The position numbers were made by a program, and so were the translations under genes. From positions 885,970 to 949,969 of the forward strand of contig NZ_CP087263.1 of the NCBI RefSeq assembly GCF_020923435.1: a stretch of DNA of 64,000 nucleotides, in the 5' to 3' direction. This document shows, piece by piece, positions 1 through 64,000 of the stretch. Below the pieces are notes generated by a model, which made no database searches, was not told the origin of the DNA, and worked only from the letters and a program-made list of their open reading frames with translations. The stretch comes from Brevibacillus humidisoli. GTDB taxonomy: Bacteria > Bacillota > Bacilli > Brevibacillales > Brevibacillaceae. Within the stretch, counting starts at the first letter, position 1. Each line of letters opens with the position of its first letter.

Positions 1-652
1 TCATTTTACTGGCGGTCTCTCTCCAACAGCCGTAGACGCAGCAATCCGCCTGGGGGCAAAGATCATTTGGATGCCGACGTTTTCTTCCAAAGAGCACCAA
101 TGCCACTTCGGCAAAAAGCAGACGCGTTTTTTCAACAGTGAACGGCCGCTGCTGCATCCCGATCATGGTCTGGAAATCTGGGATGAGCATCACAACATTC
201 TGCCTAACGTGCATGAAATCCTTGCCCTGATCGGGGAAGCAAATATTATACTGGCGACAGGTCATTTGCATGCTGATGAAGTGATGGTGCTGGTGGAAGC
301 GGCAAAACAGCATAAAATCGAAAAGATCCTGATCCAACACGCAGATCTCGGGATTGCCCCGATACCGCTTGAGCTGCAGAAAGAGCTGGCTCGAAAAGGT
401 GCCATACTGGAAAAATGTTATCTCGCCTGCTCAGCTGATTTTCAGGATCTAACTGTGGAAGAAATGGCGGAAAGCATTGAACAGATTGGGGCAGATGCCT
501 GCGCCCTGGTCACAGACTACGGACAGGTTCACAATATTCCTCCTGTTGAAGCATTGAGCCAGTTTGTCACGCAGATGCTGGCTTGCGGGATTTCTGAGTC
601 CGATATCGAAAAAATGGTGGTACGGAATCCAAAAACGCTCCTGGGACTGTAG
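1..652 (+). CDS. amidohydrolase-like TIM-barrel metal-dependent hydrolase, 5' end outside window
   Basis: Reading frame is open from nt 2 with no stop before the first in-frame ATG at 71, so the gene enters from upstream. The C-terminal 217 codons carry His/Asp-rich segments (TGHLHADE, VTDYGQ) reminiscent of amidohydrolase-2 type hydrolases. Family call is by motif recall only. Confidence 0.35.
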   Translation, partial: HFTGGLSPTAVDAAIRLGAKIIWMPTFSSKEHQCHFGKKQTRFFNSERPLLHPDHGLEIWDEHHNILPNVHEILALIGEANIILATGHLHADEVMVLVEAAKQHKIEKILIQHADLGIAPIPLELQKELARKGAILEKCYLACSADFQDLTVEEMAESIEQIGADACALVTDYGQVHNIPPVEALSQFVTQMLACGISESDIEKMVVRNPKTLLGL

Positions 653-673
653 ATCGAAGCAAAGGAGTGAGAG

Positions 674-2083
674 ATGATGGAACAACATGTGCTTGATGAA
701 ATCCGCAAAATCATACCGGAAGAACGGATCCTGCTTGACTTGCCTGATCGGTACTCCTACAGCTACGATGCTTCCTTTGGCCAGTATCTGCCTGATGTGG
801 TGATCGCGCCTGACGATGCCCAGGAAATCAGTCAGCTCGTCAAGCTGGCCAACAAATACCATATCCCGCTGTATCCGCGCGGAGCAGCCACGTCGCTAAG
901 CGGTGGTCCGCTTCCGGTGGAAGGCGGAATGGTGCTGGACATGTCGAGGTTAAATCGTACATTAGTCATTGACCGGGAAAATTTATTGGCGATTGTCTCA
1001 CCGGGCGTGATAACGGCTGATATCCACAAGAAAGCGGAAGAAGTAGGGTTATTTTATCCTCCTGATCCCAGCAGCTCGCATGTCTCAACGATTGGCGGCA
1101 ACCTGATGGAAAATTCGAGCGGACCCAAGGGACTGAAGTACGGAACGACCAAAGAATATGTGATTGGGCTGGAGGTCGTTACGCCTACAGGTGACATCAT
1201 ACGTACCGGGGGCAAAACGGTTAAAAATGTTACAGGGTATGATTTGACCCGATTAATCGTTGGTTCCGAAGGTACACTCGGTATTATCACCGAGGCGATT
1301 TTGCGCTTGATCCCCAAGCCGCAAGCGAGAAAAACGCTGTTGGCCGCATTTAACCGGTTGGAGGCTTCTGGTCATGCGATTACCAAGATTTTGTCATCCG
1401 GCATCTTGCCGGCAGCGATGGAATTGATGGATAACGCTTGTATTCGCTCTGTGGAGCATTACTCCCCTTGTGGACTTCCCATTGATGCGGAGGCGCTCAT
1501 CATCATCGAAGTGGACGGCCATCCCAAAGCGGTTGAAGAAGAGATCGTCAAATGTGCCGCTCTCTGTGAGGAGCAGGGCGCCGTTAGCGTACGCGTAGCC
1601 CAGAACGAAGCAGAGCGTCAGGAAATCTGGAAGGCAAGAAAAATGGTATCCCCAGCCATTACCCAAATGGGGCCGACCAAAATTTCCGAGGATGCAACAG
1701 TCCCACGCAGTCAAATCCCGGCGATGATGAAGCGGCTACAGAAGATACGTGAGAAATATCAGTTGAATCTGGTCGTGTTCGGCCACGCCGGGGACGGCAA
1801 CCTGCATCCCAATATCATTACGGATAAACGGAACATAGAGGAGATGAAGCGGGCAGAGGATGCTGTGAGCGAAATTTTTGAGGCCGCTGTCTCCCTCGGT
1901 GGGACGCTTTCCGGCGAGCACGGCATCGGGACGATGAAGGCCCCCTACATGGAGATGGAGCTTGGAGAAGTTGGCCTGATGATGATGAAAAAAATCAAGC
2001 AGGCGTGGGACCCGAACAATATTTTGAATCCAGGCAAGATCTTTCCCAAACCGGGGCAGACGAAGGTGGTGTTAACCGAATGA
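674..2083 (+). CDS. glcD: glycolate oxidase FAD-linked subunit GlcD (FAD-binding PCMH oxidase)
   Basis: 469 aa ORF. N-terminal FAD-binding domain motifs (RGAATSLSGGPLP, GGNLMENSSGPKGLKYGTT) and C-terminal FAD-oxidase domain (HAGDGNLHPNI). RBS AAAGGAG upstream of ATGATG. Stop overlaps the start of the next gene (ATGA). Confidence 0.85.
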   Translation: MMEQHVLDEIRKIIPEERILLDLPDRYSYSYDASFGQYLPDVVIAPDDAQEISQLVKLANKYHIPLYPRGAATSLSGGPLPVEGGMVLDMSRLNRTLVIDRENLLAIVSPGVITADIHKKAEEVGLFYPPDPSSSHVSTIGGNLMENSSGPKGLKYGTTKEYVIGLEVVTPTGDIIRTGGKTVKNVTGYDLTRLIVGSEGTLGIITEAILRLIPKPQARKTLLAAFNRLEASGHAITKILSSGILPAAMELMDNACIRSVEHYSPCGLPIDAEALIIIEVDGHPKAVEEEIVKCAALCEEQGAVSVRVAQNEAERQEIWKARKMVSPAITQMGPTKISEDATVPRSQIPAMMKRLQKIREKYQLNLVVFGHAGDGNLHPNIITDKRNIEEMKRAEDAVSEIFEAAVSLGGTLSGEHGIGTMKAPYMEMELGEVGLMMMKKIKQAWDPNNILNPGKIFPKPGQTKVVLTE

Positions 2084-3404
2084 GTCGACCTGTTGGAGGG
2101 GGAACCCATTCGCAAAAATTGTTCGATCTGGCACATGACGCCACCAACCAGTGCGTCCAATGCGGTTACTGTCTGCCTGCTTGCCCGACGTATGAATCGA
2201 TGGGGAAAGAGACAGCTTCTCCGCGCGGCAGAATCAACTTGGTAAAGATGGCGGCAGAAGGAAAAATGGATGTGCAGCAAGACTTGGCCAAGCCGATCGA
2301 TTTATGCCTGGGCTGCAGAGCCTGTGAGGTGGCTTGTCCCGTTGGTGTGCCATATGGTCACATCCTGGAGGCGGCAAAAGAGGTAATCGCCGATGCGGAC
2401 TCGAGCCAGCCATCTACAGGACTTCGCGGCAAACTAAAAACGATGATTCTTTCTCATCTCTTTCCATACCCGAGGAGGCTGCGAGCCTTGGGCAATCTCG
2501 TCTGGCTGTACCAGAAGCTCGGGTTCGACAAACTGGCGCGCAAAACACGGTTGACCCAACTGTTCCCCGAGCCCCTCGGCCAGTTTGAAAAAGTGCTTCC
2601 ACCCTTGGAGTCCCCTGCCAAGCGAAACAAGTGGGGCACAATCATTCCCGCCAAGGGTGAGAAAAAAGCGAGAGTAGCTTTTTTTCCGGCTGTATCATGG
2701 ACGCGATGATGCACCAGACCAATCGCTACTCGATTGAACTGCTCTCGCTGATCGGATGTGAAGTGATTATTCCAGAAGGGCAGAACTGCTGTGGCGCGCT
2801 CCACGCGCACCAGGGATTGACGGATCAGGCGAAGGAACTGGCCAAGGCAAATATAGAGGCTTTTGTACAACTGGGAGCCGACTACTACATTAACAACGCC
2901 GGTGGTTGTGGTGCGATCCTGCGAGAGTACGATCACCTATTGGCCGACGAAGCGGAATGGGCAGAGCGAGCCAAGGAATTCGTCGCCAAGTCAAGAGATA
3001 TTACCGAGGTGCTTGTCGAGTACGGTCCGCTGCCTTTCAGCAAGCCATGGGAGGGGATCATTACCTACCAGGACTCCTGCCACTTGCGCAATGTCCAAGG
3101 TGTCGTAAAGCCCCCCCGTCAGCTTTTGCAATCCATACCGGGTGCAAGCTATGTGGAACTTGAGGGCAGTGAGAGCTGTTGCGCTTCTGGGGGTATCTAT
3201 AACCTGCTGCACTTTGAAGAGTCGATGAAAATTCTTGACGCCAAAATGGATAATGTGCGAGATACAAAAGCGACGACCATCGTCACGACCAATCCGGGTT
3301 GTTTGCTTCAGATGAAGTTGGGGGTTGAAAGAGAGGAACGATCAGAAAATCTGAGAGCGCTTCATATCGTCGAAGTATTGGCCGAGGCTTGTGGAATCAG
3401 ATAA
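2080..3404 (+). CDS. glcF: glycolate oxidase iron-sulfur subunit GlcF, reading frame broken by a 1-nt deletion near 2688
   Basis: N-terminal part (ORF 2005..2709, real start ATG 2080 overlapping the glcD stop) has two 4Fe-4S ferredoxin motifs (CVQCGYCLPACP, CLGCRACEVACP). C-terminal part (ORF 2697..3404, other frame) has two CCG cysteine-rich domains (NCCGALHA, GGCGAIL, ESCCASGG). The expected RVAFFPGCIMD junction is restored by adding one G in ccgg at 2686-2689. Confidence 0.8.
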
Positions 3405-3480
3405 CGTATTTATCGATACCCAGCCAGGAGTCTTGATGCTTCCGTATCAAAACCTACAAATCGTCCAGGTTATAGATATA

Positions 3481-3512
3481 AGGCTGCCTACGGTGAGGCA
3501 GCCCTTTTTTTT
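3481..3512 (+). terminator. rho-independent terminator after glcF
   Basis: Hairpin GGCTGCCT-acggtg-AGGCAGCC followed by T8 (3504-3511). Confidence 0.7.
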
Positions 3513-3532
3513 CAAAGAGAGGGGGGGAAATG

Positions 3533-3694
3533 TTATTTGCGCTTGGCACTTGCGATAGCGAAATTTGTTGCTACACCAATCAAAAAAACACCGATCAGCC
3601 ACTTGATGGAGGCATGATGTTGGTCGCCAACAGCAGTAAGGATCGTACTTGCCCCCATTAACAGGAATAAAACGGCCAGGTGTCTAGGTTCCAT
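3533..3694 (-). CDS. small hydrophobic membrane peptide (53 aa), downstream of and co-directional with the CPBP protease gene
   Basis: Not in the ORF track (<60 aa). ATG at 3694 is preceded by GAGGTGGGAAAG (RBS, 6 nt spacer). Translation is MEPRHLAVLFLLMGASTILTAVGDQHHASIKWLIGVFLIGVATNFAIASAKRK, two predicted helical hydrophobic segments. Stop TAA at 3533-3535. Confidence 0.3.
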   Translation of the reverse strand: MEPRHLAVLFLLMGASTILTAVGDQHHASIKWLIGVFLIGVATNFAIASAKRK

Positions 3695-3754
3695 CTTTCC
3701 CACCTCGGATTTGAGAGATACGCGTCATGTAGGTGCTGGGGACTGCAACGCTTC

Positions 3755-4600
3755 TTAGATGAAATGAACGAAAACAGCATGCAGACACAAATCAGCCACC
3801 ATGTGTGATAGGATGGCATACTCCAGGCCTTTTTTCCAAAATAAATACCCGAAAAAAATTCCCAAAAGACTGTTCAGGACGATGCCGCGGGCGACAAGGA
3901 GAGGTGTAAGCTCCCCAAAAGCTTGCTCGGTAGCGGGAAGATGCAACAAGCCAAAAATCGTTGCGGCCGTTACGATGGCAACCCAGTAGTAGACCGAAGG
4001 GATCATCCCCGTATGATGGCGGTGAAATAGTTTGATGAGGACCCATGCGATGAGGGTCATGAGAAACAAACGGACTTGGACCTCCTCCACTACCCCGCCA
4101 TAAAAGATCGTTAATACTCCTTTCCACCACTCTGCAGGTTCTTGCATTACCTCAGGTACCGCCATAAAAGGCAAAAACAGATAACGATCCAACAGCATGA
4201 TGAGTAGCGAGCCGATGATCGCTCCCATCGCGCCGATTACAGCCCAGGAAATGGAGAATCGAGGGGGAGCTTGATCCTGATTTCGATACAGCAAACGATG
4301 GAGAAGGGGTGCTTTGAGTCCGATCTGCTGCCCTAGTCTGAGTCCGATCCATGCCAGGATAAAAGAGAGGATGGCTACCTGCAGCCCGCCTAACGAGGCA
4401 ATGGCGGCAAGCGGCAGACCCGTTTGTTCCATCATCTCATTGACAGATATGCCAAGCAGGTCATCGATAATGAAATAGATGGTAAAACCGCCGACAAAAC
4501 TTAAACATCCGAGTAAAAAGGCGACTCTTAGTTGCTTGGCCCTGTCCATCTGACGTTCTCTCCTTTGACTTGGTTTTCTTTGGTCTGCAAGGATTTCCAC
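3755..4600 (-). CDS. CPBP family intramembrane metalloprotease (CAAX protease / Abi family)
   Basis: Polytopic membrane protein carrying the three CPBP motifs: EExxxR (GGVVEEVQVRLFLM), FxxxH (FGLLHL) and HxxxD (HMVADL). The true start could be the internal Met at 4549. Confidence 0.7.
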   Translation of the reverse strand: MEILADQRKPSQRRERQMDRAKQLRVAFLLGCLSFVGGFTIYFIIDDLLGISVNEMMEQTGLPLAAIASLGGLQVAILSFILAWIGLRLGQQIGLKAPLLHRLLYRNQDQAPPRFSISWAVIGAMGAIIGSLLIMLLDRYLFLPFMAVPEVMQEPAEWWKGVLTIFYGGVVEEVQVRLFLMTLIAWVLIKLFHRHHTGMIPSVYYWVAIVTAATIFGLLHLPATEQAFGELTPLLVARGIVLNSLLGIFFGYLFWKKGLEYAILSHMVADLCLHAVFVHFI

Positions 4601-4869
4601 TTTTTATGTTCCTCCTGCGTTCGGATGCAGAAATAATAAGTACAGCGATCCACACCCAAATATTATTATTACTAATAATGATAATAATAGCTCGCTGTTT
4701 ATTCGTCAATACAGAAGCATAGTTTGATGATCGGAACCATCGAAGGGCTGATCTTTCCCGGATTCAGTCCAGTTAGAACCGTTGCATACATGAGGAAGGG
4801 CTGGGTCATTTCACCCAGCCCTCTACTGCTAATGATACAGACACGCTGCAATGTTGTGTAATGGAGTGG

Positions 4870-5388
4870 TTAACGCAAAGCTTGAACCAAGCTTTCCCCA
4901 AAATCTTTGGCTCCGTCTGGACCATTGCTCGTGATAATATCTTTATGAGCAACGACGTTTTCTACTACGTATTCTACGTCGTTGGCTTTCAATTCGTTAA
5001 TCATCACGTCTACCGGGTAGCATGTTGCTTTCCGTCCAGAGAGCAGGCCTGTTTTGGCCACAACCACAGAGCCGGCGCAAATCCCGGATACGAGAACGTT
5101 TTGGGTGTGGGCTTGTTTCAAGAAGTCGAGCAGTTCTTGATTGCCCCATAAGTGATCAATTGTACCAGATCCCCCGATGACACCAACAACATCATACACA
5201 TCAGGCGACTCCGTAGAAAAGATCGTCTCAACATTCGTCTTTCCGTTATTGTCGCCTGTCACTTCACCGACGGCTGTACTTGCAATCGTAACGGCAACCC
5301 CTGCGTTTTCCAAGGCTGCTTTGGGCTGGAACAATTCATCCTCATTAAATCGATCTGGTGGTATAATAAACAGAGCTTTCTTAGTCAT
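4870..5388 (-). CDS. DJ-1/PfpI family protein (class I glutamine amidotransferase-like)
   Basis: 172 aa with nucleophile elbow SGICAG and the DJ-1/PfpI fold signature (VGVIGGSG...). Divergent from an HxlR regulator, a classic pairing. Confidence 0.85.
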   Translation of the reverse strand: MTKKALFIIPPDRFNEDELFQPKAALENAGVAVTIASTAVGEVTGDNNGKTNVETIFSTESPDVYDVVGVIGGSGTIDHLWGNQELLDFLKQAHTQNVLVSGICAGSVVVAKTGLLSGRKATCYPVDVMINELKANDVEYVVENVVAHKDIITSNGPDGAKDFGESLVQALR

Positions 5389-5525
5389 GATGTTTTACCT
5401 CCTCGATATTCCATCCTGTCTTGTCGACATAAGCAATTGTATCGTGAGCTTTCTTTACCGTGAAGAATGCACTTTTTTGTAAGGAGGTAACCCGAAAGTA
5501 ACTAACAAAGAAGGAGTTCATTTCG

Positions 5526-5903
5526 ATGACGGATGCATTGCGAGAGGAAATCAAAGAAAAAATCGTAAATGGAGATTATCATTGTGAGAAAGAACTAACG
5601 TTGTCTATCATTAGCGGCAAGTGGAAAATCGTGATTATTTGGCATCTAGGTGTAGAAGGACCGCATCGGTTCAGTGATCTCCAACGATTATTTCCTAAAA
5701 TATCCCATAAGGTGCTGTCCAATCAACTGCGAGAACTTGAAGAAGATGGCATTATCTATAGAAAAGTGTATCCGGAAGTTCCTCCCAGGGTTGAGTACTC
5801 TATGACGGAACTGGGTATGACGCTTCTCCCTATTGTTCAAATGATGTACGAATGGGGAAAGAAGCGAATCGAACAGTTTAAAAAGGAGAATGGACACCAG
5901 TAA
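5526..5903 (+). CDS. HxlR family winged-helix transcriptional regulator
   Basis: 125 aa. HxlR signature ISGKWKIVIIWHL...GPHRFSDLQRLFP.ISHKVLSNQLRELEEDGII. Divergently transcribed from the DJ-1/PfpI gene. Confidence 0.85.
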   Translation: MTDALREEIKEKIVNGDYHCEKELTLSIISGKWKIVIIWHLGVEGPHRFSDLQRLFPKISHKVLSNQLRELEEDGIIYRKVYPEVPPRVEYSMTELGMTLLPIVQMMYEWGKKRIEQFKKENGHQ

Positions 5904-6093
5904 TGGATGTATACAGGCCCCGGCTAACGGGTGACACGAATGGGAAGGCATATCCATCACCTGTGGAAGATCTTGCCGTATCGATTTCCGTTGATCTCAG
6001 CGGCAGGAAGCACGCCGGCCATGCTCTGGACGTCAATCCCCCCTGATCGTGTATAGAATGTGAAGCAAAGCTAAAGACGTATAGGAGAAGAAA

Positions 6094-6131
6094 AGCCACC
6101 GATCACTGTGAGTGAAGCTGGTGGCTTTTTG
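6094..6131. terminator. bidirectional hairpin terminator between hxlR and the convergent GntR gene
   Basis: AGCCACC-(19 nt)-GGTGGCT followed by TTTTT on the + strand and T-rich on the - strand. Confidence 0.5.
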
Positions 6132-6138
6132 GTCGTTG

Positions 6139-7116
6139 CTATCCGTTGTTATTCATGTGGGAGAGATTCTTCAACAGATTTTCGCTGCTTTTTTCCAGAG
6201 AAAGAGGGAACAGCTTTACTTTATTGGGGGCTATGTTTTTCATCTCATGGTATACAGCCGAGGAGGCATACACTTGATCGGCCTCATCCAATGCTTGCCG
6301 GAGATCTCTTTTGTTGTCAGCGCCGACAGGGAAACTCTCAATATGCTGAATGCCGGCATCTTTTACACGCTGCAGCATCCATTGGCCGCCTTGTTTGCCA
6401 AGACAGACAAAGGCAACGCGACTTCCCGCATCCATTCTGGCAATATCCAGCAAGGGGGCCATGTCCGCCGTTGCGCCAATCGTGAACAATGGCTTTGCTT
6501 TGGCGGAAAGCAGCGCTTTCACTTCATCGTCGTGATTAAGCGTGGTCACCACAACGTCAGACTGTGTTAATGCTTCCTCAAGCAACACGTTGCCGCTCAC
6601 AAGGTCTTCCAGAAACAGCGGGCGAACCTCTGCATGGGTGCAGCGCTCCACCTCACGTTTGTAGAAGAGATGATCGTGCTCCCGACATTCGATAAACAAG
6701 ATTCGTGTCTTGTGGACCGCTGCGTTGTTATGCAGCTGTACGAATGCGCAGCTGGCGTAAACCAACTCATACAGGTCGAGCCCTTGTTCCTCTGCTGCCG
6801 TAAACATGCTCTCCAAAAGAGCATGCATCGCGGTTCTCGTTTTCTTCAACGCTTCAATGATCGGTCCATCGACCACCTGTGTCCCGCGTCCTTTTTGAAT
6901 GGCAACAATGCCTTCGTCACGCAATTGGGTGTAAACGAGGTTTACGGTATTGCGGTTTACTTTTAATCTATCAGCAAGCTGGCTGGCTGGTGGCAGAAGC
7001 TCTCCTGGCTTGATGGCGCCAATTCCAATCATCCATTTCAGCTGTTCCTTGATTTGTGTATTTAAGCTAAAGGTAAAGCTGGGATCAGTTTGCAGGACAA
7101 CTCCTTTTTCCATCAT
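6139..7116 (-). CDS. GntR family transcriptional regulator with C-terminal ligand-binding domain
   Basis: N-terminal GntR HTH (IKEQLKWMIGIGAIKPGELLPPASQLADRLKVNRNTVNLVYTQLRDEGIVAIQKGRGTQV) followed by a roughly 230 aa C-terminal domain. Confidence 0.7.
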   Translation of the reverse strand: MMEKGVVLQTDPSFTFSLNTQIKEQLKWMIGIGAIKPGELLPPASQLADRLKVNRNTVNLVYTQLRDEGIVAIQKGRGTQVVDGPIIEALKKTRTAMHALLESMFTAAEEQGLDLYELVYASCAFVQLHNNAAVHKTRILFIECREHDHLFYKREVERCTHAEVRPLFLEDLVSGNVLLEEALTQSDVVVTTLNHDDEVKALLSAKAKPLFTIGATADMAPLLDIARMDAGSRVAFVCLGKQGGQWMLQRVKDAGIQHIESFPVGADNKRDLRQALDEADQVYASSAVYHEMKNIAPNKVKLFPLSLEKSSENLLKNLSHMNNNG

Positions 7117-7266
7117 CCCACCTCCATACCTAGAGTAATAGGTTTGTATATATTATACACCTACACATCTCATTGCAAAAGTCAAAATGATCATCTTTCC
7201 TTCGCGCTACTTGACAACCACGATGTCTCTTTCTCCCTAGAAGAAAAATAAGTGTTTGAAAAAGTG

Positions 7267-7296
7267 TTGACAGCTGAACTTTCACTAGGATATTAT
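7267..7296 (+). promoter_or_regulatory. sigma-A type promoter upstream of the HPP-cstR genes
   Basis: TTGACA (7267-7272), 18 nt spacer, TATTAT (7291-7296). Confidence 0.4.
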
Positions 7297-7416
7297 CATA
7301 AACAACCAAATAACCATATACCTAGTTATTCGGTTAAATAGTTCAGTTCGTCAATCAGTTGAATGTCCAACCACAACGGACCCAACAGTTCATGTTGCCC
7401 AAAAGGAGAGAGGAAG

Positions 7417-8079
7417 ATGAGCGTGAGGGAGATGCTTTACACGTACTTTGCAAAAATGCGCGGAATAGGCAGCAGCCCGTTACAGGTTGTTCCCAAAACA
7501 GCATTCATTGGGCTGCTGGGTGGATTTATCTCGATAGGCATTTTGGCATATCTGACTGTCCAAACCACGAGCGTGTGGCTGATGGCTCCATTCGGAGCAA
7601 GCTGTGTGCTGGCATTTGGCGTCTGGGATGCTCCCTTGTCTCAACCGCGCAACATTGTAGGGGGGCATCTCATCTCCACTGCGGTAGGGATCGCCATGTA
7701 TCACCTGTTTGGAAATGAGGTTTGGGTGGTGGCGCTAGGGGTTGGGCTGGCCATCGCGCTGATGCATCTCACGCGTACGACACATCCTCCTGCCGGAGCA
7801 GACCCGATCGTGGTCATCCTTGCAGGGAGTACCTGGTCTTTCCTGATCATGCCTGTATTGGTCGGTTCACTTGTGATCGTTCTTACCGCTCTGGTGGTGA
7901 ACAACCTGGACAGGGAGAGACAGTATCCCAAGTTTTGGCTGTATGCCAACTTTTGCAAGAGGATAAGAAGGGTTGCCGGACAGGCATGTGGCAATCCTGC
8001 GAGTAGGATTGCCACTTTCTTTGTTGCTCATTTTCAGTTAGGTTGGTACATTATATATACTCAACAAGAGAGCTTGTAG
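7417..8079 (+). CDS. HPP family membrane protein
   Basis: Contains the HPP motif (LTRTTHPPAGADP) and 4-5 TM segments. Start chosen at ATG 7417 after AAAGGAGAGAGGAAG; the ORF track's longer start at 7363 lacks an RBS. Confidence 0.65.
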   Translation: MSVREMLYTYFAKMRGIGSSPLQVVPKTAFIGLLGGFISIGILAYLTVQTTSVWLMAPFGASCVLAFGVWDAPLSQPRNIVGGHLISTAVGIAMYHLFGNEVWVVALGVGLAIALMHLTRTTHPPAGADPIVVILAGSTWSFLIMPVLVGSLVIVLTALVVNNLDRERQYPKFWLYANFCKRIRRVAGQACGNPASRIATFFVAHFQLGWYIIYTQQESL

Positions 8080-8097
8080 AAGAAAGGAGAAAAGCAC

Positions 8098-8358
8098 ATG
8101 AATTACGGTGATCACATAAAAAATCGTCTGAAACGCGTTGAAGGACAAGTCCGAGGAGTGCTTGGCATGATTGAGGCGGATAAAGATTGCAAGGATGTCG
8201 TAGGCCAACTGGCAGCTATCCGTTCAGCTATCGACAAGACCATTGCGGTCATTGTTGCTGAGAACTTGGCCACCTGTATTCGCGACGAGATCGAACAGGG
8301 GGGGAATGCGGATCAAATTGTGCAGGAAGCCATTTACTTACTGGTAAAAAGCAGATAA
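8098..8358 (+). CDS. cstR: CsoR family repressor of the CstR (persulfide-sensing, two-Cys) type
   Basis: 86 aa CsoR/RcnR (DUF156) fold. Cys in DKDCKD and in ENLATCI, but no His at the copper-ligand position (copper CsoRs have H-x-x-x-C). C-terminal LVKSR matches my recollection of S. aureus CstR. RBS AAAGGAGAA. Genomic context is sulfurtransferase / persulfide dioxygenase genes. Confidence 0.8.
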   Translation: MNYGDHIKNRLKRVEGQVRGVLGMIEADKDCKDVVGQLAAIRSAIDKTIAVIVAENLATCIRDEIEQGGNADQIVQEAIYLLVKSR

Positions 8359-8398
8359 GGAAGGCACTACGCGATATCTTCATGGCCAAAATATAAAC

Positions 8399-8484
8399 TT
8401 GACAGGAAAGCACTTGTTTTTTAATATACGTATAGGGGTATATGTATTATTTTTTTACAAACGTTAATACCCATACAGGTATAT
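8399..8484 (+). promoter_or_regulatory. promoter with two CsoR/CstR-type palindromic operators in the cstR-dsrE intergenic region
   Basis: TTGACA (8399-8404), 17 nt, TAATAT (8422-8427). Operator 1 ATATAC-gtataggg-GTATAT (8424-8443) overlaps the -10. Operator 2 AATACC-catacag-GTATAT (8466-8484). Both share the direct repeat GGTATATGTAT. Confidence 0.45.
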
Positions 8485-8505
8485 GTATATAGGGAGGAGG
8501 ATTGT

Positions 8506-8985
8506 ATGAACAAGCAAGATAAAACAACGCTCATCGTTTTTGATGGTGATCTAGACAAAGCAATCGCCAGCTTTATAATTGCCACTGGCGCAGCCGCCAT
8601 GGGGAAAAAAGTGACGATGTTCTTTACTTTCTGGGGGTTGAACATTTTGCGGAAAGATATGGCCGTTCCTGTGAAAAAAGGGCTGCTGGAAAAAATGTTT
8701 TCCTGGATGATGCCGCGTGGGCCAGAAAAGCTGGGGATTTCCAAGATGAACTTTGGCGGACTGGGGGCCAACATGATGAAGTTTATCATGAAGAAAAAAA
8801 ATGTAGCTACGCTCGCAGAGTTGATGCAAATGGCCAAAGAGCTTGATGTAGAAATGATCGCTTGCACGATGTCTATGGATGTAATGGGCTTTAAGGAAGA
8901 AGAACTGATAGATGGCCTTCAATTTGCCGGAGTCGCAACCTATCTCGCTGAAGCAGATCAAGCGAACATCAATCTGTTTATTTAA
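8506..8985 (+). CDS. DsrE/DsrF-like family protein (YrkE-like sulfur relay component)
   Basis: 159 aa. DsrE-like fold signature (TLIVFDGDLDKAIASFIIATGAAAMGKKVTMFFTFWGLNIL). RBS AGGGAGGAGG. Sits in the cst/yrk-type operon context. Confidence 0.7.
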   Translation: MNKQDKTTLIVFDGDLDKAIASFIIATGAAAMGKKVTMFFTFWGLNILRKDMAVPVKKGLLEKMFSWMMPRGPEKLGISKMNFGGLGANMMKFIMKKKNVATLAELMQMAKELDVEMIACTMSMDVMGFKEEELIDGLQFAGVATYLAEADQANINLFI

Positions 8986-9167
8986 ACATTGGGTGATGCA
9001 ATAAGCCGCACTCTAGCTCTTCGAGATGGAGACTCTCATGAGAAGTAGACCAGGATTTGAAACTAGATGGTATATGGTTCAGCTATTTCTATGTACAAAT
9101 GAGGAACGATGGGAGTCGAACGCCGTATCGGCTCTCGCCTGCCTCAATTGCTGGGGAGGGGGAGTGC

Positions 9168-9950
9168 ATGACATCATCACTGCTGGTCGTCTTGTTTTGC
9201 ATCGGATTTGTCGGTTCATTTCTTTCCGGTCTGGTCGGCATCGGGGGCTCCATTATCAAGTATCCGATGTTGTTATATATTCCTTCAGCCTTAGGGGTTG
9301 CTGTCTATACGGCCCATGAGGTATCCGGCATTAGTGCGGTACAGGTTTTCTTCGCGACCCTTTCGGGTGTATGGGCACTGCGTAAAGATAATCTGATCCA
9401 CTACAAGCTGGTTGTTTACATGGGGAGTGCGATTATCCTCGGAAGTTTCGCTGGGGGATACGGCGGTAAATATCTTGCGCCAGAGACAATCAACTTGATC
9501 TATGGGAGCCTGGCAGCGATTGCCGCCATCATGATGTTCATTCCCAAAGTGGACATCGATCACATGTCATTGCAACAAGTGACGTTTAACCGAACGATTG
9601 CTGTCCTTAGCGCTCTCGCTGTCGGGATGGCATCCGGAATTGTGGGGGCAGCCGGCGCCTTCATTCTGGTACCCATTATGCTCTTGGTGTTAAAGATCCC
9701 TACACGTGTAACCATCGCATCCTCGCTGGCAATCACCTTTCTCTCATCGATCGGCACAACGATCGGGAAAGTGATGGCAGGAGACGTTCTGTTCTGGCCT
9801 TCGGTGATTATGGTGGTGGCAAGCATTTTGGCAGCTCCTCTGGGAGCGCGGATTAGCAAGCGTATCAATACGAAGGCCCTGCAAACGATTCTGGCGGTAA
9901 TGATCCTGGGTACAGCTATAAAAATCTGGACGAACCTATTCACTTCATAA
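9168..9950 (+). CDS. TauE/SafE family sulfite/sulfonate exporter
   Basis: 260 aa, about 8 TM segments, with the characteristic duplicated GxGGG motifs (LSGLVGIGGS, IVGAAGAFIL). Start placed at ATG 9168 after GGGGAGGGGGAG; the ORF track's 9057 start lacks an RBS. Confidence 0.75.
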   Translation: MTSSLLVVLFCIGFVGSFLSGLVGIGGSIIKYPMLLYIPSALGVAVYTAHEVSGISAVQVFFATLSGVWALRKDNLIHYKLVVYMGSAIILGSFAGGYGGKYLAPETINLIYGSLAAIAAIMMFIPKVDIDHMSLQQVTFNRTIAVLSALAVGMASGIVGAAGAFILVPIMLLVLKIPTRVTIASSLAITFLSSIGTTIGKVMAGDVLFWPSVIMVVASILAAPLGARISKRINTKALQTILAVMILGTAIKIWTNLFTS

Positions 9951-9966
9951 AGGAGGAGTACTTCAT

Positions 9967-10113
9967 ATGGATCACATCGCGGTAAATCGATTCCATTGAC
10001 TGCAAAGGACTTGCATGTCCGATGCCAATCGTCTGTAGCAAAAAGGCCATGGACCAAGGCTGGAGAAGTCTTGGAAGTAGTCGCGACCGACCGGAAACAC
10101 AATCAGAATAGAA
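9967..10113 (+). pseudogene. TusA-like sulfurtransferase remnant, split over three reading frames
   Basis: RBS AAGGAGGAG then ATG 9967 gives MDHIAVNRFH-stop. Frame +2 carries the TusA active-site motif KGLACPMPIV (10004-10033). A third frame carries GEVLEVVATDR. No single frame encodes a TusA. An intact TusA paralog lies at 11284. Confidence 0.5.
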
Positions 10114-10125
10114 GGGGTGAGCAAC

Positions 10126-11250
10126 ATGGCAGCAACAGCCATCAACGCAAAAGAACTTCATCAGAAAATGGAGCAGGGAGTGGTGATTCTGGATGTACGG
10201 AACCCTGATGATTACCAGGAGTGGAAAATAGAAGGGGAACATCTAACCTCACTCAACATCCCGTACTTTACCTTTCTGGATGATAATGAAGCGGTTTTCG
10301 ACCCGCTTCCCCAAAGTGAAGAAATCGTCGTCATCTGTGCCAAAGGGAGAAGCGCTCAGATGGTTGCAAATATCCTAGATGAGAAGGGATACAACGTAAG
10401 TTACCTGGAGAAAGGGATGCGGGAGTGGAGTCAGTTCTATCATCCGGTGACTGTCGTATCAGAAGAGCAGTTCACAATCATTCAAGTCAATCGGTTGGCA
10501 AAAGGCTGCCTATCCTATCTGGTGATCTCTGAGGGGCAAGCACTTGTCGTCGATCCCAATCGACATGTTGACGAGTATCTTCGCCTGGCAGAACAGGAAA
10601 ATGCGAGCATCGCTCATGTTATCGACACTCACCTGCACGCTGACCATATTTCAGGTGGGTCCGAACTAGCGGAAAAGACGGGGGCCACCTATTACATTGC
10701 CTCCAGCGAGATGCAGGATTCCTCCCTGCGTTATGAACCGTTGGAACAGCACAAAAATCTACAATATGGTGCCGTGCAGCTGCAGGTCATTGCCATTCCG
10801 ACACCTGGACACACACCGGGGAGTGTGTCGGTGCTTGTGAATGACAAATACCTTCTCTCCGGCGACACCGTTTTTGTTGGTGGTCTCGGGCGACCAGACC
10901 TTGGCGGTAAAGCGAGAGAATGGGCACAATCTCTCTACGATACGGTATTCAAAACGATTGCCCCGCTTTCAGACGAGGTATTGGTATTGCCGGCCCACTA
11001 CGCCGACATCAAGGAAATCAACGAGGGCGGCTGCGTGAGTGCCCGTCTCGGGGAGATCCGCAAAAGGAACGAAATCATGCGTACCGAAAACCGCGAGCAG
11101 TTCACGGAATTAGTCGCGGACACAGCAGGAGCAACGCCACCAAACTATGAGGAAATAGTGCAGATCAATAGGGGGATTGTTCACGTATCGCCGGACAAAG
11201 CAACAGAACTGGAATTTGGACCAAATCGCTGCGCTATCCATCATGGGTAA
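10126..11250 (+). CDS. rhodanese domain fused to an MBL-fold persulfide dioxygenase (CstB/YrkH-like)
   Basis: N-terminal rhodanese with active-site loop CAKGRS. C-terminal metallo-beta-lactamase fold with HxHxDH (THLHADHISGG) and downstream His/Asp ligands. An alternative GTG start lies at 10117. Confidence 0.85.
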   Translation: MAATAINAKELHQKMEQGVVILDVRNPDDYQEWKIEGEHLTSLNIPYFTFLDDNEAVFDPLPQSEEIVVICAKGRSAQMVANILDEKGYNVSYLEKGMREWSQFYHPVTVVSEEQFTIIQVNRLAKGCLSYLVISEGQALVVDPNRHVDEYLRLAEQENASIAHVIDTHLHADHISGGSELAEKTGATYYIASSEMQDSSLRYEPLEQHKNLQYGAVQLQVIAIPTPGHTPGSVSVLVNDKYLLSGDTVFVGGLGRPDLGGKAREWAQSLYDTVFKTIAPLSDEVLVLPAHYADIKEINEGGCVSARLGEIRKRNEIMRTENREQFTELVADTAGATPPNYEEIVQINRGIVHVSPDKATELEFGPNRCAIHHG

Positions 11251-11283
11251 ATCAACCCGTCATAGATAAGTCAAGGAGGTAAA

Positions 11284-11517
11284 GTGAAAATGAAAGCAGA
11301 TATTGTTGTTGATGCAAAGGGATTGTCCTGCCCGATGCCGATCGTTCGGGCCAAAAAAGCGATGGACGGACTGCAACGTGGTCAGATCATGGAACTAGAA
11401 ACGACAGATAAGGGCGCCTTGAACGATTTTCAGGCATGGGCCCGACAAAATCATCATGAGCTTCTAAAAGCAGAGGAGGACAACGGTGTGATCCGGTTCT
11501 TGGTGAAGAAAGGGTAA
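11284..11517 (+). CDS. tusA: TusA family sulfurtransferase
   Basis: 77 aa with the CPxP active site (DAKGLSCPMPIVRAKKAM). RBS AAGGAGG. Confidence 0.8.
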   Translation: MKMKADIVVDAKGLSCPMPIVRAKKAMDGLQRGQIMELETTDKGALNDFQAWARQNHHELLKAEEDNGVIRFLVKKG

Positions 11518-11566
11518 GCAAGCCGAAAACAAGGCATCGTTCGTACCAACAACCACATTGATGTTC

Positions 11567-11600
11567 CAAAACCCTTGAGAAATCAGGGGTTTTTGTTTTT
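11567..11600 (+). terminator. rho-independent terminator after the sulfur operon
   Basis: AAAACCCT-tgagaaatc-AGGGGTTTT followed by TGTTTTT. Confidence 0.65.
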
Positions 11601-11611
11601 CCTCACACAAA

Positions 11612-11627
11612 CGTGATAAAAATCACG
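11612..11627 (+). promoter_or_regulatory. Fnr/Crp-type box CGTGA-N6-TCACG upstream of hemEHY, with a -10 TATCAT at 11649-11654
   Basis: Perfect GTGA-N6-TCAC core in the palindrome CGTGATAAAAATCACG. The -10 hexamer lies about 30 nt downstream of the box centre, the class II geometry. Confidence 0.4.
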
Positions 11628-11760
11628 GCAGCAATAGGATGAAAAAACTATCATTACAAACAAAACCATCGCTCTTCCATAGTGGAGTAGCCTTTCCGTC
11701 CTATTTGCTCACTGGAGGGCATGGTTACTCCACTCCAGGCATAAAAAGGAGGAAAAAACG

Positions 11761-12824
11761 ATGAAGTACAACGACAACTTTCTAAGAAGCTGTAGAAAAG
11801 AAGAAGTGGACACGATTCCGGTTTGGTACATGCGCCAGGCGGGCAGATATGACCCGGACTATCGCCGAATCAAGGAGAAGTACTCGCTATTGGAAATATG
11901 CGCGATACCGGAACTGGCTGCGGAAGTGACGATGATGCCGGTGAAAAAGCTAGGGGTAGACGCTGCCATCCTATACTCGGATATTATGAATCCTGTTGCA
12001 TCGATCGGGATTGACTTTGATATCGTCAAAAACGTTGGCCCGGTTATCCACAATCCAATCCGATCAGCCCGGGACGTGGAGCAGTTGCGTCCTATCGATG
12101 TGGAAGGGGATTTACCGCATGTTTTACAGACCATCCAGATCCTTGAGCGTGAACTAGCTGTGCCGCTCATTTCGTTTGTAGGTGCGCCGTTTACGATTGC
12201 CAGCTACCTGATCGAAGGCAAGTCTTCCAAGAAGTATGTAAAAACAAAAGCGCTGATGTACAATGAGCCAGAGCTTTGGGGTTCGCTGATGGACATATTG
12301 ACGAACATGGCTGTCACCTACATTCGAGCGCAAATGGGCGCGGGGGCAAAAGCGGTGCAGGTGTTTGACAGTTGGGTAGGGGCGCTCTCCCCCGGGGCTT
12401 CCGGAAGTATGTCCTGCCTTCACTCAAACGCATTTTCTCGGAACTGGCTGATCTTCCTCAGCCAAAGATCTATTATCCAGGTGTAAGTTCTGGTGAACTG
12501 CTATGCGAATTGAGAGAAATAGAAGCGGACGTGATCGGATTGGACTGGCGGGTATCGATCCGCGAAGGACGACAACGGGTTGGGGAACGATTCGTCATAC
12601 AGGGCAATCTCGATCCGACGGTGCTAACCGCACCCATACCAGTTATTCAACATTACGCCAGGCAGATCGTGGATCAGGGAGTCGAAAAACCAGGGTACAT
12701 ATTTAATCTCGGCCACGGCGTCTTTCCGGAAGCATCACTGGATCATTTAAAAGCTTTGACGGAATATGTGCACAACTATCCTGCAGCGGTGCTGCGAGAC
12801 ATGTCGGCAGGAAGGGGAGCCTGA
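11761..12824 (+). CDS. hemE: uroporphyrinogen decarboxylase HemE, frame broken by a 1-nt indel in the C5G4 run near 12393
   Basis: ORF 11761..12486 has the HemE N-terminus (PVWYMRQAGRY...) through QVFDSWVGALSP. ORF 12372..12824 continues FRKYVLPSLKRIF... in another frame. Adding one G in cccccgggg restores ALSPGGFRKY. Confidence 0.85.
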
Positions 12825-12828
12825 TCTG

Positions 12829-13764
12829 ATGTCCCACAATAGCGTCGGGGTTCTTGTTATGTCGTACGGTACGCCTGCCAGCCTGGATGATGTGAAGACG
12901 TATTATACACATATTCGCCGTGGGGTGCCGCCGACTCAGGAACAACTGGCAGCCTTGGTCTCTCGGTACGATTCGATAGCAGGAGGGTGTTTTCCCCTGC
13001 GAAAGAACACGGATGAACAGGCTGCTGCGCTGCAGTTGACACTGGATCGGGAGTATTCGTTCTCCGAATACGTCTGTTTTCAAGGTCTGAAGCATGCCCC
13101 TCCTTTTATCGAAGAAGGAGTGGAACAGATAGCGGCAGCCGGAATACGCAAGGCCGTAGGAATTGTGCTGGCGCCTCATTATTCCGCCTTGAGCGTTGGA
13201 GCCTACATCGAACGGGCCAGAAAGAAAGCGAAAGAACTTCACCTCGATATGCGCTTCGTCAAAAGCTACCACGATCATCACCTGCTGATCCAAGCGCTCG
13301 CGACTCGGGTGAGACGGGGGCTTGACCGTTTCCCCCTAGCAGACCACCCTCAGGTTCGCGTTATTTTTACTGATCACAGTCTCCCCGCAAGCATTCTGGA
13401 AAGAGGAGATCCATACCCTGAACAGTTGATGCAGACCTCCTGCCTGGTCGCTAAAATGTCGGGCGTCACCAATTGGCAATTCGCATGGCAGAGTGCGGGA
13501 CGGACCGATGTGCCGTGGCTAGGTCCCGACATTTTGGACGTGTTGGAAACGGTCTGCCGCCAGGAGAGGGTCAAGAACGTGCTAATCTGTCCGGTTGGAT
13601 TTGTTTCTGACCACTTGGAAGTGCTTTACGACATTGATATCGAATGCAGACAGTTGGCGGAGTCGTTTGGCATGCAGTTGGAACGGACGGAGATGCTGAA
13701 TGCAGACCCCGCTTACATGAAACTTTTGGCCGAAGTGGTTCACCGTGCGGCTGAAGAAGGATGA
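12829..13764 (+). CDS. hemH: ferrochelatase (coproporphyrin ferrochelatase HemH/CpfC)
   Basis: 311 aa. Ferrochelatase signature (GVLVMSYGTP...VNWQFAWQSAG...DHLEVLYDIDIE). Start ATG 12829 lies 5 nt after the hemE stop; the ORF track's upstream extension is not supported. Confidence 0.85.
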   Translation: MSHNSVGVLVMSYGTPASLDDVKTYYTHIRRGVPPTQEQLAALVSRYDSIAGGCFPLRKNTDEQAAALQLTLDREYSFSEYVCFQGLKHAPPFIEEGVEQIAAAGIRKAVGIVLAPHYSALSVGAYIERARKKAKELHLDMRFVKSYHDHHLLIQALATRVRRGLDRFPLADHPQVRVIFTDHSLPASILERGDPYPEQLMQTSCLVAKMSGVTNWQFAWQSAGRTDVPWLGPDILDVLETVCRQERVKNVLICPVGFVSDHLEVLYDIDIECRQLAESFGMQLERTEMLNADPAYMKLLAEVVHRAAEEG

Positions 13765-13771
13765 TGCGAAG

Positions 13772-15238
13772 ATGAGTGAGTCGGGCAAGCGCGTGCTGAT
13801 TGCTGGTGGCGGGATCACCTGCTTGAGCGCTGCTTATGAGCTGAAAAAGCGGTTTACCGAACGAGGAGAGCAAGTTCGAATTACCCTCGTTGAACAGGAG
13901 GATCGGTTTGGAGGAAAAATCGCCACGCTGCGGAAAGATGGGTTTGTCATCGAAAGCGGGCCAGATTCTTTTTTAGCCAGAAAAAAGGCGATCCTGGACG
14001 TCACAAAAGAGCTGGGACTGGAGTCGGAACTTATCGCGACCAGACCGGAAGCGAAAAAAACCTATATCTTCCGAAAGCAAAAGCTTTGTCCCATTCCCCC
14101 GGGATTGGTGATGGGCATCCCCAGCCGGCTGCTCCCCTTTCTTACGTCCGGCCTGATCTCACCATTTGGAAAAGCGAGAGCAGCCATGGACCTGATCCTG
14201 CCATGCAGACAGGCGGACGGAGATGAATCAATCGGCCAATTCATTGAACGGAGATTCGGGAGAGAGATGCTGGATCGAGTCGTCCAGCCGCTTCTGGCGG
14301 GTATCTATTCTGGAGATTGTCGGACATTAAGCCTTCAGGCCACATTTCCCCATTTGCAGGAGATAGAGAGAAAACACCGAAGTCTGATCCTTGGAATCAT
14401 GAAAGGCGTAGGGCAAGCGTACACTGCTACATCACCCTCCAGTTCTTCAACCGGGCTGCCTGAACATGTCAAGGGCAGTCTGTTTCTCTCCTACCGAAAT
14501 GGGCTGTATACAATTGTAGAGAAGCTGTTGGAGCAGTTAAGCGATGCGGAACAGGTGACAGGCGCAAAAATTGTGAAGCTTGAGGTGAGACAGGAGGAGG
14601 GAAGGATCTGGTACCGCACGATCTCCTCGAACGGCAGGGAGTTTGCCGCGGACGCCGTCATTCTGGCATTGCCAGCTTACGCGTTGGCGCATGTTTTCCC
14701 CCGTCTTGCATCGATCCGATCACTTGGGAGGATGCCGTACGTCTCCGTAGCCAATGTGGTGCTGGGATTTAAGCGAGAGCAGATCGTGCATCCTTTGGAC
14801 GGCTCGGGTTTTGTCATCCCTCCTTGTGAGGGAAGGTTCGTCACCGCTTGTACGTGGACATCGTCGAAATGGAGCCATACGTCACGTGAGGGGCACGTGC
14901 TGCTTCGCTGCTATGTAGGACGTACGGGAGATGAAGAATGGATGGGGATGGATGATGATGAGATCATAGAAAGTGTCATGCACGAGTTGTCGGAAACGAT
15001 AGGGGTCCGGGCTCAGCCGATTATTGCAGAAGTAAATCGTCACCTGAAAGCGATGCCGCAGTACGAAGTAGGTCACTTAGCGCGAGTTGCCCGTATTCAT
15101 GAAGTATTGTCCGAACGGTACCCTGGGGTGTTTGCCGCCGGGGCGGCTTTCCACGGCATTGGCTTGCCTGATTGTGTACGTCAGGGAAAAGAAGCGGCAG
15201 AGCAGGTGATGAACTACCTGCTATACTCTGACAAGTAA
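13772..15238 (+). CDS. hemY: protoporphyrinogen/coproporphyrinogen III oxidase HemY (FAD-dependent)
   Basis: N-terminal FAD dinucleotide-binding motif VLIAGGGITCLSAAYEL. The hemE-hemH-hemY gene order matches Bacillus. Start ATG 13772 just after the hemH stop. Confidence 0.85.
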   Translation: MSESGKRVLIAGGGITCLSAAYELKKRFTERGEQVRITLVEQEDRFGGKIATLRKDGFVIESGPDSFLARKKAILDVTKELGLESELIATRPEAKKTYIFRKQKLCPIPPGLVMGIPSRLLPFLTSGLISPFGKARAAMDLILPCRQADGDESIGQFIERRFGREMLDRVVQPLLAGIYSGDCRTLSLQATFPHLQEIERKHRSLILGIMKGVGQAYTATSPSSSSTGLPEHVKGSLFLSYRNGLYTIVEKLLEQLSDAEQVTGAKIVKLEVRQEEGRIWYRTISSNGREFAADAVILALPAYALAHVFPRLASIRSLGRMPYVSVANVVLGFKREQIVHPLDGSGFVIPPCEGRFVTACTWTSSKWSHTSREGHVLLRCYVGRTGDEEWMGMDDDEIIESVMHELSETIGVRAQPIIAEVNRHLKAMPQYEVGHLARVARIHEVLSERYPGVFAAGAAFHGIGLPDCVRQGKEAAEQVMNYLLYSDK

Positions 15239-15248
15239 GGAGGGTTCG

Positions 15249-15971
15249 ATGAAAAAAGGATATCTCCCTAACCAACATGGTGCCTGGGCGATGCTGATCA
15301 TTCCGTTCCTATTCGGCATGATCGCAGCAAAGCCTGTTTGGCTTCATGCACCGCTGTTTCTTGTCTGGCTGCTGGTATACCTGTTTTCATATCCGTTCCT
15401 TCAGTGGATCAGAACCGGTAGGACAGCGCTCTACGGGACGCCCATGCTATTGTACGGAAGTTTGCTAATACCGAGTGGAGTGGCCGTGCTCGTTATCCAT
15501 CCAGCTTTGGGCTGGATGGTCCCCCTGTTCGTTCCACTCTTTCTAGTCAACTGCTATTATGCCCGGATCAATCAGGAACGTTCGCTGATCAATGATCTGG
15601 CTGCTGTCGTTCAGTTCAGTTTGATCATCTTTGTCGTGCAGCAGGCAGGAGGAGGAAGCAGTGGAGAAGTTGCCGCAGAGTTATTCGCGATAAGTCTCAT
15701 GTATTTTACGGGAACGGTTTTTTATGTAAAAACAATCATTCGCGAAAAACACAATAAGAAGTACTATTTTTACTCTATCGGTTATCACCTCGCTATCCTG
15801 GTCATGACGGCGATCTGGTTTCCGCTCGGGCTGCTAATACCGTTCGCCGTTTTGCTCGGTCGGGCGATCTGGACTCCACGAATGCGAGTAACGGTTAAGC
15901 AGGTCGGGATACTGGAGATTCTGTTCTCTGTTCTAATCACCTGTTCCGTGCTGTATGTCTACCTGACATAG
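15249..15971 (+). CDS. YwiC-like family membrane protein
   Basis: 240 aa, about 7 TM segments. N-terminus LPNQHGAWAMLIIPFLFGMIAA matches my recollection of the YwiC-like family, which in B. subtilis sits at the nar/arfM locus. RBS GGAGGG. Confidence 0.45.
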   Translation: MKKGYLPNQHGAWAMLIIPFLFGMIAAKPVWLHAPLFLVWLLVYLFSYPFLQWIRTGRTALYGTPMLLYGSLLIPSGVAVLVIHPALGWMVPLFVPLFLVNCYYARINQERSLINDLAAVVQFSLIIFVVQQAGGGSSGEVAAELFAISLMYFTGTVFYVKTIIREKHNKKYYFYSIGYHLAILVMTAIWFPLGLLIPFAVLLGRAIWTPRMRVTVKQVGILEILFSVLITCSVLYVYLT

Positions 15972-16052
15972 GAGAGGGGAACACAGGGGAACTCGGTTGG
16001 ATTTTTGGTTTGGTCACAGTTTTTTCGCAATTAACTTTTCATTTTTCTGGTT

Positions 16053-16068
16053 TGTGAGGGGCATCACT
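16053..16068 (+). promoter_or_regulatory. Fnr/Crp box TGTGA-N6-TCACT upstream of the qNOR gene, with a -10-like TATCGT at 16090-16095
   Basis: TGTGAGGGGCATCACT, a 9/10 match to TGTGA-N6-TCACA. Class II spacing to the -10-like hexamer. Confidence 0.45.
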
Positions 16069-16137
16069 TTATCCGTTTTGGTGGCGATGTATCGTTTACT
16101 TGCCTAATACAAACCAAACGGAAAGGAAGTAGATGAC

Positions 16138-18499
16138 ATGGCTGCCGAACCATCGAAGGGTTATATGCTGCAACCCGAACGAAGAACCCAACCGGGGCCC
16201 CAAAATGCTCTGCTCAAATCAGTACTGGTCTTTGTGCTGATTGCCAGCTTCTCTGTTTTGCTGCTGGGCGGTTACTGGATCTTCAAAGACCAAGCGCCGC
16301 GTCCCGAGAAGGTTGTCAGCGCTGCCGGAGATGTCCTCTTTACAAAAGAGCGCCTGATAGGAGGTCAGGCCGTTTTCCAAAAATACGGTCTGATGGATTA
16401 CGGCACCGTACTGGGACATGGTTCGTATCTCGGTCCCGATTACACGGCAGAAGCTTTGAAGGTGTATGTAGACGGCATGCACGCCTACTACGCACAAAAA
16501 GAGTACGCGATGCCGTTTGACCACCTGACGAGCGAGCAGCAAAACAAGATCAAGCAAGCAGTGATTGCGGAGATCAAGCAGAACCGTTATGACCCGAGTT
16601 CACAAACGTTGTATCTAACCGAGGCACAGGTCTCTGGACTGGATGATGTGCGAAAGTTCTATCGCCAGGTGTTTACAGCAGGGGACGGACACGGAATCCT
16701 GCCCGGTCTGATCAAGGAATCCGATGTCCCGGAAAACGGACGCCAGTACGTGGCTGAAGGCGATCAGATCACGCAAATCGCCGACTTTTTGGACCGCCTG
16801 GCTGTCCAGTACGTATCGGCCTGGTGAAGATATCACCTATACCAACAACTGGCCCTATTTCGAGGAGGCTGGAAACACGATGTCCTACTCTGCTTTGTGG
16901 TGGAGCGGGGCAAGTGCAACCCTGCTGATCTTGTTCATCGGCATCACTTTGTACATCCACCACGGCTACCGTTTTGACATGGAAGAGGCGTACCAGCCGG
17001 GCCATTTCCCCGTCATCAATCTGAAATTACTGCCGGTCACGCCGTCCCAGAGGAAAACGGGAAAATACTTCACAGTGGTCATCCTGCTGTTCTTAGTTCA
17101 GTCCTTGCTCGGCGGGCTATTGGCTCACTACTACCTGGAGCCAGATACGTTCTTCGGCGCGGATTGGGTAGCGGAGTGGTTCCCCTTCAGCATCGCCAAA
17201 TCGTATCACCTGCAGTTGGCGATCTTCTGGATCGCAACGGCCTGGTTGGGCATGGGCATCTACGTTGCTCCGCTGGTTGGAGGACGAGAACCAAAAAAAC
17301 AAGGGCTGCTTGTCGACATGTTGTTCTGGGCACTGGTCGTGCTTGTCGCTGGCAGTACGATTGGCGAGTGGTTGGGCATCAACGGCTATCTCGCAAACGC
17401 CTGGTTCTTGTTTGGCCACCAGGGTTGGGAATACCTGGAGTTGGGCCGCATCTGGCAGGTGGTACTCGCAATCGGCATGCTGATCTGGCTGTTCATCGTA
17501 TATCGGGGATTAAAGGACGGGCTCAAACAAGAGTCAGATAAAGGTGGTCTGATCCACCTGCTGTTTTACTCGGCAATCGCCGTGCCGTTTTTCTATCTGT
17601 TCGCGTTCCTGATCAATCCCGGAACACACTTCACGTTTGCCGATTACTGGCGTTGGTGGATTATTCACTTGTGGGTTGAGGGAATCTTTGAAGTATTTGC
17701 GGTTGTCGTAATCGGGTTTTTAATGGTGCAAATGGGTCTGACAACCAAAAAATCAACGGTTCGTGCCCTCTATTTTCAGCTCATCCTGCTGCTCGGTTCC
17801 GGGGTTATCGGGATTGGACACCACTACTACTACAACGGATCGTCCGAGGCCTGGATCGGATTGGGTGCGGTCTTTTCCGCTCTCGAAGTCATCCCGCTTA
17901 CATTGCTCATCCTAGAAGCGTACGGCCAGTATAAAATGTTGACGGATGGAGGGGAGATTTTCCCCTACAAAGCACCATTCTGGTTTCTTATTTCTGTTGC
18001 GATTTGGAACTTGGTTGGCGCGGGCGTGCTGGGCTTCCTGATCAACTTGCCGGCTGTCGCCTATTTTGAGCACGGCACAACCTTGACCCCGGCTCACGGA
18101 CACGGGGCCATGATGGGCGTATATGGCATGTTTGCCATTGCCGTACTCTTGTTCTCCTTGCGAAACATCGTCCAACCGGAAAAATGGAACGACAAACTGT
18201 TGAAAGTCTCCTGCTGGGGATTAAACATCGGGCTGGCCGGCATGATTCTCGTTACCCTGCTGCCGGTGGGCATGGAACAACTAAAAGTTGCTTATGAACA
18301 TGGCTTTTGGGCAGCACGTTCTGCAGACTTTTATCAGATCCCGCTTGTGAACATGCTGCTCTGGTGGCGTCTCGTGCCCGATTCCATCTTTATCGTGTTC
18401 GGTGTATTTCCGCTGACGTGGTTTGCCGTGAAGTCGCTGCTCCACCTGAGAAAACCGACGGTATCGGAAAACCCGATTGCTCCGTTCATACCAGTTTGA
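16138..18499 (+). CDS. norZ: quinol-dependent nitric oxide reductase large subunit (qNOR, NorZ/NorB), frame broken by a 1-nt indel near 16810
   Basis: ORF 16138..16827 is the N-terminal hydrophilic extension typical of qNOR. ORF 16724..18499 is the 12-TM heme-copper-oxidase-type domain with His ligand clusters (HHGYRF..., WIIHLWVEG, GIGHHYYYNG, PAHGHGAMMG). Removing one G of cgg near 16810 joins them as ...YVSPGEDITY.... Confidence 0.85.
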
Positions 18500-19180
18500 A
18501 TGTCGTACAGGTGGGGGATGGCTTACTGCTAGATTCGACCCAACTCTTTTGGACATACTTCACATTTGAAGCCGTTTGCAAATAGTCCAAGTCGGTAATC
18601 ATCATGGTTCTGTCATCCATGATCGTAATTGCTCCCGCTTGTTTCAAACTCCTCAGCGTCCGATTTACGCTTTCACGAGCGCGTCCAGCGTAGTCGGCCA
18701 ATTGGGAATGCGTCAGTTTCAAAGGAATATGAATTCCCTGATCAGTAGCCAATCCGTATGTATTGGACAACCGGATCAGAGTGGAACAGAGGGCCCCCGG
18801 CTTGCCGTGCATCATCAGATCCCGAAATTTTGTTTGCGTCAATTTGTGCATGTATCCCATCCAAAGTATGAAATCAATCGCCAAACCTGGGTCCTGCTAT
18901 AACAGCACTTCCAGTCGCTGTTTGAGATCAGGCCGATCTTGCATGGTCCAATCGTTTGCGCGGAAAAGCCATGCACGGTATCGCGATAAGGGTCCAGTTG
19001 TCCAAAAAAATCTCCTGCATGGTAGAGCCGTCTCAAGAAGTATATAAATGCGTACGGCGTCGGAGTGTGACCTAACTCACTGCAGGAACAGGTGATGAAG
19101 GTGACCTGCATCACAGAGGATAGAAATGATACCCCATATACTTTAGATGGAAGCACACTATGAATAGAAAGGAAGGATGA
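18486..19180 (-). pseudogene. Crp/Fnr family regulator paralog disrupted by multiple frameshifts
   Basis: ORF 18486..18884 encodes only the dimerisation helix and HTH (WMGYMHKLTQTKFRDLMMHGKPGALCSTLIRLSNTYG...TDLDYLQ), about 77% identical to the intact paralog at 23122. The cNMP-domain segment (LYHAGDFFGQLDPYRDTVHGFSAQTIGPCKIGLI) lies in another frame within ORF 18839..19402. Further upstream fragments (DAGHLHHLF) sit in a third frame. Confidence 0.55.
19065..19114. promoter_or_regulatory. two Fnr/Crp boxes in the scdA / Crp-paralog divergent region
   Basis: TGTGACCTAACTCACT (19065-19080) and GGTGACCTGCATCACA (19099-19114). A -10 TATACT at 19136-19141 sits ahead of scdA. Confidence 0.45.
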
Positions 19181-19183
19181 GAA

Positions 19184-19897
19184 ATGGAGCAACGCTATTC
19201 TGGAGAAGAAAAGATTGGTCATATTGTCTCTGAGTTTCCAGGAGCAAGCAACTTGTTCAAAGAACTGAAGATTGACTTTTGTTGCGGAGGCAACCGCAGT
19301 TTGGGGGATGCAATCCGCCAAAGGAAACTGGATGAAGGGGATGTGTTGCGTCGATTGAACAAAAGCTTTGCAGAATGGAAACAGAAAGAGGCACATGACC
19401 AAACGGATTGGCGGGTAGCCCCCATCTCAGAATTGATTGACCACATCATCCATGTTCATCACGCTTACTTGCGAGTAGAGCTTCCTCTGTTAAGTGAATT
19501 CATTACGAAGCTGCTTCGGGTTCATGGTCTCACCCACGGCGAGCTTTCCACATTGCATAGACAATTCCATCAAATGAAAATCGAACTGGAGCAGCACCTG
19601 ATGATCGAAGAGGAGTCGCTCTTTCCGCTGATGAAGGAATATGCGACTCATCCATCTCGGGCACTGCTCGAGAGAACCCTGAAAGGACTGCGGGATGTAG
19701 AAAACGATCACAGCGCAGTGGGCGACTATCTGCAGGAGATGAGAGCTGCAACAGAAGGATATGCCTTGCCGCATGATGCATGCAGAACATACACGATCAC
19801 GTTTCACAAACTGGTGGAGCTGGAATCGGATTTGTTCCAGCATATTCATCTGGAGAACAATATTTTGTTCCCCCGGATTGAGGAACAAGCGGTGTGA
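19184..19897 (+). CDS. scdA: iron-sulfur cluster repair di-iron protein ScdA/RIC (YtfE family)
   Basis: N-terminal ScdA_N motif (DFCCGGNRSL) and hemerythrin-like HHE cation-binding domains (HHAYLRVELP, ENNILFP). RBS GGAAGGATGAG. Confidence 0.85.
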   Translation: MEQRYSGEEKIGHIVSEFPGASNLFKELKIDFCCGGNRSLGDAIRQRKLDEGDVLRRLNKSFAEWKQKEAHDQTDWRVAPISELIDHIIHVHHAYLRVELPLLSEFITKLLRVHGLTHGELSTLHRQFHQMKIELEQHLMIEEESLFPLMKEYATHPSRALLERTLKGLRDVENDHSAVGDYLQEMRAATEGYALPHDACRTYTITFHKLVELESDLFQHIHLENNILFPRIEEQAV

Positions 19898-19937
19898 CAG
19901 GGGGAATGGAAAGACGAGAAAAGCCGTTTGTTTGGCA

Positions 19938-19979
19938 GCCCCGTAACGGATTCCCAGTTTCGGGGCTTGCTTTTTATTT
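19938..19979. terminator. bidirectional terminator between scdA and the convergent crp-family gene
   Basis: GCCCCG-(17 nt)-CGGGGC followed by TTGCTTTTTATTTATTTT. Confidence 0.55.
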
Positions 19980-20673
19980 ATTTTAGTTCCCTTTGTTGTT
20001 TTAACGCATCCAGATCGATAATGACGATGCGGCTTCGATCTGCTTTCAAGATATCTTCCTTGCCTAGTTGGTTCAGCAGCCGATTGATGGTTTCTCTCGT
20101 CGTGCCGACAGCATTGGCAAATTCCTGGTGCGTCATCGGCAGGTTGATCGTGATTCTGTTATCTTTCATCTCTCCGTGTTGTTCGGCCAGGTGCAACAAG
20201 AAAGAGAGCAGGCGATGTTTGACGTCCTGTCCAGACAACACTTGAAGCTTTTCTTGAAGCTCCCTGATTTTATCTCCCATCACACGCATTAACTTGATGG
20301 CGATCGGCGGGGTCTGCAGCATTAAACGCTCAAACAAACGCACCGGAATAGCCAACAGCTGCGTATCGACGATGGTTTCCGCCGTTGCCGGATAGGGATC
20401 TTGATTAAAAAAGCCGGTATGTGGAAACATGTCGCCGGACTTTAAAAACGAGACGATATGTTCGTGCCCGTCTTCGTCCGTTTTATACGTTTTGACCAAC
20501 CCTTCCCGAATGAAGAAGACAGCTTCCTTCTCGCTCCCTTCTGAAAAAATGACCGATTTTTTCGAAGCATACCGGGATATGGTGATTTCCTCTACTCGTT
20601 CTATTTCCTGCCTGTTCAGATCGCGGAATATGGGTACCTGTTGAAGAAATGTGGTCGTCCCTTCCTTTGTCAT
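19978..20673 (-). CDS. Crp/Fnr family transcriptional regulator (no Cys cluster)
   Basis: 231 aa from ATG 20673 (RBS GGAGGA). cNMP-binding-like domain followed by a C-terminal HTH (THQEFANAVGTTRETINRLLNQL). The ORF track's 53-codon N-terminal extension has no RBS. Confidence 0.8.
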   Translation of the reverse strand: MTKEGTTTFLQQVPIFRDLNRQEIERVEEITISRYASKKSVIFSEGSEKEAVFFIREGLVKTYKTDEDGHEHIVSFLKSGDMFPHTGFFNQDPYPATAETIVDTQLLAIPVRLFERLMLQTPPIAIKLMRVMGDKIRELQEKLQVLSGQDVKHRLLSFLLHLAEQHGEMKDNRITINLPMTHQEFANAVGTTRETINRLLNQLGKEDILKADRSRIVIIDLDALKQQRELK

Positions 20674-20817
20674 CTGAATCCTCCTCTTTTTATCTCTCAC
20701 CGTCCAAAGCTCTAGCAATATGGTACCACATGCAACAAACCTGCCACCATTGCTGGGAGAACGGATCGGAAGAAAAGTTTGACAAAATGGTGACCTCAGG
20801 TGCAAAAGCGGCAGATG

Positions 20818-20833
20818 TGTGACAGCTCTCACA
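20818..20833 (+). promoter_or_regulatory. perfect Fnr/Crp box TGTGA-cagctc-TCACA upstream of the radical SAM gene, with a -10-like TAGGAT at 20855-20860
   Basis: Exact 5+6+5 palindrome. Shared with the divergent crp-family gene. Confidence 0.5.
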
Positions 20834-20894
20834 TCTTGTGCCTGTCGCCTGGGTTAGGATAGATTCGGCGGTCGATCCAGGGAGAGGGGAAGTG

Positions 20895-21935
20895 ATGATG
20901 CTGCCTTTTATGAAGGAGAGAGATTATCGCGAGAATCCATTTATCGTCATTTGGGAGGTGACGCGGGCGTGCGCTCTAAAGTGCCTGCATTGCCGGGCTG
21001 AAGCGCAGTATCAGGCTGATCCCCGGCAGCTGTCATACGCAGAGGGGAAAAACCTTCTTGATGATATCGCCAGGATGGATCATCCATTGGTTGTCTTTAC
21101 GGGAGGCGATCCTCTGATGCGGCCTGATCTGTTTCATCTTGCTGAATATGCGATCCAGGAAAAAGGATTGTCGGTTTCCATGACACCTAGTGCGACCCCG
21201 AGGGTAACGCGGGAAGCAATTCGCCAGGCCAAGGAGGTAGGATTGTCACGCTGGGCGTTTAGTCTGGACGGTTCCTGCACCGGGATTCACGATCATTTTC
21301 GGGGTACAAAGGGGTCCTACGATCTGACGATGCGTGCGATTGGTTGGTTGCAGGAACTGGACATTCCCTTGCAAATCAACACCACAGTATCCCGTTACAA
21401 CCTGCACGATCTGGAAGCGATCGCTGAGAAAGTGAAGGAAATGGGTGCCGTGCTGTGGAGTCTCTTTTTCCTTGTACCGACCGGTCGTGGTATGGAGAAG
21501 GATATGATCTCTGCAGAAGAGCACGAAACCGTGATGAAGTGGTTATGCCGTATGGGACCCCACTTGCCATACAGTGTGAAAGCAACCGAGGCTCCGCATT
21601 ATCGCCGTGTCCTGTTGCAGGAGCGGGAAGGTACGGGAGCGGGTGGAGCAACGATTCCGAAGCGTGCAGATCTGCTCGGCCGGGCACCCCAAGGAGTGAA
21701 CGACGGAGACGGATTCGTCTTTATCAGCCACATCGGGGAGGTATATCCAAGCGGTTTTTTACCGGTAGTTTGCGGGAACATTCGCGAGACCTCTCTGGTG
21801 GAGATCTATCGATCCTCTCCAATCATGCAGGAACTGCGGGACAAGTCGCGATTGAAAGGAAAATGTGGCGTGTGCGAATTCAAGGATTTAGGCGGAGGTT
21901 CACGCGCCAGGGCGTATGCCGTAACCGGCGATTAA
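20895..21935 (+). CDS. radical SAM/SPASM domain protein
   Basis: CxxxCxxC (CALKCLHC) radical SAM cluster motif near the N-terminus. C-terminal Cys-rich SPASM-like region (CGNIRET...CGVCEF). Start ATGATG 20895 after GAGAGGGGAAG. The Fnr box lies inside the ORF track's upstream extension, so that extension is not coding. Confidence 0.75.
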   Translation: MMLPFMKERDYRENPFIVIWEVTRACALKCLHCRAEAQYQADPRQLSYAEGKNLLDDIARMDHPLVVFTGGDPLMRPDLFHLAEYAIQEKGLSVSMTPSATPRVTREAIRQAKEVGLSRWAFSLDGSCTGIHDHFRGTKGSYDLTMRAIGWLQELDIPLQINTTVSRYNLHDLEAIAEKVKEMGAVLWSLFFLVPTGRGMEKDMISAEEHETVMKWLCRMGPHLPYSVKATEAPHYRRVLLQEREGTGAGGATIPKRADLLGRAPQGVNDGDGFVFISHIGEVYPSGFLPVVCGNIRETSLVEIYRSSPIMQELRDKSRLKGKCGVCEFKDLGGGSRARAYAVTGD

Positions 21936-22007
21936 CTGGAGAGTGACCCATCTTGCGTTTATGTGCCCCGGAATGATCGGGCGAGATGATACGAAGGAGT
22001 GATTGAG

Positions 22008-22553
22008 ATGAACCAAATACCTCACTGCGGCATGATGGCGGGGCAGGGGGAACAGGTGAGACTTTGCAAAGCACTGGCCCAACTGAAGAGGGAGCATGGA
22101 CCGCTACGTGCACAAATGGATGCTTTTGCCGATGAGGCAGCTGTAGTTGACAAGGATCAGGCCGAAACAGACTGGGGCAAGCGGCTCTGGTTGTTGAGGG
22201 AAAAAGTGGATGCCTTTGTGCAAGAGCTGGAACCTCATTCCGAGCGGGAAGAAGGAACTCTTTTTCCGCTTATGGCCAAGTACATTGGCTGGCAGGGCGG
22301 GCCGATTGCCGTGATGGAGCATGAACACGAACTGGCAAAGCGGTACCTGAAGATGTTTCTAGAAGCGGTGGAACAACTCAAGGAACCGGTAGATGCCGCA
22401 CGGGCCAAAGAGATTGCTTCATATGCCCTGCAAGCCCATGCTGTTTTAACAGATCATTTCATGAAAGAAGAGAATGTACTCTTTCCGATGGCGGAAAACA
22501 TGTTGAACACGGAAGAAAAAGAGGAGCTAAACCGTGCGTTTGGCCTGTCCTGA
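22008..22553 (+). CDS. hemerythrin domain (HHE cation-binding) protein
   Basis: Helix-pair His/Glu ligands (HSEREEGTLFP, MEHEHELAKRY, LTDHFMKEENVLFP). RBS AAGGAG 9 nt before ATG 22008. Confidence 0.7.
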   Translation: MNQIPHCGMMAGQGEQVRLCKALAQLKREHGPLRAQMDAFADEAAVVDKDQAETDWGKRLWLLREKVDAFVQELEPHSEREEGTLFPLMAKYIGWQGGPIAVMEHEHELAKRYLKMFLEAVEQLKEPVDAARAKEIASYALQAHAVLTDHFMKEENVLFPMAENMLNTEEKEELNRAFGLS

Positions 22554-22733
22554 CATATTTTCTGCGGCAAATGGGCAATCGCCCCTGGTGGGATCCATTT
22601 GATAAGGCCGTACTCACTCTTTCAGGGGCATGATAGGAGACCTGGGAGGGCGTGTGGCAGAGGTTGCGATCGCTTGTCCAGCCGAGATACACAGAGTGAT
22701 CTATCATCTGATTGACAGGGGGGAGCGGAGGGT

Positions 22734-23087
22734 ATGCCGGATCAATTCATAACATCGACTGGAGCAAACACGGTTGAAATCCGCTCCTATACCATGGGGC
22801 AGGATGCCGTATTCCTCGTTACAGGGGGGGAAGCTCATATCGGGGCCGCAGCAACGGCCTTCTTTTCGGAAAAGCGGACATTTGCACGCACGTCATATCG
22901 CTGCCTGGCCATCGGGAAGGGGAACTAGCTGTCCAACTAGCCCAGATGGCTTGCCGCAGGTTAGGACGAACCGCTGCTGTACTGGTAGGTATTCATCTGG
23001 ATCAACCGTCTAAGCAGGAGATTGAGTCTATCGTAGTGGAAGCAAAAAAGAAGCTGAAGCAAACACTCACGCAATGGAACGATTGAT
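22734..23087 (+). CDS. hypothetical protein (about 117 aa), interrupted by an indel in the gggaagggg run at 22914-22922
   Basis: ORF 22734..22928 (MPDQF...VFLVTGGEAHIGAAATAF...CLAIGKGN) continues in frame +2 as ELAVQLAQMACRRLGRTAAVLVGIHLDQPSKQEIESIVVEAKKKLKQTLTQWND through 23087. Family unknown. Confidence 0.3.
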
Positions 23088-23121
23088 CACTTGATCTTCT
23101 TCCGTTTGCTCGCCATTGTGA

Positions 23122-23835
23122 TTAGATGCGACAGATCTCTCTCGGGCCATTTTGCCAATGACTGATTCGGCGCAGGTACGGCGGGTCCAGGATTACAATA
23201 CGACCGTCTTCATAAGAAACCGCACCTGCTTTTTTCAGACTGGCAAGAGAGCGGTTCACACTCTCTCTTGTCGTGCCAATCATATTTGCCAATTCTGTAT
23301 TGGTGAATCGTTGTGAGAGCAGGATCTGTGATTCTTTTTCAACCCCATAGGTATTCCCCAAGCGCAGCAACAGCGAACAAAGCGTCCCCGTCTTACCGAA
23401 CAACATCAGATCGCGCAATTTTGTCTGGGTCAGTCGATGCATCAGGCCCATCCATTTCACAAACTCCACAGACAGATCGCCATGCTGCCGCAGCAATGCT
23501 TCCAGTTCACGCTGCTGAACAATGCCAACAGTAGCATCCGCTATTATTTCCGCTCCGAAGTAATGAGTTGATGTTGCAAATGGGTCAATCTGACCAAACA
23601 TATCTCCTTCGTGATACAGATAAACAATCAGGGATTTCCCATCATCAACTGCTTTCGTTATGCGAACCTTTCCTTGGGAGAGGTAGTACAGCTTATCTGC
23701 CGGGTCGCCTTCTGAAAACAGGTGGGTACCTGCGGGGAACAACTTTTCAGACATGATCTCCTTCAGCTTGGAAAATACCTTTTCAGAAAAACAGAATGTA
23801 TTCTCTATGGTTGTTTTGAGATCGCTATGGATCAT
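23122..23835 (-). CDS. Crp/Fnr family transcriptional regulator (ArfM-like, single C-terminal Cys)
   Basis: 237 aa. cNMP-binding domain (LFSEGDPADKLYYLSQGKVRITKAVDDGKSLIVYLYHEGDMFGQ) followed by an HTH (NTELANMIGTTRESVNRSLASL). Confidence 0.8.
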   Translation of the reverse strand: MIHSDLKTTIENTFCFSEKVFSKLKEIMSEKLFPAGTHLFSEGDPADKLYYLSQGKVRITKAVDDGKSLIVYLYHEGDMFGQIDPFATSTHYFGAEIIADATVGIVQQRELEALLRQHGDLSVEFVKWMGLMHRLTQTKLRDLMLFGKTGTLCSLLLRLGNTYGVEKESQILLSQRFTNTELANMIGTTRESVNRSLASLKKAGAVSYEDGRIVILDPPYLRRISHWQNGPREICRI

Positions 23836-24099
23836 CAGCGACTTCCTCCCATCTTGTTTGTTTATCTTTCACTATAGAGAAATGGACTCTTGTATGGAGT
23901 GAGGAACATCACGCCCTATGATAGAGAGAGTCCGCACGGGACGGTCTCATCAGACTGCAGACAAAGTGCAGCGGCGTGGGGGAGAGCAGCTCTTTTCCTC
24001 CAGTCGCTCCGTTGCCAACCTGCGAGGAAGCGGGACTGTCCGCTGCGCCAGTCCGAAACGGGCGGTCGTGGCCAGTGGTCACCATTTTGTAAATAAGAA

Positions 24100-24115
24100 T
24101 GTGAAGTTTATCACT
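24100..24115 (+). promoter_or_regulatory. Fnr/Crp box TGTGA-agttta-TCACT upstream of narK
   Basis: A 9/10 match to the consensus, about 110 nt before the first NarK-like coding sequence. Confidence 0.4.
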
Positions 24116-24227
24116 TATCTGGGGAGCGATAGCCATTACATTTTAGTTGACAACGTCACCCTCGGAAAGGTGAGTGAAATGAAAAGAATTTTACCTGCAC
24201 TAGACAAACTGAAATATTTTACGAAGC

Positions 24228-25655
24228 GTGAACGCTACTCGGACGGTTGGAGCGAAATGTCTCCGTACGGGCGAGAGTGGGAGGATGGATATCGTTCCCG
24301 CTGGCAGCACGATAAGGTGGTTCGCTCGACGCACGGAGTGGTACCATGTTCGTCATCTCGTTTTTGTTCCTAATCGCACCTGTGTTTTACCTGAGTCGGG
24401 CCAATGCCTTTTGGGATTTGATCGTCAGTGGTTTTTTCTCGGGATCGGGGGAGCCATTTTTTCGGTAGGTGTCACATCGCTTCCCAAGTATTACAGCAAG
24501 GAAAAGCACGGATTGGTAAACGGTGTGTACGGGATGGGAAACATCGGTACGGCCGTGACGTCGTTTATGGCACCGGTTCTGGCCAACATGTTCGGCTGGA
24601 CGACGACGGTTCAGTTGATGATCGGGCTGCTTGCTCTCTTCGCCCTGCTCAACTTTTTGCTGGGAGACCGTAACGAGCCAAAAGTGCTGACGCCGCTCAA
24701 GTCTCAACTGCACAGCGTATCCCGCAATCCGAAGCTCTGGCTGCTCAGTTTGTTCTATTTTATTACGTTCGGAGCATTCGTTGCGTTTACCGTGTACCTG
24801 CCGAACTTCCTCGTCAGCCATTTTAATCTCGACAAGGTGGATGCCGGGTTTCGCACCGCTGGGTTCATTGTCCTCTGCACGCTGATTCGGCCGGTGGGAG
24901 GGTGGCTGGCAGACCGCTGGAACACGTTCGTCGTCCTGATGGTTGTCTTTGCCGGCCTTACCGCTGCCGGCGTGATTCTCTCTTTCTCACCTTCCATCAT
25001 CATGTACACAGCGGGGTGCATGCTGGTAGCGATCTGTGCGGGGATTGGCAATGGAGCCATCTTCAAACTGGTTCCGCAGTATTTTTTGCAGCAAGCCGGA
25101 ATTGCCAACGGGATCGTCGCCATGTTCGGCGGATTGGGCGGCTTCTTTCCGCCGCTGCTGCTGCAGCTGGTTGAGCAAATCACTGGGCAGATGGCGATCG
25201 GATTCATGGCTCTCTCTGAGCTTGCTCTGGCTAGCCTGATTCTGACGACCTGGTTGTACTACCAGGAACGGCTGCAGTTGTCCAAACGAATCATAGACAG
25301 TACGACACAAGGGATATTGCTGGCCGATCCCCGCGGCGTCATTCGCCAGGTGAATCCCGCTTTTACCACCCTCACCGGGTACGCAGAAGAGGAAGCGGTC
25401 GGGAAAACCCCGCGTATATTAAAGTCTGGTGAGCAGGATCGGTCATTTTATGAAAAGATGTGGAGATCGATCCGGGAGACCGGCAGTTGGCAGGGAGAGA
25501 TCTGGAACAGACGCAAGAACGGGGAAACGTATCTGGAGTGGCTGACGATCAGCTCGATCCGCGACGACGCGGGTGAGGTAAAATATTATATCGGGATGTT
25601 CAGTGACATAACAGCCAAACGACAGGAAGAGGCAACCCCAATCAAACGCTCTTGA
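24228..25655 (+). pseudogene. narK: NarK nitrate/nitrite MFS transporter fused to a C-terminal PAS domain, N-terminal region disrupted
   Basis: From about 24420 the frame-0 ORF tracks my recollection of B. subtilis NarK from TM3 onward (FLGIGGAIFSVGVTSLPKYYSKEKHG...GIGNGAIFKLVPQYF...GFFPPLLL). About 130 aa of PAS domain follow (ILLADPRGVIRQVNPAFTTLTGY...GEIWNRRKNGETYLEWLTIS...DITAKRQ). The NarK TM2 segment ([19 protein letters not shown]...DLIVSGFF) is in another frame (24316-24438), preceded by an in-frame TAA at 24313-24315. A frameshift sits in the T6 run near 24438. TM1 is not recognisable. Confidence 0.7.
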
Positions 25656-25701
25656 ACAACCGAACAAGTAGAAACCTTGGAACGCGCCGCTCCAAGGTTT
25701 T

Positions 25702-26409
25702 TTACATTTGGCAGATTTCCGGAGGGCAGTCATCACAATAAATGGCTTCTTTCAAGTAGGCAAGATTTTTGATCAGAATTTGTCCATAGGGGAGCAGTTC
25801 GATCACCTCTTGCTTCTTCAACTCTTGCAGCATCCGGTTGACGCTTTCCCTCGTCAGGCCAATTAACATGGCCAAGTCCTTATTGGTCATGGAGAGATCG
25901 ATGAGAATTCCGTCCGGATGAGGTTTGCCGTACGTATTGCTCATGCGAATCAACGTCGAATAGAGGGCTCCTATTTTTCCGTGGAGGAGCAAGTCGCGAA
26001 ATTTTGACTGCATCCGTCTGTTAATCATGCCCAACCAACGTAGAAACTCTACACAAAATTGGCTGTTCTTGATCAACATTTTTTCCAGCCCTTGGCGGGG
26101 GACCATCCACAATTCACCCACCTTTAGCATGGAAGCAGTGAGATTGTATGTCAGTTCTTGTTCGAACAACCCGGTAACACCGACAAGGTCCCCCTCGCTT
26201 GATATCTGCAGGGTCAGTTCCTTGCCGTCCATGGTGGTTTTTGTCAGCTTCACTTGGCCTGATTGAACAAAATACACCTGATCCGCTTTTTCACCATCTA
26301 AAAATAAAACGGTACCTGGAAAACATGTTTTCTTGGCAGCCAGTGTTTCAAGACATCGCAAAAAATCGGGAGAGACCTGTTCTGCAAAGGATAAGTTGTT
26401 GCCATTCAT
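25702..26409 (-). CDS. fnr: Fnr, Bacillus-type anaerobic regulator with a C-terminal [4Fe-4S] Cys cluster
   Basis: Crp/Fnr fold with an HTH (NKDLAMLIGLTRESVNRMLQEL). C-terminus ...AIYCDDCPPEICQM gives CxxCx4C, which matches my recollection of the cluster ligands of B. subtilis Fnr. Start ATG 26409 after GGGAGTG. Convergent with narK, as in the Bacillus narK-fnr neighbourhood. Confidence 0.85.
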   Translation of the reverse strand: MNGNNLSFAEQVSPDFLRCLETLAAKKTCFPGTVLFLDGEKADQVYFVQSGQVKLTKTTMDGKELTLQISSEGDLVGVTGLFEQELTYNLTASMLKVGELWMVPRQGLEKMLIKNSQFCVEFLRWLGMINRRMQSKFRDLLLHGKIGALYSTLIRMSNTYGKPHPDGILIDLSMTNKDLAMLIGLTRESVNRMLQELKKQEVIELLPYGQILIKNLAYLKEAIYCDDCPPEICQM

Positions 26410-26610
26410 GCGGGCTTCACTCCCAGTGGAAAATACATGACAACCATAGTATACCATCCAAGCATACCATCTGAGGTGGTCATTCTAATATAGTCATTCC
26501 TACCATGCTCATAAGTACGCAACCTGCCATTCAGAAGCATCCCTAAGGAAGTTCTTTTACCTTAATGTGACGAGTTTGTTCCTATTGTAGTCGGTGCAGG
26601 AGCAAGATGG

Positions 26611-26689
26611 TGTGACGAAGATCACAATGATCTGCTCGATTTTCTTCGTTTGACAAAAAAGCGTCACCATTTGTGTGAGCAATGTCACA
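26611..26689. promoter_or_regulatory. two perfect Fnr/Crp boxes between fnr and the heme-copper oxidase operon
   Basis: TGTGAcgaagaTCACA (26611-26626) and TGTGAgcaatgTCACA (26674-26689). Also TTGACA at 26650. Confidence 0.55.
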
Positions 26690-26753
26690 AGGCAAGCGTG
26701 GGAACTGCATTATTCTGAGGGTGAAGATGACCACATGAGGGAGGTGTTCGGAG

Positions 26754-26996
26754 ATGCAAGCAGGTTTTTTTCTGGCTTGTGCGGTGCTGGTTGTGATTTG
26801 GTTCATGTACGCCATAGGCAGACCGTTAACCACATTGAAGACAGCACTGTTTCTGACGTCGGCTGCCTGGATTCCCAGCTTGTTCTATCCCTATAAGGAA
26901 GTTCATTATGCGGGCTACTTTCTGCTGGCTGCCTTGATCTTCTGGATTTCCATGGAGATACTTCGGTTGGATAAAAAGGAGAGGATCGTGCAATGA
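26754..26996 (+). CDS. small membrane protein (80 aa), first gene of the oxidase operon
   Basis: Two TM helices. RBS GGGAGGTG. Stop overlaps the next start (ATGA). Confidence 0.4.
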   Translation: MQAGFFLACAVLVVIWFMYAIGRPLTTLKTALFLTSAAWIPSLFYPYKEVHYAGYFLLAALIFWISMEILRLDKKERIVQ

Positions 26997-27115
26997 AAAA
27001 CAAAAGGGAAGATAGCAGAAATCTAAAGGGGACCTTGCTTTGTGTTTTTGCCCTGGGTCTGCTCATTCTCGCCTCGTGGTTCGGCATGTTGGCTATCTAC
27101 CTGTCCAGACAATAA
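26993..27115 (+). CDS. small single-TM protein (40 aa), possible oxidase subunit IIa-like
   Basis: Below the ORF-track cutoff. ATG overlaps the upstream stop. Sequence MKNKREDSRNLKGTLLCVFALGLLILASWFGMLAIYLSRQ, a basic N-terminus plus one TM. Followed 17 nt later by subunit II with RBS AAAGGAAG. Confidence 0.35.
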   Translation: MKNKREDSRNLKGTLLCVFALGLLILASWFGMLAIYLSRQ

Positions 27116-27132
27116 AGGAAGTAGGCGATCGT

Positions 27133-27618
27133 ATGCATATTCACCGGTATGAAAAGTATTGGCTGGTTTTTGGCTTTTTATCGATTGTAACTTTTATCGC
27201 GTTTATGTTTGTCATGACATTTTCCACAGGTCACCACACGGCCGGCGGCATGGAGGTGATTGATCCGGAGAAAGTAGCGGAGACACCTCCGTTTGACAAG
27301 CCGGGTCTTAAAAAAGTGGGGGAGAACACGTACGAAGCAGTCGTTGTCGCTATGGCTTTTGGCTACAATCCGGCCAAGCTGGAAATTCCCAAGGGAGCGA
27401 AAGTTCACTTCAAGGTGACCAGTCAAGACGTGATCCACAGTTTTAGCATTCCCGGAACGAATGTAAACATGCAGATCGTCCCCGGCCATATCAGTGAAAG
27501 AGAACACACCTTCGACAAGCCAGGGGAGTATCTCGTACTGTGCAATGAGTATTGTGGCACAGGGCACCATATGATGACAATGGAAATTGAGGTGGTAGAG
27601 CATGCCAACCATCAATAA
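27133..27618 (+). CDS. heme-copper oxidase subunit II (cupredoxin, CuA site), ba3/B-family type
   Basis: One TM plus a cupredoxin domain with CuA ligands H...CNEYCGTGHHMM. Short (161 aa), like CbaB. Confidence 0.8.
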   Translation: MHIHRYEKYWLVFGFLSIVTFIAFMFVMTFSTGHHTAGGMEVIDPEKVAETPPFDKPGLKKVGENTYEAVVVAMAFGYNPAKLEIPKGAKVHFKVTSQDVIHSFSIPGTNVNMQIVPGHISEREHTFDKPGEYLVLCNEYCGTGHHMMTMEIEVVEHANHQ

Positions 27619-29257
27619 AGATAACAAGCTCGCTTTTGCCTTTGTCGCTACAGCGTTCGCGTTCTTTTTTATCGGAACCATCTGCGGCCTGCTTCAAGGC
27701 CTGGTTCGCGGCGGATTGATTGAGCTTCCTTACTGGTTGAATTACTACAAGGTACTGACGACACATGGTATTTCTCTGGCACTCTTATTCACAACCTATT
27801 TTATCTACGGATTCTTTTATGCTGGAATACGCAGAACGATGGGAGAGTTGTCTGCAAAGGTACGGACAGCCGGCTGGACAGGGTTCTGGATGATGTTGAT
27901 CGGAACACTGATGGCCGTGGTGATGGTTTCATCTGATCAAGCAACGGTACTCTACACGTTTTATGCGCCATTAAAGGCCTCTCCTTTCTTTTATATCGGG
28001 TTGGCGCTCTTTGTTGTTGGGTCTTGGGTAAGTGGAATCTCCATGATCGCACACTATGCTCAGTGGAAGAAACGACATCCCAACCAAACCACGCCATTGT
28101 TCGGCTTTATGACCGTAGCCACCATCTTATTGTGGATTATCGCTTGTCTCGGGGTAGCCGCAACCGTTCTATTGCAGTTGATCCCGTGGTCTTTTGGTCT
28201 GACCGATAAAATCAATATTTTGTTAAGCCGAACGCTATTCTGGTATTTTGGACATCCATTGGTCTACTTTTGGCTGCTGCCCGCCTATATGTACTGGTAT
28301 GTTTCAGTGCCGAAGGTTGTGGGGGGCAAAATCTTTAGTGACAGCCTGGCTCGCTTAGCCTTTGTCATGTTCCTGCTGTTCTCCATCCCCGTCGGATTTC
28401 ACCATCAGCTGATGGAACCGGGTATCCACGAGTCTTGGAAGCTGATCCAAGTTGTGCTGACCCTGATGGTCGTTATTCCTTCTCTGCTAACTGCGTTTTC
28501 GATGTTTGCCACCTTTGAATCGGCTGGCAGAAACAAAGGGGCAAAAGGATTGCTGGGCTGGTGGACCAAGCTGCCTTACGGTGATGTTCGGTTCCTCGCT
28601 CCCTTCCTCGGCATGTTGTTTTTCGTCCCGGCGGGAATCGGGGGGATTATCAACACCAGTTATCAATTAAACGAAGTTGTTCACAACACGCTTTGGGTTG
28701 TGGGACACTTCCATATCACGGTAGGGGCCGCTGTCGTGATGAGCTTTTTTGGCATCGCGTACTGGCTGGTTCCTTATCTGACAGGGAGAAGGCTGACCAA
28801 AGCCTTGAACCGGTTAGGCGTTTTCCAAATCGTTTTATGGGCTGTCGGGATGTTCATCATGTCTACTGCGATGCATGTGTTGGGACTGTATGGAGCACCG
28901 AGAAGAACGGCGTTTAGCATGTACAACGATCATGCTGTTGCGCTCGACTGGTTCCGCGGTATCGTGGCCAACCAGTTGTATCTGCCGATCGGAGCGTTCT
29001 TTCTTTTCCTCTCTTCTATGCTGATGGTCTATCTGTTTGTCTATCTGGCCTGCCTCGCCCCCAAAGCTACGAGCCAGAACGCCGAGGAATTCCCTGTTTC
29101 TGAAGCAGAAAATAAGGAAGAGAGGCCGCCTGCTGTTCTTGATAACTGGAAGGTTTGGATCAGCGTTTGCGCTGTCTTGATCTTGCTGGCGTATACCGTA
29201 CCGGTGCTTGATATGATTCAGCATGCTCCCGGATCGCCTGGGTACAGAACGTGGTAA
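27602..29257 (+). CDS. heme-copper oxidase subunit I (B-family, ba3-like)
   Basis: 551 aa, about 13 TM segments. CuB/heme ligands GHPLVYFWLLP (His plus cross-link Tyr), GFHHQ, HNTLWVVGHFHITVG. Start overlaps the end of subunit II. Confidence 0.85.
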   Translation: MPTINKDNKLAFAFVATAFAFFFIGTICGLLQGLVRGGLIELPYWLNYYKVLTTHGISLALLFTTYFIYGFFYAGIRRTMGELSAKVRTAGWTGFWMMLIGTLMAVVMVSSDQATVLYTFYAPLKASPFFYIGLALFVVGSWVSGISMIAHYAQWKKRHPNQTTPLFGFMTVATILLWIIACLGVAATVLLQLIPWSFGLTDKINILLSRTLFWYFGHPLVYFWLLPAYMYWYVSVPKVVGGKIFSDSLARLAFVMFLLFSIPVGFHHQLMEPGIHESWKLIQVVLTLMVVIPSLLTAFSMFATFESAGRNKGAKGLLGWWTKLPYGDVRFLAPFLGMLFFVPAGIGGIINTSYQLNEVVHNTLWVVGHFHITVGAAVVMSFFGIAYWLVPYLTGRRLTKALNRLGVFQIVLWAVGMFIMSTAMHVLGLYGAPRRTAFSMYNDHAVALDWFRGIVANQLYLPIGAFFLFLSSMLMVYLFVYLACLAPKATSQNAEEFPVSEAENKEERPPAVLDNWKVWISVCAVLILLAYTVPVLDMIQHAPGSPGYRTW

Positions 29258-29492
29258 GCAAAAGCTTCCTAAATACGGCAAGCAAACAGGTAAGTTAGGA
29301 CGCAAACAACTCTGCCCGACACTATTGGTGGCGTGATAGCCGGACTAAGATAGGTGTCGGGCTTTCGCTCTTAAGCAGGCTGTGTTTGTGCAAAGATAGG
29401 CACACGAATAAGCATGGTTCCGTTCCAAGCATATCGTATTATGACCACCAATAATCAGGAGAGACAGGAACAGGGGAGCGGAAAAACGAACG

Positions 29493-29957
29493 GTGTATAC
29501 TGGTTCGAGGGGGTGGGCCATCATTGAATTCAGATCCCTATTGAGAAATATCAGGAGAAAAAAAGCGATCGGAGAGGGCGTCTATCGACGTGTCTATGAC
29601 CTAGGCAATGGTTATGTCTTAAAAGCAGCCAAATCCAGACCCGGCAGAAGGTGCAACAGAAGAGAAGTGAAGATATACAGATCTTCTCCCTATAAGATAA
29701 AAAAGCATCTTGGCAAAATCGTAGCGTATCGGGACGATTACCGGATGTTAATCATGAAAAAATACGTTCGGAAACTGCCTGCATCAAAAGAATATCAGCG
29801 GAAATTTCTTGAATTGGTAAGCCGATTTAAGCAGCACGGCATCATTCTGTATGATGTTGTGCGACGCCATGGAAGACCGAATGAACGGAATATACGTCTC
29901 AAGCCCAATGGTAGGATCGTTGTGATTGATTATGGAAATCTGAAACGCCGCAAATGA
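29493..29957 (+). CDS. small basic protein with a protein-kinase-like N-lobe (Gly-rich loop + VLK lysine), possible atypical or pseudo-kinase
   Basis: AIGEGVYRRVYDLGNGYVLKAAK resembles a GxGxxG loop plus the VAIK lysine. A later HGRPNERNIRL...IVVIDYG resembles the catalytic and DFG regions, but the catalytic Asp is replaced (HGR). Very Arg/Lys-rich. Start uncertain. Confidence 0.3.
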   Translation: MYTGSRGWAIIEFRSLLRNIRRKKAIGEGVYRRVYDLGNGYVLKAAKSRPGRRCNRREVKIYRSSPYKIKKHLGKIVAYRDDYRMLIMKKYVRKLPASKEYQRKFLELVSRFKQHGIILYDVVRRHGRPNERNIRLKPNGRIVVIDYGNLKRRK

Positions 29958-30072
29958 ACCATTTTCTCGACAGACCGCAAATAATCAGGGCAGTGAAAGC
30001 GTGAGATCCCGATCGTGTCCCGCTGTTGCATGACGTCCGAGTTATCTCAATCGGACGTCTTTTTTTCGGAGA

Positions 30073-30393
30073 CTACCAATCCCACTTGCTCTCCTTCAGA
30101 TTGAATCGGTAGGCAATGACATAAATCAGCGGTTCTTTCACACTCCTCAGCGAGTCTTCTGTGCAGCTTGACTCGGGTTTATACCCTAGTTGCTGTGCTT
30201 TTGACCATGTTGTCTCTCCCAGATTGTTGGTTTTTTCCGCCTGTTCAAAACAAGGTGGGGAAATCAACGTGCGATACGTGTGTTCCAGGATGATACGAGT
30301 GTCGGCGGGAGGACCGACGTCCACTTTTACGATAAACAGACTGACGAGTACCAGTACTGAAACAATAGACCAGATCACAGATTTGCTTCTCAT
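30073..30393 (-). CDS. hypothetical membrane-anchored protein (106 aa)
   Basis: N-terminal TM anchor (VIWSIVSVLVLVSLFIV) then an 80 aa polar domain. No family recognised. Confidence 0.3.
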   Translation of the reverse strand: MRSKSVIWSIVSVLVLVSLFIVKVDVGPPADTRIILEHTYRTLISPPCFEQAEKTNNLGETTWSKAQQLGYKPESSCTEDSLRSVKEPLIYVIAYRFNLKESKWDW

Positions 30394-30596
30394 CCGATTT
30401 CACCTCGCAGCCGATTATACCATGAAAGTCGCTGAATCAGACATTCTAAATGGAAGGCAGCAGCATAGAACATTCATGGGGTAAAGCCTTGCCTCTCAAT
30501 GCAGTATCCAATGATCAGAATAGGAAGGTGTGGCAGAAAAGAAGCTCCGCTTCGATGCTAGCGGAGCTGCAAGAGTAGATGGCGGACAACCTGTAG

Positions 30597-30788
30597 TTAA
30601 CTGCTGAAAAAACTGCCGCTGGAATGCTTTTTCTTGTAGTGGGTTTTCCCGTAGTAAGAATGCCCATGATGCTTGGACGGATGGTGCCGTTTCATGTACG
30701 TGTAGTCGCTGCTGCTGTACTTACGGTATTTGTGAGACGTTGAACTGCTGCCCAGCAGACTCTTGATCAGCTTTTTTAACACCTTCAT
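30597..30788 (-). CDS. His/Tyr/Lys/Ser-rich small basic protein (63 aa), possibly spore-coat-like low-complexity protein
   Basis: MKVLKKLIKSLLGSSSTSHKYRKYSSSDYTYMKRHHPSKHHGHSYYGKTHYKKKHSSGSFFSS. Composition recalls CotG-type coat proteins. Speculative. Confidence 0.25.
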   Translation of the reverse strand: MKVLKKLIKSLLGSSSTSHKYRKYSSSDYTYMKRHHPSKHHGHSYYGKTHYKKKHSSGSFFSS

Positions 30789-31085
30789 CGCTCCCTTTTC
30801 CGGTCTTACCTTCTTTTACGTATTTAGCAGGTTGAAAGTTGCGAAATCGCTCTGTTATAAACATGTAACCAACTCGACTTTCGTGGCACAGCATACAACT
30901 GGATGCCCGTGCTTGGCCGACTAGAAAGTATTCCTTTATTATCCAGACTACTATTGATATGATAGATTCGTGCATGTGCTATCTGTTTTGGATTTCCGGA
31001 TGGTCCAACAGTGCTTGTTCCGCGATGGGAACCAAGTATCCTGCGACAAAAGCATTTGCACTCGACATGTGTGGGACATGTATGA

Positions 31086-31113
31086 TGAGGTTCGAATCCT
31101 CAATCGCCTTTCA
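31086..31113 (+). other. tRNA 3'-end-like fragment (T-arm + acceptor 3' strand), possible integration-site remnant
   Basis: TGAGG-TTCGAAT-CCTCA (canonical T-stem and T-loop), then ATCGCCT, T, TCA. No complementary 5' acceptor strand (AGGCGAT/GGGCGAT) or D / anticodon arms within 80 nt upstream. Confidence 0.3.
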
Positions 31114-31442
31114 CGCGATTAACTCAATGAGCACTCGGCTGTCGCCGGGAAACTAACAAGCAAACGCCCCTTTTGAATCCTCAGCGGTGTTCGTCTCGGA
31201 CATGCGCACTGAATCGGCCGCTCTGCAGGCTGGCGGATACCGGGGGGTTGCCTCATTTCTGCACGGAAAAGATTAGGTTCCTCTCTAGGAAATGGTTGAG
31301 ATGACCTCCGCTTTTCTGCCCAGCTCTGAGGTCCCTACCTCAAGCCAGACTCCGCTGCTGATTCAGGAGGATTCTAAAAGGATGGCGGGAAAACAAATGC
31401 AGCCACGCTTCTTTAGACTTGTACAATAATGGGGAGTTAAAG

Positions 31443-32558
31443 ATGAAAAAGGTGCAGATTGCAAACGATGAGAGAGGCCTTCTTTTTAGGAACGGCAATT
31501 ATATCAAATACCTGCGGCCGGGGAGTTATCTGTTTCCTCCTTTTGTCGGCTATCACGCAGAAAGACTAGATATCAACGAGCCGTTTGAGGTGCCCGGTAA
31601 AAACCTGAACTTGTTTTTACATGATCAAGAATTGCTAAAAGATCTAGTCGTGATCGATGTACCCGATCATGAATACGTTCTTCATTTTGAAGATGGGAGA
31701 TTTGCCAATCTTTACACGTCTGGCAAGTATGCGTTTTGGAATGTGATTGACCTGCACGATTTTGTCAGGGTCGACATTCGCAACCCAGAGGTAAGTTCAG
31801 AGATTGATCGATCCATCTTTCAACACTCGAATATGTTTGGATACTATTCCTCCTTTGAAGTAGCCAGTTATGAGACGGGTATCCTCTACTACAACCATAC
31901 GATGCAAAAGGAGCTGCCTCCAGGCAAGTATTTTTTCTGGAGAGGACCGGTATCGGTACAGGTCAAGACAGTTGACACCAGACAGCAGCAATTGGATATG
32001 ACCGGGCAGGAAATGATGACGGAAGACAAAGTGACACTCCGCCTCAATTTCGTGTGTCAGTACAAAATCACAAATCCGCTGAAAATAACGGAGATCAAGG
32101 ATTTTGAAGAGCAAGTCTACATTCTCCTGCAGCTGATCCTGCGAGAGTATGTAGGCACCTTAAAGCTGGATGACCTATTAAAAATGAAGCAGGAAGTTGG
32201 AAGCTTCGTCTTATCCCGTTTAAATGAAAAAAGCGCGGAGTTTGGCGTGCAGTTCATCTACGCCGGGGTGAAGGACATTATCTTGCCTGGGGATGTCAAA
32301 GAAATTTTAAATACGGTGCTGCTCGCCGAGAAGAAGGCACAGGCCAATATCATTACCCGTCGAGAAGAAACGGCTTCTACCAGAAGTCTCTTAAATACCG
32401 CGAAATTAATGGATGAGAATCAAACTCTGTACCGATTAAAAGAGTTGGAGTTTTTGGAGAAGATATGTGAAAAAATTGGGAATGTCTCGTTAGTAGGCGG
32501 GGGGAATTTGCTGGAACAGTTGAATTCGCTTTTGGCGACGCGAGATCGCGAAAAATAG
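31443..32558 (+). CDS. SPFH/Band 7 domain protein (flotillin/slipin-like), no N-terminal TM
   Basis: N-terminus VQIANDERGLLFRNGNYIKYLRPGSY is the usual start of an SPFH domain. The C-terminal half has further SPFH/HflC-like segments (FGVQFIYAGVKDIILPGDV...AEKKAQANIITRREE). Start ATG 31443 after GGGGAG. Confidence 0.65.
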   Translation: MKKVQIANDERGLLFRNGNYIKYLRPGSYLFPPFVGYHAERLDINEPFEVPGKNLNLFLHDQELLKDLVVIDVPDHEYVLHFEDGRFANLYTSGKYAFWNVIDLHDFVRVDIRNPEVSSEIDRSIFQHSNMFGYYSSFEVASYETGILYYNHTMQKELPPGKYFFWRGPVSVQVKTVDTRQQQLDMTGQEMMTEDKVTLRLNFVCQYKITNPLKITEIKDFEEQVYILLQLILREYVGTLKLDDLLKMKQEVGSFVLSRLNEKSAEFGVQFIYAGVKDIILPGDVKEILNTVLLAEKKAQANIITRREETASTRSLLNTAKLMDENQTLYRLKELEFLEKICEKIGNVSLVGGGNLLEQLNSLLATRDREK

Positions 32559-33057
32559 CTGGAAGTTCCCCGGTGCTGATTCCGTCAATGTTCACAAGTC
32601 GTTTACGCAGTACCTGCAGCCGTCCAGATGAAGTGGGACGGCTGCAGGACTTTCTTTTTACAAGTCTCTTCGATGCAGCTTTCCTCCTCGTTTCTCCTGG
32701 TACATCTAGTATCACCTCCGTCCTCCAACGCTGGTCCGTCACTGGCCTGTCACGGGTGTTCGCCTTTCTGTTGCGTTACCGATCTCTATCCGTTTCCAAT
32801 GAATTAGGTAAGGTTATAACCAATTACGACAAAAACATTATAATGAATATCAGGATGTTTGGTTTGCATGAAGAACGGAAAGCAACTGAACACACATAAA
32901 ACCAAGTTTTATACGTGTTTTACAGAGAGAAAATCATGGTAAGAGGAAATTTTCCGAAAATATATTGAAAAATTCATTATGATGATGTAATGTTTAAGTA
33001 TAGATCGTGAATATAAAGTCGTTAAAACATAATAATGAATTGTGGAGTTGATGTGCC

Positions 33058-33810
33058 TTGCTAAGTAAAGAGTCGCATGAACCGTTATATGTGCAGCTGC
33101 AAAAAAGCCTGCGCGAGTATATTGAAGAACATTTGCAACCGGGCGACATGTTGCCCACCGAGCCGGAAATCGAAAAAACATATCAGGTGAGCCGGATGAC
33201 CGTGCGAAAGGCGATCGACTCCCTGGTGGCGGAAGGCTTGGTGGTGAAGCAGCAGGGGCGGGGAACGTTTGTTCAGAAACAAAAAATCACACAGGATATG
33301 GAGAGCATCACCAGTTGGACGGAAGAGATGAGGCAGAAGGGAAAAACACCTGGTACGAGGGGATTGGAAATTAGCGAGGTGCGCCCGTCCAAAAAAATGA
33401 TTGCCGAGATGGGGCTTGATCCCGACGAATCGATTATTTGCATCAAGCGGATTCGCTGCGCAGACGGAGAGCCGATCGCGATCATGATCAACTACCTGCG
33501 GGCCAAATTTTTACCTGGATTTTTGGAGCGAGGTCTCTCCAATGAATCGTTATACAGTGAATTGGAGACGACTTACGGTGTAAAAATCGAACGGGCCGAT
33601 GAATTGATCCGCGCCAGGGAAGCTTCTGAATTGGAAGCGTTTGAGCTGGAAATCCCGCCTGATTCGGCGGTTCTGCATATCACCCGCCATTCGATGCTGT
33701 CCGATGGGACCCCGATCGAACGAGTGGAGATGATTTGCCGCGCCGACCGTTATCAATACCGCATCTCTTTATATGGTCGCAGAAAACAAAGGGTTATCGA
33801 TTTCAACTAG
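33058..33810 (+). CDS. GntR/HutC family transcriptional regulator (HTH + UTRA effector domain)
   Basis: LYVQLQKSLREYIEEHLQPGDMLPTEPEIEKTYQVSRMTVRKAIDSLVAEGLVVKQQGRGTFV, followed by a UTRA-like C-terminal domain. TTG start. Confidence 0.8.
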   Translation: MLSKESHEPLYVQLQKSLREYIEEHLQPGDMLPTEPEIEKTYQVSRMTVRKAIDSLVAEGLVVKQQGRGTFVQKQKITQDMESITSWTEEMRQKGKTPGTRGLEISEVRPSKKMIAEMGLDPDESIICIKRIRCADGEPIAIMINYLRAKFLPGFLERGLSNESLYSELETTYGVKIERADELIRAREASELEAFELEIPPDSAVLHITRHSMLSDGTPIERVEMICRADRYQYRISLYGRRKQRVIDFN

Positions 33811-33819
33811 AGAGGACAG

Positions 33820-34257
33820 ATGTGTATGCTGCCGTTGTGCCAAGATGTTGTACTGCTTGATGCTGAAGCGAACAGTGCCGAAGAAGCGATTCGCCTTGCC
33901 GGTGATTTGCTGGTAAAGGCGGGGAAAGTGGCTCCGGAATACGTAGAGGCGATGGTGAAAGGCTATCAGGATATTGGGCCTTACATTGTCTTGGCGCCGG
34001 GGATTGCTATCCCGCATGCTCGTCCAGAGCACGGGGTGAAGGAACAGTGTGTCTCGCTGATCCGTCTGAACCAACCTGTAGCGTTTGGTCATCCCACCAA
34101 CGATCCGGTTCGGTTGGTATGCGCGATCGGCGGGGTAGACGATACCGGTCATATCGGGATGCTGCAGGAATTGGCTGGCGTGCTGGGGGATTCCGGCAAG
34201 CTGGAGGGGATCTTGGCTGCTGCCAGTTATGAGGAATTGCAGCAAGTCATGCAGTAA
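33820..34257 (+). CDS. PTS EIIA component, ascorbate/mannitol-type (PTS_EIIA_2)
   Basis: Active-site region GIAIPHARPEHGV. 145 aa. Confidence 0.85.
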   Translation: MCMLPLCQDVVLLDAEANSAEEAIRLAGDLLVKAGKVAPEYVEAMVKGYQDIGPYIVLAPGIAIPHARPEHGVKEQCVSLIRLNQPVAFGHPTNDPVRLVCAIGGVDDTGHIGMLQELAGVLGDSGKLEGILAAASYEELQQVMQ

Positions 34258-34300
34258 ATCCAGAGCAGGTTGACATTACAAGCGAAAGGAAGGGGTTCAC

Positions 34301-34591
34301 ATGAGAGTGGTAACGGTTTGCGGTATGGGCTTTGGCACGAGCTTGATGTTGCTGATGGAGGTACAGGCGATCGCGAAGAAACACGGCTTCGCTGTTGATG
34401 GCGAGGCGGTTGACCTGGGCTCGGCAAAAGGGAAGGACTGCGATTTTATGGTCGCTTCCGGAGAGATTGCCTCCGAGTTGGACGGCGAATCGGTTGAAGT
34501 CGTAGCGATCGACAACTTGCTGGACAAACAAGAGATTGAAGAGAAAGTGATGCCTGTCATCAGACGAATCGCAGAGACCAAGGGGGCATAA
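34301..34591 (+). CDS. PTS EIIB component, ascorbate family (SgaB/UlaB-like)
   Basis: Active-site Cys in VVTVCGMGFGTS. 96 aa. Confidence 0.85.
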   Translation: MRVVTVCGMGFGTSLMLLMEVQAIAKKHGFAVDGEAVDLGSAKGKDCDFMVASGEIASELDGESVEVVAIDNLLDKQEIEEKVMPVIRRIAETKGA

Positions 34592-34593
34592 AC

Positions 34594-35856
34594 ATGCTGG
34601 ATTTTGTTACCGCGATTTTAAGTAACCCCGCATTTATCCTGGGGATTATCTCCGCCATCGGTTTGATCGCGTTGCGCAAGTCAACCTCCGACATCATTAA
34701 GGGGACGTTGAAGACGCTGTTTGGTTTTCTGATTTTGCAGGCGGGTGCGGGAATCATCGTCAACGCGCTGGTTCCCTTCAGCACCATGTTTACCAGCGCG
34801 TTTGGCCTAAACGGGATTGTAGCAGAGGACAATTCGCTGGTTGCCGCGGTCCAAACCGTATTGGGCAAAGAGACTGCACTAATCATGGTCTTTTCCTTCC
34901 TGATTAACCTGATACTGGCCCGGATCACGCCATGGAAATACATCTTTCTGACTGGGCACATGATGTTTTCCTTTGCCGGGACGATGGCGATTACCCTGGA
35001 CCAGATGGGAATTACCGGTGTGCAGGCGATCGTCATCGGCTCACTCGTACAAGGGGTTTCCATGGTTCTCTTCCCCGCGATTTCCCAGCCATTCGTACGT
35101 AAAGTGGCCGGCAATGACAATGTCGCCTTCGGTTTCTGGGGCAGTTCATGGATCAGTCTCTCTGGCTGGGTAGGTGGATTAGTAGGCGATAAAACAAAAA
35201 GTTCGGAAGATATCAAAGTGCCGAAACAATTGGATTTTTTGAAAGATATGTCTGTGTTGATGGGGATCGTGATGGTGTTGGTGTACGTGATTACCGCACT
35301 GTTTGTTGACCCGGCGACGATGGCTGAGATTACCAATGGTCAAAATACCTTCTTGTTTGCGATCATCACCGCCTTAACATTTGTTGCCGGCGTGCTCGTT
35401 TTGCTGCAAGGGGTAAGGATGTTCCTGGGAGAAATCATTCCGGCGTTTAAAGGGGTGGGTGAGAAAATCGTCCCAGGGGCGAAGCCCGCGCTGGATGTGC
35501 CGATTTTCTACTCGTTTGCACCTGTCGCTGTGACCATCGGCTTTTTGTCAGCGATGGTGGGTGGTCTCTTGGTCACGTTTATCTCCAAATGGCTGCCGGT
35601 AGTGGTCTTGCCATCCGTGATCGGCCTCTTCTTTATGGGAGGTGCGGCCGGTGTCTTCGGGAACGCTGTTGGCGGACGACGGGGAGCGGTGGTCGGCGGA
35701 TTTTTCCTCGGCTTCACCTTCTCGCTTTTGATCGCTTTGGCTTATCCTCTGGTTGACGTTGGCAAATACGGCATCCAAGGCTTGTGGTTCGCTTCCCCCG
35801 ATGCTGTCATCGTGGTGATTATCATGCGTTTGGCTGGCATGCTGTTTGGGGTCTAA
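34594..35856 (+). CDS. PTS EIIC permease, ascorbate family (SgaT/UlaA-like)
   Basis: 420 aa polytopic membrane protein. N-terminus MLDFVTAILSNPAFILGIISAIGLIAL and overall architecture typical of UlaA. Confidence 0.85.
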   Translation: MLDFVTAILSNPAFILGIISAIGLIALRKSTSDIIKGTLKTLFGFLILQAGAGIIVNALVPFSTMFTSAFGLNGIVAEDNSLVAAVQTVLGKETALIMVFSFLINLILARITPWKYIFLTGHMMFSFAGTMAITLDQMGITGVQAIVIGSLVQGVSMVLFPAISQPFVRKVAGNDNVAFGFWGSSWISLSGWVGGLVGDKTKSSEDIKVPKQLDFLKDMSVLMGIVMVLVYVITALFVDPATMAEITNGQNTFLFAIITALTFVAGVLVLLQGVRMFLGEIIPAFKGVGEKIVPGAKPALDVPIFYSFAPVAVTIGFLSAMVGGLLVTFISKWLPVVVLPSVIGLFFMGGAAGVFGNAVGGRRGAVVGGFFLGFTFSLLIALAYPLVDVGKYGIQGLWFASPDAVIVVIIMRLAGMLFGV

Positions 35857-36011
35857 GAGCGAGGGGCTTGCGATTTCAAATCATGTAATCGGTGGAACGC
35901 GATGCGTTTTCGCCTGAAGCGGCACCTGTGATTTCCTGGCCTCTGCCGGCTGCGCTGTTATCGCGAGCGGTTGAGGCCATCACTTTCAGATAAATAAAAG
36001 GAGTGGAAGAG

Positions 36012-36923
36012 ATGAAAAAGATTCGAACCGTACTGGGTGACATTGCACCTGAAGAATTGGGCTTTACCTATTCGCATGAACATTTGTGGTGCTGCCCGCC
36101 TCCGTCGCAAAAGGATCGTGATCTGGAGCTGACCAACTATGATGCTTCTCTGCAGGAACTGCTTCATTTCAAATCAGTTGGCGGTCAGGCTCTGGTTGAT
36201 GCCTCTACGCTCGATTACGGCCGCGATGGCGGCAAATTGAAAAGCATGTCGGAAGCGGCCGGTGTCCACGTCGTTGGCACCACCGGGTTTAACAAACATA
36301 TCTATTTCCCGGATTGGGTGGAAAAAGAGAGCATTGAACAAATCAAAGATCGACTGGTGCACGATGTAACGATTGGAATGGATGGCAGTGATGCCAAGGC
36401 TGGCTTTCTCAAAGCGGGCTCCTGGCTGCAGTTGATTCACCCGCTGGAAGAGAAAGTGACTCGTGCCGTTGCCCGCGCCCAGTTGGAAACAAATGCGCCG
36501 ATCTGGCTGCATACGGAAGCGGGTACGATGGGGATGGAGATGCTAGACATCCTGGAAGAAGAAGGAGTCGACTTGAGGGTGGTTGCGGTTGGACATAGTG
36601 ACCGCAATGCTGATCCGTACTACCACCTGCAGTTGGCGAAGCGAGGGGCCTATGTCCAATTCGACGGGGTGAGCAAGGTGAAATATTATCCGGACAGTAC
36701 CCGTGTCGCTCTGATTAAAAACATGATCGACAACGGATTTTTGGAGCAGCTGCTGATCTCTGGCGACATGGGACGGCAAAGCTACCTGCATGCATATGGC
36801 GGCGGTCCTGGATTCAAATATATCAAGACCAAGTTTATCCCCCGGCTGCTTGACGAGGGCATCACGCAAGAGCAGATTGATACGATCTTCGTGAAAAATC
36901 CAGCCCGCTGGCTGGCGTTTTAA
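36012..36923 (+). CDS. phosphotriesterase-family protein (PHP/PTE-like lactonase, binuclear metal TIM barrel)
   Basis: HxH motif (FTYSHEHLW), later His ligands (WLHTEAG, VAVGHSD) and the terminal Asp region (ISGDMGR). RBS AAAAGGAG 9 nt before ATG 36012. Confidence 0.8.
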   Translation: MKKIRTVLGDIAPEELGFTYSHEHLWCCPPPSQKDRDLELTNYDASLQELLHFKSVGGQALVDASTLDYGRDGGKLKSMSEAAGVHVVGTTGFNKHIYFPDWVEKESIEQIKDRLVHDVTIGMDGSDAKAGFLKAGSWLQLIHPLEEKVTRAVARAQLETNAPIWLHTEAGTMGMEMLDILEEEGVDLRVVAVGHSDRNADPYYHLQLAKRGAYVQFDGVSKVKYYPDSTRVALIKNMIDNGFLEQLLISGDMGRQSYLHAYGGGPGFKYIKTKFIPRLLDEGITQEQIDTIFVKNPARWLAF

Positions 36924-36934
36924 AGGGGGATCCA

Positions 36935-37558
36935 ATGAGACTGGCACAAGGTGAAATTGTTGCGATCATTCGCGGCGTCGCGGCAGAGGATGTCTCTGCC
37001 ATCGCCCGTGTGTTGCTGGATGAAGGGATCTCTTGGATGGAGGTTTCGCTGAGTGAAGAGGAGATGGGGCTTGCCTGCATCCGTACGCTGGCCGCCGCAT
37101 TTGGCGACAGCTTGCAGTTGGGAGTCGGCACGGTGACGACGGCGGCGCAAGCAGACAAGGCCATCGAAGCAGGTGCTCGCTATATCATTACGCCAGGGTG
37201 GGATAGAGAGCTGACCCGGTATGTGCTGGCAAAAGGTGTCGATATCTTTCCTGGCGTGTTTACGCCTGGAGAGGTGATGCAGGCATTGGCAGACGGGGTA
37301 GACGTCGTCAAGCTGTTTCCGGCCGGTTCCCTCGGGACCGATTTTGTGAAGCAGTTGTTTGGACCGTTTCCTCGTTTGCAATTGATGGCAGTTGGCGGGA
37401 TCAACCGGTCAAACCTACAGGATTTTTATGCCGCGGGCTGCCGTTCTTTCGGGATTGGCAGCGATCTGGTGCCGAGGGGGGCAACCGGCGAGCAGCTGGA
37501 GCAGATTCAAAAAAATGCGGCTGAGTATATGAAGTTGGTGCAAACGCTAAAAAAGTGA
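36935..37558 (+). CDS. KDPG/KHG aldolase family protein (Eda-like 2-dehydro-3-deoxy-phospho-sugar-acid aldolase)
   Basis: 207 aa TIM barrel with the Schiff-base Lys in VVKLFPAGS. N-terminal IIRGV... and GVGTVTT motifs typical of Eda/DgoA. Confidence 0.8.
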   Translation: MRLAQGEIVAIIRGVAAEDVSAIARVLLDEGISWMEVSLSEEEMGLACIRTLAAAFGDSLQLGVGTVTTAAQADKAIEAGARYIITPGWDRELTRYVLAKGVDIFPGVFTPGEVMQALADGVDVVKLFPAGSLGTDFVKQLFGPFPRLQLMAVGGINRSNLQDFYAAGCRSFGIGSDLVPRGATGEQLEQIQKNAAEYMKLVQTLKK

Positions 37559-37569
37559 GGTGACTTCTG

Positions 37570-38313
37570 ATGGGAGTAAAAGAACTCATGCATATGACGC
37601 GGGATGAGGTTGCGGCAGCCGTTCAGGAATTCCCTGTTGCCGTATTGCCGCTCGGCGCAACAGAACAGCACGGTCATCATCTCCCTTTAGGTGTCGATAT
37701 CTTTTTGGCGGAGGGGATTTCCCGCAAAGTGTGCGAGCAAACCGGCGCTTTGCTGCTTCCAACGATGCCGTTCGGCTACTCCTGGGTATGGCGGGATATT
37801 CCCGGTACCGTATCACTTCGACAAGAGCATGTGGAGATGGTGATCAAAGACGTAGCCCACAGCGTCTCTCGCTACGGAATCAAGCTGTTGGTTTTAGTCA
37901 ATGGACATGATGCCAACAACTCGTCCATGAAGTACGCGGCGCGCGAATTGATGGACGAGCTGGAGATGCCCGTTGTGTACCTGTTTTATCCGGGGATGGA
38001 GCGAATGTTGGACGAGGTTTGCCAGTCCCCCACCTGGCATGGAATGATCCATGCCTGTGAATTTGAGACCTCGCTGATGCTGGCGTTAAAACCGGAATGG
38101 GTGCAGATGGAGAAGGCGGTTCGCGAATATCCGGAGAAACCTGCGCTCTACGGAAAATCGACGATCTCGCTGGGCAGCATGAGCAAAAGCGGTGTCTACG
38201 GCGATGCGACCTTGGCCACGAGAGAAAAAGGAGAGAAAATGCTCCAGTATTTTGTGGAGGAGATGTCTGCTCTGGTGCGGGAGGCTTACCGTGAGACGCT
38301 GAAAAACAGGTAG
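37570..38313 (+). CDS. creatininase family amidohydrolase
   Basis: 247 aa. Creatininase-family metal-binding signature (PLGATEQHGHHLPLGVD, FGYSW, NGHDAN, HACEFETS). Confidence 0.75.
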   Translation: MGVKELMHMTRDEVAAAVQEFPVAVLPLGATEQHGHHLPLGVDIFLAEGISRKVCEQTGALLLPTMPFGYSWVWRDIPGTVSLRQEHVEMVIKDVAHSVSRYGIKLLVLVNGHDANNSSMKYAARELMDELEMPVVYLFYPGMERMLDEVCQSPTWHGMIHACEFETSLMLALKPEWVQMEKAVREYPEKPALYGKSTISLGSMSKSGVYGDATLATREKGEKMLQYFVEEMSALVREAYRETLKNR

Positions 38314-38706
38314 GGGCATTAGACCCTGGTGTTACCAACAACTGGTTACGATCACTCAAACTAACGAGCCTTTGAAGCGATTCAAGGGCTCGTTTTGCAT
38401 TGATTTGGATTTACCGGATGGTTGCTCTTCTGTTGCAATCTATCAACAGGTCGTTTACAGCGGATGATGTGTCGTAGTACACACCAAGCAGGGAGAGCCA
38501 TGCTTTTTCTTTTTGCTAGAGGAGATAGGCGCAGGCTGTTGGGAGGCAGAACCAGTTTAGTAGCGGGAATCGAAAGAACGCATTGAAAATTTTATACAGT
38601 AAATACATAATAATGAAGAGGGATGCGCTATCTATGTTGTATGCAAAGACTTCTCGTCCCAACTTGCTATATGATCGGCATATATTCATGAAGTGAGGAG
38701 GCTTGC

Positions 38707-39477
38707 GTGTTGCACCTGTCAAAGGAATTTTCCTGGTTTGTGAGTCAGCAGTCGAAACAGCCGCCCAAGCTTCGGCTCTTCTGTTTCCCCTATGCCGGGG
38801 GTGGAAGTGCTGTATATCAGGGGTGGCAGGAAGAATTGCCACCCGAGATCCAATTGCTTGCTGCCCAGCTGCCGGGACGTGAAAAACGCTTCACCGAACC
38901 AGCTTGTCATTCGCTAGACGAGTTGATCGCAGGTCTGTCAAAAGCGATCATTCCCTATCTCGACACACCCGTTGCCTTCTTCGGACACAGCATGGGAGCA
39001 CTCATCGCCTATGAGCTGGCTCGTGAACTAGCAGAGAGATACGACACGCATCCCGTGCATCTTTTCGTTTCTGCGAAAGCAGCTCCCCAGATCGCGCAGA
39101 CAGAGCCACCGGTCTACAATCTCCCCCATCAAGCATTTATACAGAAGCTCTACACCCTGAACGGAACCCCAAAAGAAGTACTTGAAAATCAGGAATTGAT
39201 GGAACTGTACGAACCAATCTTGCGGGCAGACTTTGAAGTGTGCGACACCTATTGTTTTCGTCCGGGATTACGCTTGGACTGCCCCATTTCAATCTTTGGC
39301 GGTTTGCAGGACGGGGAAATACCGGTGGCAGACTTGGCGGCCTGGGAAGAGTTGGTGGCCAGGTCGGGCACTGTCCGCATGTATGAGGGAGACCATTTTT
39401 TCCTTCATAAACGGTATAAAGAGATCGTGCAGATGATCGTGAAAGATCTTTCAGTAAGCATAGGTGTGAGACGATGA
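38707..39477 (+). CDS. type II thioesterase (alpha/beta hydrolase, editing TE of PKS/NRPS pathways)
   Basis: 256 aa. GHSMGALIAYELAREL nucleophile elbow. C-terminal GDHFF. N-terminal LFCFPYAGGGS, as in SrfAD/GrsT-type TEII. GTG start after GAGGAGG. Confidence 0.85.
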   Translation: MLHLSKEFSWFVSQQSKQPPKLRLFCFPYAGGGSAVYQGWQEELPPEIQLLAAQLPGREKRFTEPACHSLDELIAGLSKAIIPYLDTPVAFFGHSMGALIAYELARELAERYDTHPVHLFVSAKAAPQIAQTEPPVYNLPHQAFIQKLYTLNGTPKEVLENQELMELYEPILRADFEVCDTYCFRPGLRLDCPISIFGGLQDGEIPVADLAAWEELVARSGTVRMYEGDHFFLHKRYKEIVQMIVKDLSVSIGVRR

Positions 39478-39900
39478 AGGAGCGGATCGGAATCAGTACG
39501 GAGATGAAGATGCAGCCGTGATGACTCCGGAGCTGGCCCTATGAATCAAAGAAGCAGAATGCAAAGGATTTCGATCTCGTCTCACAGCAAGTTGCGTGAG
39601 TGGAGTGAATCGGATGGTTCTTTTTGTCACTACCATTTCTTACTTGGGGGTGTGTTTATGCCCCCATGTAGACGATTGACAACGGACTTACCCTCACGTC
39701 AAACCACTATTGTTCGGCAAGCGGCACAATGCTGCGCAGAAATACAGACATCCAACGATTTCTAGAAGTAGTATTGAATTCACCTTTTAGAAGATACGGG
39801 AGAATCCAACTCAAGAAAGGTAGGTGAACCTAAAACCTAAAAGAGATTTCCGAACGTACGTTTGATAAGATATGGAAAAGAAAAGCCCCATACAGGGCCA

Positions 39901-40971
39901 CTAAATAAATTTTTTGGTTACTTCGATGAGTTTATCTTTATGGTTCTGTATATCCGAAACCCGATCAATACTTACGGTACTTTTGCTGTCATCATTAAAC
40001 TGGATATATTTGTTGGATCCACTCAAACCTAACCGACAGATCCACTTTCGGATGTTATTATCCAGCAGTACATTAAAGTAACTAAGATTATCTCTATAAA
40101 ACACCCGTTCCGGTTCAACATTGTCCTTTAACAACAACTTTACCGTAACATAACCCTCGATTTCCTCTTCCGTGGTAACAATTTGTGGTTCGTTCTTGAT
40201 TTCCTCGTTGTCGTTCGATGAATCTTCTTCGCTTACTGAGTCGGGTTCTGTGTTCGCAAGGGCGGCTTTAAGCTTGTCGTTAAGCATATCGCTAACAAAC
40301 TGTTTGAGTGACTTTTTGACTACTCCATTAAACTTCTCTAACACCTGCTTTGTTTTCTTGCCGGGATAGATATCAGATAGGATAAAAGAAACGAAATCAT
40401 CAGTTGGGTTTTCCCACTGTTTTGCTAGAAACTGCTTGATTTCGCTGGTATACTTAAGCTCCGATGCGGTGGTCAAGATGTTTTCAATATCAAAGTTTTC
40501 TTTCCGGAACTTGTATAGTTCATTGATCTGATTCTCTCGAATCTCTAACAAGTTAAACTCGAAAAACGGCGTTTTATCCATTTTATTTTGTTCTTCCAAA
40601 TCTGTATAAAAACGATAATGTATTCCGTTCGTTAGGATGGCAAACTTTGCCTTGGTTGTTCCAAAATACCGAAATAATTGCGAATCATGCTTATTAATTG
40701 TCTCGTTTATTGATTTCGCTTCGACTAGGATGACGGGTTCACCGTCTCTCAAGATTGCGTAATCGACTTTCTCCCCTTTCTTAATTCCCACATCAGCTAC
40801 ATACTCAGGCAAAAATTCTTCTGGATTGAAAATATCGTAGTTTAAAGCTTGAAAAAAGGGCATGATAATAGAAGTCTTAGTAGCTTCTTCTGTGGCTATG
40901 TTGTTTTTAATCTTCTGGACCCGTTTAGATAACGTCTTGATTACTTCAGGGAAATTACCCACATTGAACAC
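39901..40971 (-). CDS. PD-(D/E)xK nuclease, type I restriction enzyme HsdR N-terminal domain-like stand-alone protein
   Basis: N-terminus ATEEATKTSIIMPFFQALNYD...VDYAILRDGEPVILVEAKS (D...E.K motif), as at the start of HsdR / Mrr-like nucleases. Acidic Ser/Glu/Asp-rich middle. Lies in a low-GC stretch. Confidence 0.5.
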   Translation of the reverse strand: MFNVGNFPEVIKTLSKRVQKIKNNIATEEATKTSIIMPFFQALNYDIFNPEEFLPEYVADVGIKKGEKVDYAILRDGEPVILVEAKSINETINKHDSQLFRYFGTTKAKFAILTNGIHYRFYTDLEEQNKMDKTPFFEFNLLEIRENQINELYKFRKENFDIENILTTASELKYTSEIKQFLAKQWENPTDDFVSFILSDIYPGKKTKQVLEKFNGVVKKSLKQFVSDMLNDKLKAALANTEPDSVSEEDSSNDNEEIKNEPQIVTTEEEIEGYVTVKLLLKDNVEPERVFYRDNLSYFNVLLDNNIRKWICRLGLSGSNKYIQFNDDSKSTVSIDRVSDIQNHKDKLIEVTKKFI

Positions 40972-41284
40972 CCCTTCTGTTATTTATGTTACTGGCTGTC
41001 CTTACGGGTTCGATCAAGCCAGCATGTTCCTCTTATATTCAGTACGCCTCTTTCAGGAGCGCCGATGCAAGTTTTAAGATTGAACCGCCAAATGATAGAC
41101 AAGATTTTTTGTTCAAATACACACATTACCAACTTTATGATAACAGTTTTTACATCATGCCTGAAGCAATATTTTATGAGACAGGTGAGTAAATCAGCAC
41201 CTAAACAGGTGTATTTTTCATTAAAAAGAACCACTCTAGGCGGTTCTTTATTCGAGTTTACGAATCTCCATATCTCAGGTGCAA

Positions 41285-41815
41285 CTAATTCGTTTTTGAG
41301 AGGATCTCAATCCCTACGTCAATATGTTTCTCTTTCCCCATGAAGTTCACCAAGATATTGGCCCTGTTTTTCCGTTTGTCTACCTTGTTGATGATGCCTT
41401 CCAACCCCTGTAGGGGGCCGGATGTAATGATTACCTGTGATTTTTCAAGATAAACCCTTGAATAGTCGACGATCTCGCCATCACCGAGGAGTTGCAGGAT
41501 CGTCGCCATTTCTTGTTCATCAATTTTTCGATAATATGTTTCACTTGTATGAGAATATGCCTGGTTATGAACCACATAGTAGACTTTTGGAAGTTTTCTG
41601 ATTTTATAGAAAACAGCAGGATTCATGTTGGTTTTAATAAGCACGTAACCTGGGAACATTTTCCTTGCAACGTGATGAACCCTGCCTGCTTTTCGTTCAG
41701 GAAGCCTTCTTTTCGGCACGATCGAATATAGCGAGGGTTCATCGAAGTGCAGTCGGAGAAGTTTTTGAACCGTCTCTTCTTTACCGGTCTGGACAAACAG
41801 TGCATACCAATCCAT
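41285..41815 (-). CDS. loaP: NusG-family paralog (NGN + KOW domains), LoaP-like processive antiterminator associated with PKS clusters
   Basis: MDWYALFVQTGKEETVQKL (NGN start) ... ITSGPLQGLEGIINKVDKRKNRANILVNFMGKEKHIDV (KOW). 177 aa from ATG 41815. Sits in the low-GC island directly upstream of the trans-AT PKS genes. Confidence 0.65.
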   Translation of the reverse strand: MDWYALFVQTGKEETVQKLLRLHFDEPSLYSIVPKRRLPERKAGRVHHVARKMFPGYVLIKTNMNPAVFYKIRKLPKVYYVVHNQAYSHTSETYYRKIDEQEMATILQLLGDGEIVDYSRVYLEKSQVIITSGPLQGLEGIINKVDKRKNRANILVNFMGKEKHIDVGIEILSKTN

Positions 41816-42353
41816 GATTACGGTATCCCTCCCAGTTAGGAAATTTGCAAGTTTCCGACTTCCAACCAACCTGTTGAGGACCCCTAAGCGTATCCAGAAG
41901 CAAGAGTTATTACTAAATGATGGTGTTTTGTTGTCATTGTACATATTGACGTTTGCAAAATGTGTCGAAATATGTTGATTTTTTAAAAAATATCGATTAT
42001 TGACAAATTGTAAATAATGGAGTTATCATTGTATTCGCCAACGCTTGTTATAGATTGTGATTACCTCTAAATTGAGGTAGGAATAGGAATCCATCTCAAA
42101 TGAAATGTGTGAGTAGTACAATCCTTAAGTAAATCCAATTGATGTTTCGGCTCATTGGAAGCGCTTAACGGATCATACAAAACAGGTTCGGTAGTCTGTA
42201 TGCTTGCAGATGACATGGGAAGGGTATGTTCGGAGGCGTTTTTCATTTTATATAATCTTCGTTCAGGCGCTGCATGGCCTCGGTGTTTAGCCGAGGTTTT
42301 TTTATACTTGGAAGGTAAGGTTCGGAAGAGATCATATTCTGAGGAGGCCCTAT

Positions 42354-43145
42354 ATGACGATGATCACGAAACGTTTGCCTGAAACGTCGCTTGCTGAATT
42401 GGTTTTTACAGGAACAGATATGACGTATAGGGGATCAATGTGCGTATGTTATGCCCCTTCCCTTGCTTCGTATTTTGAGACCGTGACATTCCTTCATCCA
42501 AAAGAGCTGGAGTATTATTGCACGCTTACTTATGAGCGGCGAGCGAAAAGCTACCTGGCCGGTAGATATGCGGCTAAACGATCCGTTTCGTTCTTTACGC
42601 GAGAAGAACATCTTGATCAGGTCTTAATTGAACAGGGGATTCTGCAACAGCCAATAGTAGTCCACCCCAATCGTCTCAATGCTCAAGTGAGTATCACCCA
42701 TTGCGATGATCTCGCAGCCGCCGTTTCTTTTCCGGAAGCACTCCCTCTGGGAATTGATATAGAAAGAATAAGGACCGATCATACAGAGGTGTTGGAAACA
42801 CAAATGACTGATAGAGAAAAAGAGTTGATCAAACGGCTGCCTTATTCCATCGAAACAACACTTACTATTTTATGGACGGCCAAGGAAGCGCTGTCTAAAA
42901 TCCTCAGAACGGGTCTAACAACGCCCTTTACACTGTTTGAAATCAGTGCAATGGATGTATTGAACAGTAGTACCCGCAGCTATTTCACTTCGTTTCCTCA
43001 GTATTATACCGATTCATATCTCTTTGATCATTATGTATGTTCGATCACATACCCGAAAAAAACATCGTTGGCTGTGGATGCTGTGGGCCGGTTGCTCGCC
43101 GATATCGAACGGATCATCGCCAGAAAAGCGATGATGCCTGTGTAA
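42354..43145 (+). CDS. Sfp-type 4'-phosphopantetheinyl transferase
   Basis: PPTase motifs GIDIERI and WTAKEALSKIL. RBS GAGGAGG 6 nt before ATG. Confidence 0.8.
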   Translation: MTMITKRLPETSLAELVFTGTDMTYRGSMCVCYAPSLASYFETVTFLHPKELEYYCTLTYERRAKSYLAGRYAAKRSVSFFTREEHLDQVLIEQGILQQPIVVHPNRLNAQVSITHCDDLAAAVSFPEALPLGIDIERIRTDHTEVLETQMTDREKELIKRLPYSIETTLTILWTAKEALSKILRTGLTTPFTLFEISAMDVLNSSTRSYFTSFPQYYTDSYLFDHYVCSITYPKKTSLAVDAVGRLLADIERIIARKAMMPV

Positions 43146-43300
43146 GCGCGACAGGGATGGTACAGAAACGGATGTGTGTATTCTTCCTAACAATACAGCA
43201 TCTGTCCGATTGCTCATGAAATCATCGAGTAATCGGATTTTCTATTTCTAGCGGAAAGACGGCGTTTGATCGCCTCCTATATACCCATCCTGCTATCTTT

Positions 43301-46300
43301 ATGGTTCAGTATGCGTTAGCGCAGCTATTGCTGGCTAGTGGCATCCGGCCAGATTATGTCCTGGGGACCAGTATGGGGGAGTTTGTTTCGGCGGCGGTTG
43401 CCGAGATCATGAGTGCAGAAGAATTATTAGAAATGCTCCTTCAACAAGCCATCCTGATAGAAGGTCATTGTCAAAAAGGAGCGATGGCAGCCGTTCTCCA
43501 CAATCCTTCTTTATATGAGGAAGAACCTTTTTTGCACGAAGCGAGTGATTTGGTGTCAGTGAATGGAGATTCACACTTTGTCATTTCGGGAGAGAGCGAG
43601 CCATTACGAAACATTGGGCAATTTTTAAAAGGCAAGGGGATCGCCTCTCAAACTTTACCGGTCTCCTATGCTTTTCATTCCTCACGAATCGATCCAGCCG
43701 AGCAGCATTACAGGGAGTATCTGCAGGGAAAGCAGTTCAAGCGGCCGACCATTCCTTTTGTATCTGGCCTCTACGGTGAGATCTTGGAGGAACTCCCAAG
43801 GGATTACTTCTGGGATGTAGTCCGAAAGCCGATCCAGTTTTCAAAAGCGGTCCAGGCACTGGAGCGAAACCAGCATCATACGTATCTGGATTTAGGTCCG
43901 GCGGGAACGCTTGCCAATGGTGTAAAACGAATCACAAGCCTAGGGTCCGATTCCGCAGCACATGCGATCCTGTCTCCGTTCCATCAGGATCAAAAGCATT
44001 TGCAACAGGTAAAGGACGTATGTTCGAAGAACCGGCTCAAACCGAGCAGAAAGGCAAGTAGAAAGATGACCACATATCTGTTCCCGGGGCAGGGCTCCCA
44101 ACATAAAGGAATGGGAGGGGATCTCTTTGATCAGTTTACGGAACTGACGGTTAAAGCGGACGAGCTCTTGGGTTACTCCATCAAGGAATTGTGTTTGGAT
44201 GACCCCAATCAGCAGTTAGGCAAAACCCAATATACCCAACCTGCTCTATATGTGGTCAATGCCCTTACCTATCTGAAAACAATCAAGGAAACAGGAAAAA
44301 AACCAGACTATGTTGCCGGGCATAGTTTGGGGGAATACAACGCTTTGTTTGCTGCAGGTGCGTTTGATTTCGAGACGGGGTTGCGATTGGTGATAAGAAG
44401 AGGAGAACTGATGAGCCATGCGACGGGCGGAGGTATGGCTGCCGTGATCGGCCTTAGCGGGGAGCAGGTGAACCGCGTTTTAGTGGAAAATGGGCTGAGC
44501 GGCATCGATATCGCCAACCACAATGCCCCCTCGCAGATCGTCATTGCCGGGCAAAAAGACGATATTGTTCATGCGAAGCCGTTCTTCGAGGCGGCAGGAG
44601 CCGCCATGTACATTCCGCTAAACGTGAGTGGAGCTTTTCATTCCCGGTATATGAGCGATGCAGAAAAACATTTTGCAGAATATGTAGACAGCTTTACATT
44701 TTCTCCTCTCACGATCCCCGTTATCGCAAACATTTCGGCCAAACCCTATAAACAGGCCGACATACCCCAATATTTGATCCAACAAATCACCAACCCTGTC
44801 AAATGGACGGATAGCATCAGGTATCTGATGGGCCTTGGCGAGATGGAGTTTATAGAAATCGGGCCCAGAAACGTGCTGACCAAGTTGGTCGATACCATCC
44901 GAAAAGAAGCCGAACCACTGGTCGTTACCGATGCGGAAAACGTGGACGTAGAAGACGAAAAGCGAGTAGAGGGAGAACGAGAACTTACCGGCGCCTCGCT
45001 TGGAGACGAACAGTTTAAAAAGGACTATAACCTGACCTATGCGTATGTGGCAGGAGCGATGTACAAGGGAATCGCTTCCGAAAGAATGGTGGTTAAGCTC
45101 GGGAAAGCAGGCATGCTGGGATTTTACGGCACGGCCGGCATGAGTGCAGAGCGGATTGAGAGAGCGATCCGATCGATCCAACGGGAACTGAAAAACGGAG
45201 AAGCATATGGAATGAATCTGACTCACAACCCTACCCACCCACAACTGGAAGAAGAACTGATAGACCTCTTTCTGACCCACGATGTGAGGATCATCGAGGC
45301 GTCAGCATTTATGGAGATTACCCCTGCGTTGATCCGCTATCGCGCTCAGGGATTGAGCAGGGGTGTTGGGATGGCTGCGCTACGCAACCGGATCATTGCA
45401 AAAATATCACGACCTGAGGCAGCTGAAGCCTTTTTAAGCCCGGCACCTAAGCATATAGTCGAAAAAATGGTAGGGAAGGATCAGCTCAAGCTGGATGAAG
45501 CGGAATGGCTGCGCACAGTTCCTATGGCCGATGATGTCATCGTAGAGGCGGATTCCGGCTGGCACACGGAACAAGCCTCCCCCTATGCGCTGATACCGGC
45601 GATCATCAAACTGCGGGACGAGATGATGAGAAAGTATGGGTACTCCAAGAAGATCAGGATCGGAGCAGCAGGTGGAATCGGAACGCCAGAAGCGGCCGTT
45701 GCCGCTCTGATGCTGGGTGCTGATTTCTTAGTAACGGGTTCTATCAATCAATGCACGGTTGAGGCGGATACCAGCGATGCAGTCAAAGACTTGCTGGAGC
45801 AGGCCAAAGTGCAGGACACCTGTTATGCGCCAGACGCTGAGTTGTTTGAATTGGGAGCCAAGGTTCAGGTGCTGAGAAAAGGCGTATTTTTTCCCGCACG
45901 AGCAAATAAATTGTACGATCTTTACCGGCAATACAACACGCTGGACGAAATCGACGAAAATACGAAAAAGACAATAGAGGAAAAATATTTACATCGGCGT
46001 TTTGAAGAGGCCTATGAGGAACTGAAAGCCTCCCTGCCATCGCTGGAAATCGAAAGGGCGGAACGAAATCCCAAACAGAAGATGGCCTTGCTGTTCAAAT
46101 GGTATTTTAATTACGCTACCCGTTTGGCGATGGATGGCAGTCCCAGGCATCAGGTGAATTATCAGATTCACTGCGGTCCCGCGCTAGGTGCGTTTAATCA
46201 ATGGGTAAAGGGAACTTCTCTGGAGCATTGGAGAAACCGGCATGTCGATCAGATTGCTGAAAAGCTGATGAATGAGACTGCGCAATTGATGAACCAGCGT

Positions 46301-46363
46301 TTCCTGTCTGTCTACAAGGATAAAGCTTCCGGGAAGACTGCGATGGGGGTGACTGCGATATGA
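43301..46363 (+). CDS. trans-AT PKS tri-domain protein: N-truncated AT/acyl-hydrolase-like domain (GTSMGE), malonyl-CoA:ACP transacylase (GHSLGE), FMN-dependent trans-enoyl reductase (PksE-like)
   Basis: Domain 1 begins mid-domain (..THPAIFMVQYALAQLLLASGIRPDYVLGTSMGEF), with in-frame stops only 84 nt upstream and no FPGQGSQ segment. Domain 2 is complete (LFPGQGSQHKGMG...GHSLGEY...GAFHS). Domain 3 is nitronate-monooxygenase/PfaD-like (AYVAGAMYKGIASERMVVKLGKAGMLGFYGTAG...). Confidence 0.85.
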   Translation: MVQYALAQLLLASGIRPDYVLGTSMGEFVSAAVAEIMSAEELLEMLLQQAILIEGHCQKGAMAAVLHNPSLYEEEPFLHEASDLVSVNGDSHFVISGESEPLRNIGQFLKGKGIASQTLPVSYAFHSSRIDPAEQHYREYLQGKQFKRPTIPFVSGLYGEILEELPRDYFWDVVRKPIQFSKAVQALERNQHHTYLDLGPAGTLANGVKRITSLGSDSAAHAILSPFHQDQKHLQQVKDVCSKNRLKPSRKASRKMTTYLFPGQGSQHKGMGGDLFDQFTELTVKADELLGYSIKELCLDDPNQQLGKTQYTQPALYVVNALTYLKTIKETGKKPDYVAGHSLGEYNALFAAGAFDFETGLRLVIRRGELMSHATGGGMAAVIGLSGEQVNRVLVENGLSGIDIANHNAPSQIVIAGQKDDIVHAKPFFEAAGAAMYIPLNVSGAFHSRYMSDAEKHFAEYVDSFTFSPLTIPVIANISAKPYKQADIPQYLIQQITNPVKWTDSIRYLMGLGEMEFIEIGPRNVLTKLVDTIRKEAEPLVVTDAENVDVEDEKRVEGERELTGASLGDEQFKKDYNLTYAYVAGAMYKGIASERMVVKLGKAGMLGFYGTAGMSAERIERAIRSIQRELKNGEAYGMNLTHNPTHPQLEEELIDLFLTHDVRIIEASAFMEITPALIRYRAQGLSRGVGMAALRNRIIAKISRPEAAEAFLSPAPKHIVEKMVGKDQLKLDEAEWLRTVPMADDVIVEADSGWHTEQASPYALIPAIIKLRDEMMRKYGYSKKIRIGAAGGIGTPEAAVAALMLGADFLVTGSINQCTVEADTSDAVKDLLEQAKVQDTCYAPDAELFELGAKVQVLRKGVFFPARANKLYDLYRQYNTLDEIDENTKKTIEEKYLHRRFEEAYEELKASLPSLEIERAERNPKQKMALLFKWYFNYATRLAMDGSPRHQVNYQIHCGPALGAFNQWVKGTSLEHWRNRHVDQIAEKLMNETAQLMNQRFLSVYKDKASGKTAMGVTAI

Positions 46364-48112
46364 GATTGGAATTGGCGGCATACCCATCCACAATCCAATT
46401 CACATACTCTCCCCTGCTTTTCGTTCATGGGTCGTTCCATGGGGCGTGGTGCTGGAAGGAACAGTTTCTCCCCTATTTTTCTGCAAAAGGTTTCCCCTCC
46501 TACGCGCTTAGTTTCCGGGGACACGGGGAAAGCGAGAGCATGGAACAGCTTCAAACATGTTCCTTGCGTGACTATGTGGACGACGTACTGCAAGCGATAC
46601 AGCTCATCCAGAACAAACCCGTTTTGATCGGCCATTCTATGGGAGCGGCCGTGGTTCAAAAGATCCTTCATCTGCATCCGGACAAAATCAAAGCGGCTGT
46701 TCTGATGTCCCCCGTTCCACCGAATGGGATGTGGAAAGACGTGCTGCGGTTACCATGGGGAGGGGGTCTCTACCCTACTTCAGTTGACCAAAGTATTGCT
46801 GCAGTTTCAATCAAAAATGCTGCTCCCACTCCTGGAGGGAGAGGAAACAAACCCCCATATCAGGATCGAAAACTCTCCTTTTTACTTTCAAACAACCACT
46901 CAGAAGTGGGAACCACCTGCGATCACAATCAATCACCAATCGTTCCCTCTACCGCGGCGGGCTACGGTATCGTCTTTTGGTGCGGGCGGCAGCCTTGGTC
47001 ACCTGATCCTGGAGGAACACGTACCAGACCATTTTGAAAAGCAAACCCTTGACACTTACTATATCCCCCTATCTGCCAGAACCTCCGATCAACTACGACG
47101 GACGATCAAGGCATACATTCAATTTTTTACGCAGTAACGGCGGTTTTTTGCGAAAGGAGGGGACCACACACTCTTCCCTATCATGTTTACGCTTTGTACG
47201 GGACGAACAGCCTTTTCAGAACGGGTAGTCTTTATCGTGGATCGGCTTGAAACGTTGGTGGAACATTTCCATCGCTATCTAAGGGGCGAACGTCACCCGG
47301 ATATTATTGCAAAAGATGCGACGAGCCCGCTCCCAGCAGCAAGCGATCAGGATCAGGCGCGAATCCAAAGCTGTCTCGAAAAACAGGCATGGCATGATAT
47401 CGCCAAACAATGGGTTCATGGAATCGATATTTCTTGGGAATCGTTCTTTCACCCATTTCATGTCCGGCGAATCCCTTTGCCAACCTATTGTTTTGAACAA
47501 CAATCGTTTCCGATCCCCAAACCGGCATCGCCTATACTGGATCACAACCACTCGATGACAAAAACGAGGACGGTAATCGGTGATTTGGCCCAAATGCCTA
47601 GAGACGTAGACGGACTTGACACGGCACATGGCACCACTTCTATGGCAGGCAATGGCAACCGGCAATCCGATCATGTTGTCCAAACAGGTCATGCAGTGGA
47701 CGGGCTGTTCCGGGACGTATTTGCGAAGATCATCAACATTCCAGCCGATCACATCGAGCTGTCTGCGCCACTGGACCAATACGGCTTTGACTCGACGATG
47801 GTTATTTCCGTTGCCAACGAACTGGAAAACTACTTTGGTACGGTACCGAAAACACTCTTTTTTGAGTGTCAGACGATCCAAGAGGTAATCGATTATTTTG
47901 TCCAGGAATATCGGGATAAGATCCCGATGATCATGCGGGAAAAAGATAGGGATCCAGTCAATCACCCGCTTCGCTCTGCTGTTGCGCAGTCCGCACGAAG
48001 CGAGGGACAGGATCAACGGGAGCAAGCTGATGACGAAGATATGATTGAAGATCTTACCCAGGCCATCTTATCCGATCGAATCTCTGCAGAAATGATCCTG
48101 AAAAAACTGTAG
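46360..48112 (+). pseudogene. relic PKS module: alpha/beta-hydrolase N-terminal fragment fused to a KS C-terminal fragment, then an in-frame TAA, post-KS linker and ACP
   Basis: 46360-~46750: hydrolase fragment (HGSFHGAWCW...GHSMGAAV...LMSPVPPNG) lacking the Asp/His half. From about 46724 in another frame: KS C-terminal part from the second-His region (GYHGEGVSTLLQLTKVLLQ...SPFYFQ...PRRATVSSFGAGGS.GHLILEE). TAA at 47135-47137 interrupts the LSARTSDQLRRTIKAYIQFF-TQ linker in frame. Then MFTLCTGRTAF...LPTYCFEQQ and an ACP (YGFDSTMVISVANELE). Confidence 0.6.
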
Positions 48113-48131
48113 ACAGAAAGGTGGATAACCC

Positions 48132-51100
48132 GTGAAACAAGACGTGATCAGATCCGTTCTGAGAAAGGTAAAAGAGGGTTCCATCCCCAAGGAAGCAGGT
48201 GTAGAGCTGTGTTATGAAATCAAAAACATGAACGAAAGAGCCTCAACACAAACAGCCGCTTCCAAAGATATTGCGATTATCGGTTTGGCGGGACGCTACC
48301 CGCAAGCAGCCAATATCGATGAGTTCTGGCAAAACCTAAAAAAAGGGAAGGATTGTATCTCGGAAATACCGCCTGATCGCTGGGAGTGGCAGCAATACTT
48401 TCACCCTGGCCGATATGAGGCTGGTGATGAGGGAAAAAGCTACAGCAAATGGGGCGGTTTTCTTGATCATGTTGATCGATTTGATCCTCTCTTTTTTTCC
48501 GTTTCTCCGCGGGAGGCAGAAGTAATGGATCCTCAGGAGCGTTTGTTTCTTGAAGTGGCCTGGGAAGTGATGGAGGACGCGGGATACACCAGGAATATGT
48601 TCCAAACTAGTCAGGCGGATGACGAAATGAACAGAGTGGGAGTTTTTGTCGGGGCAACATGGCAAGAATACCAACTCTATTCCGGTTTTTTTGACGGAAA
48701 CAATGATGCGATTTTATCGACAAATGCCCACAACATCGCCAATCGGGTATCCTATTTTTTTAACTTCAAGGGATCCAGTCTAACTGTAGATACCGCCTGT
48801 TCATCCTCACTGACGGCGATTCATCTAGCCTGCGAAAGCTTGCTGCACGGGGTCAATAGGATGGCGATCGCCGGTGGTGTCAATCTTTCGCTTCATCCAA
48901 ACAAATACCTGTACTTATCAAAGTTCCAGTTCGTATCGAGCAAAGGCCGTTGTGAAAGTTTTGGCAAAGGGGGTGACGGCTATGTGCCGGGCGAAGGGGT
49001 GGGAGCGGTGCTGCTGAAACCCCTGTCGCAAGCGATTGCCGACGGGGACCAGATTTATGGCGTTATCAAGGCCACCGCAATCAATCACGGAGGAAAAACG
49101 AACGGCTACACCGTTCCGAACCCCCGTGCCCAGGCCAGTGTGATTGGAAAAGCTTTAAAAGAAGCGGGGATCGACCCGAGGGCGATCAGTTATATAGAAG
49201 CACACGGCACCGGGACTTCTCTCGGGGATCCGATTGAAATAACAGGCTTGACCAAAGCTTTTCAGGAGTTTACGAACGATAAACAGTTTTGTGCGATCGG
49301 ATCGGTCAAGTCCAACATCGGGCATGGCGAGAGTGCGGCCGGCATCGCCGGGGTGACCAAGGTTTTGCTCCAGCTCAAACATCGCCAGTTAGTGCCTTCT
49401 CTCCACTCCCGGATACTGAATCCGAACATCGACTTCCGCACGACCCCTTTTTTCGTCCAGCAGGAGGTGGCCGAGTGGAAACGGCCGCTGCTTGGGATCA
49501 ATGGCGATACCAGAGAATATCCTCGGATCGCCGGGATATCGTCCTTTGGTGCAGGAGGGTCGAATGCCCATGTGGTGATCGAGGAGTACATCCCACCGGA
49601 GCGGAACAGACCTCAGATTGCGATTAGCGCACAGAACCCGGCGCTGATCGTATTATCCGCGAAGGATGAAGAGCGGCTCCGCGAGCAGGTGGAGCGGTTG
49701 TTAAGCGCCGTCGACAGGGAGCGTTTCTCTGATGCCAGTCTGGCTGATATCGCCTACACACTCCAGGTGGGACGCGAGGCGATGGACCAACGCCTGGCGG
49801 TGATCGTTGGTTCGATCAAGGAACTGGAGGAGAAGCTGACGCGGCACCTGGAGGGGCAGGAGGGGATAGAAGAGCTGTATCGCGGCACAGGTGAAAGCCG
49901 GCAAAGAGATCGCCGCATTATTTGCGGCGGATGAGGATATGGAAACCATGATGGATGCCTGGGTGTCCAAAGGAAAGTACGCAAAAATTCTTGAGCTTTG
50001 GGTGAAGGGCGTTCCGATTGATGGCACAAGCTGTACGGGGACCTCAGCCCTCGCCGCATCAGTTTGCCGTCCTATCCCTTTGCCAGAGAACGCTGTTGGT
50101 TTCCGCAGCAGGCAAGCAAGGTTACAGGAAGCAGCATGGAAGCGGGCTCCGCCCCGACCGCCTCGATTCATCCGCTGCTGCATCAAAATACGTCGACCAT
50201 TTCTCATTTGAGATTTCGAACAACTTTTACGGGCCAAGAGTTTTTCCTGGCGGATCATATGGTGAACGGCCAGCGGATCCTACCCGGTGTCGCCTATCTG
50301 GAGATGGTACGGGCGGCAGTAGAACAAGTAGTGGAAGCCGGCAAAGAAGATTATGAGATTCAACTGAAAAACGTGGTTTGGGTGCGACCGATTTCCGTGG
50401 AAGAAAAGCCAGTCCAGATACAGATCAGACTCTTCGCGGAGGAGAACGGCGAGATTGCCTACGAAATCTGCAGCGGGCCCGGCGAGGAGGATGGAGATCC
50501 TGTTATTCACAGCCAAGGAACGGCGGTGCTTGGTTCCCCAGCCGAAGAAGCACCAACCCTGGATCTGAATGCCTTGCAAGCGGAGTGTAATCAAAGTGTT
50601 CTTCAGTCCAGCCAATGCTACGATACCTTTCGGGCAGCCGGGGTTGATTACGGCCCAGCATTCCAGGGGATTGAGCGGGTATTGGTCGGACAGGGGCAGC
50701 TACTGGTGAGGCTCTCTTTGCCGACTTCGATTGTCGCTACAAAGGATCAGTTTGTCCTGCATCCTTGTTTACTCGATTCTGCCGTGCAAGGATCGGCAGG
50801 TTTTCTGTTAAGCTCCGCAGATACGGCGGGCACCGGCAAGCCAGCGCTGGCCTTTTCTTTGCAAGAACTGGAGATATTCGGCGATTGTACTCCCACGATG
50901 TGGGCGCTGATTCGATACAGCGACGGCAGTGCGGCAGGAGAACAAGTACAAAAGCTGGATATCGATCTGTGTTATGACCAGGGGAATATTTGTGTGCGGA
51001 TGAGGCGATTTGCATCGAGGGTGTTGGATCCGGGGCTTCAAACCAGCACAGTATCGCACGAGGTCCCTTCCGAGACCGTGGCTGCTCCCCTTGTGGGAAA

Positions 51101-52686
51101 TGTGATGCTCACCCCCGTATGGGATGTGGTATCGGTTAAGTGGGATCAGACCGTTCCCACTCCCACCGAACATGTCGTGATTGTCGGCGGAACGGAAGAG
51201 AATAGGCGCACGTGCAAACGACGATATCCCGGCGCACGTACCCTGGAGATGGAATCCGAGGATACAGTTGAAGTGATCGCCAAAAAAATAGCTGGTCTTG
51301 GCCGTATCGATCAGATCGTATGGATTGCTCCCTACCATGCACTGAATTCGCTTGCAGAGGAAGCTGTGCTGGAAGAGCAGAAACAAGGGGTACTCCTGAT
51401 GTTTCGGGTGGTAAAAGCGCTGCTCCTTGCCGGATATGGCAGCAAGCAGATGGAGTGGAGTGTGATTACCACACAGACCCAGCCGATCCATAAGCACGAG
51501 ATGGTGAACCCGACCCACTCCAGTCTGCACGGGTTTGTTGGTTCGATGACCAAGGAATATCCAAACTGGAAGATCCGACTGGTTGATCTGCAGGCGTATT
51601 GTGATTGGCCGGTGCCTGAACTCTTCCATCTGCCCACCGATCCGCAGGGAAACGCCTGGGTCTATCGAGATCGGGAATGGTATCGACAACATTTAATCCC
51701 CGTACGTTACACTCCATCTGATGATCTGACATTGTATCGACAGGGGGGAGTATATGTAGTGATTGGAGGTGCGGGCGGCATTGGCGAAGCTTGGAGTGCC
51801 TATATGATTGGTACCTATCAGGCTCAGATCGTTTGGCTGGGCAGACGCCAGATAGACGAGACGATTCAGCACAAGATGGGCAAGCTGGCTGTTATGGGAG
51901 CCTGCTCCCTGCTACATCTCCGCCGATGCCTCCGATCAAGAAGCACTGCTCCATGCTTATGAAGAAGTGAAGCAGCGGTACGGAAAGATAAACGGGGTGG
52001 TACATTCTGCAGTGGGCGTCTTGGATCATAGCTTGGCCAAGATGGAAGAGGAACGATTCCGGGCCGGGCTCTCAGCAAAAGTAGACGTCAGTGTGCGGAT
52101 GGCTCAGGTATTTGCAAAGGAACCGCTCGATTTTGTCTTGTTCTTCTCTTCTTTTGGCGCTTTTGGCAAAGGACTTGGTCAAAGCAGCTACGCTTCCGGC
52201 TGCACATTTGGCGATCTGTTTGCCCACCAACTTTCTCACGAATGGCCTTGCGCAGTGAAAGTGATGAACTGGGGATACTGGGATGGTGTGGGCATCGCAA
52301 GCGTGATTCCCGATACGCTTAAGAATCGGCTGGCACAAGCCGGCATCGGATCGATTGAGCCATCCGATGGGATGCAGGCACTGGAAGTCTTGCTAACCGG
52401 ACCAGTGGATCAACTGGCGTTCATGAAGACGACAAAGCCCTTGGAGATGGAGGGACTCCAAGCGGGGGAAGAGATATCGATTCACCGGGAAAGGCATGAA
52501 TCGAGTCTGGAAAACATCAAGCAGATGCTTCCGTCCCTCGCCTTGCCTGGTGAAGTTGCCGCAGCGTCTCCTCGAGGGGCAACGTCTCCTCCCGGGTTGG
52601 AGACAGACCGTTTTCATTTTTCGGACGCTTCGCTCGTCGACGACCAAGACAATGCCGGTACAGAAGGATCAGGAGGTGCGTGGTAA
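48132..52686 (+). CDS. trans-AT PKS module KS-DH-KR, reading frame broken by three 1-nt indels (about 49895, 50022, 51900)
   Basis: N-terminal docking region. KS with DTACSSSL, EAHGTGTSLGDPIE, NIGHGESAAG (ORF 48132..49934). Linker continues in +1 (ORF 49891..50211, KAGKEIAALFAADEDME...WVKGVPID) and back in frame 0 (ORF 50064..51962) with DH (HPLLH...LADHMVNGQRILPGVAYLEM) and KR (VVIGGAGGIGEA). KR C-terminal part in ORF 51967..52686 (YISADASDQEALL in a third frame, KQRYGKINGVVHSA...). Confidence 0.8.
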
Positions 52687-55600
52687 ATGAAGAAGGTAGA
52701 TGAGCTTCTCTGTCGGCTGCTAGGGGGACAACTGCAGTCTATCGGGATCTGCACAGCAACACCTTCCATCATCGCTGAGCAAAAAGCAAAATCCGGGCTG
52801 CTGCCACTATACGATCGATGGCTGGAAGAAAGTTTGACCGTACTGGCACGGAACGGTTATCTCAGCTATGACGGCCAGTCATGCACGGTATTGGATACGA
52901 CGACGGTCGATATGGATCAGTTGTGGAGAGAGTGGGATCAAAAGAAGATGGCATGGCTGAGAGATTCCAGTTTGAAAGCGCACCTCGTCTTAGTTGAGAC
53001 AACGATGCGGGCACTGCCGGAGATCCTGACGGGGAAAGTATCGGCCACAGAGATCATGTTTCCCCATTCCTCGATGAAACTGGTCGAAGGGGTATACAAA
53101 AACAACCCGACATCTGATTATTTTAATGAAGTGCTGGCAAATACGGTTGCTTCCTATGTTCGAGATCGGTTAAAACGTGACCCTTCTGCCAGGATTCGAA
53201 TCATCGAAATCGGGGCAGGCACCGGAGGGACCAGTGCCATGGTCTTCCAAAAACTCCGCTCCTATCGGGAGTCAATCGAAGAATATTGCTATACCGATCT
53301 CTCCCAATCGTTTCTCCTGTTTGCCGAAAAAGAGTACGGCTCAGAAAATCCTTATCTGACGTATAAACGATTAAACGTAGAGCAGCCCATCAGTGGACAA
53401 GGGATCCGTGAGGGTGGATACGATCTGGTGATTGCAGCCAATGTCCTTCATGCGACCAAAAATATTCGACATACCTTGCGCAACGCCAAAGCGCTTCTGC
53501 GGAACAACGGCTTGCTTCTGCTAAATGAGATCAGCATGCCTTCCATATTTGCTCACCTCACCTTCGGGCTTTTGGAGGGATGGTGGTTGTATGAAGATGC
53601 AGGATTACGTATTCCGGGCAGTCCTGGATTGTCTCCCGAAACCTGGAAAAAGGTACTAAAAAGCGAAGGGTTTCCGTCCGTCTTATTTCCCGCCCAGCAA
53701 GCCCATGATTTGGGACAGCAGATTATTATTGCCCAAAGCGATGGCATCGTCCGGCAAACAAAAGAGCAGAAGACCAGTACGGTGCATCGAAAAAAACAGA
53801 ACCGTCCGGAGGTGCAGCAAGCGAAACCACCTGCACAAAAAATAGCATCAACCGATTCCGAAGCAATCTCACAGGATCTGCTGCGGGAGAAGAGTATCGA
53901 GTATATCAAAACAGTGGTCGGTGAAGTACTAAAGATTCCAAGTCATAAGATCGATTCTGCTGAGCATTTGGAAACATACGGGGTTGACTCGATTATCACG
54001 GTTCAGATCACCAACCACTTACAAGAAGTTTTCGATGACATTAGCAGTACACTGCTGTTTGAATACCAAACGATTGACGCATTGACAGAGCACCTGATGC
54101 AAACAAAGCAGGACGCGTTGGTCAAACTGGTAGGATTGCCGCAAGGGAACCTGGATCGGCAGATTGTAAGAGAAAAGGCGATCCCTGTGCGTCGATCTCC
54201 ACAGCGCCCCGACCTCAGCGTAAGAAAAGCAGGACAGATGCATCCATTGCCTACTCCCAGAACGAACGGATCGCAGCCGCCACGCTCCCGAGAACCGATT
54301 GCGATCATTGGGATGAGTGGACGTTACCCACAGGCGAAAAACCTCGACGAGTACTGGGAAAACCTGAAAGCAGGCAAAGATTGTATTACCGAGATTCCGG
54401 AAGAGCGTTGGCCGCTTGACGGATTCTACCACCCGGATCCCGATGAGGCGGTGGAACAGGGGAAAAGCTACAGCAAATGGGGTGGCTTTGTAGAAGGTTT
54501 TGCCGATTTTGATCCCCTCTTTTTCCATATCTCTCCCCGAGAAGCGATCAGTATCGATCCCCAGGAAAGATTATTTATCCAATCCTGCTGGGAAGTGTTG
54601 GAGGATGCGGGATACACCAGAGAACAGCTTGCCATGCAGTACAATCGGAGAGTTGGTGTGTTCGTAGGGATCACCAAAACGGGTTTTGATTTATATGGCC
54701 CTGAATTGTGGAGCCAAGGTGAGAAACTGTTTCCCCATACCTCGTTTAGCTCAGTGGCCAACCGGATTTCCTATCTATTGGATTTGCAGGCGCCCAGTAT
54801 GCCGATCGATACGATGTGTTCTTCGTCGTTAACCGCCATTCATCAAGCTTGCGAACACATTTACCGTGGAGAATGTGAAATGGCCATTGCCGGCGGAGTC
54901 AATCTGTATCTTCATCCTTCCAGCTATATCGGACTCTGTTCGAGGCACATGCTGTCCACGACGAATCGATCTGCAGCTTTTGGTAAAGGAGGGGACGGTT
55001 TTGTGCCCGGTGAAGGAGTGGGGTGTGTGCTGCTCAAACCGCTTTCCCAAGCGGAGCTAGATGGCGACCACATCTATGCGGTCATCGTAGGAAGCCAGAT
55101 CAACCATAATGGCAAGACCAACGGGTATATGGTATCCAATCCGAATGCCCAGACAGACTTATTGCTGGAAAACTTCAAAAAATCGGGAATCGATCCGCGA
55201 ACGATCAGTTATGTGGAAGCGGCTGCATTTGGATCAAACTTGGGAGATGCGATCGAAATAAATGCGCTCAAGAAGGCATTTGCACAGTACACAGAGGACG
55301 AACATTTTTGTGCGATCGGTTCCGTCAAGGCAAACCTCGGGCACCTGGAAGCAGCGTCGGGAATGTCTCAATTGACAAAAGTGGTTTGGCAGCTGCGAAA
55401 TCGGGAATTGGTGCCGTCCATCCATGCTGAATCTCTAAACCCAAATATATGTTTTGAGAACAGTCCATTTTACTTGTCAAAAGAACGACAGGAGTGGAAG
55501 CGGCCCATCCTCACCATCAATGGGGAAGAACGAGAGATTCCACGCCGGGCAACGATTAGCTCCTTTGGGGCGGGGGGAACAAATGCCCATTTAATTGTGG

Positions 55601-57417
55601 AGGAATATATTCCTGTACAGGAAGAACAGGCCTCGACCAGTCCTGCAGCCCGACCGCAGATTATCGTCTTATCAGCCAGAAATGCTGATCGCTTGCGGGA
55701 GATCGTTCGACAAATACTCCAGTTCCTTGAGCAAAGAGAGAAGATCTCACTGCCCAATCTCGCCTATACGCTGCAAGTCGGGCGGGAAGCGATGGCGTTC
55801 CGGCTAGCCATTGTCGCAAGCAGTAGAGAAGAACTGATCCAGGAACTTAGGGAGTACTTGGGTGAGACAGTGGACAACAAAAAAGAGAACGCTGTCCCTA
55901 TTTTCCAAGGGGATAAAGAGAGCAATGAAGAGATGAACCATCTCCTCTCCGGCCAAACAGGGGAGATGTTGGTGAACATCCTGCTGGAAGAGAACAGACC
56001 GGAAAAACTGGCGCAACTGTGGGTGCAGGGTGTCAATATCCCTTGGACATCTCTGTACCACAGCCAAAGCGTTCGCAAGATTCGCTTACCCACCTATCCC
56101 TTTGAAAAACAGCAGTACTGGATTCGCGCAAAAATGATAGATCAACAGCAGCTTGCCCCTACAACGCAAACCATACCGGACGAACAATGGCAAAAGCGAG
56201 CAGCAGCTGATGCAAAGATGTTCGTCAAAGAGATACTGTGTTCGATACTGGAACTGAAGATGGAAGAGGTCCAAATGGATGTACCGTTCTCAGACTATGG
56301 AATGGACTCTGTCATTTTGATGGATCTGTATCGAAACTTGAAAAAGCATATTCCCTTGTTGGATGTTGCAGCATTGAAGCAGTGTGTTACATTACAGGAG
56401 ATTGTACAACTGATTGAAGAGCAGGCAGATGAAAAGACGGTTCGCGCGATGGTTGCACGAGATGATGGGGAGAAACCCCGATATAGCAAGAGCATGCTAT
56501 CTGTCGGGCGAAGGGAAAGTCCCGCCACCGTGACGCAGCCTGAGCAGGATATGGAAGAACAACGGCAACAGATTTTGCGTCGGATGACCAAGCTCTCGAA
56601 AACAGCATGGCACAAGCGTGGCTTGATCGGGAAAGGGACCACCGTTCCCCGGTTTCAAACCTTAGACGTGATGCTTGATGAACGAAACTGCATCTGGATA
56701 TTTTTCAAAACCAAAGTGATCGGAGAACAGACGGCAGCAGACATCCTTCATTTGCATACCTTTATTCAACAAAAGGTGGAGCTGGAACAGGTGCCGATCT
56801 TGTATTTTAGCCACTATGGTTCCCATTTTTTGTTGGGCGGTGACCGCTTGTTTTTTGCAGAAAGCAACCTTGATGAAAAAGGACAGGAGAAGTTTTTGGA
56901 ATGGTTTGAAGCATGCAAGCCGATCTTTACGGATCATCTCTCAGAGAACCATCCCTTGCGAATCGCCGTCTGCGCCGGTACGGCTCAGGGAGGAGGATTT
57001 GAGTATCTGCTTTCCTGCGATTTTCAGTTTGTTTTGCCCCAGATCAAGCTGGGAGTGCCGGAGATTAAATCAAATTTGTACGCAGGAATGGGCGGCTTGA
57101 GCTACTTGGCGTCACAGGTAGGATTAGCCAGGGCGAAACTGCTTAATCTGACAGGCGGACTGATCTACGGACACCAGGCGCACGAAATGGGACTGATCAG
57201 TCATGTAACGGCAAATCCCTTTACCGATGCCTATGATTTCTATGACGTGATACCGAACATAAAACTGGCCAAACACCTCAATTATCGATTGAACCAACAG
57301 TACCATGAGTTGAGAAACAGGGACTTGAATGATTGGATACAGGTTACACAAACGTTTGTCAAAGAAGGGTATCAACATATACTGGATGATTACAAAATGT
57401 TTAAGGTGGAGCGGTAG
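52687..57417 (+). CDS. trans-AT PKS module: C-methyltransferase - ACP - KS0 (non-elongating) - ACP - enoyl-CoA hydratase/crotonase domain
   Basis: 1576 aa. SAM-binding IIEIGAGTGGTS. ACP1 YGVDSIIT. KS with Cys (DTMCSSSL) and second His (NLGHLEAASG), but the HGTGT His is replaced (VEAAAFGSNLGDAIE, 55216-55239), so KS0. ACP2 YGMDSVIL. C-terminal crotonase fold (IAVCAGTAQGGGFEYLLSCDF, LGVPEIKSNLYAGMGG). Confidence 0.85.
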   Translation: MKKVDELLCRLLGGQLQSIGICTATPSIIAEQKAKSGLLPLYDRWLEESLTVLARNGYLSYDGQSCTVLDTTTVDMDQLWREWDQKKMAWLRDSSLKAHLVLVETTMRALPEILTGKVSATEIMFPHSSMKLVEGVYKNNPTSDYFNEVLANTVASYVRDRLKRDPSARIRIIEIGAGTGGTSAMVFQKLRSYRESIEEYCYTDLSQSFLLFAEKEYGSENPYLTYKRLNVEQPISGQGIREGGYDLVIAANVLHATKNIRHTLRNAKALLRNNGLLLLNEISMPSIFAHLTFGLLEGWWLYEDAGLRIPGSPGLSPETWKKVLKSEGFPSVLFPAQQAHDLGQQIIIAQSDGIVRQTKEQKTSTVHRKKQNRPEVQQAKPPAQKIASTDSEAISQDLLREKSIEYIKTVVGEVLKIPSHKIDSAEHLETYGVDSIITVQITNHLQEVFDDISSTLLFEYQTIDALTEHLMQTKQDALVKLVGLPQGNLDRQIVREKAIPVRRSPQRPDLSVRKAGQMHPLPTPRTNGSQPPRSREPIAIIGMSGRYPQAKNLDEYWENLKAGKDCITEIPEERWPLDGFYHPDPDEAVEQGKSYSKWGGFVEGFADFDPLFFHISPREAISIDPQERLFIQSCWEVLEDAGYTREQLAMQYNRRVGVFVGITKTGFDLYGPELWSQGEKLFPHTSFSSVANRISYLLDLQAPSMPIDTMCSSSLTAIHQACEHIYRGECEMAIAGGVNLYLHPSSYIGLCSRHMLSTTNRSAAFGKGGDGFVPGEGVGCVLLKPLSQAELDGDHIYAVIVGSQINHNGKTNGYMVSNPNAQTDLLLENFKKSGIDPRTISYVEAAAFGSNLGDAIEINALKKAFAQYTEDEHFCAIGSVKANLGHLEAASGMSQLTKVVWQLRNRELVPSIHAESLNPNICFENSPFYLSKERQEWKRPILTINGEEREIPRRATISSFGAGGTNAHLIVEEYIPVQEEQASTSPAARPQIIVLSARNADRLREIVRQILQFLEQREKISLPNLAYTLQVGREAMAFRLAIVASSREELIQELREYLGETVDNKKENAVPIFQGDKESNEEMNHLLSGQTGEMLVNILLEENRPEKLAQLWVQGVNIPWTSLYHSQSVRKIRLPTYPFEKQQYWIRAKMIDQQQLAPTTQTIPDEQWQKRAAADAKMFVKEILCSILELKMEEVQMDVPFSDYGMDSVILMDLYRNLKKHIPLLDVAALKQCVTLQEIVQLIEEQADEKTVRAMVARDDGEKPRYSKSMLSVGRRESPATVTQPEQDMEEQRQQILRRMTKLSKTAWHKRGLIGKGTTVPRFQTLDVMLDERNCIWIFFKTKVIGEQTAADILHLHTFIQQKVELEQVPILYFSHYGSHFLLGGDRLFFAESNLDEKGQEKFLEWFEACKPIFTDHLSENHPLRIAVCAGTAQGGGFEYLLSCDFQFVLPQIKLGVPEIKSNLYAGMGGLSYLASQVGLARAKLLNLTGGLIYGHQAHEMGLISHVTANPFTDAYDFYDVIPNIKLAKHLNYRLNQQYHELRNRDLNDWIQVTQTFVKEGYQHILDDYKMFKVER

Positions 57418-57468
57418 TATCGCGAAGGGCCGGCAGTTGGCTTGAGCGGGTGCTAGTTCAAGACCAAA

Positions 57469-57514
57469 GGGCAGATCTGTTCAGTACCTATCTGAACGGG
57501 TCTGCCCTTTTTTT
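57469..57514 (+). terminator. strong rho-independent terminator after the last PKS gene
   Basis: GGGCAGATCTGTTCAG-tacctat-CTGAACGGGTCTGCCC followed by T7. Confidence 0.75.
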
Positions 57515-57939
57515 ATCGTCGTTGCGTACTTGATGCATAGGAATCGCTCGATCTCGCCATGCGATGAAAATGTCAACAGAATTTTTTGTGATCAATAGCA
57601 AAAAGGACTAAAAAAAATGTTGATTTTTGTCGATTTAGACATAGGCAGAGGATGTTCCATCCGTTATACTGTATTCATGTTAGTTTATGTAACACGTCTT
57701 GTGTTGCCTGATTTCTAACGAGCTGGCTTATTTCAGGATCTGACTGGGTCAAGCCATACGTGCATGGGAAATAAACGTGTTTGTTGTATGCGTGATCTTT
57801 CCTTTTCAAGTTTTCGATCATCACGTCTTACAATTGGTTTTTACAGCTGCCAACTAGGGTAATTACATTTATATCAAAAAATGTGACTTACATGTTTTGC
57901 TTGTAAGGTCAGCAGTTGAACAACAAAAGGAGGATCAGG

Positions 57940-59025
57940 ATGAAAAGAGAAAAGGGAAGGTTTTTATCGCTTACTGTTTTATTAATCGCGATTGCCATGA
58001 TCGCGGCGGCATGTGGAGGAGGTACCGAGGGTGCCGCTGGAGGTACATCTGGACAAGGGCAGGAGGCGGGGAATTCATCCGACCAGCCGGCCGCTGAAGC
58101 AAAAGTGATTCGCTTGAGTCACAATATGCCGCCAGATAGTGCAGTTGATCAAGCGGCGAACAAATTTAAAGAATTGGTGGAAAGCCGCAGCAACGGAGCG
58201 CTGAAAGTAGAAGTGTTTGGGAATTCCGTACTTGGCTCGATGAGGGAGCAGACGGAAAGCGTACAGTTCGGTTCTGCCGAGATGACGATCCAGCCGATCT
58301 CGACGATGACGCCATTTGTCAGTGATGTGCAGATCGTGGACTACCCGTTCTTATGGCCTAACAATGAAGTACTGTGGAAAGTGCTTGATGATGAGCCAGG
58401 GCAGATGATGCTGGACTCCATGAGTGAGGCTGGCTTTAAGGGGCTCGGATTCTGGGCCGGTGGCTTTAAATCGATTACGGCCAACAAACCAATTCAAACA
58501 CCGCAGGATCTGCAAGGGGTAAAAATGCGGGTGATCCCTTCCCCTCTGCTGATCGCCCAGTATGAAGCCTACGGAGCCAATCCGGTACCGGTTGATTTTG
58601 CCGAATTGTACAACTCGCTGCAGCAGGGCGTAGTGGATGCCCAGGAAAACCCGCTGGAGACGATTTACCTGCAAAAGTACTATGAAGTGCAAAGTCACCT
58701 GTCGGTTGCGAATCAAGGTTACCTTGCGTACATTTCTGCCATGAACAAAGCCTTCTTTGACGGTTTGTCTCCCGAACTGCAGCAGGTCGTGGTCGAGGCG
58801 GAAAAAGAAGCGAGGGAACTGGAGCGCAAATTGGCGATCGATGCGGAAGCGGATTACCTGAAAAAGCTTGAAGAAGCGGGGATGCAGGTCGTCAAGCTGA
58901 CAGACGAGCAAAAAGCGGCATTCAAGGAATTGTCTCTGCCGGTTCACCAGGAATTCAGCAAGACAGACCGGCAAAAGCAAATTCTGGAGGCCATTTATAA
59001 GGCAGTAGAAGAAGCACAAAAGTAA
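57940..59025 (+). CDS. dctP: TRAP transporter substrate-binding protein DctP (lipoprotein)
   Basis: Lipobox LIAIAMIAAACGG. DctP family body (IRLSHNMPPDSAVDQAANKFKELVESRSNGALKVEVF). RBS AAAGGAGGA then ATG 57940. Confidence 0.85.
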   Translation: MKREKGRFLSLTVLLIAIAMIAAACGGGTEGAAGGTSGQGQEAGNSSDQPAAEAKVIRLSHNMPPDSAVDQAANKFKELVESRSNGALKVEVFGNSVLGSMREQTESVQFGSAEMTIQPISTMTPFVSDVQIVDYPFLWPNNEVLWKVLDDEPGQMMLDSMSEAGFKGLGFWAGGFKSITANKPIQTPQDLQGVKMRVIPSPLLIAQYEAYGANPVPVDFAELYNSLQQGVVDAQENPLETIYLQKYYEVQSHLSVANQGYLAYISAMNKAFFDGLSPELQQVVVEAEKEARELERKLAIDAEADYLKKLEEAGMQVVKLTDEQKAAFKELSLPVHQEFSKTDRQKQILEAIYKAVEEAQK

Positions 59026-59043
59026 ACAGTGCTGATCAAAAAA

Positions 59044-59078
59044 AGAGTTAGTTGCTTCACAACGACTAACTCTTTTTT
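59044..59078 (+). terminator. intercistronic hairpin terminator between dctP and dctQ
   Basis: AGAGTTAGT-tgcttcacaacg-ACTAACTCT followed by TTTTTT. Confidence 0.6.
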
Positions 59079-59099
59079 AAGTTACCGAGGTGATGAAAT

Positions 59100-59603
59100 G
59101 TGCTGAAAATACTGGACAAAGCGGAAAATGTATTTGTTGTGCTGACGATTTTTCTGGCGACGGTACTCGTCTTTGTCAACGTCGTTCTGCGGGCCTTTGG
59201 CGCCGGAACCACCTGGTCTGAAGAACTGATCCGTTATCTGATCATCTGGCTTACCTTTATCGGGGGAAGTATCTGTGTTCGAAAAGGGGAGCATGTCGGG
59301 ATCGAACTGCTGCCGGAGTTTCTGCCGGCCAGATTCAGATGGGTGTTGCGGGTACTGGTCAATCTGATCGTCATTTTGTTCCTCGTCTTGTTGATCAAAT
59401 ACAGTACGGAACTGACGATGTTTACTTATAAGAACGGGCAGACCGCCCCTGCTCTGGGAATACCGATGTATTGGGTCTATTTGTGTTTGCCGCTCGGATC
59501 GCTCCTGATGGTGATTAGATATCTGGCCGATATCGTTGATGCGTGGCGGAACAAACAGCCGGCAGAAGCTGAACCTGAACTGAACGGGAAAGTAGGTGAA
59601 TGA
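59100..59603 (+). CDS. dctQ: TRAP transporter small permease DctQ
   Basis: 167 aa, 4 TM. GTG start 6 nt after GAGGTGA. Typical DctQ N-terminus (ENVFVVLTIFLATVLVFVNVVLR). Confidence 0.8.
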   Translation: MLKILDKAENVFVVLTIFLATVLVFVNVVLRAFGAGTTWSEELIRYLIIWLTFIGGSICVRKGEHVGIELLPEFLPARFRWVLRVLVNLIVILFLVLLIKYSTELTMFTYKNGQTAPALGIPMYWVYLCLPLGSLLMVIRYLADIVDAWRNKQPAEAEPELNGKVGE

Positions 59604-60885
59604 TGTGACGTTCTTTCTTATCATTGCTTTATTTGTTCTCTTGTTGGTAAGCGTACCCATTTTTGCTGCCGTCTCTTTGGCTACCGCTGCAGCGATGCTT
59701 CTGTTCACCGATACCAATCCGTTGATCATGGTGCAGCGCCTGTTTGGCGGGATTGACCGATTTACCTTGATGTCGATGCCGTTTTTTATCTTGGCTGCAA
59801 ACGCAATGGACGTGGGAGGATTGTCTTCCCGGATCTTGAGATGGGCCAGGGCGCTCGTCGGACATATCAGCGGCGGGGTTGCGATGACCACCCACGTCGC
59901 CTCCATGTTCTTCGGTTCTTTATCCGGATCTTCACCAGCTACTGTCATTGCGATCGGCAAGATCATGTATCCGGAACTGCTGCGCCAAGGGTATGCCAAA
60001 CATTTCGCAAGTGGCCTGATCACCTCCACCGGCTCTATTTCATTGATTATTCCACCCAGTCTGACCCTGATCATTTATGCAACGGTTACCAACACCTCGG
60101 TCGGTGCCCTGTTCATGGCAGGACTGACGGCAGGGATTGTGTTTGGATGTATTGGACTCTTTTATATCTGGATTTATGCGAAAATGAACAACCTGCCCCG
60201 GCAGGAAAAGGCCACAAGGGCTGAACTGTGGACCAGCACGAAAACAGCCAGCTGGGCACTCATGGTTCCGTTGATTATCTTGGGCGGGATCTATCTCGGC
60301 GTGTTTACTGCTACGGAAGCTGCCGGAGTATCAGCGGTATATGCAATCGTTGTCGGGATGTTCGTCTACAAGGAGATTGACCTCAAGAAATTGTACCAGC
60401 TATGTCTCTCTTCTGCGATCACATCAGCCCAGGTGATGATTCTGGTAGCGGCTGCTTCCATGTTTGGCTGGCTGCTGACCGTAGGCCAGGTTCCGCAGTC
60501 CCTTGCTCATTTTCTGACTGAGAACTTTACGACGGAGTGGACGTTTTTGCTGTTCCTAAACATCCTGCTGCTGATCGTTGGCATGTTTATGGAAGGGACG
60601 TCTGCGATCGTCATCTTGGCTCCCCTGCTTTATCCTACGGCTGTACAGATGGGAATCGATCCGGTCCATCTGGGGGTCCTGATTATTACGAACATGGCGA
60701 TTGGCATGTATACACCGCCGTTTGGACTTAATATATTTGTGGCCAACAGCATCACCAAGATGAAGTTGGTTGAATCTGTGCCCGGACTCACCCGGTTCTT
60801 GGTTGTCTCGTTGGTTGCCTTGTTGATCATCACGTACATCCCGCAAATAAGCACCTTGTTACCTGACATCGTCTACGGATCGTGA
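59596..60885 (+). CDS. dctM: TRAP transporter large permease DctM
   Basis: 429 aa, about 12 TM, DctM family. Overlaps the end of dctQ by 8 nt. Confidence 0.85.
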   Translation: MNDVTFFLIIALFVLLLVSVPIFAAVSLATAAAMLLFTDTNPLIMVQRLFGGIDRFTLMSMPFFILAANAMDVGGLSSRILRWARALVGHISGGVAMTTHVASMFFGSLSGSSPATVIAIGKIMYPELLRQGYAKHFASGLITSTGSISLIIPPSLTLIIYATVTNTSVGALFMAGLTAGIVFGCIGLFYIWIYAKMNNLPRQEKATRAELWTSTKTASWALMVPLIILGGIYLGVFTATEAAGVSAVYAIVVGMFVYKEIDLKKLYQLCLSSAITSAQVMILVAAASMFGWLLTVGQVPQSLAHFLTENFTTEWTFLLFLNILLLIVGMFMEGTSAIVILAPLLYPTAVQMGIDPVHLGVLIITNMAIGMYTPPFGLNIFVANSITKMKLVESVPGLTRFLVVSLVALLIITYIPQISTLLPDIVYGS

Positions 60886-60983
60886 TCGGTCTCGTCATGC
60901 ACAAGATGCAAGTACGATTCTTACAGTAGGAAACGATGTGTACCTGAGGGGGGAGGCGTTTTGGGGTAAGTGTAAAGGAAGCG

Positions 60984-62606
60984 ATGATGATCGGCGGACT
61001 GGCGAGATGCAGAATCATAGCGGGAGAGAAGGGGGACAGCCGTCAGATTCAGTATGTGACGGTGATGGAAGTACCCGATACGATCCAATGGTTGAAGGGT
61101 GAAGATTTGCTCTTGACCAGCTTGTATCCGATCAAGGATGATCCCAGGGCACAGCAACAGCTGGTTCAGCAGTTGGACGAGAAGGGGAGTTCGGCCCTGG
61201 CGATCAAAACCCACCGCTTTGTTGATCGAATACCGGAGATGATTATAGCAGAAGGGAATCGACTAGGCTTCCCGATCATCGAAATCGAACGGGATATCTC
61301 TTATCTGGACATCATTACCCCGATTATGAACGTGATTCTGGAAAACACGTCGCCCAGACAGACAGATTACGACGAGCTGTTTCACTGGATCACGGAATTG
61401 GCATTAGGCGGAAAAGGGCTTGATGCGATTGTCCAGGCCCTCTCCAAAATGATGAAAAACCTGGTCACTCTGGAGTCAGCCGTTCCCTTTATCAAAGGGC
61501 TGTATCTCCCTCATGAGATTGCGCCGCTCACGGCCAGCCAGGTAAACGAACTGCGGAAATCAAAGCGACCGCTGCGAATGGTCCGCAAACTGAATGGTCA
61601 ACTTACCTCGTGCATCGTCAGCCCTCTCATGCTAAATGAAAAAATCAATGGATACATCACGTGCTGGGAGACGACGAACGTCTTTCGCAAGATTGATTTT
61701 GATGTGTTGGAGAGGGCAATCCCTTTGTTCGCCCTGGAATTTTTAAAGGCTAAGACGAGAGTGGATGTGGAGCAGGAGTACAAGAACGACTTTTTGTCTG
61801 AAGTACTTGCAGGAAATGTTCAGCGAGAGGCAGCGGTGATCGAAAAAGCCAAATGGTACAGCTGGGATTTGACGAAAGACTACCAGGTGATGGTGTTGGA
61901 TGTGGATCAATTTTCTACTGTTGTTGAGACCTACAACCACGATGAGGTGAGGATTCAGGAGTTCAAACGGAACGTCGCCGCAATAGTGGAGAACACCGTG
62001 AAACGGATGGACCCATCGTCGATTGTCGTGTTTTGGAGCGACAAAATCGTTGTGCTGTATCCGATGGGGGAAAGGAAAGAAGAGACGAGTCTGAAGGATG
62101 ATTTCCTGGCTGCTGCCCGCCGGTTGAAACAGCACCTGAAAAAGCAGTTTTCCGAGGTCACCTTTACCATCGGCATGGGTCGATTTTATGGAGGGCTGCG
62201 TGGAATCCATCTCGGCTATACCGAAGCCCTTCAGTCGATCCAAGCAGGACGGAAGACATGGGGAAGAGACAGCATCATTCATTTCGACGATCTCGGCATC
62301 TATCGGATTTTGCGGCAGTTGGAGCATCACGAGGAACTGGACTCCATCTATCAAGAGACGATTGGCAAACTGGAGAAATACGATCAGCAGCACCAGTCCA
62401 ATCTGATGGAAACGCTGGAACAGTACTTCGCTTGTGATTGCGGATTAACGGAGACCGCCGCAAACATGTACATTCACGTCAACACGCTGAAGTATCGGCT
62501 GCGAAAGATAGAGCAAATCACAGGTTATCAGCTGCAAGATACGGAAGGACGCTTCCATCTCTACCTCGGTTTTAAAATCAAGGCAATGCTGAACAACCGA
62601 CCATAG
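60984..62606 (+). CDS. PucR/CdaR family transcriptional regulator
   Basis: 540 aa. N-terminal PucR-type sensor region and C-terminal PucR HTH (LTETAANMYIHVNTLKYRLRKIEQITG). Confidence 0.75.
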   Translation: MMIGGLARCRIIAGEKGDSRQIQYVTVMEVPDTIQWLKGEDLLLTSLYPIKDDPRAQQQLVQQLDEKGSSALAIKTHRFVDRIPEMIIAEGNRLGFPIIEIERDISYLDIITPIMNVILENTSPRQTDYDELFHWITELALGGKGLDAIVQALSKMMKNLVTLESAVPFIKGLYLPHEIAPLTASQVNELRKSKRPLRMVRKLNGQLTSCIVSPLMLNEKINGYITCWETTNVFRKIDFDVLERAIPLFALEFLKAKTRVDVEQEYKNDFLSEVLAGNVQREAAVIEKAKWYSWDLTKDYQVMVLDVDQFSTVVETYNHDEVRIQEFKRNVAAIVENTVKRMDPSSIVVFWSDKIVVLYPMGERKEETSLKDDFLAAARRLKQHLKKQFSEVTFTIGMGRFYGGLRGIHLGYTEALQSIQAGRKTWGRDSIIHFDDLGIYRILRQLEHHEELDSIYQETIGKLEKYDQQHQSNLMETLEQYFACDCGLTETAANMYIHVNTLKYRLRKIEQITGYQLQDTEGRFHLYLGFKIKAMLNNRP

Positions 62607-62644
62607 ACGACAGGCGGATCGATTCGCTAAGATGCCATCTGATA

Positions 62645-62691
62645 GACGACTACTTGCCCCGTGCTGCGGGAGGGCAGAGGTCGTCTTTTTT
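62645..62691 (+). terminator. rho-independent terminator after the PucR-family gene
   Basis: GACGAC-(29 nt)-GTCGTC followed by TTTTTT. Confidence 0.55.
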
Positions 62692-62990
62692 ACGCTTTCT
62701 GCTATGGTCGAGCGATAGTGACAAGCAGGGTGCGGCGTATTGCTCGGAAAACAGCAGCATCGGACTGTTTTCGTACACAAGCAAACGTTGCGCCCCCACT
62801 ATGTTCGTCAAAAGCAAAGGACCGCAAGGCAGTCTCCCCCCTGAGGTTATTCTCGTGCTTATCTGATCAGACAAAAGGATGAGGTGCTATTTGTCCGTGC
62901 CGACGAAGAAGTCAGTCGGACCAACCGGTATAATTTTTTATATCAGGCAAGCGCACGGATGACGAGCAAGAGAGCGCATAGGAGGCAGTT

Positions 62991-63776
62991 ATGAAAGCTG
63001 TAAAGCTTCGCGTTTTATCCAATACACAGGTAAGTGAGCGCTACTGGCACATGGTCGTAGATGCTTCCAACCTGCGGGAGACAGTGAAACCAGGGCAATT
63101 TTTCCATATCAGATGCACCGATGAGTACTATCCGTTTTTGCGTCGCCCATTCAGTATTTATCGCATCAACAAACAGTCGCAAACGCTTGAGTTTTTGTAC
63201 CTCGTAAAGGGGCTTGGAACCAGGCGCTTGACGCAGGTTGCGCCAGGGGAGCAGGTTGATGTGTTCGGCCCTTTGGGAAAGGGATTTACGGTACACGAAA
63301 GCTGGAATCCCATCCTGCTGCTCGCGAGAGGAGTAGGCATCGCCACACTGGCTGCTTTAGCCCAGGAGGCAGCCGAAAAGGGAATACGCTGTGTCGCGAT
63401 CCTGAGCGCCAGATCGCAAAACGATTTGTTGGCTACCGAAACCTTGCAAGGCTTCGGTGCCGACGTATACAAGGTGACGGATGAGGAAGGGACCAGTGAT
63501 GTCGACCACGTCAGGTCGCTGATCGAGCAGATCATGCTGGAAAACGAGATCAAGGCCGCCTATGTGTGCGGTTCCAAGCGGCTCTCGCTGCTGCTGCAGG
63601 AAATCGCCAGGGAGAGACAGATACCTGCGGAGATTGCCTTAGAGGAGCATATGGGGTGTGCGATGGGTGTTTGCTTTGCGTGTGTATGCGATCTACAGGA
63701 GGAAGACGGCGTGAAAACCGTACGGGTCTGCAGAGAAGGCCCGGTATTCCCGTTGGAGAAGGTGGTGATTTCATGA
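62991..63776 (+). CDS. PyrK-like electron-transfer subunit (FAD/NAD-binding + C-terminal 2Fe-2S), partner of a DHOD-family dehydrogenase
   Basis: RPFSI FAD motif. GVGIATL NAD motif. C-terminal Cys cluster CAMGVCFACVC...C. RBS AGGAGG. Confidence 0.8.
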   Translation: MKAVKLRVLSNTQVSERYWHMVVDASNLRETVKPGQFFHIRCTDEYYPFLRRPFSIYRINKQSQTLEFLYLVKGLGTRRLTQVAPGEQVDVFGPLGKGFTVHESWNPILLLARGVGIATLAALAQEAAEKGIRCVAILSARSQNDLLATETLQGFGADVYKVTDEEGTSDVDHVRSLIEQIMLENEIKAAYVCGSKRLSLLLQEIARERQIPAEIALEEHMGCAMGVCFACVCDLQEEDGVKTVRVCREGPVFPLEKVVIS

Positions 63777-64000
63777 TCGCACAGAAGAACATGGAGGTTA
63801 TGATCGGTTCACTTCGGTTAAAAAATCCGATCATGCCTGCTTCAGGGGCCTTTGGTGAGGATATGGAGGAGATCATCGACTTTAATCGATTGGGGGCGGT
63901 CGTTCCCAAGAGCATTACCAAGTATCCGCGCAGAGGGAACGCAACTCCGCGCGTCTGCGAAACAGCCGCCGGCATGATTAATTCGATCGGCATCCAGAGC
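63773..64000 (+). CDS. dihydroorotate dehydrogenase family (PyrD/PreA-like) catalytic subunit, 3' end outside window
   Basis: Start overlaps the upstream stop (ATGA). N-terminus LKNPIMPASGAFGEDMEE...SITKYPRRGNATPRVCETAAGMINSIG is typical of class 1B DHOD-like enzymes. Confidence 0.7.
   Translation, partial: MIAQKNMEVMIGSLRLKNPIMPASGAFGEDMEEIIDFNRLGAVVPKSITKYPRRGNATPRVCETAAGMINSIGIQS

Follow-up and report, generated by a model that had tools for sequence, protein, structure and literature searches.

Nine palindromic sites in a 15-kb island of the Brevibacillus humidisoli genome, all confined to positions 11612-26689, are predicted to be genuine class II Crp/Fnr-type activator sites, placed at one invariant distance from a -10 hexamer. 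In the window (the whole 64-kb stretch analysed) nine copies of the exact 8-nt core GTGA-N6-TCAC were counted, where 0.91 are expected and 300 Markov simulations gave at most 5. The cores start at 11612, 16053, 19066, 19100, 20818, 23898, 24100, 26611 and 26674 and are all intergenic, in a region whose intergenic share is 12.5%. The sites are 16-bp palindromes, and three of them (20818, 26611 and 26674) match the full 10-nt box. With the motif TGTGA-N6-TCACA the window gives three matches at zero mismatches (0.09 expected) and nine at up to one mismatch (1.95 expected; none of 100 shuffles reached nine), whereas at up to two mismatches the count, 26 against 30.9 expected, shows no enrichment. 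Because the signal is seen at stringent thresholds only, loose PWM scans would miss or dilute it. An earlier note on this DNA had placed such boxes ahead of anaerobic and NO-stress genes, and the counts bear this out more strongly than was claimed. It had listed seven transcription units, however, where nine box promoters are found: the site at 23898 (AGTGAGGAACATCACG) was missed, and two positions (given as 19065 and 19099) were each one nucleotide off.

Each box is followed, in one direction only, by a TAnnnT -10 hexamer exactly 21 nt past its end (9/9 sites), so that the box centre lies 29.5 nt from the first base of the hexamer. The approximate spacing of 30 nt and class II geometry proposed earlier thus prove exact. 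From the intergenic background hexamer frequency, the chance of nine hexamers out of nine at a fixed offset is about 1e-15. No canonical -35/-10 pairs were found at the nine box positions, and nowhere in the 64-kb window is there a further site with one core mismatch and the same geometry. Relative to the predicted starts the sites are centred near -41.5, over the -35 position, with a -10 and without a -35 consensus, which is the class II arrangement; the site centres in B. subtilis Fnr promoters are at -41.5 and -40.5. Since the box replaces the -35 element, the bound regulator would contact RNA polymerase directly. An Rfam scan of 11-30 kb returned nothing meaningful.

Table 1. Boxes, genes and gene remnants of the island (positions in the window).
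Feature	Position	Strand	Details
Box CGTGATAAAAATCACG	11612..11627	+	-10 TATCAT 11649-11654; promoter of hemE-hemH-hemY-ywiC
hemE	11761-12824	+	Pfam, NCBIfam; frame change ~12390 in C5G4 run
hemH	12829-13764	+	Pfam, NCBIfam
hemY/cgoX	13772-15238	+	Pfam, NCBIfam
ywiC	15249-15971	+	Pfam, NCBIfam
Box TGTGAGGGGCATCACT	16053..16068	+	-10 TATCGT 16090-16095; qNOR promoter
Quinol-dependent NO reductase (qNOR)	16138..18499	+	Pfam NorB_cytochrome_c-like and COX1; frame change ~16787, T5 run
Second Fnr-type regulator pseudogene	18546..19039	-	Ortholog of the scdA-divergent, Cys-motif gene of Cohnella
Box AGTGAGTTAGGTCACA (- strand)	19066..19081	-	-10 TATACT 19044-19039; promoter of regulator pseudogene
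Box GGTGACCTGCATCACA	19100..19115	+	-10 TATACT 19137-19142; scdA/RIC promoter
scdA/RIC, di-iron iron-sulfur cluster repair protein	19184..19897	+	TIGR03652, 248.5 bits (cut-off 204.7)
CrpA, Crp/Fnr-family regulator	19978..20673	-	Pfam; zero cysteines
Perfect box TGTGACAGCTCTCACA	20818..20833	+	-10 TAGGAT 20855-20860; promoter of radical SAM gene and hemerythrin
TIGR04053 radical SAM/SPASM protein, AhbD-like	20895..21986	+	NCBIfam, 459.9 bits (cut-off 395)
Hemerythrin-domain protein	21999..22553	+	Pfam
CrpB, degenerate Fnr-type paralog	23122..23835	-	C-terminus ISHWQNGPREIC; orthologs CxCxxCxxxxC
Box CGTGATGTTCCTCACT (- strand)	23898..23913	-	-10 TATAGT 23876-23871; crpB promoter
Box TGTGAAGTTTATCACT	24100..24115	+	-10 TACATT 24137-24142; narG promoter
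nar remnant	24179..25655	+	narG codons 1-54 (24179-24340) joined ~24341-24346 to narK-PAS from codon ~72
fnr, Bacillus-type	25702..26409	-	C-terminal C-x2-C-x4-C; Pfam cNMP_binding, HTH_Crp_2, Crp
Perfect box	26611..26626	-	-10 TACAAT 26589-26584; distal box-dependent fnr promoter
Perfect box	26674..26689	+	-10 TATTCT 26711-26716; oxidase operon promoter
Small 80-aa membrane ORF before oxidase operon	26754-26996	+	
CoxIIa-like subunit	26993-27115	+	20.6 bits (cut-off 20.7), marginal
Oxidase subunit II with CuA motif	27133-27618	+	Pfam COX2
Oxidase subunit I, ba3-type (B-family) cytochrome c oxidase	27602-29257	+	

Both the box and its spacing recur in relatives. Related loci totalling 1.56 Mb contain 277-287 cores where about 24 are expected, an enrichment that is not an unbiased genome-wide test because the loci were gathered around orthologs of CrpA. 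A -10 hexamer stands at the offset of 29.5 in 201 cases, against at most 31 at any other offset, and no conserved -35 was found among 212 aligned, oriented promoters of the relatives. About 200 promoters in related Paenibacillaceae and Brevibacillus loci share box and spacing, often at orthologous genes; the box targets and CrpA neighbours in these loci are narGHJI, narK-PAS, scdA, qNOR, hcp, hmp, DUF2249 and hemerythrin.

The hem box has a counterpart with the same spacing and the same TATCAT hexamer in one relative (L086) and one spaced 22 nt in another (L085), while no box precedes the housekeeping hemEHY genes of L087-L090. A terminator at 11568-11593 lies directly before the B. humidisoli hem box. 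The closest qNOR orthologs (L079 and L080) are preceded by boxes of identical geometry, and the B. humidisoli enzyme is 75% identical to that of L080 in an alignment that spans the frame break. Among scdA orthologs, 16 of 17 have an upstream box with TATACT at unchanged spacing. The box at 20818, thought earlier to precede both the radical SAM gene and the divergent crp-family gene, serves the radical SAM side only. Toward crpA the -10 position reads AGGTCA, which rules out a shared divergent promoter, and crpA has its own extended -10 (TGGTACCAT, 20728-20720, read from the sequence) about 100 nt away. A box lies upstream of 8 of 16 radical SAM orthologs, in several cases with TAGGAT. The B. 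humidisoli gene has an in-frame TAA (21933-21935) about 17 codons before the end of its orthologs, with tblastn similarity continuing through the stop to 21986, and a conserved SPASM cysteine of the protein is replaced by Gly.

Subunit I of the oxidase aligns over its full length with the Thermus thermophilus ba3 enzyme (1EHK, E 1e-117), and together with a short CuA subunit II and a marginal subunit IIa this marks a B-family (ba3) haem-copper oxidase. The likeness to the Thermus enzyme thus covers subunit I end to end, the short subunit II and a CoxIIa-like third subunit; the Brevibacillus operon differs in having an Fnr-type box and the extra membrane ORF in front. Its box is kept in the right orientation in one of four comparable loci (L051). 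The predicted targets named in the earlier note (qNOR, RIC, radical SAM/SPASM protein, hemerythrin, B-family oxidase and hemEHY) are supported by Pfam, NCBIfam or alignment, and its compact nitrosative/anaerobic island stands as regards this target set, with the correction that part of the island has decayed.

The regulator encoded at 25702-26409 is, as had been proposed, a Bacillus-type Fnr. It shares 45% identity with B. subtilis Fnr across 97% of the length, and the [4Fe-4S] ligands C227, C230, C235 and Asp141 of that protein are matched in the alignment by CDDCPPEIC and by the D of SKFRDLLL. Both boxes between fnr and the oxidase operon are exact 10-nt matches, in agreement with the earlier reading, and a proximal extended -10 (TGGTATACT) lies closer to fnr than the box-dependent promoter. 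Where a box lies upstream of fnr in other Brevibacillus species, it is the divergent gene and not fnr that it drives, and autoregulation of fnr is therefore not a conserved feature. The system resembles the B. subtilis Fnr regulon (narK-fnr, narGHJI, arfM and others) in the fold of the regulator, the C-terminal C-x2-C-x4-C motif and the Asp141 equivalent, and in the TGTGA-N6-TCACA box, its class II placement, narG and narK as ancestral targets and a nearby ywiC. It differs in that narGHJI is deleted and narK truncated, in a set that includes qNOR, RIC, the ba3-type oxidase and a second hemEHY, in up to four ancestral paralogous regulators, and in the box-dependent distal promoter of fnr itself.

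Two of these paralogs are dead or degenerate. In CrpB three of the four cysteines kept by 15/15 orthologs (at least 45% identical) have changed to S, W and G, so that it lacks the C-terminal cysteine cluster of an Fnr-type Fe-S regulator; 12 of the 15 crpB orthologs have an upstream box of the same geometry. The description of two Cys-less paralogs is accordingly right for CrpA, which is natively so, whereas CrpB is a degenerate Fnr. The decayed fourth regulator reported earlier is the pseudogene beside scdA, with about 74 N-terminal codons deleted, an in-frame stop and frameshifts, and 59% identity over residues 117-238 by tblastn; the orthologous regulator promoters of relatives have the same TATACT hexamer. 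The box at 24100 had been assigned to narK-PAS, but no intact narK-PAS gene follows it and it is the promoter of narG: the intact narG of L016 and L078 has box and -10 at the same place, and in B. humidisoli a narG remnant is fused to a truncated narK. This remnant was recognised from Pfam matches (Nitr_red_alph_N, an MFS match starting at profile position 92, and PAS) and from tblastn with the NarK-PAS proteins of L081 and L084. About 6.6 kb, comprising the rest of narG, narHJI and the 5' part of narK, have been deleted, as judged from the distance of about 6.6 kb between the two points in L016. A further frame change lies at about 24432 in a T6 run.

The island is thus partly decayed: nitrate reductase is deleted, narK truncated, one regulator a pseudogene, the ligands of CrpB lost and the radical SAM gene interrupted by a stop. 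The frameshifts in hemE and qNOR and the second narK lesion all fall in homopolymer runs, and each may be an error of the assembly. Outside the island, glcF and the PKS genes have frameshifts of the same homopolymer kind, and these three lesions were therefore rejected as proof of decay.

CrpA belongs to a natively Cys-less family: none of 96 orthologs carries the Cys motif, and an FPHTGFF motif with an invariant His is conserved, the one hint in the sequence of a haem or other cofactor and of a response to NO. Identity is 65-81% across genera, and the homologs are annotated simply as Crp/Fnr family, with no specific family name among 120 of them. Assignment to DNR, NnrR, HcpR, FixK or NtcA was rejected because all NCBIfam hits were generic and far below cut-off; no close relative was found in the PDB, where DNR in particular ranked below FNR, NtcA and CooA. 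CrpA lies within such islands in 80/80 loci examined, and in relatives its own gene is often preceded by a box. This association with box-bearing NO-metabolism genes is a signature of DNR/NnrR/HcpR-type regulators (PMC1274295), which CrpA also resembles in the lack of an Fe-S motif and, in relatives, in its setting among qNOR, scdA/dnrN-like, hcp and hmp genes. It differs from them in having no specific sequence affiliation, DNR being no closer than FNR, NtcA, CooA or CRP, and in its box, which is the CRP-like TGTGA rather than the TTGAT or GTAAC types of DNR and HcpR2. The gene neighbourhoods suggest that the signal of CrpA is tied to nitrate, nitrite or NO.

The three intact proteins CrpA, CrpB and Fnr have a common R-E-x-x-N-R recognition helix in the alignment, and in the Crp/Fnr family R180/E181 correlate with the G and A of the half-site (PMC1274295). 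Sequence therefore cannot assign a regulator to a box, and the view of an Fnr regulon under one motif takes a single regulator for granted. We consider it probable that dimeric Crp/Fnr-family activators bind the nine boxes at about -41.5, standing in for the -35 element, and that Fnr and CrpA together switch on the defence, haem and oxidase genes of a partly decayed island. Fnr, with its [4Fe-4S] ligands, would be the oxygen-responsive activator and would feed back on its own distal promoter; CrpA, whose recognition helix is that of Fnr, most likely acts through these boxes too, but on a second signal. Between them they would activate qNOR, ScdA/RIC, the hemerythrin and the ba3-type oxidase, and also the island-borne haem set, hemEHY-ywiC with the AhbD-like radical SAM enzyme.

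Fnr might instead bind all the boxes alone, with its paralogs idle. Among the paralogs of the island it alone has an intact cluster motif, the box equals the published Fnr motif of Bacillus and Paenibacillus, and in Brevibacillus the fnr neighbourhoods that lack CrpA also have this box, with unchanged geometry, ahead of narK-PAS, hcp and hemerythrin. The identity of the CrpA helix, its conservation and its constant presence in the islands argue against this, and the boxes before crpA in relatives are hard to explain unless CrpA uses the motif; we regard action by Fnr alone as unlikely. It is less likely still that the boxes are unused relics, persisting because decay is recent. The boxes at 19066 and 24100, which drive a pseudogene and a remnant, are indeed still perfect in core and -10, and several target genes carry lesions. 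The indels among these may be assembly errors, however, and fnr, crpA, scdA, hemerythrin, hemH, hemY, ywiC and four oxidase genes are intact with full-length domain matches; moreover, core and -10 are preserved at all nine sites and no copy is degenerate, even though just 8+6 positions of each are constrained. There is next to no likelihood that the redox repressor Rex uses the boxes as its operators; the Rex motif TTGTGAA-N4-TTCACAA (PMC2883068), which has an AT-rich centre, is formally a subset of TGTGA-N6-TCACA. GTGAA...TTCAC occurs in none of the nine sites, and A after GTGA (1%) and T before TCAC (3%) are the most avoided bases across the 212 oriented promoters of relatives, which speaks against Rex; a fixed place before a -10 that has no -35 partner also fits an activator, not a repressor.

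No part of this overturns current understanding. The motif, the geometry and the presence of several Fnr paralogs are known from earlier work on Bacillus and Paenibacillus, and the regulon is an ordinary one of the Fnr family. RegPrecise gives TGTGA-N6-TCACA as the Fnr motif of these genera, and two Fnr paralogs of P. polymyxa bind the same promoters in EMSA (bioRxiv 10.1101/2020.01.03.894683). P. polymyxa WLY78 likewise has several paralogs, two with the Cys motif (among Fnr1, Fnr3, Fnr5 and Fnr7) and two without, and the same 16-bp motif (same preprint); the CrpA ortholog of the P. polymyxa locus L025 is 73% identical. That work differs in describing no fixed 21-nt spacing and in giving no signal to the Cys-less paralogs, and its organism, a facultative anaerobe, has an nar operon that is intact.

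The locus is a clean example of Bacillales Fnr-family wiring, with one palindrome, one invariant spacing and no -35, and the rule of box, 21 nt and TAnnnT can be applied directly to genomes of Paenibacillaceae and Brevibacillus to identify members of the regulon. Its annotation is corrected for the loss of narGHJI and for the two regulators that are dead or degenerate, and the low-oxygen/NO programme of the group is extended to a B-family oxidase and to a second set of haem-synthesis genes that includes an AhbD-like enzyme. The conserved Cys-less paralog CrpA is the obvious candidate for the missing NO/nitrite sensor. Tentatively, Paenibacillaceae, Brevibacillus and Lederbergia may share an uncharacterised family of sensors, represented by CrpA, that acts at Fnr's box and responds to NO or nitrite, perhaps via haem. 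If so, one cis-element at fixed geometry would integrate two gases through two interchangeable activators, and B. humidisoli, having discarded nitrate respiration and two Fe-S paralogs but kept the NO-defence, haem and oxidase half, would serve as a natural experiment.

The window holds nine exact copies of the 8-nt core GTGA-N6-TCAC, against 0.9 expected; all nine are intergenic and lie within 11612-26689, in a stretch of which intergenic DNA makes up 12.5%. The full Crp/Fnr-type palindrome TGTGA-N6-TCACA occurs perfectly three times against 0.09 expected, and with at most one mismatch nine times against 1.95, a count reached by no shuffle. At two mismatches the signal in the window is gone (26 against 31 expected), and the core is the better descriptor of the sites. 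The boxes described in the earlier note are real, with overwhelming statistical support, and their general class, a Crp/Fnr-type regulon, had been correctly read. The seven transcription units then listed become nine; the box at 23898 had been overlooked, and the box coordinates needed a shift of one nucleotide at 19065 and 19099 (here 19066 and 19100).

Each of the nine boxes is followed, in a single direction, by a TAnnnT hexamer that starts 21 nt past the box, exactly 29.5 nt from its centre; this makes precise the class II spacing of "about 30 nt" described previously. Given an intergenic background of 1.1% per position and strand, the chance of such hexamers at all nine sites is approximately 1e-15. 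Taking the hexamer as -12 to -7 puts the box centre at -41.5, the classical class II position, in which the activator takes the place of the -35 element; this placement is the known mode of B. subtilis Fnr. A generic promoter scan found no -35/-10 pairs at the nine box positions, and the 64-kb window contains no extra sites combining one core mismatch with class II geometry. Where boxes are paired between divergent promoters, their centres are 63 bp (26611/26674) or 34 bp (19066/19100) apart. Two targets were corrected: box 20818, read as a promoter shared with the divergent crp-family gene, has its -10 toward the radical SAM gene only, and box 24100, placed ahead of narK-PAS, is followed by 54 NarG-like codons of a narG remnant.

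Genes of the island and the boxes with their -10 hexamers (boxes are named by start coordinate).
Feature	Position	Strand or direction	-10 hexamer	Downstream unit
hemE-hemH-hemY-ywiC	11761-15971	+		
qNOR	16138-18499	+		
Regulator pseudogene	18546-19039	-		
scdA/RIC	19184-19897	+		
Crp/Fnr regulator CrpA	19978-20673	-		
TIGR04053 radical SAM/SPASM gene	20895-21986	+		
Hemerythrin	21999-22553	+		
Second Crp/Fnr regulator CrpB	23122-23835	-		
narG/narK-PAS remnant	24179-25655	+		
fnr	25702-26409	-		
ba3-type oxidase operon	26754-29257	+		
Box	11612	forward	TATCAT	hemE
Box	16053	forward	TATCGT	qNOR
Box	19066	reverse	TATACT	regulator pseudogene
Box	19100	forward	TATACT	scdA
Box	20818	forward	TAGGAT	radical SAM
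Box	23898	reverse	TATAGT	crpB
Box	24100	forward	TACATT	narG remnant
Box	26611	reverse	TACAAT	fnr
Box	26674	forward	TATTCT	oxidase operon

The comparison drew on 80 loci surrounding CrpA orthologs, taken from Cohnella, Paenibacillus, Brevibacillus, Lederbergia and others. They contain 277-287 exact cores against about 24 expected (1.56 Mb), which, as the loci were picked by proximity to CrpA, is evidence of conservation rather than an unbiased genome-wide test. Good -10 hexamers in these loci form a lone spike at 29.5 nt from the box (201 cases), with at most 31 at each other offset from 18.5 to 44.5, and the aligned promoters read TGTGA-N6-TCACA, 21 nt without a conserved -35, then TAtaaT. The genes most often box-driven (L001-L080) encode a YlbF-family protein (33), CrpA itself (30) and DUF2249 (22); the others are scdA, hemerythrin, radical SAM, narG, moaA, mobA, hcp, hmp, qNOR, chemoreceptor and alsS genes. 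Neither the YlbF-family gene nor DUF2249 is in the window; the YlbF-family protein of the relatives carries a C-terminal CGCGGSC motif. The box is kept in 16 of 17 scdA orthologs, always with an identical TATACT -10 and the same weak left half-site, in 12/15 crpB-type genes, in 8/16 radical SAM orthologs, in both close qNOR orthologs, before narG in the two loci sharing the window's arrangement (L016 and L078), and in one of four loci for the oxidase operon (L051). Among four Brevibacillus fnr neighbourhoods fetched independently, three have the same box and spacing: L081 ahead of narK-PAS, L083 and L084 ahead of hcp and hemerythrin. The remaining one, L082, lacks the core.

The motif is the one that RegPrecise gives for the Fnr of Bacillus and of Paenibacillus (bioRxiv 10.1101/2020.01.03.894683). 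Rex operators, whose consensus formally overlaps it, were considered and rejected: GTGAA...TTCAC is found at none of the nine sites, and an A after GTGA and a T before TCAC are the most avoided bases in the related promoters.

Three intact Crp/Fnr proteins are encoded here. Fnr shares 45% identity with its B. subtilis counterpart, with 97% of its length covered, and the alignment shows that it retains the aspartate and all three C-terminal cysteines of [4Fe-4S] ligation (ligand identities from the literature). The two other paralogs had both been described as Cys-less. This holds for CrpA, which has zero cysteines and whose orthologs lack a C-terminal Cys motif in all 96 cases. It fails for the degenerate CrpB: all 15 orthologs at ≥45% identity end in CxCxxCxxxxC, the window's protein ends in S-H-W-Q-N-G-P-R-E-I-C with three of the four cysteines swapped by single-base changes, and CrpB is not natively Cys-less. 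Its gene is divergent from narG, likewise in L016 and L078. The regulator pseudogene is orthologous to a further Cys-motif-bearing regulator, one that in Cohnella is divergent from scdA. Some 74 codons are missing from the N-terminal end of the pseudogene, which leaves its intact promoter abutting codon ~75, and it has an in-frame stop and frameshifts besides.

The CrpA family shows 65-81% identity across genera, carries generic names only and has an invariant FPHTGFF segment. In the window crpA has its own extended -10, with no class II-register box ahead of it. By its genomic setting CrpA matches what defines an NO-responsive Crp/Fnr regulator; by sequence it falls into none of the named clades. 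An R-E-x-x-N-R recognition helix, positions of which were tied to the half-site G and A in a comparative study (PMC1274295), is common to all three intact proteins in the alignment, and the DNA therefore cannot tell which regulator binds where. Several Fnr paralogs, some with cysteines and some lacking them, have been described in P. polymyxa, and two of that species' paralogs bind to shared promoters in vitro (bioRxiv 10.1101/2020.01.03.894683).

The island is less complete than first read, with narGHJI deleted, a stop codon in the radical SAM gene and damaged regulators. The 54 codons after box 24100 are 89% identical to the NarG start, and at ~24341-24346 codon 54 runs straight into narK-PAS codon ~72, with GGTACC at the junction. 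In L016 about 6.6 kb separates the same two points and holds the remainder of narG, narH, narJ, narI and the narK-PAS start; the respiratory nitrate reductase has thus been deleted. In the radical SAM gene a GAA-to-TAA change puts a stop about 17 codons short of where the orthologs end, with homology running past it, and a glycine replaces one SPASM cysteine. Single homopolymer-run frameshifts occur in hemE (~12390), qNOR (~16787) and narK (~24432, a T6 run), and like breaks lie outside the island in glcF (T7 run, ~2682; 2670-2710) and, several times within 46360-52686, among the genes of a trans-AT polyketide synthase cluster. These may be assembly indel errors or widespread pseudogenes, and because of the former possibility those in hemE, qNOR and narK were not counted as decay. 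The deletion, nonsense codon, cysteine replacements and multiply damaged pseudogene are real changes and no sequencing artefacts, and every one of them bears on nitrate respiration or on regulators dedicated to it. Intact are fnr, crpA, scdA, hemerythrin, hemH, hemY, ywiC and the oxidase genes.

The weakest-looking site, box 11612 before hemE, is kept in both loci with an island-type hemE, followed in L086 by 21 nt and TATCAT and in L085 by a 22-nt spacing. In Paenibacillaceae the housekeeping hemEHY operons (L087-L090) are without a box; their promoter, TTGTCA...GGGCATAAT, is an ordinary one and is conserved there, and the loci adjoin hemCDB, hemL and spoVID. The window's HemH (12829-13764) is closest to that of Brevibacillus sp. 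SYP-B805 (73%) and next to Paenibacillus (64%), with no other Brevibacillus HemH among the best 120 matches. These affinities, with the Fnr-type box on island-type copies as against the TTGTCA promoter on housekeeping loci, suggest that hemE(H)(Y) of the window is an island-borne second copy. L086, a 9.2-kb JGI metagenome contig, is a compact version of the window's module; it carries hemE, hemH, an AhbD-like radical SAM gene, hemerythrin, coxII and coxI in one row, and three Fnr-type cores, with a class II-distance -10 only at the core before hemE.

The ~100-nt hemE leader (11662-11760) has a strong predicted hairpin (-35.9 kcal/mol, z -3.97) in which the Shine-Dalgarno GGAGGA is paired with a CUCUUCC upstream of it. 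The related leaders of L085 (4868-4939) and L086 (2280-2359) have a core CTTCCGTCC...GAAGGG in common (n=3 leaders in all), with an outer stem that is changed on either side (GGAGTA/TACTCC vs AAGAGC/GCTCTT). The leader has no Rfam match. Directly upstream of the island a sulfur-handling set (8506-11517; DsrE-like, TauE/SafE exporter, rhodanese/metallo-beta-lactamase fusion, TusA) is closed by a strong terminator at 11568-11593. A PAC_bac-family gene (bacterial proteasome-assembly-chaperone-like) at 22773-23074 is in two adjoining pieces in different frames; it has an Fnr-type box upstream in four related loci. Genes of the trans-AT polyketide synthase cluster at 38707-57417 encode a thioesterase, a phosphopantetheinyl transferase and an AT-AT-enoylreductase-like protein, with KS/DH/KR/ACP genes that are fragmented; a 1576-aa ORF lies at 52687-57417.

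In the mechanism we propose, an Fnr dimer, active at low oxygen with its cluster intact, would bind each palindrome at -41.5 and recruit RNA polymerase to promoters without a -35, with paired boxes serving divergent promoters. A CrpA dimer probably acts in the same way, given its identical recognition helix. At fnr, a proximal constitutive-type extended -10 and a distal box-dependent promoter would give positive feedback; in other Brevibacillus species it is the divergent gene alone, not fnr, that is driven from the corresponding box. The outputs would be NO removal and repair via qNOR, RIC and hemerythrin, a B-family oxidase, and extra haem synthesis that includes the AhbD-like enzyme, a kind already proposed as an O2-free replacement for the H2O2-dependent coproheme decarboxylase (PMC13564367).

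Follow-up and report, generated by a model that had tools for sequence, protein, structure and literature searches.

Organization of the locus

The DNA analysed here, hereafter the window, is a stretch of 64,000 nucleotides from Brevibacillus humidisoli, and all positions are counted from its first letter. It contains an open reading frame (ORF) of 475 codons on the plus strand (24228..25655, with the stop codon at 25653-25655), which encodes the body of a NarK-type MFS transporter followed by a C-terminal PAS domain. In the Pfam search, MFS_1 covers residues 68-307 of this ORF (E 2.6e-28), while PAS_9 and PAS are found at residues 353-466 (E ~3e-18), and there are zero stops between the two parts. 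The first-pass annotation, which had read a transporter and a cytoplasmic PAS domain in a single frame, was correct in this respect. The PAS_9 model is matched over positions 2-103 of 103 (E 2.6e-18), with a score of 66.6 bits compared with a cut-off of 27. The start of the ORF, GTG at 24228, is merely the first start codon past a stop in this frame and has no biological meaning. The features of the locus are listed below with their coordinates and strand; narG' and 'narK denote the surviving pieces of narG and narK.

23122..23835, minus strand: gene of a Crp/Fnr-family regulator, divergent from the nar promoter (Pfam cNMP_binding and HTH_Crp_2)
24100..24115, plus strand: Fnr/Crp box TGTGAAGTTTATCACT, 64 nt 5' of the narG start, a retained element of the nar promoter (pattern match)
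24164..24174, plus strand: Shine-Dalgarno-like GGAAAGGTGAG before the narG ATG at 24179 (read from the sequence)
24179..24340, plus strand: narG' codons 1-54, respiratory nitrate reductase alpha subunit (PF14710, TIGR01580, tblastn)
24340..24346, plus strand: probable deletion junction between 24340 and 24341, with GGTACC at 24340-24345 and ATG at 24346 (DNA alignment to narG and narK of genome L001)
24346..24434, plus strand: 'narK segment 1, codons ~73-102, TM3 and the start of TM4 (tblastn, translation, orthologue helix map)
24432..24437, plus strand: T6 homopolymer, one T short of GGT TTT TTT CTC (G F F L), a -1 frameshift
24435..25283, plus strand: 'narK segment 2, the rest of TM4 to TM12 and the linker helix (MFS_1, 79.8% to P0001)
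25284..25625, plus strand: flavin-type PAS domain (as in MmoS and NifL), sharing the reading frame of the MFS part (PAS_9, matches to 3EWK and 2GJ3)
25672..25700, no strand assigned: 13-bp stem-loop where narK-PAS and fnr converge (terminator scan)
25702..26409, minus strand: fnr orthologue of 235 aa, convergent with narK-PAS (Pfam; identical to WP_230045388.1)

The narK-PAS remnant

The window copy was compared by tblastn with its closest relative, the NarK-PAS protein of Gordoniibacillus kamchatkensis (P0001). Residues 103-498 of this protein align to 24435-25622 in the third frame, with 79.8% identity over 396 aa. The NarK homology, which had been proposed to begin at the helix carrying FLGIGG, does run in one frame from this helix through to the end. 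Residues 73-111 align to 24346-24462 in a second frame with 66.7% identity, and residues 1-72 leave zero residual similarity in any frame of the window. The NCBIfam model for NarK, TIGR00886, matches ORF residues 69-305 at profile positions 99-368 only, and the whole-protein score (137.2 bits) is under the curated cut-off (311.7) because the N-terminal quarter of NarK is missing from the window.

The AlphaFold model of the orthologue P0001 has a mean pLDDT of 85 and a pTM of 0.77, and it comprises twelve TM helices. The first four consist of segments 3-25 (TM1), 40-68 (TM2), 70-89 (TM3) and 94-121 (TM4), while TM12 continues as one helix, 355-390, into the PAS domain, 395-493. On the basis of these helices and of the alignment to E. 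coli NarK, the out-of-frame piece, which had been assigned to TM2, is TM3 together with the start of TM4. TM1, which had been described as not recognisable, is absent along with TM2, and the DNA found in their place is the 5' end of narG. The window copy does not have twelve TM helices in one frame, residues 1-72 being absent. It does have the MFS and PAS parts in a single ORF, as is characteristic of the NarK-PAS subfamily.

The essential, substrate-binding Arg of TM2 (R89 of E. coli NarK), which aligns to R58 (LRVP) of the orthologue, falls in the missing segment. The Arg of TM8 (E. coli R305) and the glycine-rich nitrate-signature motifs of TM5 and TM11 are retained. The window copy carries LIRPVGGW, GMGNIGTA and FGGLGGFFPP, and the matching columns are invariant in an alignment of 47 sequences.

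The narG remnant and its junction with narK

The segment 24179-24340 corresponds to residues 1-54 of G. kamchatkensis NarG, with an identity of 88.9% (tblastn). It contains the N-terminal segment that is specific to NarG, which is matched by Pfam Nitr_red_alph_N (PF14710) with an E-value of 5.6e-13 (49.4 bits compared with a cut-off of 24) and by positions 3-56 of the 1235 positions of TIGR01580 (E 2.2e-16). The total TIGR01580 score is 58.7 bits, compared with a cut-off of 1084. The fragment ends with ...STHGV, and the ligands of the FS0 cluster (H-x3-C-x3-C...) and the molybdopterin-binding domains, about 1170 residues in all, are missing. Past codon 54, the narG' frame stays open across unrelated DNA until the TAA at 24371-24373, which makes an ORF of 64 aa. 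Another TAA, at 24313-24315, had been taken for a nonsense codon of narK. This triplet lies in the frame of the narK TM3 piece, but it is formed by the narG codons CAC GAT AAG GTG read out of frame.

A codon-registered DNA alignment shows that narG homology stops after ...ACGCACGGAGTG (24340) and that narK homology resumes from ~24346. The sequence across the junction is ...CACGGAGTG/GTACCATGTTC..., where the slash marks the breakpoint. When the nar operon of G. kamchatkensis was used as a tblastn query, no narH, narJ or narI, and no further part of narG, was found in the 64 kb. The frame of 'narK segment 1 differs from both that of narG' and that of the remaining narK: narG' is in frame 2, the TM3 piece is in frame 1 and the rest of narK is in frame 3, so no fusion protein is made. 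The motif GGT(T)ACCATG is common to the narG/narK junction and to a possible second junction at ~46750. It was considered as a recombination motif and rejected, since it is not enriched in the window (11 occurrences compared with 10.2 expected at up to one mismatch), and its recurrence was taken as chance.

The Fnr/Crp box upstream of narG' was found with the pattern TGTGA-N6-TCACA, allowing up to one mismatch. The window has 9 such boxes, while 1.95 are expected; they are found before norB, scdA and narG', and in the crp/radical-SAM and fnr/cbaB intergenic regions. Rfam gave zero matches in the whole window, and likewise in 23800-24400 at a relaxed threshold. The GC-rich segment 23900-24100 has no significant folding (z = -1.8).

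Frameshifts at homopolymers

The change of frame that had been noticed upstream of the main body of narK is confirmed, and it corresponds to one missing T in the T6 run. If GGTTTTTTCTC had seven T rather than six, the TM3 piece, ...DLIVSGFF, would join the main-frame sequence LGIGGAIF... directly. Homopolymers are the site of each of the four small frameshifts that were located in the window. The gene norB (qNOR) is split into 16138-16827 and 16724-18499 at a T5 run (16786-16790), hemE is split into 11761-12486 and 12372-12824 at a C5/G4 run near 12389-12397, and a PAC_bac gene (22734-23086) is broken at an A4 run near 22866-22873. We give about even chances that the shift in narK is a sequencing artefact. 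The deletion proposed below inactivates narK by itself, and whether the T6 run is an artefact or a mutation is therefore immaterial to the verdict on this gene. The frameshift is secondary to the deletion, and it may not be real.

Neighbouring genes and gene order in relatives

The product of 23122-23835 has a single Cys in its C-terminal region, and therefore it is not the Fnr orthologue; this gene is 58% identical (tblastx) to the Crp gene located 5' of the nar operon in G. kamchatkensis. The Fnr orthologue is encoded on the other side of narK-PAS. It is 100% identical to WP_230045388.1 of B. humidisoli, the next match being at 73%, and its C-terminal C-x2-C-x4-C motif resembles the cluster ligands of Bacillus Fnr. 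The convergent position of fnr is the same as in Brevibacillus fluminis, whose gene at that place is 69% identical. The stem-loop between narK-PAS and fnr is probably a terminator for both convergent genes; T-rich sequence follows it on the plus strand as well, although the scan scored it on the minus strand only.

In G. kamchatkensis, the gene of P0001 starts 28 nt 3' of narI and is the fifth gene of narG-narH-narJ-narI-narK(PAS), with a Crp-family gene further upstream. The same contiguous narGHJI-narK(PAS) order is found in a Bacillota MAG (L004). In two further genomes (L009 and L016), narGHJI lies ~3.8 kb upstream of narK-PAS. In B. fluminis and in another Brevibacillus (L002), narGHJI does not adjoin narK-PAS, which counts against the deletion model. 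None of the five relatives without an adjacent nar operon has a stand-alone narG' fragment before narK-PAS, and hence narG' is not a normal leader of this gene.

The NarK-PAS family

The relatives were searched for a stop between the MFS and PAS parts, or for a division into two genes. The best 120 database matches to the frame-corrected protein are all single ORFs of 462-520 aa with PF07690 and PAS families, and NarK-PAS proteins of ~500 aa form at least 120 protein clusters across Bacillales. These matches come from Gordoniibacillus, Brevibacillus, Paenibacillus, Bacillus haynesii, B. paralicheniformis (where the protein is named 'NarT'), Heyndrickxia, Mesobacillus and others. Genome scans added Metabacillus, Sediminibacillus, Lederbergia and Paucisalibacillus as carriers. 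Single contiguous tblastn HSPs extend over both domains in seven genomes or MAGs, and apparently also in one metagenome-derived contig. The fusion had been called unusual; it is in fact conserved, catalogued and the standard form of the protein in Brevibacillus, Paenibacillus, the Bacillus licheniformis group, Mesobacillus and Metabacillus, among other groups. The window copy is a degraded member of this already catalogued subfamily. Our literature searches found no published study of a NarK-PAS fusion.

The PAS domain of NarK-PAS likely binds a flavin cofactor, judging by its sequence. The Trp of helix F-alpha, named as the primary FAD-binding determinant (PMC10468136), and the Asn equivalent to N164 of MmoS (PMC9668731) are both invariant in the 47-sequence alignment, and they correspond to W373 and N388 in the frame-corrected numbering. 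At the positions of MmoS H132 (NifL E70) and R195, which are residues close to N5 of the flavin, and of T103, the window copy has Pro, Phe and Ala, and the family has Pro, Phe and Thr. Intact NarK-PAS proteins may use this domain to make transport responsive to redox state or O2 by way of a flavin. We put forward only tentatively, as a minority possibility, that the PAS domain of the Bacillales antiporter, rigidly joined to TM12, would switch transport according to redox state or O2. If this were true, such switching would be a molecular mechanism for the long-known post-translational inhibition of nitrate uptake by oxygen. The NarK2 protein of Mycobacterium tuberculosis is inactivated by oxygen 'by an unknown mechanism' (PMC3445494). 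Intact NarK-PAS proteins occur widely, and readily accessible sources such as Brevibacillus and the B. licheniformis group make them a reasonable handle on the oxygen or redox control of a nitrate transport protein. The only contribution of the window copy to this question is that it draws attention to the family.

Probable loss of the nar operon

Very probably, the locus is the dead remnant of one deletion of ~6.5 kb in a narGHJI-narK(PAS) operon. A single deletion of this size explains the locus, since the relative has narG-narH-narJ-narI-narK(PAS) in this order on one strand. We infer an ancestor with the gene order of G. kamchatkensis, in which the operon would have been controlled by Fnr and from which one deletion would have removed everything from narG codon 55 to narK codon ~72. 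This span corresponds to ~6.55 kb in G. kamchatkensis coordinates and to ~6.5 kb in those of L004, the previous order and the size both being deduced from a relative with no more than 79-89% identity. On the 5' side, nar keeps its promoter, Fnr box included, followed by the ribosome-binding site and by narG up to codon 54; translation from there would pass into narK in the wrong frame and end after 64 codons. On the 3' side, the 3' 85% of narK-PAS survives, consisting of TM3-TM12, the linker helix and the flavin-type PAS domain. This piece is without its own start, TM1-TM2 and the substrate-binding Arg of TM2, and it is out of frame with narG', with the -1 shift in the T-run in addition. The suspicion that this copy is inactive is thus upheld, and the cause is a different one: its N-terminus would have gone with the deletion, as would narH, narJ, narI and the greater part of narG, instead of being destroyed in place by a nonsense codon and a frameshift. 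With narG' and a partial, out-of-frame narK, the locus can yield no nitrate reductase and no nitrate/nitrite antiporter, and it can be described as a pseudogene scar. An undeleted copy from the same species or from a sister strain was not found in the genome, metagenome and protein collections, and when the frame-corrected protein was used to scan genomes and metagenomes, no match exceeded 79%.

The state of the remaining sequence bears on the age of the loss. In a leave-one-out comparison with 46 homologues (62-79% identity), the frame-corrected remnant departs from 2 strictly invariant columns and from 3 columns conserved at 95% or more (L226M, A260M and T327A). Intact homologues treated in the same way have 0-5 and 0-9 such departures, respectively. 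The remaining narK-PAS sequence has 407 uninterrupted codons, and since it keeps nearly all of the residues that are invariant in the family, the loss is evolutionarily recent. The remnant has no excess of changes at invariant columns over the 46 homologues, as relaxed selection would produce, and consequently its age is given no more finely than 'recent'.

The nar operon at this locus was therefore, in all likelihood, recently lost, and its Fnr-controlled promoter would now drive a nonsense ORF of 64 codons. The organism is predicted to lack respiratory nitrate reduction if no other nar or nap system is encoded elsewhere in the genome. For the purpose of annotation, the 475-codon ORF is not a gene.

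Alternative explanations

Of the other explanations, a sequencing or assembly artefact fares best, though we regard it as improbable. The real genome would then be intact and, in the weaker form of this argument, the error would be confined to the T6 run, while in the stronger form the 6.5 kb would be lost by mis-assembly. The location of all four small frameshifts at homopolymers is in agreement with an artefact, as is the break in hemE, which is normally a housekeeping gene. The source appears to be a single contig of 4,908,260 bp from B. humidisoli, which suggests a long-read assembly. However, indel errors at homopolymers cannot make a deletion of 6.5 kb, and the two breakpoints share no repeat that an assembler could collapse. 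Two long ORFs with many homopolymers, of 1576 and 1020 codons, are unbroken in the window, and thus the error rate is not extreme. Moreover, if the T-run is corrected, the gene is still without TM1-TM2 and without its own start.

A truncated protein may be expressed from the remnant, although this is less probable still. If the T-run were T7, translation from ATG 24346 would give a product of 436 aa, comprising TM3-TM12 and the PAS domain, which would be under the Fnr-dependent narG promoter and could persist as a membrane-anchored PAS protein. The sequence GGAG (24335-24338) is separated by 7 nucleotides from this ATG, the ORF after frame correction has no interruption and is well conserved, and nar still has its promoter with the Fnr box. 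However, GGAG belongs to narG codons, so that its pairing with this ATG is a by-product of the junction, and a recent deletion explains the conservation of the ORF equally well. A ten-helix MFS protein that lacks TM1-2 and the Arg of TM2 is unlikely to fold or to transport. Furthermore, as sequenced, the ORF from 24346 stops after 40 codons.

There is very little to recommend an engineered laboratory deletion of nar with a KpnI scar, which is suggested by the GGTACC located exactly at the junction (24340-24345). The letters GTACC also fit native codons of narK for Arg-Thr, as in homologue P0002 ('...GARTLF'), and the longer motif is no more frequent in the window than expected, as given above. 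The endpoints are inside two genes and out of frame, which would be a poor design, and by our own estimate ~7% of random junctions would bear some palindromic hexamer. It is just as hard to credit that TAA 24313 and the frameshift at 24432-24437 inactivated an independent narK-PAS gene where it stood, with TM1 decayed: the TAA is indeed in the frame of the TM3 segment, but around it lies narG in another frame with 89% amino-acid identity, similarity to NarK 1-72 is absent in any frame, and so complete a decay cannot be reconciled with 407 adjoining codons that are conserved almost perfectly.

Comparison with known systems

P0001 of G. kamchatkensis (510 aa) is the closest known protein to the window copy, with 79% identity from TM4 to the PAS domain, and it has the same arrangement of MFS part, linker helix and PAS domain in one ORF. 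Proteins of the P0001 type, among them those of ~500 aa annotated as 'nitrate/nitrite transporter' or 'NarT' in Brevibacillus, Paenibacillus, the B. licheniformis group, Mesobacillus and others, and the window copy have in common the nitrate-signature motifs, the Arg of TM8, and the Trp of helix F-alpha and the Asn of the PAS domain. The window copy differs from P0001 in that residues 1-72 are missing (TM1-TM2, with TM3 partly affected) and the remainder is joined to narG', with which it is out of frame, and in that it has a frameshift at codon ~102. It also has Ala at position 327, where at least 95% of the NarK-PAS family have Thr.

E. coli NarK and NarU (PDB-id 4JR9, 4U4T and 4IU8) are the best Foldseek matches to the model of the 12-TM orthologue, with target-normalised TM-scores of 0.72-0.75. 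In sequence, the orthologue aligns with these classical nitrate/nitrite antiporters across TM1-TM12, at an identity of only 22-24%. The equivalents of E. coli R89 (LLRVP) and R305, as well as the glycine-rich signatures, are present in intact NarK-PAS members. Classical NarK proteins end shortly past TM12 and have no PAS domain; NarK of B. subtilis has 395 amino acids. The alignment to 4U4T stops at residue 380 of the orthologue.

We know of no PAS domain in NarK2 of M. tuberculosis. This respiratory nitrate transporter is comparable by analogy only, in that its activity, and not only its transcription, answers to oxygen or redox state (PMC3445494). The NarK1-NarK2 protein of Paracoccus denitrificans is another natural fusion based on NarK and encoded in a nar operon; it joins two transporters and has no sensor (PMC5217062). 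Among solved structures, the top matches to the PAS domain are PAS-A of MmoS (3EWK, E 2.2e-30) and PAS1 of NifL (2GJ3, E 1.9e-19), followed by LOV domains. Unlike in these systems, the output of the PAS domain in NarK-PAS is a transporter and not a kinase.

Anaerobic N-oxide island

The genes of segment 16053-26689 form an island for anaerobic N-oxide metabolism, apparently under the control of Fnr/Crp. The members of this island are the following:

16138-18499, plus strand: norB, a quinol-type NO reductase gene, split into two overlapping ORFs
19184-19897: scdA/RIC
19978-20832, 23122-23835 and 25702-26409: three Crp/Fnr-family genes
radical-SAM/SPASM gene
21999-22553: hemerythrin/DnrN-like gene
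nar remnant, in which a 5' fragment of narG is joined to the 3' part of narK-PAS

The Fnr box pattern, TGTGA-N6-TCACA, was found 9 times in the window with at most one mismatch; 1.95 occurrences were expected. One of these boxes, at 16053, is located 5' of norB, and two perfect boxes (26611 and 26674) precede the genes of a heme-copper oxidase, which adjoin the N-oxide genes:

27040-29257, plus strand: two-subunit heme-copper oxidase, composed of a COX2/cupredoxin subunit of 192 aa and a COX1 subunit of 551 aa

This predicted enzyme may reduce oxygen and be induced when O2 is low, or it may belong to the NO-reducing members of the heme-copper superfamily. It is followed by a stretch of about 2 kb [29260-31400] without a convincing gene, in which the ORFs are all short and low-scoring. 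A Lys/Arg-rich ORF of 154 aa (29493-29957) had no Pfam match, and the same stretch includes:

30597-30788, minus strand: His/Lys/Ser-rich ORF of 63 aa

Split genes

The first ORF of norB covers positions 1-157 of the 181 positions of the NorB_cytochrome_c-like profile, while the second covers positions 157-181 and COX1. The reading frame switches at a T5 run, 16786-16790 (...IADF / FWTAWLSS...). Two other genes are split:

22734-23086, plus strand: PAC_bac, a small gene for a bacterial proteasome-assembly-chaperone-like protein
11761-12824, plus strand: hemE, uroporphyrinogen decarboxylase

PAC_bac has a -1 shift near 22866-22873 (tcggaaaagcgg), and its N- and C-terminal parts cover profile positions 4-47 and 72-113, respectively. 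The gene hemE, which leads the row hemE-hemH-hemY-ywiC, breaks at position 214 of the URO-D profile because the reading frame shifts by -1 within a C5/G4 run (~12389-12397). Since hemE is a housekeeping gene, its disruption suggests either a sequencing error or a real heme auxotrophy.

Polyketide cluster and a possible second junction

43301-57417, plus strand: trans-AT polyketide synthase cluster, cut into several ORFs
46360-47137, plus strand: N-terminal half of an alpha/beta-hydrolase and C-terminal end of a ketosynthase

The cluster comprises a 1020-aa AT-AT-ER protein, followed by ACP, KS, DH, KR and MT-ACP-KS-ECH pieces. The gene that spans ORFs 50064-51962 and 51967-52686 is probably also frameshifted, because the KR domain is already at profile position 76 in the first residues of the latter ORF, and the two frames differ. 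The alpha/beta-hydrolase part covers positions 1-107 of 217, and it passes into the ketosynthase end, in another frame, at ~46755-46770 (...NPHIRIENSPFYF...PRRATVSSFGAGGSLGHLILEEH). This site resembles the junction left by a second deletion, here within the cluster. Its sequence, GGTTACCATGG, is similar to GGTACCATG of the nar junction; the motif common to both junctions showed no enrichment.

Origin of the nar operon

The product of the Crp/Fnr-family gene at 25702-26409 (minus strand) is 100% identical to Brevibacillus humidisoli WP_230045388.1 / UFJ41764.1. The NarK-PAS remnant, a NarK-type transporter with a C-terminal PAS domain, has an identity of 79% to Gordoniibacillus versus 69% to Brevibacillus fluminis, and this closer relation to Gordoniibacillus hints that the nar operon was gained horizontally.

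Follow-up and report, generated by a model that had tools for sequence, protein, structure and literature searches.

Gene content of the locus

We analyzed a window of 64 kb from Brevibacillus humidisoli contig NZ_CP087263.1, in which loaP faces a trans-AT PKS operon with lost genes and domains (Table 1). Every gene listed in the first-pass annotation was recovered at its coordinates by Pfam and NCBIfam searches, and three pieces that it had overlooked were added, a hydrolase fragment, a KS remnant and an ACP ORF. As that annotation had stated for the PKS side, neither an HMG-CoA synthase nor a chain-releasing, in-line TE was found, here in a scan of larger window ORFs.

Table 1 Features of the loaP-PKS locus (window coordinates)
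Feature	Position	Strand	Evidence or remark
Type II thioesterase (TEII) gene	38707-39477	+	Pfam Thioesterase, 158.7 bits
Solitary PD-(D/E)xK-type endonuclease gene	39901-40971	-	Pfam HSDR_N
Putative weak terminator-like hairpin and T-run	41224-41249	-	Directly 3' of loaP stop codon, read from sequence
loaP	41285-41815	-	176 aa, intact, NGN+KOW
Predicted sigma-A-type PKS operon promoter	42000-42029	+	TTGACA, 18-nt spacer, TATCAT
Predicted LoaP-binding UNCG hairpin	42131-42163	+	Core 42135-42158 CCAAUUGAUGUUUCGGCUCAUUGG; UUCG loop 42146-42149
Conserved leader block CAGAUGACAUGGGAAGGGUAUGU	42207-42229	+	SD-like GGGA-rich element and AUG
9-codon mini-ORF	42226-42255	+	After conserved leader block
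Intrinsic leader terminator	42276-42303	+	9-bp stem, 5-nt loop, U7 (scan)
Sfp-type PPTase gene, first of operon	42354-43145	+	Pfam ACPS
Deletion 1 junction	43146-43250		Synteny with L006, L007, L008, L089
AT-AT-ER (truncated AT1, AT2, ER)	43301-46363	+	1020 aa
Alpha/beta hydrolase, N-terminal half	46360-46857	+	GHSMG present, C-terminal half gone
KS C-terminal remnant and linker	46724-47137	+	Stop codon after; VSSFGAGGSLGHLILEE motif
ACP ORF	47183-48112	+	Pfam PP-binding, 51 bits
KS-DH-KR, broken by three indels	48132-52686	+	Pfam
KS portion	48132-49934	+	Pfam
DH and KR N-terminal part	50064-51962	+	Pfam
KR C-terminal part	51967-52686	+	Pfam
MT-ACP-KS0-ACP-crotonase (ECH), last PKS gene	52687-57417	+	Pfam, appears intact
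Operon-end terminator	57466-57517	+	19-bp stem, unusually long, U-run (scan)

LoaP and its upstream neighbors

The loaP gene encodes a true LoaP, an ordinary one that was annotated before: an NCBI protein named 'antiterminator LoaP [Brevibacillus humidisoli]' matches the product with 100% identity. When it was compared with the NusG, RfaH, UpxY and LoaP models, only the LoaP model was above cutoff (NCBIfam NF033641, 216.9 bits, cutoff 125). The RfaH and UpxY scores (NCBIfam) are far below the cutoffs of those models, and the NusG score is 83.9 bits against a cutoff of 135.7. The initial reading of this NusG paralog as LoaP is confirmed, and a position beside a trans-AT PKS as a hallmark of LoaP is supported. 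Residues E40, R41 and I142 are kept, the last corresponding to I143 in Bacillus velezensis, whose LoaP requires E40, R41 and I143 for RNA binding and for difficidin and macrolactin production (PMC12691694). The hairpin that follows the loaP stop codon gave no score in the terminator scan.

The first-pass annotation had pointed out that loaP is on the strand opposite to the PKS genes, which is no peculiarity. Among 37 PKS-linked LoaP loci, 16 are divergent, including the type system, the difficidin (dfn) locus of B. velezensis; 18 are loaP-first, 2 have loaP upstream on the same strand and 1 is convergent. Divergent placement is one of two standard LoaP layouts. Membership of the TEII gene in the PKS cluster is uncertain; some ten further LoaP loci have homologues with 30-39% identity close to loaP. 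The HSDR_N gene has the lowest GC content of the local genes (37.6%). Its protein matches phrog_4225 'endonuclease' over the full length (453.6 bits), homologues on plasmids carry the annotation 'type I restriction endonuclease', and a PADLOC search returned no match for it. Such a nuclease was found in 0 of 80 other LoaP loci, and the gene is an unrelated, phage/plasmid-type endonuclease gene inserted between those for TEII and LoaP.

The PKS leader

The 538 bp between loaP and the PPTase gene contain a complete LoaP control leader, which is a new observation here. The predicted promoter, the best of the region in our scan, matches 11 of 12 consensus positions, and a leader alignment places a TTGACA promoter 5' of the hairpin in relatives too. 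The hairpin core closely matches the native dfn hairpin UCAAUCGCUGUUUCGGCACGUUG, found in the B. velezensis locus (L013) 370 nt upstream of the divergent loaP. Against R1, a hairpin covariance model made in the present analysis, the window hairpin scored 41.4 bits (E 2e-9). The only other R1 match above 10 bits in the 64 kb (20 bits, E 0.005) is antisense within a PTS permease gene and was judged to be due to chance.

Covariation is in favor of the hairpin stem: across 24 loci, 97.2% of cells in the hairpin alignment are paired, 6 of 9 pairs have double compensatory changes and 0 of 500 shuffles were as good, statistics that are somewhat favorable by construction because the alignment was gathered by sequence similarity. 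Pattern search found the motif in 28 of 80 LoaP loci and the covariance model in 42 of 83, nearly all within ~700 nt of loaP; the exceptions are L016 (~1.8-2.2 kb upstream) and L035 (~6.7 kb upstream). Pair 42143/42152 is a U-U mismatch in the consensus register, a variant that three further loci share, and an A-U pair could form instead. The block before the hairpin reads AUCCUUA in the window versus CACCUA in relatives; in dfn, removing the 10 nt just before the hairpin abolishes antitermination (PMC12691694).

About midway from hairpin to terminator lies the conserved leader block, aligned across seven leaders and, in L089, read by eye. The dfn pause likewise maps about midway between hairpin and terminator (PMC12691694), and the block may serve for pausing or as part of a leader ORF. 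The leader terminator (folding -14.2 kcal/mol, z-score -3.5) is predicted to be strong and canonical, and the operon-end terminator folds with -32.3 kcal/mol (z-score -8.2). With protein, RNA-contact residues, hairpin, promoter and terminator present, the regulatory half looks fully intact.

PKS genes and deletions

The gene-order reference comprised four uncharacterised loci, from Thermoflavimicrobium dichotomicum, Paenibacillus sp. KS-LC4, Bacillus cereus BAG5X1-1 and Logan SRR15070237_2697576 (L006 to L008 for the three named genomes taken together, L089 for the Logan contig). They share with the window the order loaP, leader hairpin, PPTase, AT-AT-ER and hydrolase, and their LoaP and AT-AT-ER proteins are 55-68% and 58-71% identical to those of B. 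humidisoli. The full conserved order is loaP, leader, PPTase, sometimes E1/E2, an FAD enzyme (some loci), MBL, AT-AT-ER, alpha/beta hydrolase and KS, with MT and ACP between hydrolase and KS in L007 and L089.

The B. humidisoli PPTase is 60-63% identical to the first post-leader gene product of T. dichotomicum and L089. The AT-AT-ER gene is present as first described, except that its first AT is without the N-terminal 63 residues. Homologues are 1046-1312 aa long among the 118 others listed, save a fragmented 865-aa call (P0195). The AT1 active-site Ser is residue 22, whereas 96 of 120 homologues have it at about residue 97; the AT1 GQGSQ motif is lost. AT2 keeps GHSLG, the PfaD-type ER is intact (654 bits), and AT2-ER looks functional. 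The hydrolase aligns to homologue residues 1-133 or 1-154 (of 268-275) with 58-61% identity, and its ORF continues out of register to 47037; its remainder was absent from all frames in tblastn of homologues onto the window. The KS remnant (KAsynt_C_assoc, 33 bits) is without the active-site Cys, and the stretch 46724-48112 aligns to KS residues ~350 to 680 of relatives with 25-30% identity. A stop codon precedes the ACP ORF, whose ribosome-binding site is poor, the SD being ~20 nt from the ATG.

Further downstream, the first KS keeps its Cys-His-His triad (DTACSSS, HGTGT, NIGH). The second is a KS0, with AAFGS in place of HGTGT, and the crotonase domain keeps both catalytic Glu. The two closest homologues of the last PKS gene, Desulfocucumis palustris P0047 and Logan P0048, align with it over the whole length (60-62% identity) except for a linker gap of about 85 residues. 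There too a DH-KR gene precedes the MT-ACP-KS0-ACP-crotonase gene (58-64% identity to the window), in contigs that end, so that the comparison covers downstream parts of clusters. The PPTase gene adjoins the last PKS gene 3' in both, whereas it leads the operon here. No nonsense mutations were found in the remaining PKS genes; KS1, the ACPs, AT2, ER and the last gene look functional from their sequences.

By synteny, the biosynthetic half appears to have undergone a real loss of several genes and domains through two deletions. Deletion 1 took the genes for the FAD-dependent enzyme and MBL as well as AT1 codons 1-63: in tblastn of the relatives' proteins onto the window, neither FAD nor MBL had a match, and the AT alignment begins at homologue residue 64 (window position 43251-43265). 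Deletion 2, whose downstream flank is 46724-48112, took the hydrolase's C-terminal half together with MT, ACP(s) and ~350 N-terminal KS residues (about two thirds). The four reference loci keep the FAD enzyme, MBL, full AT1, full hydrolase, MT, ACP(s) and complete first KS modules, all lost from the window.

The first-pass annotation was right that the PKS is eroded, but the solid evidence is these two deletions, which it did not include, and not the frameshifts that it regarded as clear decay marks. The first KS-DH-KR indel falls somewhere in 49870-49899, with ~49889 as the best estimate; the other two are at 50021/50022 and 51900. Three single-base corrections restore a single open frame of 1517 aa, in which DH HxxxGxxxxP and KR GxGxxG are present. 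Because glcF-like, hemE and norB in the window are also frameshifted, each at a homopolymer, the three KS-DH-KR frameshifts may be assembly errors, although they are not within long homopolymers. Nor does TE absence mark decay, since the D. palustris and Logan orthologues have no TE either.

Comparison with known systems

Among the closest known systems are LoaP and dfn of B. velezensis FZB42 (Goodson 2017; Elghondakly 2021, 2024; Jermain 2025, PMC12691694). The LoaP of B. velezensis FZB42 is 55% identical to that of B. humidisoli, and both loci have loaP divergent from a trans-AT PKS operon, a near-identical UNCG leader hairpin followed by an intrinsic terminator, the RNA-contact residues, and a first large gene of AT-AT-ER type (63% identity over the best segment). 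The predicted transcription start is ~100 nt from the hairpin here, versus ~53 nt in dfn (PMC12691694). The leader terminator is a strong hairpin with U7, in contrast to the large, weak, NusA-dependent dfnA terminator region. The PKS is ~15 kb and eroded, versus the much larger intact dfn operon of ~70 kb.

The other specialised NusG paralogs RfaH, UpxY, TaA and ActX resemble LoaP in having NGN and KOW domains and in acting as processive antiterminators dedicated to particular long biosynthetic operons. RfaH depends on the ops DNA element for its recruitment and works against Rho, whereas the recruiting signal of LoaP is an RNA hairpin and its antagonism, at intrinsic terminators, is directed at NusA (PMC12691694).

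Interpretation of the locus

The locus is probably a canonical LoaP processive-antitermination module joined to the remains of a trans-AT PKS operon. By analogy with dfn, the transcript would start at the strong promoter divergent from loaP, and the nascent RNA would form the UUCG-tetraloop hairpin. LoaP would bind it, travel with RNA polymerase and suppress termination at the leader terminator, and transcription would then run ~15 kb to the long-stem terminator. What remains to be transcribed is the PPTase, AT2-ER, the ACP ORF, one KS-DH-KR condensing module and the terminal MT-ACP-KS0-ACP-crotonase.

We give a lesser chance to a compact functional PKS, in which the frameshifts are assembly errors, the truncated AT1 and hydrolase are dispensable and LoaP activates a one-module line. 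The product of the ACP, KS-DH-KR and the last gene would then be small and methyl-branched, and either the C-terminal crotonase or TEII would release it. The homopolymer frameshifts outside the PKS favor this, as a broken hemE, a haem-pathway gene, is not expected in a cultured isolate; so do the open frame with intact motifs after three single-base fixes, the intact KS1 triad, ACP serines and AT2, the full-length last gene and the intact regulatory module. Against it stand the KS fragment without its Cys, the half hydrolase, the absence of a loading module or starter-unit genes, the poor translation signals of the ACP ORF and the position of the PKS frameshifts outside long homopolymers. Less probable again is a split system, with LoaP kept for another hairpin-bearing operon, or with the missing modules or HMGS cassette encoded elsewhere. 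The genes of trans-AT PKSs need not be collinear, and here an intact regulator lies beside a damaged operon. LoaP of B. velezensis regulates dfn and, far from it, also the mln operon, via near-identical hairpins (PMC12691694). The 64 kb, however, hold a single credible hairpin, and the deletion junctions cut through domains, unlike split-cluster organisation.

The earlier suggestion of a low-GC island raises a further alternative, that loaP and the nuclease were recently acquired together as a mobile island that landed by chance beside the PKS. The GC content, first given as ~35% versus ~53%, is 36-40% over 39750-42250 versus 49.5% for the window, and the nuclease is a member of a phage/plasmid family of endonucleases. 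Yet the GC content of loaP is below that of its flanks in 85% of 68 loci (mean difference -5.4 points, here -7.5); it is a family trait. There is also no single island: loaP is syntenic with leader and PPTase in relatives, the order through AT-AT-ER being kept even in distant ones, the hairpin sits in the PKS leader, and the nuclease is separate, absent from the other LoaP loci. We saw neither an integrase nor a transposase, and no flanking repeats, the last without a dedicated search. We therefore disfavor the mobile island as very improbable.

For the LoaP module joined to PKS remains, the strength of the leader terminator relative to that of dfnA suggests that LoaP bypass may be less efficient in B. 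humidisoli. A shortened product from the remaining PKS genes is conceivable. Since its loading and early modules are missing, the assembly line has most likely ceased to yield the original product.

LoaP and its neighborhood

The gene loaP encodes a 176-aa protein with NGN and KOW domains (Pfam NusG 58.1 bits, KOW 22.7 bits), consistent with the architecture expected of LoaP (NGN plus KOW, about 170-190 aa). The first-pass annotation had proposed a LoaP-like NusG paralog, with grouping among housekeeping NusG proteins as the contrary outcome. We compared the protein with the NCBIfam subfamily models. It scored 216.9 bits with the LoaP model NF033641 (cutoff 125), and fell below the cutoffs of NusG (TIGR00922, 83.9 bits, cutoff 135.7), UpxY (46.1 bits, cutoff 100) and RfaH (37.5 bits, cutoff 144.5). 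The LoaP assignment therefore stands. The best PDB match is 8f5g (E 3e-25), and E. coli-type NusG chains match with E about 1e-11. RNA binding and the production of difficidin/macrolactin reportedly require E40, R41 and I143 in B. velezensis LoaP (PMC12691694); in an alignment with the LoaP of the B. velezensis difficidin (dfn) locus, these positions correspond to E40, R41 and I142 of the B. humidisoli protein. An identical (100%) B. humidisoli protein is already named 'antiterminator LoaP' at NCBI, in an annotation that predates the present analysis. The 1576-aa PKS protein and the 1020-aa AT-AT-ER protein are each also 100% identical to an NCBI protein of B. humidisoli.

The position of loaP beside a trans-AT PKS is borne out, as the operon starts ~538-539 bp away; this interval contains a promoter match, a hairpin, a conserved block and a terminator (see table). 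To place the layout in context, we used a set of 80 LoaP loci, one genome per species; in 37 of these, a KS or AT-AT-ER gene is no more than 10 kb from loaP. Among the PKS-linked loci, loaP comes first on the same strand in 18, is divergent in 16 (including dfn of B. velezensis), lies upstream on the same strand in two and is convergent in one. In all of the closest relatives (T. dichotomicum, B. cereus BAG5X1-1, Paenibacillus KS-LC4 and the Logan contig SRR15070237_2697576, hereafter L089) loaP faces the leader, followed by the PPTase gene and then AT-AT-ER. The opposite-strand orientation, initially singled out, is thus the norm. A 'creatininase' gene next to loaP in the T. dichotomicum read assembly was considered as a shared flank and rejected, as tblastn found no homology.

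The proposed low-GC island was not upheld either. The GC content of loaP is 42.4%, compared with 49.9% in its flanks, and across 68 loci loaP is on average 5.4 GC points below its flanks (sd 4.3) and lower in 85%. This lower GC is a trait of the family and not evidence for an island. The lowest GC here (37.6%) belongs to the gene for the HSDR_N protein, which matches the phage endonuclease family phrog_4225 over its full length (453.6 bits) and has plasmid homologues annotated 'type I restriction endonuclease'. PADLOC gave no match for this nuclease or for the 81-aa ORF. The HSDR_N gene was not found at any other LoaP locus in the comparison set, and is a separate, unrelated gene that has been inserted between TEII and loaP.

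Sequence features of the loaP-PKS locus and of frameshifted genes in the window
Feature	Position	Description
Split glcF-like Fer4+CCG gene	about 2690 (2660-2740)	single-base frameshift at T7 run
Split hemE (URO-D)	about 12400 (12380-12420)	single-base frameshift at C5/G4 run
Split qNOR norB	about 16790 (16780-16800)	single-base frameshift at T5 run
Rejected hairpin match	35208-35237(-)	AAAUCCAAU---UGUUUCGGCAC; R1 20 bits, E 0.005
loaP	41285-41815(-)	
Promoter	42000-42029	TTGACA, 18-nt spacer, TATCAT; 11/12 consensus positions; best match in region
Segment before hairpin	42120-42134	AUCCUUAAGUAAAU
UNCG hairpin	42135-42158	CCAAUUGAUGUUUCGGCUCAUUGG, UUCG loop; R1 41.4 bits, E 2e-9
Conserved leader block	42207-42229	from alignment of leaders
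Leader terminator	42276-42303	canonical intrinsic; 9-bp stem, U7, -14.2 kcal/mol, z-score -3.5
PPTase gene	42354-43145(+)	first gene of PKS operon
KS-DH-KR indel	49870-49899	best guess ~49889
KS-DH-KR indel	50021/50022	GATTGG reads GATGG
KS-DH-KR indel	51900	
Last PKS gene	52687-57417	
Crotonase domain	56557-57417	ACP-fused C-terminus of the last gene product
Operon-end terminator	57466-57517	perfect 19-bp stem, -32.3 kcal/mol, z-score -8.2

A leader with the LoaP hairpin

The control leader is new relative to the first-pass annotation. Judged by its sequence, its hairpin is the known LoaP target motif, as in dfn of B. velezensis (L013), where the native leader hairpin is UCAAUCGCUGUUUCGGCACGUUG and lies on the strand opposite to loaP, 370 nt upstream of it. 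The hairpin query was taken from Table S2 of PMC12691694, a synthetic oligo that differs from the native dfn sequence. With the sequence pattern, the motif was found in 28 of the 80 LoaP loci. An alignment of 24 copies has the 9-bp stem paired in 97.2% of cells, with double-sided changes in six of the nine stem pairs; none of 500 shuffles was as good, and slid registers reach only 25-50% pairing. As expected for a UNCG loop, its N position can be U, A, G or C. From this alignment (A2), whose copies were gathered by sequence similarity, we built a covariance model (R1) that detects the element in 42 of 83 LoaP loci, some outside the model-building set. Nearly all R1 copies are within about 700 nt of loaP, the exceptions being L016 (~1.8-2.2 kb upstream) and L035 (~6.7 kb upstream). 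The hairpin of the window has one U-U mismatch that is shared with three other loci, and an alternative A-U pairing exists. An Rfam scan of the whole window at gathering thresholds returned no match, the LoaP hairpin included. A further R1 match in the window, antisense inside a conserved PTS EIIC-GAT permease gene, was rejected as a chance match because of this location, its broken stem and its dissimilar flanks.

Across the loci L009-L088, the hairpins are found in divergent leaders, directly behind the stop codon of loaP in loci that begin with this gene, or ~130-370 nt upstream of loaP on the same strand. In the last arrangement, loaP itself would therefore be transcribed from a hairpin-bearing leader. 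L016 has three tandem copies. The LoaP of Brevibacillus dissolubilis (L003/L011) is 63% identical to that of the window; its gene is in an atypical layout, converging on the 3' end of a large NRPS-PKS operon, and we detected no hairpin up to 10 kb away.

The intrinsic terminator is downstream of the hairpin, as the LoaP layout requires. By analogy with dfn (PMC12691694), LoaP would bind the hairpin on the nascent RNA, and the bound protein would then suppress termination at the leader terminator. A simple in-house terminator finder missed the leaders of most relatives, dfn included, and we claim a canonical leader terminator for the window only. Inside the operon, 19 terminator-like sites were found and 20 were expected in shuffled sequence, so a reading of the operon as laden with terminators was not borne out.

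All aligned leaders (that of the window and L009, L013, L015, L016, L038, L007 and L089) share a block, AGAYGA..GGGRARRGUAUG, about 50-60 nt past the hairpin (42207-42255 in the window). It holds an SD-like element and a start codon, and in most aligned leaders opens a short ORF of variable length (nine codons in the window, MFGGVFHFI); the B. cereus leader (L007) has no start codon at this position. The block could be the pause site reported for dfn or a leader peptide. The 10-15 nt before the hairpin in the window deviate from the CACCUA(A/U)G of relatives. Removal of the segment just 5' of the hairpin abolishes antitermination in dfn (PMC12691694), and the deviation might weaken the element of the window. 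Overall, the LoaP hairpin and leader layout defined in B. velezensis carry over almost unchanged to a Brevibacillus.

Erosion of the PKS operon

The PKS domains listed by the first-pass annotation are present, and our domain calls agree with it, with additions. No AT domain lies in line with the KS domains, which lead into RhiE/CurL-type linkers, and AT-AT-ER is a separate gene, as in trans-AT systems. KS1 keeps Cys-His-His, the second KS is a KS0 with AAFGS in place of HGTGT, and both ACP serines are present.

The operon had been described as partly decayed. When compared with the conserved gene order of relatives, two deletions are evident, and this part of the claim stands. At the first, the stretch from the PPTase stop (43145) to 43251 carries no remnant of the genes for the FAD enzyme and MBL. 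AT1 aligns with its homologues only from their residue 64 onward and has lost the N-terminal GQGSQ motif; its active-site Ser is at residue 22 rather than at about 97, where it lies in 96 of 120 homologues. The AT-AT-ER protein is 1020 aa long, compared with 1046-1312 aa for all 118 other listed homologues apart from one fragmented 865-aa call (P0195). The GTSMG motif of AT1 is normal for the family. At the second deletion, an alpha/beta hydrolase aligns over residues 1-133 or 1-154 of 268-275 (58-61% identity). Past the break, another frame takes over; it encodes the C-terminus of a KS (VSSFGAGGSLGHLILEE; KAsynt_C_assoc 33 bits) and a linker, which is followed by a stop codon and then by an ACP ORF. 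Relative to B. cereus and L089, an MT gene, ACP(s) and about 350 N-terminal KS residues (two thirds of the KS) are missing. We considered whether repeated modules had collapsed during assembly, which is ruled out because the junction joins non-homologous sequences. The full loading/early-module and accessory set of the syntenic relatives is not present in the window. In L089, a short-read contig and the closest relative (71% identity), the AT-AT-ER gene (2599-5755) is called in three pieces of 47, 68 and 865 aa and is broken in AT1; this AT1 may be degenerating independently, or the contig may contain assembly errors.

The other proposed marks of decay are less secure. The three indels in KS-DH-KR are present, but may be assembly errors. 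Three single-base fixes give a continuous reading frame of 1517 aa in which the DH and KR motifs are intact, so the lesions are either very recent or artefacts. Elsewhere in the window, single-base frameshifts at homopolymer runs split the glcF-like gene, hemE and norB. Because a broken hemE is unlikely in a cultured isolate, the assembly probably carries indel errors; the homopolymer pattern suggests that these three splits are such errors rather than pseudogenes. The PKS indels are not in long homopolymers and are not callable as real. At NCBI, the truncated AT-AT-ER, the half hydrolase and the C-terminal KR piece each have an exact protein record; the KS and DH ORFs as delimited here have none.

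The first-pass annotation also noted the lack of a chain-releasing TE. There is no in-line TE in the operon, and a TEII gene is 2.9 kb upstream. Along its whole length, the last gene matches its closest homologues (60-62% identity), except for a gap of ~85 residues in a linker. In Desulfocucumis palustris and in a Logan contig (P0048) its orthologue is followed by a PPTase gene, with unrelated genes next in D. palustris, and neither has a TE. Since this state is common to the two closest homologues, it is not a sign of decay.

A possible release domain and the operon end

In line with the initial claim, no HMG-CoA synthase turned up in the ORFs of the window that we scanned, and only a single crotonase domain is present. 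The beta-branching (HMGS) cassette of HMG-CoA synthase, decarboxylating KS, donor ACP and ECH1/ECH2 was likewise not found. The crotonase domain keeps both catalytic Glu residues (hydratase type), and among family models it comes closest to PRK08788 and RpfF (DSF synthase), with both scores below cutoff. It is possible, as a speculation, that it is a dehydrating or hydrolysing release domain. Literature searches found nothing on B. humidisoli, on LoaP in its genus, or on trans-AT PKS with RpfF-like release.

The 19-bp stem of the operon-end terminator compares with 9 +/- 2 bp typical of Bacillus terminators. Terminators with stems longer than 14 bp are resistant to conAn processive antitermination (PMC10325885); by analogy, this one may stop LoaP-modified polymerase before the TRAP transporter genes.

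Implications

The core of the initial interpretation, LoaP adjoining a decaying trans-AT PKS, is right. With loaP already annotated and the leader elements matching published dfn biology, this is a well-described kind of locus. What is left is an intact regulator beside an eroded target, and a TE-less, crotonase-terminated PKS family. Two further readings seem improbable to us: that LoaP is becoming an 'orphan' regulator, and that the remnant is a one-module PKS, naturally minimised and gated by LoaP. If LoaP were an orphan, selection would keep it because of a second, distant hairpin-bearing operon. If the remnant were a one-module PKS, the ACP-fused RpfF-like crotonase would dehydrate and hydrolyse the chain, releasing a small cis-2-enoic, DSF-like molecule, and such release would also account for the missing TE in the two closest homologues of the terminal gene.

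For genome mining, the locus gives two warnings: NCBI lists both the half hydrolase and the truncated AT-AT-ER as ordinary named protein records, and the frameshifts of this assembly should not be taken at face value. The direct value of the locus is modest, as a natural case of an intact LoaP regulatory half beside an eroding biosynthetic half. Its compact native leader could therefore serve in LoaP-based expression tools, and the locus as a test case for LoaP targets beyond the neighboring operon.
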